Shown here piece after piece: positions 1-32,000 of a stretch of DNA of 32,000 nt (the first letter of the stretch is position 1; every line of letters starts with the position of its first letter). Origin of the DNA: Candidatus Saccharimonas sp. (GTDB lineage: Bacteria > Patescibacteriota > Saccharimonadia > Saccharimonadales > Saccharimonadaceae); the NCBI GenBank assembly GCA_015256915.3, contig CP076101.2:540001-572000 (forward strand). Reading direction: 5' to 3'. The notes beneath the pieces are model-generated. The model saw only the letters and a program-made list of their open reading frames with translations, ran no database searches and had not been told where the DNA came from. The translations under genes were made by a program, and so were the position numbers.

Positions 1-1175
1 CCCTAAAACAAGCAAACGAAGCGCTTTCTCGTGGCTCACGTGTTTTAGCTTTGGCTTTCTCAAAAGAAAAAATAGATAATAAAAATATTAAAATACCTGC
101 AAAAATATCAAAACTCGCCTTAATAGAAATCACCGACCCAATTCGCGAAGGAGCACGCGAGACACTCGAATACCTACGCTCGCAAAAAATTGATCTCAAA
201 ATTATCTCTGGCGATAATCCGATAACAGTTTCAAATATCGCAAGAAAAGCTGGTTTTGATAATTTCGAAAGTTATGTTGATTGCTCAAAAGTAAAAGATT
301 CTGAGCTCAAAAAAATCGCTGTAGGAACTGCAATTTTTGGTCGAGTTTCACCGCACCAAAAAAAGCTAATTGTCCAAACTCTTAAAAAAGCGGGCCGCAC
401 GACTGCAATGACTGGCGATGGCGTGAATGATATTTTAGCCCTACGCGAGGCGGATTGTTCAATTGTGATGGCTGAGGGTGATCCCGCAACGAGACAAATC
501 GCAAACCTCGTCTTGCTCAATTCTGATTTTAATGATTTACCAGAAATTCTTTTTGAAGGGCGCCGAGTCGTAAATAATATTGCTAGAATTGCACCAATTT
601 TCTTGATTAAAACGATCTATTCATTCATTTTGGCGATTATCTGTATTTTAAGTGCTCTATTATTTGATAAAAATCTTCTCTTAATTTTCCCGTTCATTCC
701 AATTCAAGTTACATTGATCGACCAGTTTGTTGAGGGCTTCCCACCTTTTGTTCTCACCTTCGAGAAGAATATTCAACCCGTTGAAAAAGATTTTATTAAA
801 AAATCACTCCTAATGGCCTTACCTAGTGCGTTAATGGTGGTATTCTCGGTTATTTTCGTAAGAATTTGGGGTTCACTTAATGGCTGGATTCCTCAAGAAA
901 TTTCGACAGTCTTGTATTATTTACTCGGTTCAATCGGAATGCTCTCAGTAATTCGCGCTTGCCTACCACTTAATTTCTGGAGAATCCTTCTTATTATTTG
1001 GTCAATCAGTGCGTTTATAGTAACCGCAATTCTCTTTAGACCACTGATTGAAATCGGCGTGCTTTCAGGGCGTACTTTCGAACTTTACGCAATACTAATG
1101 ATATTTTTTGCCATAATTTTTATTGTGATTGAGTGGTTGAAAAAACGTTCGAAAAGTGATACAATTAAAGCATAA
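1..1175 (+). CDS. P-type cation-transporting ATPase, C-terminal part (5' end upstream of window)
   Basis: The frame is open from nt 3, and the M at 51 in the ORF track is an internal TTG. The hinge motif MTGDGVNDILALREAD (GDGxND) is followed by several hydrophobic helices. Confidence 0.85.
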   Translation, partial: LKQANEALSRGSRVLALAFSKEKIDNKNIKIPAKISKLALIEITDPIREGARETLEYLRSQKIDLKIISGDNPITVSNIARKAGFDNFESYVDCSKVKDSELKKIAVGTAIFGRVSPHQKKLIVQTLKKAGRTTAMTGDGVNDILALREADCSIVMAEGDPATRQIANLVLLNSDFNDLPEILFEGRRVVNNIARIAPIFLIKTIYSFILAIICILSALLFDKNLLLIFPFIPIQVTLIDQFVEGFPPFVLTFEKNIQPVEKDFIKKSLLMALPSALMVVFSVIFVRIWGSLNGWIPQEISTVLYYLLGSIGMLSVIRACLPLNFWRILLIIWSISAFIVTAILFRPLIEIGVLSGRTFELYAILMIFFAIIFIVIEWLKKRSKSDTIKA

Positions 1176-1200
1176 ACTGAATAAAAGGAGTATCTGAAAA

Positions 1201-1554
1201 ATGACAATAGACCAACAGTTTGTTGAATATATCGTTAAGAATTTAGTTGAAAATCCAGAAGACGTAAAAGTTGAACGCACAATTGACGAGAAAGGTGTTT
1301 TATTAACTTTGACCGTGAATAAAGAAGACCTAGGCCGAATTATCGGTCGCCGTGGAGCAACTGCACAAAGCCTTCGTGCGCTTCTTCGAGCTCTGGCACT
1401 AAAAAATAATGCTCATTATAATCTAAAAATTAGCGATAGTAAAGAAAAAACTGAAGCTGTGGAAAATTCAACAGATACACCTGTGGAAAACACAAACACT
1501 TTCGCAGAACAAACTCGAAAAGAGCTTGCAGAATTAGACGACATTGCGTTATAA
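1201..1554 (+). CDS. KH-domain RNA-binding protein (YlqC/KhpA-like) with a low-complexity C-terminal tail
   Basis: Contains VKNLVENPEDVKVE...LTVNKEDLGRIIGRRGATAQSLRALL, including the GxxG KH motif. An AAAAGGAG Shine-Dalgarno sequence lies 8 nt upstream. Confidence 0.8.
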   Translation: MTIDQQFVEYIVKNLVENPEDVKVERTIDEKGVLLTLTVNKEDLGRIIGRRGATAQSLRALLRALALKNNAHYNLKISDSKEKTEAVENSTDTPVENTNTFAEQTRKELAELDDIAL

Positions 1555-1560
1555 TATAAA

Positions 1561-1608
1561 CAGTTCAGTTCGAAATCTGTTGTGGAGTTTTAGATTTCGA
1601 AAGAACTG
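1561..1608. other. Long imperfect stem-loop (6 bp + internal loop + 10 bp) with a TTCGAA in each arm
   Basis: cagttcAGttcgaaatct (1561-1578) pairs with agatttcgaaAgaactg (1592-1608). No T-run follows, so it is not a canonical terminator. Confidence 0.5.
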
Positions 1609-1676
1609 CGGAAAAAACAAAAAAGTCAAAGCTCTATGCGAGCAAACTAAGGAAAGTTTGAGAGCTTATACTTGTT

Positions 1677-1710
1677 AAAAATCTAGCCATAATATCTTGG
1701 CTGGATTTTT
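1677..1710 (+). terminator. Rho-independent terminator candidate after the KH gene
   Basis: aaaatctagcca / tggctggatttt stem with one G.T pair, followed by a T-run. Confidence 0.5.
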
Positions 1711-1759
1711 AGTTTGTCTATTTTGCAAAAAAATCTAAAAAATGGTAAAATAAGTTAAT

Positions 1760-2401
1760 ATGAAAATTCAAGTAATCACTCTCTTCCCTGAAATGTTCGA
1801 ACCAGTTTTAAATAATGCAATGATGTGGAAGGCACAAAATCAAAATGTAGTTTCTTTTGAAATTATTAATTTACGTGATTTTGGTATTGGGATGCGCAAG
1901 CAAGTTGATGACATTCCCTATGGTGGAGGAGATGGAATGCTCTTAAAACCAGAACCTCTTTTCGAAGCAGTCGAGTTTGCAAAAAAAAATTCACCAAATG
2001 CAAAAATTATTGCAATGACTCCAAGTGAAAATGTCTGGAATCAAGAAAAAGCCCAAGAAAAAGCTAATTCTGGCGAAGATTTAATTATTTTATGTGGACG
2101 ATATGAAGGGTTTGATTCACGAATTTTCAAAATTGTTGATGAAAAAATAAGTATTGGTAAATTTATTTTAACTGGTGGTGAAATTCCTGCAATGGCAATA
2201 ATCGATAGTGTAGTCCGCCTGATTCCCGGCGTACTTGGTGGCGAAAAATCAGCTGAAATTGAAAGCTATTCAGATGGTGATAATCTGGAATTTCCACAAT
2301 TTACAAGACCGGCAGATTTCCGCGGAATGAAAGTTCCAGAAGTTTTATTGAGCGGACATCACGCTAAAATCGAAGAATGGCGAAAAAAATATTCAAAATA
2401 G
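1760..2401 (+). CDS. trmD: tRNA (guanine37-N1)-methyltransferase
   Basis: Has the typical TrmD N-terminus MKIQVITLFPEMFEP and the ILCGRYEGFDSR and SIGKFILTGGE motifs. Length is 213 aa. Confidence 0.9.
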   Translation: MKIQVITLFPEMFEPVLNNAMMWKAQNQNVVSFEIINLRDFGIGMRKQVDDIPYGGGDGMLLKPEPLFEAVEFAKKNSPNAKIIAMTPSENVWNQEKAQEKANSGEDLIILCGRYEGFDSRIFKIVDEKISIGKFILTGGEIPAMAIIDSVVRLIPGVLGGEKSAEIESYSDGDNLEFPQFTRPADFRGMKVPEVLLSGHHAKIEEWRKKYSK

Positions 2402-2411
2402 ATTTTTTTGC

Positions 2412-2440
2412 TTGATTTTTCGAAATATATGCGTTATAAT
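2412..2440 (+). promoter_or_regulatory. Sigma70-type promoter for tRNA-Pro
   Basis: TTGATT, a 17-nt spacer, then TATAAT, ending 23 nt before the tRNA 5' end. Confidence 0.55.
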
Positions 2441-2463
2441 GGTTGTATATTTCGAGTTAATCT

Positions 2464-2540
2464 CGGGGTGTGGCGCAGTTGGCTAGCGCGCGCGGTTTGG
2501 GACCGTGAGGTCGAAGGTTCGAGTCCTTTCACCCCGACCA
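2464..2540 (+). tRNA. tRNA-Pro (anticodon UGG), CCA encoded
   Basis: Manual cloverleaf: acceptor CGGGGTG/CACCCCG, D stem GCGC, anticodon stem CGCGG/CCGTG with loop TTTGGGA, T arm GAAGG-TTCGAGT-CCTTT. Confidence 0.9.
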
Positions 2541-2600
2541 ATACAAGATTGTTACAGGCATAACTTTGACGAGTTATGTCTTTTTTATTATGGAATAATA

Positions 2601-2629
2601 TTGACTTTCTAAAAAACTTATGCTATAAT
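2601..2629 (+). promoter_or_regulatory. Near-consensus promoter upstream of the carbamate kinase pseudogene
   Basis: TTGACT, a 17-nt spacer, then TATAAT. A 41-nt leader ends in AAAAGGAAAAATAAATG. Confidence 0.6.
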
Positions 2630-2670
2630 TTACTTTATATTATTAAATTAAAAACAAAAAGGAAAAATAA

Positions 2671-3602
2671 ATGTCAAAAATTGTTGTTGCACTTGGTGGC
2701 AATGCTTTACAAAAAAAAGGTGAATTAACTGCAAAGATTCAAGAAGAAGTTGCAAAAGAAACAGTTCAAAAGCTTATTCCTCTCATTAAAGACGGTCATG
2801 AACTAGTGATTGTTCATGGTAATGGCCCACAGGTTGGAAATCTAATCCTTCATGAAGAAGCCGGAAATTCACCTTCAACCCCTGCTATGCCCCTTCATGT
2901 TAGCGTGGGAATGACTCAGGGAATGATTGGCTATTGGATCCAAAAATCCTTAAAAGAAGAACTTTCAAAAAACGGAATTTCGAAAAATGCTACAACCATT
3001 TATTACCAAGTGGAAGTTTCGAAAAATGACCCAAGCTTTCAAAAACCCAACCAAACCAATTGGCCCATTCTATTCAGAAGAAGAAGCTAAAGGTTGCAGC
3101 CAAAAAGGCTATGTCGTTAAAGAAGATTCTGGTCGCGGATGGCGGCGAGTTGTTCCTTCACCAAAACCAATCATATTCTTGAGAGTGATGCGATTATTGA
3201 CTTTATGAAAACTGGCGCAATTGTTATAGCGGCCGGCGGTGGTGGAATTCCAGTGATTTCAAATGGAGAAAATTCTTTCGAAGGAGTTGACGCTGTGATT
3301 GATAAAGACTTCGCCGCAGGGCTTTGGCTGAAAAATTAACGCCGATACACTATTAATTTTTAGCAGTGGTCGATAACATTATGATTAATTATGGAAAAAG
3401 AAAATCAACAAGCTTTGGGTGTAATTTCAACAGAAGAAACGAAATATAAACAACGAAAACCCAATTCGGTGCAGGCTCAATGTTGCCAAAAGGTCAAGCT
3501 TCATAAATTCACAAAAACTGGTGGAAAAGCCCAGTTGTTACGACCTCGAAAATACTCAGGATGCAAATTTCGAAAAATCTTGGAACAGTAATTACACAAT
3601 AA
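2671..3602 (+). pseudogene. arcC: Carbamate kinase, disrupted by at least 9 frame changes
   Basis: Carbamate kinase motifs are recognisable but spread over all three frames: [106 protein letters not shown]. The frame order I traced (start coordinate mod 3) is 1,2,1,0,2,1,0,1,2,0. The length of 932 nt is not a multiple of 3. Confidence 0.85.
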
Positions 3603-3607
3603 AACCT

Positions 3608-3639
3608 AAAATTAGCCTTTCGAAAGATCGGCTAATTTT
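3608..3639. terminator. Bidirectional-looking terminator hairpin between convergent arcC and pyk
   Basis: Perfect 10-bp stem aaaattagcc/ggctaatttt. The loop tttcgaaagatc carries TTTCGAAA, and a T-run follows. Confidence 0.65.
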
Positions 3640-3701
3640 ATTTGATTAATATAAATAAAAATAAGCGTTCCTACTTGAAACGCGCATCTTGTTTTATAAA
3701 A

Positions 3702-5140
3702 TTAGATTGTTCGAACGCGAATTGTATCGGTTCCACCAACTAATCCAGGTTGACGGCCAGAAACAATAGCAACTGTTGCTTTTCTTTGACACCAAATGTT
3801 CCATTGGCACCAGTTCTTTTGCAAGTTCAAGACCAGCAAATTCACCATCTGGGCGGATGAAGCTTCGGGTTGCATAATTCAAAACAAGTTGTTGGGCAAC
3901 ACGATTGGAGCTTGTTACAGCATAAATTGGAAGTGCTGGGCGGTTTTTGCGGCGGCGATTGCAGCAGTTTGTCCAGATTTAGTTTCAACGATTAAAGCAT
4001 CTGCATTAATTTGCTCAAGCTCAACTGCAGCAAGAGAAATTGCATTTAAACTTCATCTTCACCGCGCTCAACAATATCATCAATTGGTGAAACTGCTGCA
4101 AGGTACTCTTGAGTATACATAATAACATCACGCATAGCTTTCACAGTTTCTTCTGGGTATTTACCAGTCGCAGACTCATCTGAAAGCATTACAACATCAG
4201 CACCTTGAATTACAGCGTTAGCAACGTCAGAAGCTTCTTGCACGAGGTTGTGGTTAATATCAACTTCATTGAACCCATTGTTTGAGTTGCAACAATTGAA
4301 ATTTTTCCATGCTTCCGACAAGAGCAACAGCTTTTCGTTGGATAATTAGCACACAACTTCTGGAGCAACTTCATAGCCATGCGTCACCACGACAATCATT
4401 ACACCATCCGCTGCGAGAACGATTTTCAAGTTCTTCATCAGAAACGGCTTTTTGGTTTCAATTTAGCAATAACTTGTGCTTCGCGCTATTATTGCTTGCA
4501 AGAAGCTGACGAACATTTTCAGCTATCTTCGGCAGTCTGCACAAAAGCTCATTGCTACGTAATCGATATCTTGAGTTACCGAATTCAAGATCGCATGTCT
4601 TTTTCAGTAATAACATCACCGCCAAAGTCTGTATCTGGCAAGTTTAATTCCTTTTCGGCTCATCAAAGTTCCTTTATTCAAAACTCGCAATTTAATTGCA
4701 GTATTTGAAGGAACTTCAATAACTTCTGTTCGAACTTTTTTGTAACATCGAAAATATAAACAGGCTCACCAACTTTAACCTTTTCAGCCAAATTGTATTG
4801 AACTGGCAAATTAGCCGAACCATGTATGTTGCTGGTGCATAGTCAAGAACCAATTCATCGCCTTCATTAACTTCAAAACGATTATCCACAATATCTCCAA
4901 GACGAATCTTTGGACCTTGCAAATCTTGCAAAATTGCAATTTCGCGACCTAGCTTTTTGCTAATTTCGCAGCGAACTGCTTTAATTTTTTTGCAGCATGC
5001 TCTTCATATGAACCGTGAAGAAATTCAATCGAGCTCCATTGATTCCTGCGTTGATAAGTTTTTCGATCATTTTCAGGGCTGTCGCTTGCTGGGCCGATCG
5101 TAGCCAAAATTTTTGTTCGTTTGTAAACATTATTTTCCAC
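3702..5140 (-). pseudogene. pyk: Pyruvate kinase, disrupted by many frame changes (at least 10 traced in the first ~800 nt)
   Basis: Pyruvate kinase segments lie in different frames: [180 protein letters not shown]. It has a GTG start with an AAGGG Shine-Dalgarno sequence and a TGgTATAAT box upstream. The length of 1439 nt is not a multiple of 3. Confidence 0.85.
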
Positions 5141-5188
5141 TCTTTACCCTTATATATTATACCACTTTTATTTTTATTAAAAAAGGGG

Positions 5189-5217
5189 TTGCATTATTTT
5201 TTAAAGTTTGCTATAAT
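5189..5217 (+). promoter_or_regulatory. Promoter for tRNA-Glu
   Basis: TTGCAT, a 17-nt spacer, then TATAAT, 42 nt upstream of the tRNA. Confidence 0.5.
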
Positions 5218-5259
5218 TAAAACGAGTTGTTGCTTTATCACCCCAAAGCTCAGCTCAAT

Positions 5260-5334
5260 GGTCTTATCGTCTAACGGTTAGGACACCAGGTTTTCATCCT
5301 GGCAATCCGGGTTCGATTCCCGGTAAGATCACCA
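5260..5334 (+). tRNA. tRNA-Glu (anticodon UUC), CCA encoded
   Basis: Acceptor GGTCTTA/TAAGATC, anticodon stem CCAGG/CCTGG with loop TTTTCAT, T arm CCGGG-TTCGATT-CCCGG. Confidence 0.9.
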
Positions 5335-5492
5335 AAAAGAAATTATTTAAAATCACTTTTCGAAAGATTAGTGATTTTTTTAGCTTATCTTAATCTTAAA
5401 AAATATATTCCTTAATATTTATTAAAAATTCTAAATGGAAAAATATATCTTGTAAAAATAAATTTACGTCAATGCATTATGAAAAATAAAAA

Positions 5493-5533
5493 AGCCAAGA
5501 TAAAGTGTTTAAAATAAACATTTTATCTTGGCT
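5493..5533 (-). terminator. Long hairpin terminator abutting and overlapping the 3' end of tRNA-Gln
   Basis: agccaagataaaGtgttta-aaa-taaacaTtttatcttggct forms about 19 bp with one G.T pair. On the minus strand it is followed by a T-run. Confidence 0.65.
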
Positions 5534-5603
5534 GGGATGGAGGGATTCGAACCCCCGAATGCCAGGACCAAAACCTGGTGCCTTACCACTTGGCGACATC
5601 CCA
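5529..5603 (-). tRNA. tRNA-Gln (anticodon UUG), CCA encoded
   Basis: The reverse complement is TGGGATG..CCAGG-TTTTGGT-CCTGG..GGGGG-TTCGAAT-CCCTC..CATCCCA-G-CCA. Confidence 0.9.
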
Positions 5604-5645
5604 ATACCCAACCATTTTACCAAATTATAATCTAAAAATCAAGTA

Positions 5646-6386
5646 CTATCGTGGACATTTTTTAGCAATTTCACGCGCATTTCTGGTGATTTGATCAAGC
5701 AAATTTGCTTTTCGAATATTTTCATAAAGAACTTTAGGCATTTCATAATCTTTATTTTTCAAAGCTTGTTCAATTAAAAATAACGAAATTTTTGGATTTT
5801 TTGGTAAAATTGAGCCGTGTAAATATGTTCCAATCACATTTTTATAAATCGTACCCTCAAAATTTCCGTCAGGTGTATTTCCTGCACCACTTTTAACGCG
5901 CGCCAATGGCTCATTCTCTTTCGAAAGATAAGTTTTTCCGCTATGGTTTTCATAACCAATAATTTCACCAAATTGATCAGATTCTTCAACGATATTGCCA
6001 ATCATTCTCTGTTCACCGCCAACCGTTTTAACACCTTTAAATAAGCAAATACCCTTAATTTTATTGCCATTTACAGTTTCAAAAGAATCACCAAAAAGCT
6101 GGTATAATCCACAAACCATTAGCATTGGTACACCTTTTTTGGCAAGCTTCCGTAAATTTGGTGCAATTTTCAGCAGATCATCTTGAATTTGATTCTGACC
6201 CGAATCCTGACCACCACCGCCAATAATAATATCAACATCATCAGGAAAATCATCTCCAGGATTATATTCAACAATTTCGTATTTTATTCCACGAAGCTCC
6301 ATCTGTTTTTTTAACGCTAAAATATTGCCATAATCACCGTAAATATTCATATTTTTAGCATAAAGCCACAAAATTTTTAAATTCAT
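5646..6386 (-). CDS. gatD: Lipid II isoglutaminyl synthase, glutaminase subunit (CobQ-type GATase)
   Basis: A 246-aa CobB/CobQ-like glutamine amidotransferase (VCGLYQLFG, TYLHGSILPKNP). Its start overlaps the stop of the upstream murT by 4 nt. Confidence 0.8.
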   Translation of the reverse strand: MNLKILWLYAKNMNIYGDYGNILALKKQMELRGIKYEIVEYNPGDDFPDDVDIIIGGGGQDSGQNQIQDDLLKIAPNLRKLAKKGVPMLMVCGLYQLFGDSFETVNGNKIKGICLFKGVKTVGGEQRMIGNIVEESDQFGEIIGYENHSGKTYLSKENEPLARVKSGAGNTPDGNFEGTIYKNVIGTYLHGSILPKNPKISLFLIEQALKNKDYEMPKVLYENIRKANLLDQITRNAREIAKKCPR

Positions 6387-7669
6387 AAAATTTTCTCCAC
6401 TTCTGAAATTTTCGAAAGTTCTTTTCGAATTTCCAACATTGCCGTATAAGTCGCATAAATCCGCTTATCTTTTTTTCCTTTTTCGATAAAATCAATAACA
6501 GATTCAGCGATATCAAGATTCACATTATCTTCCTCAAAATCAACATCATCATGAAAAAGTCGAAGCGCCATATCATAAGCTCGATTACCTGAAATTGTTT
6601 GGACGCCAGAGTGCTTCAAGACTGAAAAATCTACATCCCAAAGCCAGCTCATATCACGGCCATCTGCATAATTATCATTAACCGCAATCATTGTATCATA
6701 TTTATCAGGCTCAAAATTTCGCAAATTTATTCGAAAACCAGCCGGATTTTTAACTAATATAATCTCAACTTCTTTACCATTAATTTTTATTTTCTCACCT
6801 CTACCAAAAGCCGGCTGAATTTTCTCTGCCGTACAAATTACTTTTTGTCGATTGATTTTAAGTTTTTCAGCATTCAGAATCTCTTCAACCAAAGCGATCG
6901 CAGCAGTTAAATTTAAAATATTATGAATCCCACCAATTTTGAGCTTAAACTCATCAGTTTTTCCACCCCAAGAAATTTTTGCAATATTATTCGAAAAATC
7001 CTCAAGCAAAACATTTGCTGAAATTTTTCGACGTGATTTTTTAGAATTTGTTAGATAAATCTCATCATCATTTGGGAAAAAATCTGCCAATTTTTGATTA
7101 AATCCAAACTTAACAACTTTCGAAAATTCTTTCGAAAATTCCTTTTTACCCAAAAAATTATCGTTAGCATTCAAAACGACTGAACCAGAAGTATTTTCAC
7201 CAATCTTATGCAATAATTTTGCAGTATAGTCAATTTCACCAAATCGATCGAGCTGGTCGCGCATCACATTTAAAAGAAGCGAATACCGTGGCTGGATTAA
7301 CTTTACAAAATGAGTCGCATGAGCTTCATCAAGTTCTAGAACGGCAATGTCGGCCTCAAGCTTACCGCTCCAATTAGCTTCAGAAATAATTGCCGCACCC
7401 ACACCACGAACAAAGTTCGAACCAGTTTTATTCGAAAATACATTTAATCCTTGGCTTTCGAGTAGTTCAACAACCATTTTTGTAGTTGTAGTTTTTCCAT
7501 TCGTGCCACTAACTACCACAACACCATATTTTAAGCCATTTAACATGTTCGAAATAAAATTTGGATCAATTTTTTCCATAATAAGCCCAGGCAATGCTGA
7601 ACCACCACCTTTTAATCTTGAAATCGCCTGAATAATTTTTCCAATAATTATCAAAATTCTATTTTTCAT
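6383..7669 (-). CDS. murT: Lipid II isoglutaminyl synthase, Mur-ligase-like subunit
   Basis: Mur ligase P-loop VSGTNGKTTTTKM and a DUF1727-like C-terminus (DGRDMSWLWDVDF), paired with gatD. Confidence 0.8.
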   Translation of the reverse strand: MKNRILIIIGKIIQAISRLKGGGSALPGLIMEKIDPNFISNMLNGLKYGVVVVSGTNGKTTTTKMVVELLESQGLNVFSNKTGSNFVRGVGAAIISEANWSGKLEADIAVLELDEAHATHFVKLIQPRYSLLLNVMRDQLDRFGEIDYTAKLLHKIGENTSGSVVLNANDNFLGKKEFSKEFSKVVKFGFNQKLADFFPNDDEIYLTNSKKSRRKISANVLLEDFSNNIAKISWGGKTDEFKLKIGGIHNILNLTAAIALVEEILNAEKLKINRQKVICTAEKIQPAFGRGEKIKINGKEVEIILVKNPAGFRINLRNFEPDKYDTMIAVNDNYADGRDMSWLWDVDFSVLKHSGVQTISGNRAYDMALRLFHDDVDFEEDNVNLDIAESVIDFIEKGKKDKRIYATYTAMLEIRKELSKISEVEKIL

Positions 7670-8046
7670 TATTTCCTCGGTTTTGTTATGTTTGCATCTC
7701 TACCATAAAAAGGCAGCGCAATTTTGTCATTTTTACCATTCTTCAAGCTTTTGAAAGCAATTTCTCGCCAATTTTCATCACTTTTCACTGCGACAATTGG
7801 AATTTCTAAGCCATCAGCTAAAGTGTTTGCAACTGAAGCTCCAATTCTTAATCCCGTAAAACTCCCCGGCCCCGCAAAAAAACCAATTCCAGTAAAATCT
7901 TCATATTTTTTACCAATAGAATTTAAACATTCCTCTAAAAAAGCCAGAATATCTCGCGCCATGTTTCGGCCTAGTTCTTTTTCGAAAAAGTTTTTATCAA
8001 GCCAAATTTTGCATTTCTCTGTTGATGTATCTAGAAATAAAATCAT
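7669..8046 (-). CDS. tsaB: tRNA t6A biosynthesis protein TsaB (short form, 125 aa)
   Basis: MILFLDTS...GIGFFAGPGSFTGLRIGASVANTLA. It shares a 1-nt overlap with each neighbouring gene. Confidence 0.75.
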   Translation of the reverse strand: MILFLDTSTEKCKIWLDKNFFEKELGRNMARDILAFLEECLNSIGKKYEDFTGIGFFAGPGSFTGLRIGASVANTLADGLEIPIVAVKSDENWREIAFKSLKNGKNDKIALPFYGRDANITKPRK

Positions 8047-8468
8047 TACACTTCTCTCACTTTAACTTTTCTTTGATTTTCATTTAAACTTTCAAAAACC
8101 AGCTTCAAATGTTTTTTTGGTAAAATTTCAGCTAGATCACCAGCCCATTCAACCACTGTTACATTTTTTGGATTACTTAAATTTTCAGCAAGCTCCATTT
8201 CCATAATTCCATAATCATTCAATCTATAAAAATCATAATGCGAAAGCGTTAGTTTCCCTCCTTCATAAACCCGTAATATCGTAAAAGTCGGGCTTTGAAC
8301 CGTTTCGGAAATGCCCAAACCTTTTGCCAAGCCTTTTGTAAAAGTAGTTTTTCCAGCGCCAACATCACCAATAAGTTCTAGAACCATTCCTTCAGAAATT
8401 TGCCTGCCAATTTCTTCACCGAAAGCAATCATTTCATCTGTTGAATTTATTTCTTTTTCAAAATTCAT
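8046..8468 (-). CDS. tsaE: tRNA t6A biosynthesis ATPase TsaE
   Basis: LIGDVGAGKTTFTKGLAKGLGI..VQSPTFTI..HYDFYRL. Confidence 0.85.
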   Translation of the reverse strand: MNFEKEINSTDEMIAFGEEIGRQISEGMVLELIGDVGAGKTTFTKGLAKGLGISETVQSPTFTILRVYEGGKLTLSHYDFYRLNDYGIMEMELAENLSNPKNVTVVEWAGDLAEILPKKHLKLVFESLNENQRKVKVREV

Positions 8469-8490
8469 AATAATATAATTATATCACGTT

Positions 8491-9937
8491 TCAGGATTCA
8501 TTCAAAATATCAAGTATTTTATCCTTTCGAAGCTTAAAATCAATCAAAATAACTGCCAAAATTAAGCAAAAATAGCAAATTAGCATTTCGCTAAAGCCAA
8601 GGCTGATTTCTAACTGCGCTCCTTTGATTTTTGAAAATTCACCAATTATAAAAATTGAGTATTTTAAAATCAATTCTGCAATAAAGCCAAAAAAAATGAG
8701 CAATTGGCGAAAATATTGCAAAAATTCCCGTTAAAAAAGTTGCGAGCATCGCACTTGGTACAAACGGCAAAATTAGCATATTCGCAAATATTGATATTAC
8801 GCTTACTGTGCCAAAAGTAAAAATTATCAGAGGAAGTGTTGTAATTTGAGCACTAAAAGTTTCGAAAAATAATTTTAAAGCAGAATTTAGTTTTTCTGGC
8901 TTTTCGAAAAAGATTTTTTGTAATAGTGGCGAAAGAATCAAAACGCCAAAAAATGAAGCAAACGATAATTGCCAGCCTAGATTAAGTAGGTTCGAAGGTT
9001 CGAAAATTAAAGTTATCGCCGCTACAAAAGTTAGAAGAAAATATGCTCGAGTTTTTCTACCAAAATACCATAGAATTAAACCAAAAATCGCCACAATCCC
9101 CGCACGAATCATTGATGGCGTAAATCCAACCACAAAAACAAATCCTAAAACTAGTAAAATCGCTACAAATAAAGCTATCTTCCTTGAAATTTTATTAAAA
9201 ACTCGCTGGGCCGCCATCACTAAAACAGTTAAATTGTATCCACTCGCAACCACAATATGTGTTAAAGCTGTGATTGTTAAGGCTTTAGAAATCTCCTCCG
9301 GCAAAGAATTTTTTTGACCTAACAGATAGCCAAGACCCAAATCAACCTCTGGTGAAGGAATAGATTTTCGAACCCCTTCAGCGAAAGAATCTCGCATATC
9401 GCGGATAAAATCACTCTTTGGGGTAATTTTCATAAGTATTCCTCGATGAATTGAAATCACAAAGTCACCAAAACCGTCAGAAATTTTCCCCTTTATTAAA
9501 AGTTCATCACTCCTACGAATTTTCTGATTTGTTTTCAAGCTAATAAAAGCCTTTCCGTTAAATTGTTCGTTCAAAATTCCTACAACTTTTGCACGAATTT
9601 TTAAACTTCCATCCTCCTTAATATCTGGATCTTCAAGAACAACAGCTCGAACAGTTACATCTTTTTTAATATTTTGTGCGATCTTTAAATTTTCGAAATT
9701 ATAAACTGAGCCTCGCCACAAAGAAAGCAAAATTCCGGCGATCAAGACTAAAATTAAACAAAACTTTCGAGCAAAAATCCAAGAGAATAAGAATAAAATT
9801 GTTGCTAAAATTAGCCAAACAATTGATTTAAGACTTGTATTTTTCGAAAAAACTGAAAAAATAGCGCCAAAAATAATTCCACCAAAAAATACAAAATTAA
9901 GATAAAATCGGTGAATATGAGCTTTAGGTTTCATCAT
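8491..9937 (-). CDS. comEC: ComEC/Rec2 DNA-uptake channel (DUF4131 + competence domain, no beta-lactamase domain), split by a 1-nt frameshift at a T8 tract
   Basis: ORF 8639-9937 has ComEC topology and the motif TALTHIVVASGYNLTV. ORF 8491-8721 continues the same protein (GFIAELILKYSIFIIGEFSKIKGAQLEISLG...) if the T8 run (plus-strand A8 at 8689-8696) is read as T7. Confidence 0.75.
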
Positions 9938-11190
9938 TCTTGGAATTGACGTTTTTTATTTCGATAAATACGATAATTCACGAAAGTCATAGGTAAAGCT
10001 GCAAGACTTGAAATTAGAATCGTAATTTGCATCGATATTTTGCCCGAAGAGTCAACATTATTTAACGCAAAAAATAACCCTAAAAGTATAAATGAACTAA
10101 AAATTGAAGCAATATTTGTTCCTAATTCGTAGAGGAATAAATACTGAATTCGCATTCCAGATTCATCAGCTTCGCTATACAACCCCTTAAAATTTGCCAT
10201 ATTGAAGCCACTTAATGAAATTCCTGCGAATATTTCAGAAATTCCAATAGATATAGGGTTCATAAAAATGAAAGTTCGAATTGAATAAACTATTCCCAAA
10301 ATGATCGAATTGATCTTTAACAAACCACGCTCTTTATTTTTATCTATAATTTTACCGTAAATAAAAGCTGCTATCAATGCTGAAATTGAAGAAATAGAGG
10401 CTAAAACTCCAGCTGAGCCGTAAGAATTAATACCTTTAATTAAAAAGACTGGCGCAAAAAAGCTCCAAATAAATAAAGAATTCCACATCATTCCACAGCT
10501 AAAACAGATAACCAAAAAATGTTTATAATTCCGCCAAGGAAAACCTTTGAAGCTTAACTTTTTATTAATTTTAACTTTTTCTTTGGTTGTAAGCAGCGGA
10601 ATTGTAGTCAAAACCAATATAACAGATGAAATTATGAAAAGCTTCTCTACACCAAAAAATATCGCAAAAAAACCACCAATTGCAGGCGTAATACTGCTTG
10701 ATAAATTTTCTAGAATATACGCCCAACCAAGCTGTTTGCCAACTTTTTTAACATTTTTAGCTTTCGAAAAATTGACATTGTAAGAAAGATTTTCAATCGA
10801 AACTGAAATTCCTTTAAAAATAACACCTGTTAAAGCTACGATTAAGCCTAAATCCTTACCAAAAAGTTCCATTGAAGCCATTAAAACTAAAGCTGGGATA
10901 TACAAAATATTTGCAAGCAACATTCCATGCTTTGGACCATTTTTTGAAATATAGAAAAGAGCAATTATCGAACCTACAAATTTTGCAATATAATGAATTA
11001 AAATGCAAACGGGAATAATCCAAATTGAATGCACAAACTTATAGATATAAATTAGGCTAAAAGTGCTTGTTAATTTTACCGCGAAAACTCGCATATTTTT
11101 TGAAATATACAAAACAGCCATTTCATTAAAAGAAATATATTGCCAATAATTTCGAATTTTAAAAAATGGTTTTAATATTTTTTCAAGCAT
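9934..11190 (-). CDS. MFS-type transporter (about 12 TM helices)
   Basis: The 418-aa product is hydrophobic throughout, and its stop overlaps the comEC start by 4 nt. No specific family is recognised. Confidence 0.55.
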   Translation of the reverse strand: MLEKILKPFFKIRNYWQYISFNEMAVLYISKNMRVFAVKLTSTFSLIYIYKFVHSIWIIPVCILIHYIAKFVGSIIALFYISKNGPKHGMLLANILYIPALVLMASMELFGKDLGLIVALTGVIFKGISVSIENLSYNVNFSKAKNVKKVGKQLGWAYILENLSSSITPAIGGFFAIFFGVEKLFIISSVILVLTTIPLLTTKEKVKINKKLSFKGFPWRNYKHFLVICFSCGMMWNSLFIWSFFAPVFLIKGINSYGSAGVLASISSISALIAAFIYGKIIDKNKERGLLKINSIILGIVYSIRTFIFMNPISIGISEIFAGISLSGFNMANFKGLYSEADESGMRIQYLFLYELGTNIASIFSSFILLGLFFALNNVDSSGKISMQITILISSLAALPMTFVNYRIYRNKKRQFQE

Positions 11191-11275
11191 AAGTATTTAT
11201 ATTTTATCATATTTTACTAGCCTTAAAAAGGTTTAAAAGCTTTATTTTTAAATTAATAAGTGATAAAATTAAAGA

Positions 11276-12571
11276 ATGAATATTTATTTTTCTGGAATTG
11301 GTGGCGTTGGAATTGGCGCTCTTGCAAGTATCGCCCACAGCGCTGGCTATGGTATTTTTGGCAGCGACCAAAATTCAAGTTTAATGATTGAGGAGCTTTC
11401 AAAAAAAGATATTGAAATTGAAATCGGCAAACAAGATGGACATTTTTTAAAGCAAAAATTCATCGAAAACGGTATCGATTGGTTTGTTTATACTGCAGCC
11501 CTACCCAAAAATCATCCCGAACTTTTAATGGCAAAGAAATTAGGAATAAAAATTAGTAAACGTGACGAACTTTTGAACGAAATTATCAATTCAAAAAAAC
11601 TCAAACTTATAGCAATTTCCGGTACTCACGGTAAAACCACAACCACAGGAATGGCGATTTGGGCTTTTCAGCAATTAGGAATTCCAATAAGTTGGTCGAT
11701 TGGCACAACGATATCCTTTGGTTCTAGTGGTTTCTTCGACCCGGAAAGTGAATATTTTATCTATGAAGCTGATGAATTTGACCGAAACTTCTTGCATTTT
11801 ACGCCATCAGTTAGCTTAATCACTTCAATTGACCACGATCACACTGATATTTATAAAACTGAGAAAGATTATTTTGAAGCTTTCGTGGAATTTGGATCGC
11901 AAAGCGATTTTATTATTTCTTGGAGAGATCAACATCCAGAAATTTTCGAAAATCTAAAGAACAAGGTAATTTTATCTCAACCAGAAGAAAATATTAATCT
12001 TCCTGGCATCCACAATCGAAAAAATGCCAGTTTAGTTCTTGAAACTATTGATTATTTAGTTGAAACCCAAAATCTTAAGGCTCCAAAAGATTTTTATGAA
12101 AAAACAATTTTAGCATTAAATAATTTCCCTGGCACAAATCGCCGTTTCGAAAAAATAATAAACAACGTTTATTCTGATTACGGTCATCACCCAAAGGAAA
12201 TTCAATCAACGCTTCAAATGGCAAAAGAAATAGCTGAAAAGCAAGGATTTTCTGGAGTATCATTAATTTATCAACCGCATCAAAATATTCGACAAATTGA
12301 AGTTCAAGATGAATATACGCCAGAAATCTTTGAAAATGCCAATGAAGTTATTTGGCTACCAACATATTTAAGCCGTGAAAACCCAGATTTCGAAATACTT
12401 TCTCCAGAATTCCTTTCAAGGAAAATATCAGAAAAAACAACAATTTTAGATTTTTCAAATAATCCAAAAGAATTAATAGAGAAAATTTTAAGTTTAAAAG
12501 CAAAAAACCGATTAATTCTAGCAATGAGCGCTGGCTCACTTGATGGCTGGATTAGAAAAAATATCAAATAA
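11276..12571 (+). CDS. murC: UDP-N-acetylmuramate--L-alanine ligase (MurC/Mpl family)
   Basis: N-terminal FSGIGGVGIGALA Rossmann fold, ISGTHGKTTTTGM P-loop, DEFDRNF, and HNRKNA. Confidence 0.7.
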   Translation: MNIYFSGIGGVGIGALASIAHSAGYGIFGSDQNSSLMIEELSKKDIEIEIGKQDGHFLKQKFIENGIDWFVYTAALPKNHPELLMAKKLGIKISKRDELLNEIINSKKLKLIAISGTHGKTTTTGMAIWAFQQLGIPISWSIGTTISFGSSGFFDPESEYFIYEADEFDRNFLHFTPSVSLITSIDHDHTDIYKTEKDYFEAFVEFGSQSDFIISWRDQHPEIFENLKNKVILSQPEENINLPGIHNRKNASLVLETIDYLVETQNLKAPKDFYEKTILALNNFPGTNRRFEKIINNVYSDYGHHPKEIQSTLQMAKEIAEKQGFSGVSLIYQPHQNIRQIEVQDEYTPEIFENANEVIWLPTYLSRENPDFEILSPEFLSRKISEKTTILDFSNNPKELIEKILSLKAKNRLILAMSAGSLDGWIRKNIK

Positions 12572-12580
12572 TTTAATAAG

Positions 12581-12609
12581 ATTGCACCAAAAATATGGTG
12601 CAATTTTTA
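12581..12609 (+). terminator. Rho-independent terminator of murC
   Basis: attgcacc-aaaaatat-ggtgcaat 8-bp stem followed by TTTTT. Confidence 0.7.
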
Positions 12610-12620
12610 CAAAATAAAAA

Positions 12621-12638
12621 AGCGGAAAAAAAACCGCT
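12621..12638 (-). terminator. Weak terminator after tRNA-Leu
   Basis: agcgg-A8-ccgct. On the minus strand it is followed by TTTTTATTTT. Confidence 0.35.
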
Positions 12639-12649
12639 TAAAATTCAAA

Positions 12650-12736
12650 TGGTGCGCACGAGAAGACTTGAACTTCCACGAGCCGAAGCTCACTAGCCCC
12701 TCAAGCTAGCGCGTCTACCAATTCCGCCACGCGCGC
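12650..12736 (-). tRNA. tRNA-Leu (anticodon GAG), type II with long variable arm, CCA encoded
   Basis: The reverse complement is GCGCGCG-TG-GCGG..CTAGC-TTGAGGG-GCTAG, with variable arm GAGC-TTCG-GCTC and T arm GGAAG-TTCAAGT-CTTCT. A TTTACA-17-TATAAT promoter lies just upstream, at 12743-12771. Confidence 0.9.
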
Positions 12737-12760
12737 AAAACCATTTTAATTATATCAAAA

Positions 12761-14599
12761 CTACGGCGTCTTGTAAAGAGTTGATTTTGAAGCAGACCAA
12801 TATATTACATCTGCATATCTATTGAGTTCTGTTACAAAAGTATTATTTACTGAATATGGCTGAACTGATTTTCGAAAAACATAACTTGTTTTAGTCTGAC
12901 CAAGACCAATGGCAACCGAATTAGCTAACCAACGTTGAGTAAATTTAGTTATTTGCAACTTTTTCTCATTCGAGCTTTGAGCGGTTCTTGAATTTAGCAA
13001 AAGATCATCAGCAACAGCATCATTATAATTTGAGAAGTTCAACCCCTTTTGCCCAGATTGTGAAGAATGCCAAAAAGCGTATATATCAGGATCGGCGCCA
13101 AGATCAATCTCATAAACCAAAATACTATAGTTTCTTGGCTGGAGTATTGATTGAACGAAAGCTCCGGTTTTATCATCTTTATCAATTATCGTTAACTTTG
13201 CATCAAATCCGAGTTTTTTAAGCTGACTCTCAATTTCTTCAGCAGCTTTCTTATAGTTATAGACACTAGTTGTTGCAATATTTAAAATAGCTGTCTTACC
13301 ATCTTTTTCTAAAATACCGTTAGAGTTTTTCTTCCAGCCAGCTTCATCTAATATTTTTTGCGCTTGATCGAAATCATATTTAGGAATGCTCAAATCTTTA
13401 GTATTCAAAAACTGATTCAAAGTTGGAAAATCAAGTTTATCAACAAATTCCATTTCTTTTCGAACTTTCGAAATATCAACCCCAGTTTGAATAGCTTTTC
13501 GAACCTTTAAATCTTTCAAAACCGAATCAGAATTATTCAAAAAAGCATAAATTCCACGATTAACATTAGTTTCTCGAGATTTTAATTTATCCCGCTCAGA
13601 TTCTGAAAACTCACTAATTTTAAGACTTGGCGATGCAACAATCTCACCAGAGATCAAAGCATTTTTAAGTTTAGCTTCATCTTTAAAGGCAACAATGTCA
13701 AAGTTATCAATATAGGCCTCACCCTTATAATATCGCTTGTTTTTAACTAATGAAATAGTAGTTTTATCACCATCATTCTGAACAGATTTAAAATTAAATG
13801 CACCAGAAGTTATTGGATTCTTCGAAAAAGCGCTTTCGCGGATCTTCTCTATTTGAATATCTTTTAAAATATGCTCTGGCAATATTGAAAAATTAAAACT
13901 ATACAAAACAGAAGAAGAACTTGACGGCACTTTAACGCTAAATTCATAATCACTATTTTTCGAAATCTCAACGTTTTTCCAGGCTTTAAAACCAGAAGGA
14001 TTAATTGATTGCTCCCTCAATAGTTTTATAGTGAAAATTACATCATTAGCTGTTATTTTTCGGCCATCAGACCAAACGGCATTGTTCCGCATTTTAATTT
14101 TAAAGTTTTTATAATTGTCAGATGTTGAAACGCTTTCAGCTAAATCGCCCTTCAAATTTCCCGTTTCATCAATATCATAAATACGAGAAAAAGCAATTTG
14201 TTCGAAAGATCTTTCAGTATTAGTCGAGGTAAATAAAGGATTCAAGGTTTTAACTTCGCCCAAAATTCCTTCTGAATAAGTTCCTCCTCTATAAAAAATA
14301 TTCTCACTATAGTTTTCGACACTTAACCCGCGAAAAATACCAACAGAAAAAATCAAAATAGATACAACACAGATCCAAGAAATAACAATTTTTCGAACAT
14401 TTGATAAATTCTCAAAACGACCAAAAAACATTTTTTTCGTGTGAGAAGTTATAGCCTTTTCAACTAGATCTGCTCTTTCAGCTAAAGTAACCTTATTATT
14501 AAAAGTTTGAATTGTTTTATTTTTCGATACCTGATCTCTATTTTTTTGAGAAATAGCAGAAACTCGTCTAACCTTTTTAGGGCTATTTTTAAAGTCCAT
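12761..14599 (-). CDS. ABC transporter substrate-binding protein, family 5 (peptide/nickel type), with an N-terminal TM anchor after a ~70-aa cytoplasmic extension
   Basis: The 612-aa product has an SBP_bac_5-like body (e.g. WSDGRKITANDVIFT, DPDIYAFWHSSQ) and a TM segment IVISWICVVSILIFSVGIF. An AAAGGAG Shine-Dalgarno sequence is present. Confidence 0.7.
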   Translation of the reverse strand: MDFKNSPKKVRRVSAISQKNRDQVSKNKTIQTFNNKVTLAERADLVEKAITSHTKKMFFGRFENLSNVRKIVISWICVVSILIFSVGIFRGLSVENYSENIFYRGGTYSEGILGEVKTLNPLFTSTNTERSFEQIAFSRIYDIDETGNLKGDLAESVSTSDNYKNFKIKMRNNAVWSDGRKITANDVIFTIKLLREQSINPSGFKAWKNVEISKNSDYEFSVKVPSSSSSVLYSFNFSILPEHILKDIQIEKIRESAFSKNPITSGAFNFKSVQNDGDKTTISLVKNKRYYKGEAYIDNFDIVAFKDEAKLKNALISGEIVASPSLKISEFSESERDKLKSRETNVNRGIYAFLNNSDSVLKDLKVRKAIQTGVDISKVRKEMEFVDKLDFPTLNQFLNTKDLSIPKYDFDQAQKILDEAGWKKNSNGILEKDGKTAILNIATTSVYNYKKAAEEIESQLKKLGFDAKLTIIDKDDKTGAFVQSILQPRNYSILVYEIDLGADPDIYAFWHSSQSGQKGLNFSNYNDAVADDLLLNSRTAQSSNEKKLQITKFTQRWLANSVAIGLGQTKTSYVFRKSVQPYSVNNTFVTELNRYADVIYWSASKSTLYKTP

Positions 14600-14611
14600 T
14601 AAAACTCCTTT

Positions 14612-14839
14612 TTATTTAGGCAAAAGCAAAGTTGTAAGAATTGATGCAACAAAAATAAATGCAAAGAAAACTGTTGCCCGAAAAATACTCTTTTCAACAC
14701 CGCGTCGCTCAGTATAAAGCTCGCCAGAAGCCCCAAACCCTGCCCCTAAAGTTGCTCCTCGTTGTTGTAAAAGCACTAAAATCATCATTAAAACACCAGA
14801 AATAACAGTTGAAAACTGTAAAATAATATCAATATTCAC
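14612..14839 (-). CDS. secG: Preprotein translocase subunit SecG
   Basis: The 75-aa product has two TM helices and the motif LLQQRGATLGAGFGASG. Confidence 0.8.
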   Translation of the reverse strand: MNIDIILQFSTVISGVLMMILVLLQQRGATLGAGFGASGELYTERRGVEKSIFRATVFFAFIFVASILTTLLLPK

Positions 14840-15210
14840 TATAAAATCTCCTTTTCATCTTCAATTCTTAAAAATTGACTCAAACTATAATTTAGCAAGC
14901 TCATAGCCGCTCCTACAATTACAGAATTCCAAAATCCAATTGAAATATTTGGTGCTAAAAGTATCGAAATCCAAACAATCATACCATTAACTATCAGTGT
15001 AAAAAAACCAAAAGTCAAAATAATCATTGGAAGTGATAAAATTGTAAGAATAGTTTTAAGTGTGCTATTTACAATTGAAAAAATTAAACCAGCAAGAAAG
15101 AAAGTTCCCGCACTGTGGTTGCTAACATTTCCAAAAATAGAAATTAAAATCCATAATAAGAAACTATTCAAAAACCACCGATTTATAAATTCTATCAATT
15201 GCTTCTTCAC
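14839..15210 (-). CDS. DUF360 / phage-holin-family-4-like membrane protein (start uncertain)
   Basis: Four TM helices, with GLIFSIVNSTLKTILTILSLPMIILTFGFFTLIVNG. I prefer the GTG at 15210 because a TGATAAAAT box sits 7 nt upstream. The ORF track extends the ORF to 15249. Confidence 0.6.
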   Translation of the reverse strand: MKKQLIEFINRWFLNSFLLWILISIFGNVSNHSAGTFFLAGLIFSIVNSTLKTILTILSLPMIILTFGFFTLIVNGMIVWISILLAPNISIGFWNSVIVGAAMSLLNYSLSQFLRIEDEKEIL

Positions 15211-15273
15211 ATATATAATTTTATCATATTTTAGCAATAAAAAAAACACCTTTTGGTGAATTTTCTAATATAT

Positions 15274-15350
15274 TGGAGGGTCTGATGGGGCTTGAACCCA
15301 TGACACCCTGCTTAAAAGGCAGGTGCTCTAACCAGCTGAGCTACAGACCC
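15274..15350 (-). tRNA. tRNA-Lys (anticodon UUU), CCA encoded
   Basis: The reverse complement is GGGTCTG-TA-GCTC..CCTGC-CTTTTAA-GCAGG..ATGGG-TTCAAGC-CCCAT-CAGACCC-T-CCA. Confidence 0.9.
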
Positions 15351-15370
15351 ACTCACTGAATACATATTAA

Positions 15371-15399
15371 AGTATATATCAATTATTTTTAAAAGTCAA
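15371..15399 (-). promoter_or_regulatory. Promoter for tRNA-Lys
   Basis: Minus strand: TTGACT, a 17-nt spacer, then TATACT. It sits inside a 20-nt block that is identical upstream of tRNA-fMet. Confidence 0.55.
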
Positions 15400-15860
15400 G
15401 GGTTTTTCTCAATTTTCTTAAATTTAAATGAGGTTATATTTAAAATAGAAAAAATAACTCCCGCCAAAATGACCCAACTAGCCCATTTTTCAAGCGGCTG
15501 CGAAATACTTTTCGAAAGTAAATCTGGTAAAAAAACTTTTTCGAAATACGAAAGTGACACTAAATATGTAAAAATCGCTGAAAATATCGAAGAAAGTATA
15601 CCAAAAAGCCATTTTTCTTGTTTTGGATTTTTTGCTAAAATTACCAAAGCTGGTGCTAAAATTAAAAACAAACCAACAATTCCGCTCAAAGTTGATTCTG
15701 GAATTACTAAATTTGAAGTTGTTAAAAAAATAGTAATATCTTTATTCCAATATCTATTCAAAACAATTCCCGCGAGAATAATAAGATTAAAATAGCCCAT
15801 TTTACGCCGAGAGAGCGTTAGGAAAATTGAAAGAATTACAATAAAAATAATTGCTGTCAT
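15396..15860 (-). CDS. Hypothetical integral membrane protein (154 aa, about 5 TM helices)
   Basis: Long ORF with a hydrophobic profile. A TGCTATAAT box lies 6 nt upstream of the ATG. No family is recognised. Confidence 0.5.
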   Translation of the reverse strand: MTAIIFIVILSIFLTLSRRKMGYFNLIILAGIVLNRYWNKDITIFLTTSNLVIPESTLSGIVGLFLILAPALVILAKNPKQEKWLFGILSSIFSAIFTYLVSLSYFEKVFLPDLLSKSISQPLEKWASWVILAGVIFSILNITSFKFKKIEKNP

Positions 15861-15944
15861 AGCAATATTATAGCATAAGCTATAAGGATGCTCAAATTAT
15901 TTTATAAAAATAAAACAACCGTGCTAATATATTACCTCATAAAA

Positions 15945-15971
15945 TAGCCGAGCTATTAAATAACTCGGCTA
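15945..15971 (-). terminator. Terminator after dnaJ
   Basis: tagccgag/ctcggcta 8-bp stem with an 11-nt loop. On the minus strand it is followed by ATTTTAT. Confidence 0.55.
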
Positions 15972-15976
15972 ACTAC

Positions 15977-17077
15977 TTAAAATAATGATTTTTTAGATTT
16001 CTTAAATTCTGCCAAAAGTTCTTTTTGTTTTTTCGAAAGCTTTGTAGGAGTTTCAACAATAATCGTCACAATTTGAGCACCTCTTCTTTCAGTTCGAAGG
16101 TTGGGTACACCGTGGCCCGAAAGCTTAAAATCAGTATGGCTTTGTGTTCCGGCTGGAATCTTCATCGTTAGCATTCCATCAATCGTTTCAACCTCAATTT
16201 CAGCACCAAGTGCAGCGTCAATCATTGAAATTCTCTCTTCGCTTAAAATTAAATCACCTTCACGCGTAAATTTTTTATCAGCCTTAACATAGATGTTTAC
16301 ATATAAATCACCTTTTTCACCACCTTTAATTGCTTCACCACGACCAGAAAGTCGAATTGTTGCGCCATCGTCAATTCCTGCTGGAATTTTAAGCTTTATT
16401 GTTTGCTTTTTACGCAAGATTCCAGCACCACGGCAAACTGAACAATTTTGCTTTGGAATCTCACCACGACCATCACAAGTTGGGCAAGTTATAGTTTGTT
16501 GAATTGGACCAAAAAGAGTTTGAGTGGCGCGAGTTTGCTGACCGCTTCCATTACAATCTGGACATTTTTGCATTCCGTGACCAGGCTCTGCGCCTGAACC
16601 ATCACAATGCTCGCACTCATCATCTAGATTTAATGAAATTTCAGTTTCAGTCCCAAAAACTGCCTCTTTAAAATTCAAAGTTAGATCTACTTCAACATCG
16701 CGGCCTTTTTTATTTTTCGAACCACGACCATTCGAAAATCCACCGCCAAAAATTCCGTCAAAAATATCACCAAATCCACCGCCAAAATCAAAATTAACAT
16801 TCTGGCCTGAAAATCCGCTAAAACCTTCAAAAGGACTTCCACCAGAAAACCCACCAGAGTTTCCACCAACACCTGCGTGACCAAACTGATCATAGCGTTG
16901 TCGCTTTTCTTTATCTTTTAAAACTTCATAAGCTTCATTAACCTCTTTGAAAGCCTTTTCATCACCACCTTTATCTGGGTGAAGTTCAACTGCTTTTTTT
17001 CGAAAAGCCTTTTTAATTTCATCAGCACTGGCGTCTTTTTTTACACCTAAAATATCATAATAATCTGTTTTGCTCAT
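15977..17077 (-). CDS. dnaJ: Molecular chaperone DnaJ
   Basis: J-domain (DYYDILGV...HPDK), a G/F-rich region, and four CxxCxGxG zinc-finger repeats. Confidence 0.95.
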
Positions 17078-17095
17078 ATAATATATTATAGCAAA

Positions 17096-17122
17096 TTAGC
17101 ACTTGAAGTGCAAGAGTGCTAA
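17096..17122. promoter_or_regulatory. CIRCE operator (HrcA binding site) directly upstream of dnaJ
   Basis: TTAGCACTT-GAAGTGCAA-GAGTGCTAA, against the consensus TTAGCACTC-N9-GAGTGCTAA. It overlaps the TAG stop of the upstream 106-aa ORF. Confidence 0.9.
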
Positions 17123-17439
17123 TTATTATTTTCAATATTTTTTAGCTTAAATTCCAGCCCATCAATCTGAACGTCAATTTCATAAAATTTTGAATCGTAT
17201 GCACGCATTTTATCTTCAAAAATGCCACTCATTGATTCGTAAATATCCTGATTATCCATTTCATCTCTATTAGCATTGCGCATATATTGAAGCTCCTCGC
17301 GCATTTGTTTTTCAAGATCTAGTCTCTGCTCTTCAAGCATTTGAATTTGCGCCTCAATCACTGCCCGTCGGTCCTCCACTGTAATTTCCCAGCCAGTTTC
17401 TTTGTTTTCATTTTGATTATTTTGATTAAAATTTTCCAT
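17119..17439 (-). CDS. Hypothetical acidic coiled-coil protein (106 aa)
   Basis: ORF between dnaK and dnaJ with heptad-like E/Q/L-rich sequence. A TGATATAAT box lies 7 nt upstream of the ATG. Confidence 0.5.
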   Translation of the reverse strand: MENFNQNNQNENKETGWEITVEDRRAVIEAQIQMLEEQRLDLEKQMREELQYMRNANRDEMDNQDIYESMSGIFEDKMRAYDSKFYEIDVQIDGLEFKLKNIENNN

Positions 17440-17478
17440 AGACTATATTATATCACCAAACCAGCTTTTCATCAAAAA

Positions 17479-17646
17479 TTATTCCGATTTTTTCTTAGAA
17501 TTTTCTTTAATTACACTCTCAATATAGCCGTTTAAATTATTGTCAATCCGATTAATTTCAAAAGTTAGATAAGCTAACCATCCAAATATAATTAATGTCA
17601 AAATAACAGTAATAAGTTTTTTGTCATTTTTATCAATAAATTTCAT
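17479..17646 (-). CDS. Small single-pass membrane protein (55 aa; below the ORF-track cutoff)
   Basis: MKFIDKNDKKLITVILTLIIFGWLAYLTFEINRIDNNLNGYIESVIKENSKKKSE. A GAGGAG Shine-Dalgarno sequence lies 8 nt upstream. Confidence 0.5.
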   Translation of the reverse strand: MKFIDKNDKKLITVILTLIIFGWLAYLTFEINRIDNNLNGYIESVIKENSKKKSE

Positions 17647-17685
17647 ATAAATACTCCTCGATTAAATAGCCCACCCTTATAAAAG

Positions 17686-18039
17686 CTATTTAACAGTAAC
17701 CGCAACCGCATCGTGCGGAACATAAACATTTCGAGTAAATCTACCCATATTTATTTTACCAAATATCGTTCTATAGTAAAAAACTCCTGAAACCTGAACC
17801 GTAGTTCCCCTGTTCACCCTTAATCTTCTTGTCGAAAAATCCCTCCATTGCTGAGGGCCATTATAGGAAGGGACCGCATCAAAAAGATTCGAAACTATAA
17901 CATTCTGGTGAAAGAATGTACTACCGGCCAAGCTATTATCGAGATGAAAAGTAACATCACGAGTATCTGCCTTAGCTACAGAAGAGAAACCAAGAAGTGA
18001 TAAAATAACCACTCCAGCAATAAATATCTTTTTAACCAT
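17686..18039 (-). CDS. Hypothetical secreted protein (118 aa from the preferred start)
   Basis: Signal-peptide-like N-terminus MVKKIFIAGVVILSLLGFSSVAKA-DT, with an AGAGG Shine-Dalgarno sequence. A TTGATT-17-TAGAAT promoter lies at 18088-18116. Confidence 0.55.
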   Translation of the reverse strand: MVKKIFIAGVVILSLLGFSSVAKADTRDVTFHLDNSLAGSTFFHQNVIVSNLFDAVPSYNGPQQWRDFSTRRLRVNRGTTVQVSGVFYYRTIFGKINMGRFTRNVYVPHDAVAVTVK

Positions 18040-18121
18040 AGAAATACCTCTTTCTAAAAGTGCGAGCATCGGGTGAGCGTATCTTCATTCTATCAAACAA
18101 AATTAAAAAAATCAATACGCA

Positions 18122-18151
18122 AAAAATGCCCAGTTTAACCTGAGCATTTTT
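18122..18151 (-). terminator. Terminator after dnaK
   Basis: aaaaatgc/gcattttt stem plus an inner cag/ctg pairing. On the minus strand it is followed by a T6 run. Confidence 0.55.
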
Positions 18152-18176
18152 ACTTTTCGAAAGGTGGATTTTCGAA

Positions 18177-20075
18177 TTATTTCTTATCAATAACTTCGCC
18201 TTCAACTGGCTCGTCATTATCTTTTTTGTGAGAAGTTTTAGCTTTATCGCCAGCTTCACTTGTATTATCTGCACTTTGAGCTTGATACAATTTTGCACCA
18301 ATTGGCATAATTGCATCTTGAAGATCTTTAGCAGCTTTCTCAAGCTCATCTTTACTCTCAGCATTTTGATGTTTTTTAGCCTCTTCAACAGCTTTCGAAA
18401 TTGCTTCTTCATCTTCTTTCGAAATCTTATCTTTGAATTCGCTTGGCATTTTTTCTGCTTGGTAAATAGCATTTTCGAGCTGATTTTTAGCATCAATCAA
18501 TTCGCGCTTCTTTTTATCTTCATCAGCGTGAAGTTCAGCTTCTTTTTGAGCCTTTTCAATATCTTCTTTACTCATATTTCCTGAGTTTTGAATTGTGATA
18601 TTATTCTCTTTACCGGTTCCTTTATCTTTAGCAGTAACCGTCAAAATTCCGTTTGCATCAATATTGAAAGTAACTTCAATTTGTGGAACTCCTCGTGGCG
18701 CTGGTGCAATTCCTGAAAGTACAAACATTCCAAGAGATTTATTGTCGGCAGCCATTTCACGCTCACCTTGAAGCACATGAATCTCAACTTGCGGCTGATT
18801 ATCAGCATAAGTTGAAAAAACTTGTGATTTCGAAGTTGGCACAGTCGTGTTTCGATCAATCATTGGAGTTCGAACACCACCAGCAGTTTCGATTCCAAGT
18901 GTCAAAGGTGTAACATCAAGAAGTAGCACATCTTTAACATCTCCAGCCAAAACACCACCTTGAATTGCAGCACCAACAGCTACAACCTCGTCAGGGTTAA
19001 CACCTTGAGTTGGTTTTTTACCAAAGATTTTTTCAACTTTTTCAACCACAGCTGGCATTCGGGTCATACCACCAACCATCACAACTTCAGCAATATCACT
19101 AGCTTTTAAGTTAGCATCACTCAAAGCTTTCTCGACAGGATCAGCTAATCGATCGATTAAATCAGCAACTAATTCTTCAAGTTTTGCTCGAGTTAGAGTG
19201 TACTCGAAGTGTTTTGGACCATCTTCATCAGCTGTCAAGAACGGTAAGTTCACTTCATAAGATGTTGTTGAAGAAAGCTCTTTTTTAGCTTTTTCAGCTT
19301 CGTCCTTCAAGCGCTGCATTGCAGCAGAATCATTTTTAAGATCGATTCCTTCTTCTTTCTTAAATTCGTCCAAAAAGTGGTTCACAATGCGGTTATCGAA
19401 GTCTTCACCACCAAGGTGTGTATCACCGTTTGTTGAAAGAACTTCAAACACACCATCAGCAATATCAAGAACTGAAACGTCGAATGTTCCACCACCAAGG
19501 TCGAAAACAGCAATTTTTTCATCTTTTTTACCGTCTAAGCCATAAGCAAGTGCGGCTGCAGTTGGCTCGTTAATAATTCGTTTTACTTCAAGACCAGCAA
19601 TTTTACCAGCATCTTTAGTTGCTTGGCGTTGACTATCATCAAAGTAAGCTGGAACGGTAATCACAGCTTCGGTAACTTTTTCGCCCAAGAAAGCTTCAGC
19701 ATCAGCTTTAATTTTCGAAAGAATCATCGCCGAAACTTCTTCTGGCGTATATTCTTTGTCACCCATTTTTACAGCAACGCCACTGCCTTTTTTCACAATC
19801 TCATAAGGCATGATTCCAAGATCTTTTTGGATCTCATCATCAGAATACTTTCGGCCAATCAAACGCTTTACTCCGTAAATTGTATTTTTTGGATTTGTTA
19901 CGCGCTGACGTTGTGCTACCTGCCCAACCAAACGATCACCTTTTTTATTGATTGCTACAACTGATGGTGTAGTTCGATTTCCTTCTGCGTTTGTAATAAC
20001 CTCAGGTTTTCCTGCAACCATATACGCAAAAGCGCTGTTAGTTGTACCAAGGTCAATTCCAATAATTTTTCCCAT
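18177..20075 (-). CDS. dnaK: Molecular chaperone DnaK (Hsp70)
   Basis: [17 protein letters not shown], and [12 protein letters not shown] motifs. Length is 632 aa, with a GAAGGAGA Shine-Dalgarno sequence. Confidence 0.97.
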
Positions 20076-20229
20076 TTTCTCCTTCTTTCTTTATTAAATT
20101 TATCTGTTCAATAGCTTTCCTAGTCAATCTCGAATCTCTTAGCCTATTCGGATTTTTCAGAAAGTTTCTCGAAAGTTATTAACTATTCTATAAAGCGCGC
20201 CTCGCAATTCGTTTCACGCTTATATTTTG

Positions 20230-20258
20230 ATTATACGCTTTTAGCACTCACAAGTCAA
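20230..20258 (-). promoter_or_regulatory. dnaK promoter with its -35 box inside the CIRCE spacer
   Basis: Minus strand: TTGACT (20258-20253), a 17-nt spacer, then TATAAT (20235-20230). Confidence 0.6.
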
Positions 20259-20267
20259 GAGTGCTAA
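20241..20267. promoter_or_regulatory. CIRCE operator upstream of dnaK (perfect consensus)
   Basis: TTAGCACTC-ACAAGTCAA-GAGTGCTAA. Confidence 0.95.
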
Positions 20268-20305
20268 TGTTGTATTATTTACAATGTTAATGTAAAAATA
20301 GCCTC

Positions 20306-20334
20306 TTGACATACTCAAAATAATATAGTATAAT
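20306..20334 (+). promoter_or_regulatory. Perfect-consensus sigma70 promoter, divergent from dnaK
   Basis: TTGACA (20306-20311), a 17-nt spacer, then TATAAT (20329-20334). Confidence 0.7.
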
Positions 20335-20387
20335 TGGTACATATAAGTCGGAGTCCTAAGAATTGGAATGTTGACAGTTCTTTCACA

Positions 20388-20451
20388 AAATTTTCTTTCG
20401 AAGATTAAATTTATTTAAAGATAACTGAATTTGGCCTTCGAAAGAAAATTT
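20388..20451 (+). promoter_or_regulatory. Structured 5' leader: perfect 16-bp inverted repeat with a 32-nt loop
   Basis: aaattttctttcgaag (20388-20403) pairs with cttcgaaagaaaattt (20436-20451). It ends about 13 nt before the AAAGGAGA Shine-Dalgarno sequence (starting 20464) of the zinc-ribbon ORF. Confidence 0.5.
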
Positions 20452-20477
20452 CGAAATAATAGAAAGGAGACAAAGTG

Positions 20478-20642
20478 ATGCATAAGTTCCCTTGTCCAAA
20501 GTGCGGAGCAGGCGATATAAAAATTTCACCTGCTACAATTTCCGGACCAGACTTATTCACAGCTTCTTACGGGTTTACGAAATATAATTATACCTGTAAT
20601 AGCTGCGGTAGCTCTGGCTATCACTGGGTAGACCCTTCTTAA
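20478..20642 (+). CDS. Small zinc-ribbon protein (54 aa; below the ORF-track cutoff)
   Basis: MHKFPCPKCGAGDIKISPATISGPDLFTASYGFTKYNYTCNSCGSSGYHWVDPS has CPKC and CNSC pairs. It has an AAAGGAGA Shine-Dalgarno sequence, its own promoter, and a strong terminator. Confidence 0.6.
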   Translation: MHKFPCPKCGAGDIKISPATISGPDLFTASYGFTKYNYTCNSCGSSGYHWVDPS

Positions 20643-20670
20643 ATCTCATCATAAAATGATGAGATTTTTC
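20643..20670. terminator. Strong terminator between the zinc-ribbon ORF and convergent xfp
   Basis: atctcatcat-aaa-atgatgagat is a perfect 10-bp stem followed by TTTTTCTTTTT. Confidence 0.8.
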
Positions 20671-20691
20671 TTTTTAATACTGTATTTTCAA

Positions 20692-23058
20692 TCAATTAGA
20701 AAAACTCGAATACTCCCAATCCTCAATCTCTGGCGCATCTACTGAATTTTCTCGCGCAAAGTGTAAATCATCATTTTGGCGTTTTTGATATTCTATTGCA
20801 AGTTTTTCAAAAACTTCAGCGCCTTTATTAACCAAATTTAAGGCCCTCACTGCAATATCATATCGCGACACCCTATTTCTCGCTAACATATCAAAAGGTG
20901 TTGTTGTTGAGCCTTTTTCTTCATATCCATTAATTTGAATACGTGCTGGATTTTCATAATCAAATAAAATCGATTTGAGAGTTTTAGCATATCCATGAAA
21001 AGTAAATATAACCGGCTTATCTTTGGTAAAAATCTTCACAAAAATGCTTTTCGAAAGTGTATTTTCGAAAGTTCCAATTCCTTTTCCGCAAAGTGCTTGA
21101 GTATAAACCAAGCGAATTTTAACTTGCGGTACATCATGAAGTAAAACTTGGAGCGCCGCAACTGTTTCCTTAAAAACATAATCACCACTTGCCGCCAAAA
21201 TTAAATCTGGCTCATCATCTTCTGTAATTAAATTCCAATCTGTAATTTCCTGATTCTTCCAAGAATCAAAAACAAATATTCCGCCATTTTCAAGCTGTTT
21301 TTGTGCACTTTCAAGAGAAAAATATCTTGGTTCAGGCGTTTTTCCTGCAACCAAAACGTTAATATTATTTCGGGATTTTAGCATTTTCGAAATCGCTACA
21401 ACTGCTGAATTATCGTCTGCTGGCAAAAAAATCTGCCCGATTCCATTTTCACGGCGTAAAACTTCATCAATAAAACTTGGATTTTGGTGCGAAAATCCAT
21501 TGTGGTCTTGCCGCCAACCAGTTGAAGTTAAAATATAGTTTAAACTTGCCAGATCACCTCGCCATTTTACTTCTTTAGATTGAGCTAAGAACTTCGCGTA
21601 TTGATCCATCATTGAAGAAATAATCGGTGCAAAGGCTTCATAAGAAGTTAAAACTCCGTGTCGCCCTGTTAAAATATAGCCCTGCAAAAGCCCCTGTAAG
21701 GAATGCTCACTCAAAATTTCCGTCACGCGACCGTTTTTCGCCAAATCTTTTTCCCACGGTTTAATTTCTCGCTGCCAAGAACGTGAAGTTACTTTAAAAA
21801 TAGCATCTAATTTATTTGAATAAGTTTCATCAGGACTAAAGAAGCGGAAGTTCTCTGGATTTTTTTTGAAAACTTCTTTCAAAAAATCGCCAACTGCATT
21901 CATTGTGAGTGATTTTTCACTTATTCTTTCACGAATTTCTGGCAATCTTAATTCTGCAAAATTCAAATTTGCATCAACAAAACGATTTTGCCCAATTCTG
22001 CTTGATTTTTCCGGTAAAAAATCATCAAGCCAAGGCTTAAATTCACCTTTTTCAAAATCAAAAAGCTCTTCGAATTTATAAGATTTCAACCATTCTTCAA
22101 GTTTTTTAAGCTCTTTTTCATCGCTCTTGGCATTTAAAAGCGGAACTTGATGAGCAAGCGAATTTCCTTCGATTTTTTCACCATTATTTTCAGCAACACC
22201 GGAGCTTCCCTTTTTGCTTCGCATAATAATCATTGGTAGCCGCACAAAACCGTTTTTTCGGCCAAATTTTATTCGTGAAATATCTCGAAAAGCACTCGAA
22301 AAAACTTTCGAAAGTTCAAAATCGAAATCTTCGGCAGAATATTCATCAACAATTTTTGGTTCCCAGCCCGCTCCGTGAAAAAATTGAATCAATTCAAAGT
22401 CACTCATCGAGCCAAAGATTGTCGGACCAGAAATTTTATAACCATTCAAATGTAAAATAGGCAAAACTACTCCATTTTCAACTGGATTTATTAATTTATT
22501 TAAATGCCAAGCTGCAGCAATTGGGCCAGTTTCAGCCTCGCCATCACCAATTAAAGTGGTCATTACAAGATTCGGGTTATCCAAAACCGCCCCAAAAGCA
22601 GTTGAGAGCGAATAACCAAGCTCACCGCCTTCAAGAATTACACCTGGTGTAAAAGGGCTTGCATGCGATGGGAAACCACCTGGCCAAGAAAAGTTTTTCG
22701 AAATATAAGCAATGCCTTGTAAATTTCGAACTGCATTTTTATCGATCTTAGAAAGAGTTTCTTCAATAAAAAGATTTGCTTGAAGTGCTGGAAAAGCATG
22801 GCCAGGCCCAAGCATAAATGCTGTCTTCAAGCCGCTTTTAGCAAAATCAAGCTGTTTTTGAATATTTAAAAGATGAGCGTAAACATGATTTACACCGGGG
22901 CAGCTACCCCAATGACCAAGAAGGCGTGGTTTAATATCATCAAATTTCAGCTCTCGCTCTAATAAAAAATTGTCTTGCAAAAAAATTTGCGAAACCGTTA
23001 AATAATTCGCCGCACGAATAAACTTTTTAATATTTTTAAGATTTTGCCCACTATTCAT
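20692..23058 (-). CDS. xfp: Xylulose-5-phosphate/fructose-6-phosphate phosphoketolase
   Basis: The 788-aa product has the phosphoketolase N-terminal signature (ANYLTVSQIFLQDNFLL, KPRLLGHWGSCPG) and TPP-binding GDGEAETGP. Confidence 0.9.
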   Translation of the reverse strand: MNSGQNLKNIKKFIRAANYLTVSQIFLQDNFLLERELKFDDIKPRLLGHWGSCPGVNHVYAHLLNIQKQLDFAKSGLKTAFMLGPGHAFPALQANLFIEETLSKIDKNAVRNLQGIAYISKNFSWPGGFPSHASPFTPGVILEGGELGYSLSTAFGAVLDNPNLVMTTLIGDGEAETGPIAAAWHLNKLINPVENGVVLPILHLNGYKISGPTIFGSMSDFELIQFFHGAGWEPKIVDEYSAEDFDFELSKVFSSAFRDISRIKFGRKNGFVRLPMIIMRSKKGSSGVAENNGEKIEGNSLAHQVPLLNAKSDEKELKKLEEWLKSYKFEELFDFEKGEFKPWLDDFLPEKSSRIGQNRFVDANLNFAELRLPEIRERISEKSLTMNAVGDFLKEVFKKNPENFRFFSPDETYSNKLDAIFKVTSRSWQREIKPWEKDLAKNGRVTEILSEHSLQGLLQGYILTGRHGVLTSYEAFAPIISSMMDQYAKFLAQSKEVKWRGDLASLNYILTSTGWRQDHNGFSHQNPSFIDEVLRRENGIGQIFLPADDNSAVVAISKMLKSRNNINVLVAGKTPEPRYFSLESAQKQLENGGIFVFDSWKNQEITDWNLITEDDEPDLILAASGDYVFKETVAALQVLLHDVPQVKIRLVYTQALCGKGIGTFENTLSKSIFVKIFTKDKPVIFTFHGYAKTLKSILFDYENPARIQINGYEEKGSTTTPFDMLARNRVSRYDIAVRALNLVNKGAEVFEKLAIEYQKRQNDDLHFARENSVDAPEIEDWEYSSFSN

Positions 23059-23104
23059 ACGTTATATTTTATCATATTTATGCTTAATTTTAAAGTTTTT
23101 TAAA

Positions 23105-23239
23105 ATTAAAAACCGCCTAATACTAGACGGTTTTAAGGACGAATCCTATGACTAAACAAAAAGTACAGACTCTAGTTTTTATATTATTATGCTAACCCGC
23201 GAGTCCCAACCTTCTAAAATAAGGCGAAACGGGTTAACA
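23105..23239 (-). ncRNA. Candidate ~135-nt small RNA or cis-leader between grpE and xfp (family unknown)
   Basis: It is bounded by the promoter at 23246-23274 and the hairpin aaaaccg/cggtttt plus T-run (23109-23134). It has a 9-bp P1 helix GUUAACCCG/CGGGUUAGC (23238-23230 with 23199-23191) and an AGGA-UUCG-UCCU tetraloop hairpin (23136-23147). Confidence 0.35.
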
Positions 23240-23245
23240 TACACA

Positions 23246-23274
23246 ATAATATCATATTACCAAGAATATGTCAA
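23246..23274 (-). promoter_or_regulatory. Promoter of the candidate sRNA/leader
   Basis: Minus strand: TTGACA (23274-23269), a 17-nt spacer, then TATTAT (23251-23246), preceded by TGA. Confidence 0.6.
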
Positions 23275-23283
23275 CAAATAAAA

Positions 23284-23811
23284 CTACTTTCGCCCAACTT
23301 TTACCATTGCTGCTCGTAAAACTTCACCCTTTAAAGTATAACCTGCTCGAAGCTCTTCAACAATAATTTCTTCTTCTCCTTCCGATTCTTCGTCGAACTG
23401 AATCGCTTCATGGAGTTCCGGATTAAAAGTAACACCTTTCGAAGAATTAATCTTTTCAACTCCAAGTTTTGAAAGATTTTTTTCCAAATTTTTGCTCATT
23501 TTTACAACATTTTGCGCCCAAGAATTTTCTGCCAATTCTGTTGGTAAATGTGAAATTGCGCGCTCAATATCATCAATCATCGGAATCAATGCCAAAATTG
23601 CCTTTTTCTCGCCCAAATTTTGCGCATTCGAAATTCGGCCCTCAACGTTTTTGCGATAATTTTCAAAATCAGCACGCGTACGCTGCAAATCATTTTTTAG
23701 TTCTGAGTTCTCTGCTTGAAGCTTTTCGCACTTTGAATCTTTTTTAAAAAATCCTGATTGCTTCTTATCTTTTACACTATCTTGATTTTTCAATACATTA
23801 TTTTCTTCCAT
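23284..23811 (-). CDS. grpE: Nucleotide exchange factor GrpE
   Basis: LQRTRADFENYRKN, a C-terminal beta domain (GYTLKGEVLRAAMVKV), and position directly downstream of hrcA. Confidence 0.9.
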   Translation of the reverse strand: MEENNVLKNQDSVKDKKQSGFFKKDSKCEKLQAENSELKNDLQRTRADFENYRKNVEGRISNAQNLGEKKAILALIPMIDDIERAISHLPTELAENSWAQNVVKMSKNLEKNLSKLGVEKINSSKGVTFNPELHEAIQFDEESEGEEEIIVEELRAGYTLKGEVLRAAMVKVGRK

Positions 23812-23826
23812 CTTTTCCTCCTTAAA

Positions 23827-24570
23827 CTACAATATCTCTTCTAAAAATTCACCTGTCTTTTGAACCAATCGTACCACTTTTCCGTAATTTTGACGAGTTG
23901 GTCCAAGCACACCAATGTAAGAATTTTCCGAAAATGGGCTTTCGAATTTTGAAATAATCAAACTCGCACCAGAACTTTTACCAATTGGATTCTCGCTGCC
24001 AATATAAACATTGAGCGGTTCATTTGGGGTAACTTCACGAAGCCATGGTTCAAGATTATCAAGAAGCTGTGCAACAGATTGGACCGCTTCACCACTTTCA
24101 AATTCAGGCTGAGAAAAAAGATTATAAATTCCATTAATGTAAAGTTGATCGCCAATTGTAGCAAGACCAAGATTACCAGTAAGTTCAACTAAAGAATCTA
24201 CAGCTGAACGAATTGCATGGTCGGCGCGGTCATTCTGAGCTGAAACTCGTGAAGAAATTGCCCGAAATCCGCGTAAGCTATCTTTCGAATTATTAGCGTT
24301 TAGTAAAATTTGTTCATCTTCGCCCTCGCTTTGAGCAGTTAAACGGTTTACATAGAAACGATAACCTTTATCGGTTGGAATTCGCCCGGCAGAAGTGTGT
24401 GGTTGTGTAATTAAACCAAGATCTTCAAGTTTTGCCATTTCAGAACGAATTGTCGCACTTGAAACATTAAAAAGCTTCGCCAAAGTAACACTACCAACCG
24501 GGCTGGCAACTTCGGCATATTGCTCAATAATTGCTACCAAAATTTGCGTTTGTCGTGGTGTAATATTCAT
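23827..24570 (-). CDS. hrcA: Heat-inducible transcription repressor HrcA (short, 247 aa)
   Basis: N-terminal wHTH (TPRQTQILVAIIEQYAEVASPVGSVTLAKLFNVSSATIRSEMAKLEDLGLITQPHTSAGRIPTDKGYRFYV), with a CIRCE operator upstream. Confidence 0.9.
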   Translation of the reverse strand: MNITPRQTQILVAIIEQYAEVASPVGSVTLAKLFNVSSATIRSEMAKLEDLGLITQPHTSAGRIPTDKGYRFYVNRLTAQSEGEDEQILLNANNSKDSLRGFRAISSRVSAQNDRADHAIRSAVDSLVELTGNLGLATIGDQLYINGIYNLFSQPEFESGEAVQSVAQLLDNLEPWLREVTPNEPLNVYIGSENPIGKSSGASLIISKFESPFSENSYIGVLGPTRQNYGKVVRLVQKTGEFLEEIL

Positions 24571-24589
24571 ATTTTAAGTTTAGCACAAA

Positions 24590-24616
24590 TTAGCACTTAG
24601 GTCAATAGAGTGCTAA
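24590..24616. promoter_or_regulatory. CIRCE operator upstream of hrcA
   Basis: TTAGCACTT-AGGTCAATA-GAGTGCTAA. An extra half-site, TTAGCAC, lies at 24580-24586. Confidence 0.9.
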
Positions 24617-24786
24617 TTCTATATTTTTAGTATCATATTTCCAAAATATCTCTAAAAATATTTGACTTTTTATCTTTTACATACAGTTACAGAATATTAA
24701 TAAACTCAAAAATAGATAAAGATAAAGCGATACTCTGCAGACTATAACTCTTCTAAGCCCGCAAAAATACAGGCTTTTCTTTTAGT

Positions 24787-25515
24787 CTACTTTGATAATT
24801 CTAAGAATTTAGCTTTAATATCTTCCAAAAGTTTTCTTGCTCGCACACGCACTTCAATATCTTTATAGTTAAATTCAACATCTTGGTGCATAATTTGGTT
24901 AATAATTCGCGCCGTGTTTCGAAAATCATCATTCAAAATAAAGTGAAAATATGGTACTTCGAGCGCCTGCTCTAATGAAGAAATCGCTTCTGGCAAACGT
25001 TTTTCGAAATCTTTTTCGAATTCTTCTGCATTTGAATATCGGTTTGCAAAACGTGCTCGCCAAGTTTCGAAATCTGGTGGCAAAATAAAAACCGCAACCA
25101 CTCGCTCGCTCATTTTTTTATATTCTGCAATTCCTTGTATATCAATATCCGTTACGGAAATCTGCCCGTTTTGGTTCGCTTTTTCAATCTCTACAACACT
25201 TGTACCATAAATCCTATCGTGAACAAATTTCGCCTCAATAAACTCACGTTTATTAAGCATTTCTTCAGCCTTTTCAATCGAAATAAAATTGTAGTCAATA
25301 CCATTTTGTTCAATTTTGCCATTATTTTCACGAGGCTGGCGCGTTGTGTGGCTGACAATATCACGATATTCTTCATTTTTTAAAAGATGTTTCTTGGTTG
25401 TATCTTTTCCTGCGCCAGAAATTCCCGCAAGTAGTAAAATGCGAGAATTTTCAACTAAAGTAATAGCTTCAGGTGGCGTTTGATAGTTTTTTACAAGAAA
25501 TTCAAGGTTATTCAT
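24787..25515 (-). CDS. gmk: Guanylate kinase family protein (with N- and C-terminal extensions)
   Basis: P-loop GISGAGKDT, SHTTRQPRENNGKIEQNGIDYNFIS, YGTS, and DIDIQG. Length is 242 aa. Confidence 0.75.
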   Translation of the reverse strand: MNNLEFLVKNYQTPPEAITLVENSRILLLAGISGAGKDTTKKHLLKNEEYRDIVSHTTRQPRENNGKIEQNGIDYNFISIEKAEEMLNKREFIEAKFVHDRIYGTSVVEIEKANQNGQISVTDIDIQGIAEYKKMSERVVAVFILPPDFETWRARFANRYSNAEEFEKDFEKRLPEAISSLEQALEVPYFHFILNDDFRNTARIINQIMHQDVEFNYKDIEVRVRARKLLEDIKAKFLELSK

Positions 25516-25527
25516 ATTAAAATTATA

Positions 25528-26106
25528 CTATATTTTCTGAATTTCGTCAAAAATTTCCTGCTCAGAAATTTCATTTAATTTTCGGTTTTTTATAATTTTC
25601 GAAATAATTTTAGCTGCAAAAAATCCAAGAAAATTCTGCTCAATTTTATTTTCACCATTCATATATTTATCAAAATCATAATTTTCAGCATTTTTAGAAA
25701 ATTCCAAGAAATCTTTTTTAATCTCTGGTGAAAGTTTAATATTTTTCGAAATTCCAGCCAAATAAAATCCTCCACCAACCGCCAAGATATCCATTAAAAA
25801 TTCGTTTTTAAAATTTAATTTCCGCAAATTTTCACTCGTAACAGCTCGAATTATCGCGTTTCGAATATCAATATTGCGAATATCTCTAAAAACTTCGCAA
25901 ATCTCAAAAGCAGCATGATTTTGCCTTCTATAAAAATCAATTCCATCATCAGAATAAGTCCAAATTTTTCGACAAAAAACCAAATCGTAACCTTTATTTT
26001 CACCAAATTGTGGTCGTAAAATTCGTAACGCTTGCCTATAACTTGAGCGCAATTTCTTGCGGAAAACTTTATTATTTTTAAAATTTCCCAAAATTATTTT
26101 TCGCAT
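25528..26106 (-). CDS. Hypothetical protein (192 aa)
   Basis: ORF whose 5' end overlaps the upstream gene by 13 nt and which ends 12 nt before gmk. No motif is recognised. Confidence 0.45.
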   Translation of the reverse strand: MRKIILGNFKNNKVFRKKLRSSYRQALRILRPQFGENKGYDLVFCRKIWTYSDDGIDFYRRQNHAAFEICEVFRDIRNIDIRNAIIRAVTSENLRKLNFKNEFLMDILAVGGGFYLAGISKNIKLSPEIKKDFLEFSKNAENYDFDKYMNGENKIEQNFLGFFAAKIISKIIKNRKLNEISEQEIFDEIQKI

Positions 26107-26777
26107 TTTAAAATCTCCTTTTTGGCAAATTTAATAAATTCCATTGTTGGAATTCGTACAGCTTCGATCGGTTTAATCTTATGAAATTTGCAATATTCGC
26201 CAACCAAAAAATCACCAATTTTATAGCCCAAATTGTGCGGAAAATCAGGATTTTCACCATTAAAATTATATAGCCATGCATTATAATTATAGTCTTTTTT
26301 ATTTTCGCAAATATCAATTGCTTCAGCAAGCCGCTTTAAGATCATCGCCTTTTCGTTTTCGAAATAGTAAAACGGCTTGTCTTTCCAGAAAATGCCAGTT
26401 TCAGTTCTAACTTGTTTCTCAAAACTTACCGCTAAACCCTCAGTAACAATATCCACCATTAACCAAAAATTACGTTCATAAAAACCTCGAAATACATGAT
26501 TTAATTCGTGAAAAATATTCTGAACAAAGTCTGCTTCAGAAAAATCATCTTCAAAGATTACAAACTCCATAAAATTATCTTTAAGCTGAGCAATACCCCA
26601 AACTTTTTGGTTTTTACTTATCTCTGGGTTAGCCTTTTGAGCATGTGAAAAATAAATATCTACATCACTCATTTTTGGAAAATATTGCAAAAAAGCATTA
26701 TTATATTTTTCAAAATAATTATGAATTTTAGTTTTTAGCGAATTACTTATATCAGAATTAAAAATTAAATTAAACAT
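26094..26777 (-). CDS. Predicted Zn-dependent peptidase (DUF2268-like; HExxH)
   Basis: FHELNHVFRG (HExxH) followed by VTEGLAVSF. I prefer the ATG at 26777; the ORF track starts at a TTG at 26837. Confidence 0.55.
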   Translation of the reverse strand: MFNLIFNSDISNSLKTKIHNYFEKYNNAFLQYFPKMSDVDIYFSHAQKANPEISKNQKVWGIAQLKDNFMEFVIFEDDFSEADFVQNIFHELNHVFRGFYERNFWLMVDIVTEGLAVSFEKQVRTETGIFWKDKPFYYFENEKAMILKRLAEAIDICENKKDYNYNAWLYNFNGENPDFPHNLGYKIGDFLVGEYCKFHKIKPIEAVRIPTMEFIKFAKKEILKCEK

Positions 26778-26796
26778 GTTTTTACCTATAAAAATA

Positions 26797-26810
26797 GGGG
26801 CTTTTGCCCC
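26797..26810 (-). terminator. Short GC hairpin terminator/attenuator between the 28-aa ORF and the peptidase gene
   Basis: Minus strand: GGGGC-AAAA-GCCCC followed by TATTTTTAT. Confidence 0.45.
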
Positions 26811-26871
26811 AGATACGGAAAGAGTTTCAACTTTCAATTTTTACTGTACTTATAAAGCAGCTAAACTTATT

Positions 26872-26958
26872 CTAATTGCGACGACCGCCACCATTAGTTC
26901 CGAAACCAGAACCTTGAGTAGGGTTTCCGCCATTATTGCCATTATTTCCTTTAGCCAT
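26872..26958 (-). CDS. Possible 28-aa Gly/Asn-rich peptide (may instead be part of a non-coding RNA)
   Basis: MAKGNNGNNGGNPTQGSGFGTNGGGRRN. It has only a weak Shine-Dalgarno sequence (GGAAAG, 11 nt upstream) and lies in a transcript bounded by a perfect promoter and a terminator. Confidence 0.3.
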   Translation of the reverse strand: MAKGNNGNNGGNPTQGSGFGTNGGGRRN

Positions 26959-27086
26959 AACAGTACCAACTTTCCATAAAAAATTCAAATGAACTCCGGT
27001 AAAAAATGTAATTTTCTAATTTTATTTCACAACAATATCAGAAAAACTACGCCTAAGCACCTACCAGTATTACTTAAGTATTTACG

Positions 27087-27115
27087 ATTATAACAAATAG
27101 CTATAGTAATGTCAA
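27087..27115 (-). promoter_or_regulatory. Perfect-consensus sigma70 promoter for the 28-aa ORF transcript
   Basis: Minus strand: TTGACA (27115-27110), a 17-nt spacer, then TATAAT (27092-27087). Confidence 0.7.
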
Positions 27116-27132
27116 ATAAATTTTTAAACAAT

Positions 27133-27163
27133 AAAAAGCTCTCGAAATCTTCGAAAGCTTTTT
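27133..27163. terminator. Terminator after yebC
   Basis: aaaaagctCtcgaa-atc-ttcgaAagcttttt has 13 bp with one mismatch and is flanked by A/T runs. Confidence 0.65.
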
Positions 27164-27168
27164 ATTGT

Positions 27169-27879
27169 TTAATCTATTTTAGCGTTCGTATGAACATTCA
27201 CCACGTCATCAACGTCGTCAAGTGCATCCATCAATTTTTCAACTTTCGCACGAGTTTCGTCGTCAGTGATTTCAACTTCCATATTTGGCACGTATTGAAG
27301 TTCGGCTTCTTTTACAGTTAAACCTTTTTCAATTAGTTCTTTTCGAACTTTCATTAAATCTTTTTGGTCGGTATAAACCATAATTTCGCCATCTTCTTCA
27401 ACCGCGTCTTCTGCACCAGCATCAAGAATTTCAAGTAGTGCGTCTTCGCCCGTTGCTTCAACCAAAATTACACCTTTGCGAGTAAACTGAAACATCACAC
27501 TACCCGCGTCAGCAATTCGGCCACCATTTTTTACTAAAGCAGTCTTAACTTCAGGGAAAGTTCGGTTGCGGTTGTCGGTTGCGGTTTCAATAATCAAACC
27601 AATTCCATTTGGGCCATAACCTTCGTAAGTAATTTCCTCAAGTATTGCCGAGTTTTTATCTGCTGCGCGAGCAATTGCACGCTCAATATTTGCATTTGGC
27701 ATATTCACAGCGCGAGCTTTTTCAATTGCCAGCGCCAAACTTGGGTTCATGTCTGGATCAGCACCACCACGAGCTGCAATTGCAATTTGATTTCCAATTC
27801 GTGTAAAAATTGCACCCCGTTTTGCATCATTTACACCTTTCTGTCGTTTAATTTTTGACCATTTATTATGACCAGCCAT
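27169..27879 (-). CDS. yebC: YebC/PmpR family DNA-binding regulator
   Basis: MAGHNKWSKIKRQKG...AIEKARAVNMP. It has an AAGGAGA Shine-Dalgarno sequence and a TTGAAT-17-TAAAAT promoter at 27915-27943. Confidence 0.9.
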   Translation of the reverse strand: MAGHNKWSKIKRQKGVNDAKRGAIFTRIGNQIAIAARGGADPDMNPSLALAIEKARAVNMPNANIERAIARAADKNSAILEEITYEGYGPNGIGLIIETATDNRNRTFPEVKTALVKNGGRIADAGSVMFQFTRKGVILVEATGEDALLEILDAGAEDAVEEDGEIMVYTDQKDLMKVRKELIEKGLTVKEAELQYVPNMEVEITDDETRAKVEKLMDALDDVDDVVNVHTNAKID

Positions 27880-27957
27880 AATTCTCCTTAATTTTTATCT
27901 GTAAATCTATATTAATTTTACCATTTTTTGCTTGAAAATTCAAATTTCGAAAAATAA

Positions 27958-27985
27958 AAACGCCCATTTTAACTTTTGAGCGTTT
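27958..27985 (-). terminator. Terminator after the flavoprotein gene
   Basis: aaacgc/gcgttt stem. On the minus strand it is followed by TTATTTTT. Confidence 0.45.
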
Positions 27986-27989
27986 AGTT

Positions 27990-29363
27990 TTATTTAATTT
28001 TATGGGCTGCCACACGAATAATCTCGCTCCAGCTTAAAAATGGTTGTGGGATTTCGGCTAAATCGTGTGCTGTCATTTCATTTCGAATCGCCAAAGAAAT
28101 CTGCGAAATCAAGTTTATTGCATCTGGCGATACAATACTTCCGCCAATAATCTTTCCCTTCCTATCACAAATAATTTTAGCAAATCCACTACTGAAATTC
28201 TCGACATTACTTTTTGCAATTAAATTAAGTGGCGCAATTGCAGTTTTATATTTTAAATCTCTCTTCAAACAATCATCCTCAGTTAAACCAACCGTGGCAA
28301 TTTCTGGCCAAGTTGAAATTGTACGAGGCGAAAGCGGAAACTTAACCTCAATTTTTGAGCGTGAATGTAAAATATTATAAGCAACCGTTCGGCTTTCAAG
28401 GAGAATCTCTGCCGTTTGAGCTTGTGGATTAACCACGCCACCAACCGCAAAAATATGCTTCATAGAAGTTTGCGAAAATTCATTTACAGCAATTCCATCT
28501 TTCGAAAAATCAATATGGGCATTTTCTAAGCCTATGTCTGTATTAGGTATTCTTTCACCTACAACCAGAATTTCATCAACTCGCACAAATTTCTCGGTTC
28601 CGCCTCGTTGAAAGATCACTCGCTTCATCAAGCCGTCTTTTTGCACTGCTACCACTCGAGTTTGCGGTAAAACATAAACATGACTTTCTTCAACTAAAAT
28701 ATTTTCAATAGTAATTCCAACTTCTTCGTCTTCTTTTGGCAAAAGTCGTGCTGAAACTTCACTGATGTAAACTTTCGTACCAAAAATAGCCAAAATTTGA
28801 GCAATTTCAACCGCCTCAGCTCCACCACCAACAATAAAAATGCTTTTAGGTGGGCGAGCAATATCAAAAATTGTTTTCGGCGTATAGTATCGCACATTTT
28901 CAATATTTTTAATATCTGGAATTGAGATTTTCGAACCAGTTGCAATCAAGAAATTCTTTGCTGAATAATGCTTTTGATTAATCGAAATCTCATTCGGAGT
29001 TAAAAATCTGGCTTCACCGCGAAAAGTTTTAATCCCCATACTTTCGAAAAATTTTTGATTATCATGAGCACCGGTTCGTTCAATCACATTTTTTTTCCAA
29101 GCAGAAATTATCGGAAAATTATAAGTTAAATTTGCCGAGCGTAGACCCATTTTTTCAGCCTTTTTCGCCTCAAAAAAAGCTTTTTTAACCTTCGAAATTG
29201 CCGCCCGTGGAATATCACTATAATTTGGTGATTCACCACCAAAAAGATCATTTTCAACAATCGCAACATTTAGCCCGGATTTTGCTGCAATATTTGCTGC
29301 TGCCGAACCACCCGCTCCACTTCCAAGAACAATTAAATCAAAATCAAATTTTCTTTTAGCCAT
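27990..29363 (-). CDS. Class-I pyridine nucleotide-disulfide oxidoreductase homologue (Lpd/GR-like fold) lacking the redox-active CxxxxC
   Basis: FAD site LGSGAGGSAAA, NAD site VGGGAEAVEIA, and a dimerisation-domain C-terminus. The position of GGxCxNxGCIP reads GGESPNYSDIP (29214-29231), and the C-terminal HPT(L)xE position reads QPFLSWSE. Confidence 0.7.
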   Translation of the reverse strand: MAKRKFDFDLIVLGSGAGGSAAANIAAKSGLNVAIVENDLFGGESPNYSDIPRAAISKVKKAFFEAKKAEKMGLRSANLTYNFPIISAWKKNVIERTGAHDNQKFFESMGIKTFRGEARFLTPNEISINQKHYSAKNFLIATGSKISIPDIKNIENVRYYTPKTIFDIARPPKSIFIVGGGAEAVEIAQILAIFGTKVYISEVSARLLPKEDEEVGITIENILVEESHVYVLPQTRVVAVQKDGLMKRVIFQRGGTEKFVRVDEILVVGERIPNTDIGLENAHIDFSKDGIAVNEFSQTSMKHIFAVGGVVNPQAQTAEILLESRTVAYNILHSRSKIEVKFPLSPRTISTWPEIATVGLTEDDCLKRDLKYKTAIAPLNLIAKSNVENFSSGFAKIICDRKGKIIGGSIVSPDAINLISQISLAIRNEMTAHDLAEIPQPFLSWSEIIRVAAHKIK

Positions 29364-29373
29364 TTTTCACTCC

Positions 29374-29643
29374 TTAAATTATGCTCTTGAAATTTTTATA
29401 AATATACGCTGCCTCCGGATGGACTTTCTGTAGAATTTCTCCGGTTTGTCTTCGAATATCACCACTTGTAATTTCTGGTTTGTTTCTTTGCCAATCTGCA
29501 AATTCGAGAAGAGTTTTTCGAACAAATTCATTACTTTGCCCTTCTGGAGATCTAACAATTAAGAAAGTTTCACTCAAGGATTTTTGTAATTTTTTATAAT
29601 CAAATTTCTCAACTTCTCCATCAGATTTTACAACCATTCTCAT
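29374..29643 (-). CDS. Stand-alone ATP-cone domain protein (89 aa)
   Basis: VVKSDGEVEKFDYKKLQKSL...EITSGDIRRQTGEILQKVHPEAAYIY matches the ATP-cone pattern. Confidence 0.6.
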   Translation of the reverse strand: MRMVVKSDGEVEKFDYKKLQKSLSETFLIVRSPEGQSNEFVRKTLLEFADWQRNKPEITSGDIRRQTGEILQKVHPEAAYIYKNFKSII

Positions 29644-30377
29644 AGCGAAACCCCTAAGAATTCTGGCATAAAAATTACAACACCAGTTATAAATGCTAAA
29701 ATTATCATTCCCAGACCTGCTGAAAATTGCATAAAACGCTTATTCTTATTCCGCCAAGCTTGAATTTCTGAAATTGGATGTCCACCAGAAATCATACAAG
29801 CAATACTAAAAATTGGTAAATTAGAAATTAAAACATAAATTACTAAAATAGCAAATTGAAGGGCCGGTGAAACACGTGAGGCTAAAATTGCCGAAATCGC
29901 CAAAGATGCAAAATAAAACAAGATTTCACTCAAAACACTCACAATTCCTAGCGAAAATGCTTCAGCCGAATGAACAGTTTTACTTGCTCGCTCGTTAAGA
30001 AACTTTGCCATTGAACGAGGAATCCAAAGTTCCGTACTATTTTGTATGTTTTTGCCTCTTCGATAATAAAAAATCCAAGTTGAGATCCCAGCAGCAACTA
30101 AAATACCAGCCAAGACTGCCCAAGCTACTTTCGAAAATGCAATATTATAAAATATTCCAGCAAAATATGCAAAAGTTGAAAAAATAAGAATAGTTGCAAA
30201 AACTGATCCAAAAACTAAAGACATAGATAACTTTGTTAATTGTAAATGCGACTTTTTCTTGCTTAAAGTGTGCCCACTCAAAAGTGTTAGAACGCTAATA
30301 CTCAAATGAAAACTAGCATGCACCATTGCCGCTAAGATTACTACTAATAAAATCATCCGAATTTCCATAAGCTTCAT
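29640..30377 (-). CDS. Hypothetical integral membrane protein (245 aa, about 6 TM helices)
   Basis: Hydrophobic profile, with a 4-nt ATGA overlap with the ATP-cone gene. Confidence 0.5.
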   Translation of the reverse strand: MKLMEIRMILLVVILAAMVHASFHLSISVLTLLSGHTLSKKKSHLQLTKLSMSLVFGSVFATILIFSTFAYFAGIFYNIAFSKVAWAVLAGILVAAGISTWIFYYRRGKNIQNSTELWIPRSMAKFLNERASKTVHSAEAFSLGIVSVLSEILFYFASLAISAILASRVSPALQFAILVIYVLISNLPIFSIACMISGGHPISEIQAWRNKNKRFMQFSAGLGMIILAFITGVVIFMPEFLGVSL

Positions 30378-30441
30378 TTAAATTATATTATAAGCACAAG
30401 CGAAAATCAAGAAAAATGTTTAAGTTTTTTCGAAAAAAGTC

Positions 30442-30470
30442 TTGACTTTTATATTTTTATATGTTATTAT
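30442..30470 (+). promoter_or_regulatory. Promoter for the 40-aa ORF
   Basis: TTGACT, a 17-nt spacer, then TATTAT. Confidence 0.55.
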
Positions 30471-30509
30471 AAATAACGTAATATTATTTAAAAACAAAAA
30501 GGAAAATAA

Positions 30510-30632
30510 ATGGCACGACACGAACGAATGTCCTCATGGGATAGACACCGAACTAAAAAAGAACTCCGAAACTTCATTGATGCAAGAATTTCACGATTCA
30601 ATGAATTTGATGAGTTCGAAGATTTAGTCTAA
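30510..30632 (+). CDS. Small charged protein (40 aa; below the ORF-track cutoff)
   Basis: MARHERMSSWDRHRTKKELRNFIDARISRFNEFDEFEDLV. It has an AAAAGGAAAA Shine-Dalgarno context, a promoter, and a terminator. I prefer it over the overlapping TTG-started track ORF at 30442-30627, which would begin inside the -35 box. Confidence 0.45.
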   Translation: MARHERMSSWDRHRTKKELRNFIDARISRFNEFDEFEDLV

Positions 30633-30639
30633 GAATATG

Positions 30640-30666
30640 AAGCTCGCAAAATTAGCGAGCTTTTCT
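30640..30666 (+). terminator. Terminator after the 40-aa ORF
   Basis: aagctcgc-aaaatta-gcgagctt followed by a T-run. Confidence 0.65.
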
Positions 30667-30707
30667 CTTGAAAAAAGTTTTTCAATGTGCTAAAATATAA
30701 ACATTAT

Positions 30708-30784
30708 GGTAGCGTAGCTCAGTTGGTTAGAGCGTAGGACTCATAAGCCTAAGGTCGCAGGTTCAATCCCCGCCGCTACTACCA
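30708..30784 (+). tRNA. tRNA with CAU anticodon (elongator Met or lysidine-Ile2), CCA encoded
   Basis: GGTAGCG-TA-GCTC-AGTTGGTTA-GAGC..loop CTCATAA..TTCAATC..CGCTACT-A-CCA. It has a G1.U72 pair and mismatches in the anticodon and T stems. A TTGAAA-17-TAAAAT promoter lies at 30668-30696. Confidence 0.8.
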
Positions 30785-30796
30785 GAAATTATATAG

Positions 30797-30830
30797 AAAA
30801 TCGTTGCAAATTTTGTAACGATTTTTATTT
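30797..30830 (+). terminator. Terminator after the CAU tRNA
   Basis: aaaatcgtt/aacgatttt 9-bp stem followed by a T-run. Confidence 0.6.
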
Positions 30831-30885
30831 TTATAAATAAAAATAACCTTCCATTTTTGAAAAGTTATTTTTTGAAATAATTTCT

Positions 30886-30963
30886 TGGTTGCGGGAGTAG
30901 GATTTGAACCTACGACCTCTTGGTTATGAGCCAAGCGAGCTGACCAGACTGCTCCATCCCGCG
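30886..30963 (-). tRNA. Initiator tRNA-fMet (CAU), CCA encoded
   Basis: The reverse complement is CGCGGGA-TG-GAGC..CTTGG-CTCATAA-CCAAG..GTAGG-TTCAAAT-CCTAC-TCCCGCA-A-CCA. It has the C1xA72 mismatch typical of bacterial initiators and high identity to the canonical fMet body. Confidence 0.85.
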
Positions 30964-30976
30964 ATATCTGCTTTAT

Positions 30977-31005
30977 ATTTTATCACGCAGATATTTAAAA
31001 GTCAA
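30977..31005 (-). promoter_or_regulatory. Promoter for tRNA-fMet
   Basis: Minus strand: TTGACT, a 17-nt spacer, then TAAAAT (with TGA upstream), inside the shared 20-nt block. Confidence 0.55.
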
Positions 31006-31015
31006 GGGTTTTTGG

Positions 31016-31456
31016 CTATTTCGTTGCCTTTTGAGCATTTCCACCAAAAATAAAGTTAATCCATTGTGTAAAATTTGAAGGTTTTGGCGTTTTAGTTTGC
31101 TCTTTCTTTTGTTCTTCTGGGTATTTCGAAAGAATCAAAACATGTTCACCTGGCATTGCAAGACCAAGTTTTTCACGTACAGCAAGCTCTTGGTATTCAG
31201 AACTTTTCAGATATTTTTGCTCATATTCAAGTGTTTTATAGCTAATTTCATCAATTAAAGCCTGGCGCTGTTTGAGTTCTAGCTTTTTTTGAATTGAATA
31301 ATTTTTTTCCATCGCCGCAATATTCCCCCAAACCCAAATTATCGAGATAAAAATAACACTGGCCATAACAATATTACTCAAAGTTAAAATATCGTTCGAA
31401 AAATAATATTTCGCACGGCGAGTTTTAGTTTTTAAATCGTTTAAGTTTAATTTCAC
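31016..31456 (-). CDS. Septum formation initiator family protein (FtsB/DivIC-like)
   Basis: One N-terminal TM helix, then a coiled coil, then AVREKLGLAMPGEHVLIL. It has a GTG start with a TGATAAAAT box 6 nt upstream. Confidence 0.6.
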   Translation of the reverse strand: MKLNLNDLKTKTRRAKYYFSNDILTLSNIVMASVIFISIIWVWGNIAAMEKNYSIQKKLELKQRQALIDEISYKTLEYEQKYLKSSEYQELAVREKLGLAMPGEHVLILSKYPEEQKKEQTKTPKPSNFTQWINFIFGGNAQKATK

Positions 31457-31496
31457 TATTTAATTTTATCACATTTTCTGATATAATTAAATAGTC

Positions 31497-31572
31497 GGGG
31501 GATTAGCTCAGCGGTTAGAGCAGTCGTCTCATACACGATTGGTCGCTGGTTCGAACCCAGCATCCCCTACCA
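31497..31572 (+). tRNA. tRNA with CAU anticodon (elongator Met or lysidine-Ile2), CCA encoded
   Basis: GGGGGAT-TA-GCTC-AGCGGTTA-GAGC-A-GTCGT-CTCATAC-ACGAT..GCTGG-TTCGAAC-CCAGC-ATCCCCT-A-CCA, with a G1.U72 pair. Confidence 0.8.
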
Positions 31573-31614
31573 AAATCGCCTAATTGGCGTTTTTATTTTT
31601 ATTTTGAATTTAAC

Positions 31615-31647
31615 AAAACCGCCCCATCTGAATGAGAGGCGGTTTTT
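31615..31647. terminator. Bidirectional terminator hairpin
   Basis: aaaaccgcc/ggcggtttt 9-bp stem with a 14-nt loop, flanked by A and T runs. Confidence 0.65.
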
Positions 31648-31656
31648 ATAAATTGA

Positions 31657-31863
31657 TTATTTCTTGCGAGAAACTGTCAAGAAGCCGTTTCGTGGATTTT
31701 CTTTTACAATTCGGTCTTCTGGAAGGTCGCAAGGCTCACCCTTATCGTTCTTTTCTTTTTTAGCAAAGAAGTAAATTGTTTGTGGTTTTCCGCCACGCAA
31801 AGTTACTTCACTTTTGTGCAAATAATATGTAATTCCTTTTGAATTTGTTTGACTATAAGCCAT
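31657..31863 (-). CDS. Small conserved-looking hypothetical protein (68 aa from the preferred start)
   Basis: MAYSQTNSKGITYYLHKSEVTLRGGKPQTIYFFAKKE... An AAAGGA Shine-Dalgarno sequence precedes the internal ATG at 31863. The ORF track starts at 31899. Confidence 0.5.
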   Translation of the reverse strand: MAYSQTNSKGITYYLHKSEVTLRGGKPQTIYFFAKKEKNDKGEPCDLPEDRIVKENPRNGFLTVSRKK

Positions 31864-32000
31864 TTCTATCCTTTCATTACTACTGTTATATATTTTCATT
31901 GTATATCAGTTTTAAAGTGGTGTCAAGCCTTTTTACACTTTTGGTGTATATTTTTTCAAAATAAGCTTAAGAATTATAGTTGTTATCATTTTTATTATAA

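Follow-up and report, generated by a model that had tools for sequence, protein, structure and literature searches.

Clade G6 of the Saccharibacteria (TM7) has a highly iterated palindrome specific to its lineage, the octamer TTTCGAAA with its core TTCGAA. The window in which we studied it, a stretch of 32,000 nucleotides with a G+C content of 34.6%, comes from the closed 638-kb genome of a human-oral member of this clade, of the JB002 species, and carries approximately three TTCGAA per kb, or one per 300 bases, the full 8-mer accounting for about 1.6 per kb of these. Roughly extrapolated to the whole genome, this amounts to some 2,000 copies of TTCGAA and 1,000 of TTTCGAAA. It is strongly supported that the word was spread by a process acting on the DNA itself, in genes, in all their phases, and in spacers alike. 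Its density, turnover, placement in proteins, spacing, copies in terminators and the recombination of the strains that carry it therefore mark TTTCGAAA as a highly iterated palindrome of the HIP1 and uptake-sequence kind.

Abundance and arrangement in the window

A recount returned exactly the numbers of the original prediction, namely 104 TTCGAA and 50 TTTCGAAA, where base composition (order 0) predicts 10.7 and about 1.1. Markov models of order 1, 2 and 3 lead one to expect 22, 39 and 56 copies of the hexamer; the maximal-order model alone comes near, with 93 expected, and it should be noted that this model already includes the counts of TTCGA and TCGAA. For the 8-mer, the order-3 expectation is 11. 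Among all words of the form NNCGNN, the runner-up to TTCGAA has 16 copies. The same-composition controls, on which the claim of specificity had been based, gave 25 (ATCGAA and TTCGAT), 13 (GTCGAA and TTCGAC) and 25 (CTCGAA and TTCGAG) when recounted, and one-off words match their expectation. In other words, the excess is genuine and tied specifically to the palindrome in full. The core of the consensus is strong, and its flanks are weaker by degrees: sites flanked T..A number 50 versus 1.15 expected (44-fold), T..B 25 versus 2.3, V..A 16 versus 2.4 and V..B 13 versus 4.8.

The hexamer, a palindrome and thus strandless, starts at positions 264, 1077, 1148, 1569, 1596, 1796, 1961, 2419, 2979, 3018, 3277, 3569, 3619, 3710, 4729, 5359, 5546, 5711, 5920, 6411, 6424, 6730, 6990, 7119, 7131, 7416, 7431, 7548, 7981, 8526, 8861, 8903, 8991, 8999, 9367, 9692, 9843, 10275, 10763, 11151, 11945, 12146, 12389, 12871, 13459, 13467, 13498, 13821, 13959, 14201, 14392, 15511, 15540, 16032, 16093, 16716, 16731, 16999, 17888, 18156, 18171, 18394, 18418, 18829, 18869, 19714, 20397, 20437, 20450, 21050, 21064, 21386, 22069, 22307, 22697, 22725, 23438, 23627, 23941, 24284, 24918, 25003, 25015, 25066, 25598, 25745, 25860, 26358, 27150, 27342, 27946, 28082, 28501, 28930, 29043, 29191, 29451, 29517, 30130, 30429, 30615, 31125, 31395 and 31550. 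The 8-mer, with a span of 263..31131, starts at 263, 1595, 2418, 2978, 3017, 3568, 3618, 5358, 5919, 6410, 7118, 7130, 7980, 8860, 8902, 9691, 9842, 10762, 11944, 12145, 12388, 12870, 13466, 13958, 15510, 15539, 16031, 16998, 18155, 18393, 18417, 19713, 20449, 21049, 21063, 21385, 22306, 22696, 24917, 25002, 25065, 25597, 25744, 26357, 27945, 28500, 29042, 30129, 30428 and 31124. Spacing is more even than chance (variance/mean 0.47 in 2-kb bins), an under-dispersion that varies with bin size (P = 0.12 at 1 kb, 0.005 at 2 kb and 0.07 at 3 kb), and the largest gap is 1119 bp versus a random median of 1621 (P = 0.009). Ten close pairs lie within 6411..25020, with first sites at 6411, 7119, 7416, 8991, 13459, 16716, 18156, 20437, 21050 and 25003; eight are 12-15 bp apart, versus 1.95 expected (P = 0.0012), and two are 8 bp apart, and separations of 16-23 bp are not enriched in the window.

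All five intergenic hairpins named in the original prediction fold as described there (z from -2.6 to -9.4). Two are terminator-like: one on the plus strand after the decayed arcC (3607..3640; -14.5 kcal/mol, z -4.7), with an 11-bp stem, TTTCGAAAGAT in the loop and a T-run behind it, and one, also on the plus strand, after tRNA-Glu (5349..5378; -10.9 kcal/mol, z -2.6), with a 9-bp stem, TTTTCGAAAGAT in the loop and then T7; both loops share the sequence TTTCGAAAGAT. A 23-bp hairpin downstream of yebC (27124..27172, minus strand; -27.2 kcal/mol, z -9.4) holds TTCGAA in its arm, adjoining the apex. In a further one (1561..1608, plus strand; -18.7 kcal/mol, z -3.9) the stem is formed by the sites at 1569 and 1596 pairing with each other, and in the long hairpin of the interval between dnaK and the phosphoketolase gene (20392..20459, minus strand; -23.1 kcal/mol, z -5.0) site 20397 pairs with 20437, with a third copy at 20450. 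The T-loops of tRNA-Gln (5529..5603, minus strand; site 5546) and tRNA-Met (31497-31572; site 31550) are an ordinary source of the word, outside the phenomenon, and account for only two of the 104 sites.

Coding context, maintenance and clade distribution

Coding sequences hold 81 sites (3.29/kb) and the remaining DNA 23 (3.12/kb). By phase, the coding sites divide into 22 TTC|GAA, 18 nTT|CGA|A and 41 nnT|TCG|AA, just as had been claimed of sites in all three phases, within genes and between them; the peptides quoted as examples (KEFSKEFSK in MurT, IFEPSN in ComEC and VFRKS in the SBP) are all there. Synonymous-codon shuffling, which keeps each protein and its codon usage, yields 26.4±4.4 TTCGAA versus the 81 observed (z≈12) and 8.1±2.7 8-mers versus 41, and each phase stands 2.3-4 times above this null. 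The excess is thus independent of protein sequence and codon usage, and the proposal of a bias or selection at the level of DNA rather than peptide is strongly supported. Serine is written TCG in 41 of 67 contexts where this completes the motif and in 8-15% of cases elsewhere, and Phe-Glu is written TTC-GAA in 22 of 49 cases. That the motif forces the use of both TCG and CGA holds in good part for the former, with 41 of 99 TCG codons within TTCGAA, but not for the latter: CGA leads the arginine codons also when the motif is left aside, and no more than 18 of its 113 occurrences lie in it, and therefore the motif by itself is insufficient to explain CGA usage.

Comparison with the G6 genomes L006 and L007 suggests constraint, although each of the conservation tests is only borderline (p about 0.05): sites are retained in 48 of 57 cases against L006 (background 0.70) and 31 of 49 against L007 (background 0.41), third codon positions changed in 7.5% of cases inside the motif versus 14.5% outside (L006) and 23% versus 33% (L007), all 24 non-coding motif bases are unchanged, and the constraint extends 1-3 nt past the hexamer. 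Twenty-four sites are common to all three genomes and 15+14 are lineage-specific; recent changes comprise four gains versus eight losses, so that turnover is near equilibrium. Overall density is maintained while single sites turn over. Residues encoded by motif codons are less conserved than others (0.60 vs 0.77; 0.43 vs 0.67), and the peptide at the motif differs from that of the sister genome L008 in 16 of 22 cases. In this sense, the sites are placed where proteins tolerate change; USS likewise lie at less conserved residues with changed peptides (PMC2817400).

The excess is confined to G6: observed-to-expected ratios reach 8-9 in the window, in its strains, in L006 and in L007 and nowhere else, and sister genomes outside the clade are without it. 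Summed over L008-L013, the six nearest relatives outside G6, there are 9 sites versus about 32 expected, ten non-G6 loci have none versus 44.9 expected (heterogeneity among non-G6 loci, p = 3e-12), and in many non-G6 Saccharibacteria TTCGAA is absent where 4-7 copies are expected. Nor do unrelated AT-rich genomes (L073, L076, L077, L081 and L083) share the excess; their ratio is 0-0.9. Other relatives of AT-rich composition have normal counts. At orthologous positions in L008 the site is present in one of 20 cases and missing in 19, so the sites arose de novo in G6. In other words, the excess is younger than the split between G6 and its TTCGAA-avoiding relatives.

Known systems of comparison

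A methylated short palindrome, RAATTY, serves Campylobacter (CtsM) as a self mark for natural transformation. Its frequency there simply follows from an AT-rich genome, and hyper-enrichment of RAATTY is not known; the G6 word is likewise a short palindrome, and its methylation as a self mark is putative. TTCGAA is also the target of BstBI/AsuII-type Type II restriction-modification. The hexamer is the same, and its absence outside G6 is the usual signature of restriction pressure, whereas in G6 it is enriched about 9-fold, the opposite of restriction-target avoidance, and no cognate genes were seen in ~51 kb of the genome.

The closest precedent, which the original prediction did not name, is cyanobacterial HIP1 (GCGATCGC), together with the other highly iterated palindromes of cyanobacteria. 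Like the G6 word, it is short, and its core of six bases is extended to an optimum of eight. HIP1 ranges from 300 to 2,700 per Mb and is conserved beyond codon conservation (PMC4390886, PMC5861425); the G6 8-mer, at ~1,560 per Mb, falls inside this range and shows similar conservation. Further likenesses are a zero-order observed-to-expected ratio (~44 in G6), occurrence in all reading phases and non-coding DNA, single sites without an evident gene-level role, a non-random, even distribution, and different words swapped between lineages. The G6 word differs in being another, AT-rich one, in belonging to a different phylum (Saccharibacteria/CPR, with the 0.64-Mb genome of an epibiont), and in its restriction to a single narrow clade, with avoidance in the nearest relatives. 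Moreover, HIP1 has DmtA and DmtC, while no methyltransferase was found in ~51 kb of the G6 genome; HIP1 is also reported to affect transformation in a methylation-dependent way (bioRxiv 10.1101/2024.09.10.611283).

With the USS of Pasteurellaceae and the DUS of Neisseriaceae the word shares a density of about one per kb or more (PMC2817400, PMC3868556), a strong core with weaker flanks, use of all reading frames, placement at poorly conserved residues with changed peptides, copies in terminator hairpins, clade specificity, as in USS and DUS dialects, and a heavily recombining population with the competence channel gene comEC. These classical uptake sequences are asymmetric 9-12-mers and not palindromes, which speaks against an uptake reading, whereas the G6 word is a perfect palindrome; for USS and DUS, experiments have established that tagged DNA is taken up preferentially and that there is a receptor, ComP for instance, both of which are putative for the G6 word. 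The gene comEC (DUF4131 and Competence domains; 8639..9937, minus strand; sites at 8861, 8903, 8991, 8999, 9367, 9692 and 9843) does lie in the window, as had been pointed out, but it is not intact there: a +1 frameshift, located in the A-run at 8689, shortens its product to 432 aa, compared with 481 aa for the intact gene of three other strains. The frameshift, too, speaks against an uptake reading. Two oral clades are reported to lack recognisable pilins (PMC7739484), and G6 may or may not be one of them.

Possible mechanisms

The original prediction had put forward three functional roles: a signal for uptake or self-recognition, a motif linked to methylation, or a site for a nucleoid protein. 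The most likely reading, which we put forward tentatively, is that of a self-DNA tag, probably methylated, which spreads via DNA exchange. Namely, a G6 protein that scans the entire chromosome would recognise TTTCGAAA. The core of the word would most likely be methylated, by an enzyme whose ancestor belonged to a TTCGAA restriction-modification system such as may drive avoidance in the relatives. When G6 cells import DNA from one another and recombine it, tagged DNA would have the advantage, and molecular drive or selection would therefore let the tag accumulate; the same has been proposed for USS/DUS and, more recently, for HIP1. G6 strains are in fact strongly mosaic, with frequent exchange of short DNA tracts, and this recombination, the poorly conserved residues, the even spacing and the terminator copies are circumstantial evidence for uptake or self-recognition. 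The Type II-type palindrome and the avoidance of exactly TTCGAA in relatives are circumstantial evidence for a link to methylation. That said, no methyltransferase, nuclease or DNA receptor was found in the ~51 kb searched of the 638-kb genome, nor within 10 kb of the window, and boundaries of recombination tracts do not coincide with sites (22 intervals hold one versus 21 expected).

One can also argue, though we consider it doubtful, that an orphan DNA methyltransferase with housekeeping duties (mismatch-repair strand discrimination, replication control or global regulation) targets the word, that uptake is not involved, and that selection leaves no part of the chromosome far from a site. 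Elhai proposed exactly such a role for highly iterated palindromes (PMC4390886), every oral TM7 clade is reported to have restriction-modification systems (PMC7739484), and even spacing with no gap above 1.2 kb suits a site needed everywhere; the word is a palindromic Type II-type site, and relatives avoid it, so a TTCGAA-specific system would circulate in the phylum. Here, too, the missing methyltransferase in the ~51 kb searched counts against it, Type II methyltransferases do not usually show graded T/A flanks, mismatch repair would manage with far fewer sites than one per 300 bp, and the substitution rate is neither lower near sites beyond 3 nt nor rising with distance. Binding by an abundant dimeric nucleoid-associated protein specific to G6, with selection on chromosome packing, would account for an 8-bp palindrome with graded flanks, equal coding and non-coding density, evenness at the kb scale and the excess of pairs 12-15 bp apart, which cooperative binding favours, and half of the G6-specific core genes are without known function (PMC8386444). 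It is nevertheless unlikely: known nucleoid proteins seldom read a precise 6-8-mer, the ~51 kb searched held no candidate, and the avoidance in relatives would be left unexplained.

Quite improbable, in our view, is a functionless word produced neutrally by sequence-specific biased repair or gene conversion, for example by a Vsr-type very-short-patch endonuclease with a TTCGAA cytosine methyltransferase turning near-matches into TTCGAA. Most site differences between G6 genomes are indeed the CpG-transition neighbours TTTGAA or TTCAAA, and continual re-conversion would also lower divergence at sites. These neighbours, however, are not depleted (72 observed versus 72.3 in the synonymous shuffle), their 2.8/kb is at the top end of the range in other AT-rich CPR (1.0-2.8/kb), and their share of turnover fits their large pool. 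Orthologous states in L008 are often several changes away from TTCGAA, which rules out single T:G corrections as the origin of most sites, and under-dispersion is not expected of a purely mutational process. Finally, it is refuted that the excess follows from AT-rich composition, from preferred codons or dipeptides, from a dispersed repeat family or from tRNA-derived sequence. TTCGAA does belong to the tRNA T-loop, and AT-rich proteomes commonly use Lys, Phe, Glu and Ser, but shuffles that preserve protein and codon usage yield one third of the observed count, other genomes of 35% G+C show no excess, the tRNA contribution is that of the two T-loops, and flanks are not conserved beyond ±2 nt, so TTTCGAAA is not a repeat element.

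In the phylum Saccharibacteria, a hyper-abundant palindrome resembling HIP1 and the DNA uptake sequences has had no earlier description.

The excess and form of the palindrome

The palindrome TTCGAA occurs 104 times in the window against 10.7 expected from base composition at 34.6% G+C, which makes it the top 6-mer by z-score, and the full 8-mer TTTCGAAA occurs 50 times against 1.1 expected, i.e. 1,560 times per Mb. Both counts are exactly those of the original prediction, and its numbers for near-neighbour control words were reproduced on recounting. Markov models of order 1, 2 and 3 predict 22, 39 and 56 copies of the hexamer, and the maximal-order model alone comes near the observed count, being built from TTCGA and TCGAA, which are themselves equally inflated. 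Among the 256 words of the form NNCGNN, the runner-up to TTCGAA has 16 copies, and the excess is therefore, as had been proposed, a property of the complete palindrome and not of CpG or TCGA. What is more, the excess is graded with the flanking bases. Namely, sites with T at position -1 and A at position +1 number 50 against 1.15 expected (44-fold), those with one correct flank are 7-11-fold in excess, and those with neither 2.7-fold, with A or C disfavoured at position -1; the optimum is thus the 8-mer. Past ±2 nt there is no conservation around the sites, which means that they are not copies of a longer repeat, and a repeat-element origin was rejected for this reason. An origin from tRNA T-loops was likewise rejected, with only 2 of the 104 sites lying in tRNAs.

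Within genes there are 81 sites (3.29 per kb) and outside them 23 (3.12 per kb), the former being distributed as 22, 18 and 41 over the three codon phases. When synonymous codons were permuted within each gene in 1,000 trials, preserving proteins, dipeptides and per-gene codon usage, 26.4±4.4 copies of TTCGAA remained (maximum 41) against the 81 in genes, and 8.1±2.7 copies of the 8-mer against 41, with every phase 2.3-4 times above this null. Six of nine control words (TTCGAT, ATCGAA, TTCGAG, CTCGAA, GAATTC and TTTAAA) stayed within |z| < 1.3 in the same procedure; higher values were obtained for TTGCAA (+1.7), AAGCTT (+3.2) and TCGA (+6.3), the last of which is part of the motif. A codon or dipeptide artefact is thereby rejected and, with all phases and non-coding DNA enriched, the claim of a bias acting at the DNA level holds. 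The effect is directly visible in codon choice: serine is encoded by TCG in 41 of 67 contexts where this completes the motif, against 8-15% elsewhere, arginine by CGA in 18 of 23 such contexts against 27-39%, and Phe-Glu by TTC-GAA in 22 of 49 instances, TTC making up only 19% of phenylalanine codons. The suggestion that the motif forces the use of CGA and TCG codons is therefore borne out for TCG but only partly for CGA, which is the top arginine codon outside the motif as well (95/304). Over all coding sequences of the window CGA is the commonest arginine codon (113/327), a preference unusual at 35% G+C and one for which the palindrome does not account.

The arrangement of the sites was analysed in 72 kb of non-redundant sequence from clade G6, the human-oral Saccharibacteria to which this organism belongs, against random placement. 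The sites are more evenly spread than chance would have it, with a variance-to-mean ratio of counts in 2-kb bins of 0.47 (P = 0.005), although bins of 1 kb and of 3 kb give a less clear signal (P = 0.12 and P = 0.07, respectively). The largest site-free gap measures 1,119 bp, where random placement has a median of 1,621 bp (P = 0.009). At the same time, pairs of sites 12-15 bp apart are four times as frequent as expected (8 versus 1.95, P = 0.0012), while no other short spacing, including 16-23 bp, is enriched. These pairs begin at 6411, 7119, 7416, 16716, 18156, 20437, 21050 and 25003. Two of them are conserved in the sister species L007, and the copies in a pair can base-pair as a short hairpin. 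The intergenic hairpins named in the original prediction all fold as described: two unrelated terminator hairpins, after arcC (3618-3629) and after tRNA-Glu (5358-5369), share the identical loop TTTCGAAAGAT, two further ones have a stem made of two copies of the word, and in one the word lies beside the apex.

Distribution among relatives and turnover of sites

An observed-to-expected ratio of 8-9 (about 9.5 in G6), with 2.7-3.5 sites per kb, is found in every G6 sequence, namely in the strains of the window's species, in the ±10 kb flanks and in the sister species L006 and L007, and is absent from all other loci compared in a scan by DnaK, for which each species was represented by one genome (80 loci). 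In particular, the close relative L008 (DnaK 88% identical, 41.5% G+C) has 1 site against 4.7 expected, and pooling the nearest non-G6 relatives (L008-L013) gives 9 against about 32. In other CPR genomes, at 35-37% G+C, the ratio is 0-0.9, on which grounds AT-richness as the source of the excess was rejected. Both comparisons that had been proposed as checks, with sister genomes and with unrelated AT-rich genomes, thus confine the excess to G6. Across 1.02 Mb of non-G6 Saccharibacteria the mean ratio is an unremarkable 0.81, with extreme heterogeneity between loci (p = 3e-12), ten of them having no site against 44.9 expected in total. A pattern of this kind is what restriction systems specific to single lineages usually leave behind. 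Such under-representation, as expected of a restriction target in its host, is seen in several relatives and is the opposite of what is seen in G6. Restriction-modification systems have been reported in all oral TM7 clades (PMC7739484). Starting, then, from a background in which the word was avoided, G6 has arrived at a nine-fold excess of it.

Other palindromes are in lineage-specific excess elsewhere, i.e. TGATCA in L076, a Nomurabacteria locus (33 against 7.4 expected), and GCTAGC in the Saccharibacteria loci L068 (26 against 4.0) and L032 (17 against 4.6); these cases are weaker than that of G6, and the phenomenon may recur in CPR bacteria. The organism itself is found in hundreds of oral metagenome assemblies. 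A scan of viral contigs for G6 phages carrying the word gave, among the matches listed, mostly chance matches and one outlier with an unrelated, asymmetric bias, L172 (IMGVR_UViG_3300020567_000331, 1-8401; 35.7% G+C). This contig has 36 TTCGAA in 8.4 kb against 2.9 expected and only 9 full 8-mers; it is rich in TCGAAA, CGAAAA and GAAAAA, the word mostly coding for Phe-Glu-Lys, and does not resemble G6 DNA. Among its contents are HNH proteins, tRNA genes and fragments of TnpB, and its IMG sample is none of the oral assemblies encountered in this analysis.

Alignments with L006 (93% identity), L007 (84%) and L008 (75%) show how the sites evolve. TTCGAA is retained at 48 of 57 positions in L006 (84%), 31 of 49 in L007 (63%) and 1 of 20 in L008, where background hexamers are retained at 0.70, 0.41 and 0.20, respectively. 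The single retention in L008 implies that the sites were created within G6, and protection of pre-existing sites from AT-drift was rejected, as 19 of the 20 orthologous positions have no site, which was thus gained; the L008 states often depart from the word in more than one place. Third-codon positions diverge less inside the word than outside it, by 7.5% versus 14.5% in L006 (p = 0.049) and 23.3% versus 33.3% in L007 (p = 0.054), and all 24 non-coding motif bases are unchanged in both comparisons, which amounts to moderate evidence that the sites are conserved above background. The lowered substitution rate reaches 1-3 nt past the hexamer and no further; a mutation rate depending on distance from the site, such as methyl-directed repair might produce, was rejected, there being no trend past 3 nt. 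Individual sites do turn over: the three G6 genomes have 24 in common, a further 15 and 14 occur on only one or the other side of their deepest split, and the youngest branches show 4 gains and 8 losses. In other words, it is the density that is maintained and not the particular positions. The motif codons fall at residues less conserved than their own genes (identity to L008 of 0.60 versus 0.77, and to L010, another non-G6 relative, of 0.43 versus 0.67), and 16 of 22 motif-encoded peptides differ from L008; uptake sequences likewise lie at less conserved residues (Findlay and Redfield, PMC2817400). In pseudogenes, 7 of only 8 sites were kept against about 6 expected, and a 2.1-kb accessory segment specific to the G6 strain L090 has 3 sites, which is below average, if not significantly so.

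Recombination, competence and candidate machinery

Recombination between G6 strains is frequent. Two alignments of four strains each abound in all three mutually incompatible 2+2 site patterns, which come in runs (45/24/24 and 106/43/20), and divergence between strains swings from 0 to 8% per kb, with one block at 24%; the mosaic regions with respect to the other G6 strains (L086-L091) are 1-11550 and 20650-32000 of the window. The 24%-divergent block, 1 kb in the gene of an MFS transporter at about 10000-11000, is found in L087 and points to import of this allele from a remote lineage. The presence of a comEC gene, to which the original prediction had pointed, stands (8639-9937, - strand), but the gene is frameshifted in this strain, by +1 at 8689, where an A7 homopolymer run has become A8. 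The product is 432 aa long, against 481 aa for the intact gene in three other strains (L086-L088), and its Competence domain is cut at profile position 228 of 270. The extra A could reflect phase variation, a strain-specific loss or a sequencing error.

Two other genes of the window, arcC (carbamate kinase, 2671-3650, + strand) and pyk (pyruvate kinase, 3694-5140, - strand), differ by about 50 small indels from three other strains, in which they are intact (311 and 476 aa). Local substitutions are at about 3%, near the strain background, the neighbouring 9 kb has almost no indels, and the indel-to-substitution ratio is unusually high for natural decay; either the two are genuine pseudogenes with an unusual spectrum of mutations, or the assembly may be faulty at this place. 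The + strand of the window has 6,295 C and 4,773 G, and from 5.6 kb on nearly all genes lie on the - strand, an asymmetry consistent with a single replichore with co-oriented genes.

Neither a methyltransferase nor a nuclease nor an obvious DNA-binding protein is encoded in the window or its ±10 kb flanks (about 51 kb of the 638-kb genome), and Pfam returned nothing relevant for the unknown ORFs of this region. A scan for DNA methyltransferase motifs over 1.3 Mb of related loci gave a single plausible one, outside G6, in the Saccharibacteria locus L031. It is a 650-aa ORF (11181-13130) resembling N6/N4-type DNA methyltransferases, with the motif DPPY; this locus has 0 TTCGAA against 4.9 expected.

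What the word may be for

The same phenomenology is known from uptake sequences and from the highly iterated palindromes of cyanobacteria (PMC4390886, PMC5861425). The latter are short palindromes, the most over-represented of their length, with hundreds to thousands of copies per Mb and a cognate, usually orphan, DNA methyltransferase recognising the core (Elhai 2015, Xu 2018); their densities range over 300-2,700 per Mb (PMC4390886). At 1,560 per Mb, and spread over all coding phases and non-coding DNA in a way that neither codon usage nor peptides explain, TTTCGAAA belongs with them in abundance and distribution. It is not HIP1 itself, which is GCGATCGC in a cyanobacterium, whereas the present word belongs to a clade of Saccharibacteria. 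Uptake sequences mark DNA that competent cells import preferentially by way of a specific receptor. With those of Pasteurellaceae and Neisseriaceae (USS and DUS) the word shares a density of about one or more per kb, occurrence in all frames, at poorly conserved residues and in terminator hairpins, even spacing, clade specificity, and a host in which conspecific strains undergo homologous recombination. Unlike Chi and KOPS, which are asymmetric and have a strand-biased orientation, the word is its own reverse complement, and this excludes a polar role. What is established is that a graded 8-bp palindrome is in excess at the level of the DNA, that this excess is specific to one clade and of recent origin, that the density is kept up despite turnover, and that the sites are evenly spread and placed where proteins tolerate them, in a DNA-exchanging population.

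The mechanism that we prefer, and to which we would give somewhat less than an even chance, is that the word is a tag of self-DNA. Its core would be methylated by a putative methyltransferase derived from the TTCGAA restriction-modification systems of relatives, the same systems that would make those relatives avoid the word, and the tag would build up through an advantage of tagged DNA in uptake and recombination. A housekeeping role with an orphan methyltransferase, not involving uptake, is in our view rather unlikely. A site for a chromosome-structuring protein would best explain the pairs at 12-15 bp, and we regard it as improbable. A recombination-initiating role predicts tract boundaries at the sites, and a hot-spot or Chi-like function was rejected, since 22 of 48 breakpoint intervals contain a site against 21.0 expected. 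A neutral drive by biased, Vsr-type short-patch repair is slightly more improbable still than a structuring protein. A drive of the Vsr type predicts depletion of the T:G-mismatch neighbours TTTGAA and TTCAAA, which together are at expectation (72 observed versus 72.3 expected) and, at 2.8 per kb, no rarer than in other AT-rich CPR genomes; the Vsr-type form was rejected accordingly. A compositional or coding artefact is refuted by the synonymous shuffles and by the AT-rich controls.

Short words of such abundance are rare and, to our knowledge, every case so far has brought to light a process that acts on the whole genome. In the case of USS and DUS this was the uptake of DNA by its sequence, and HIP1 is still debated after 30 years. 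What is new here is that a word of the HIP or USS kind, AT-rich and of a different sequence, turns up in a phylum new to such words, and there in one narrow clade. The literature that was searched contains no report of it in Saccharibacteria, the G6 genome paper does not mention the word, methylation, restriction or competence, and we have met no earlier description of a reversal from avoidance to excess. The case is also a tractable one: the excess is young and in one clade, sister lineages are biased the other way for it, the genomes are very small and three of them are closed (JB001, CP072208, as well as JB002 and JB003), and raw nanopore reads of JB001-JB003 exist (R9.4.1, for example SRX10387815) that could reveal methylation. 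As a simple compositional marker, the word can serve in binning G6 contigs, and it may aid the design of donor DNA for Saccharibacteria genetics.

The finding bears on the co-option of restriction-modification specificities and on the means by which ultra-small epibionts, living as they do on DNA from outside, discriminate self from food. One can imagine, as a possibility that we hold more doubtful than the tag as such, that G6 turned a restriction target avoided by its ancestors into a hyper-abundant, methylated self-DNA tag read by the competence machinery, so that these nucleotide-scavenging epibionts would separate conspecific DNA worth recombining from the food DNA of hosts and bystanders. 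If true, the Candidate Phyla Radiation would gain its first uptake or self-recognition sequence, no palindromic one being known so far from any organism, and adding TTTCGAAA to donor DNA would offer a practical handle for transforming an uncultured lineage.
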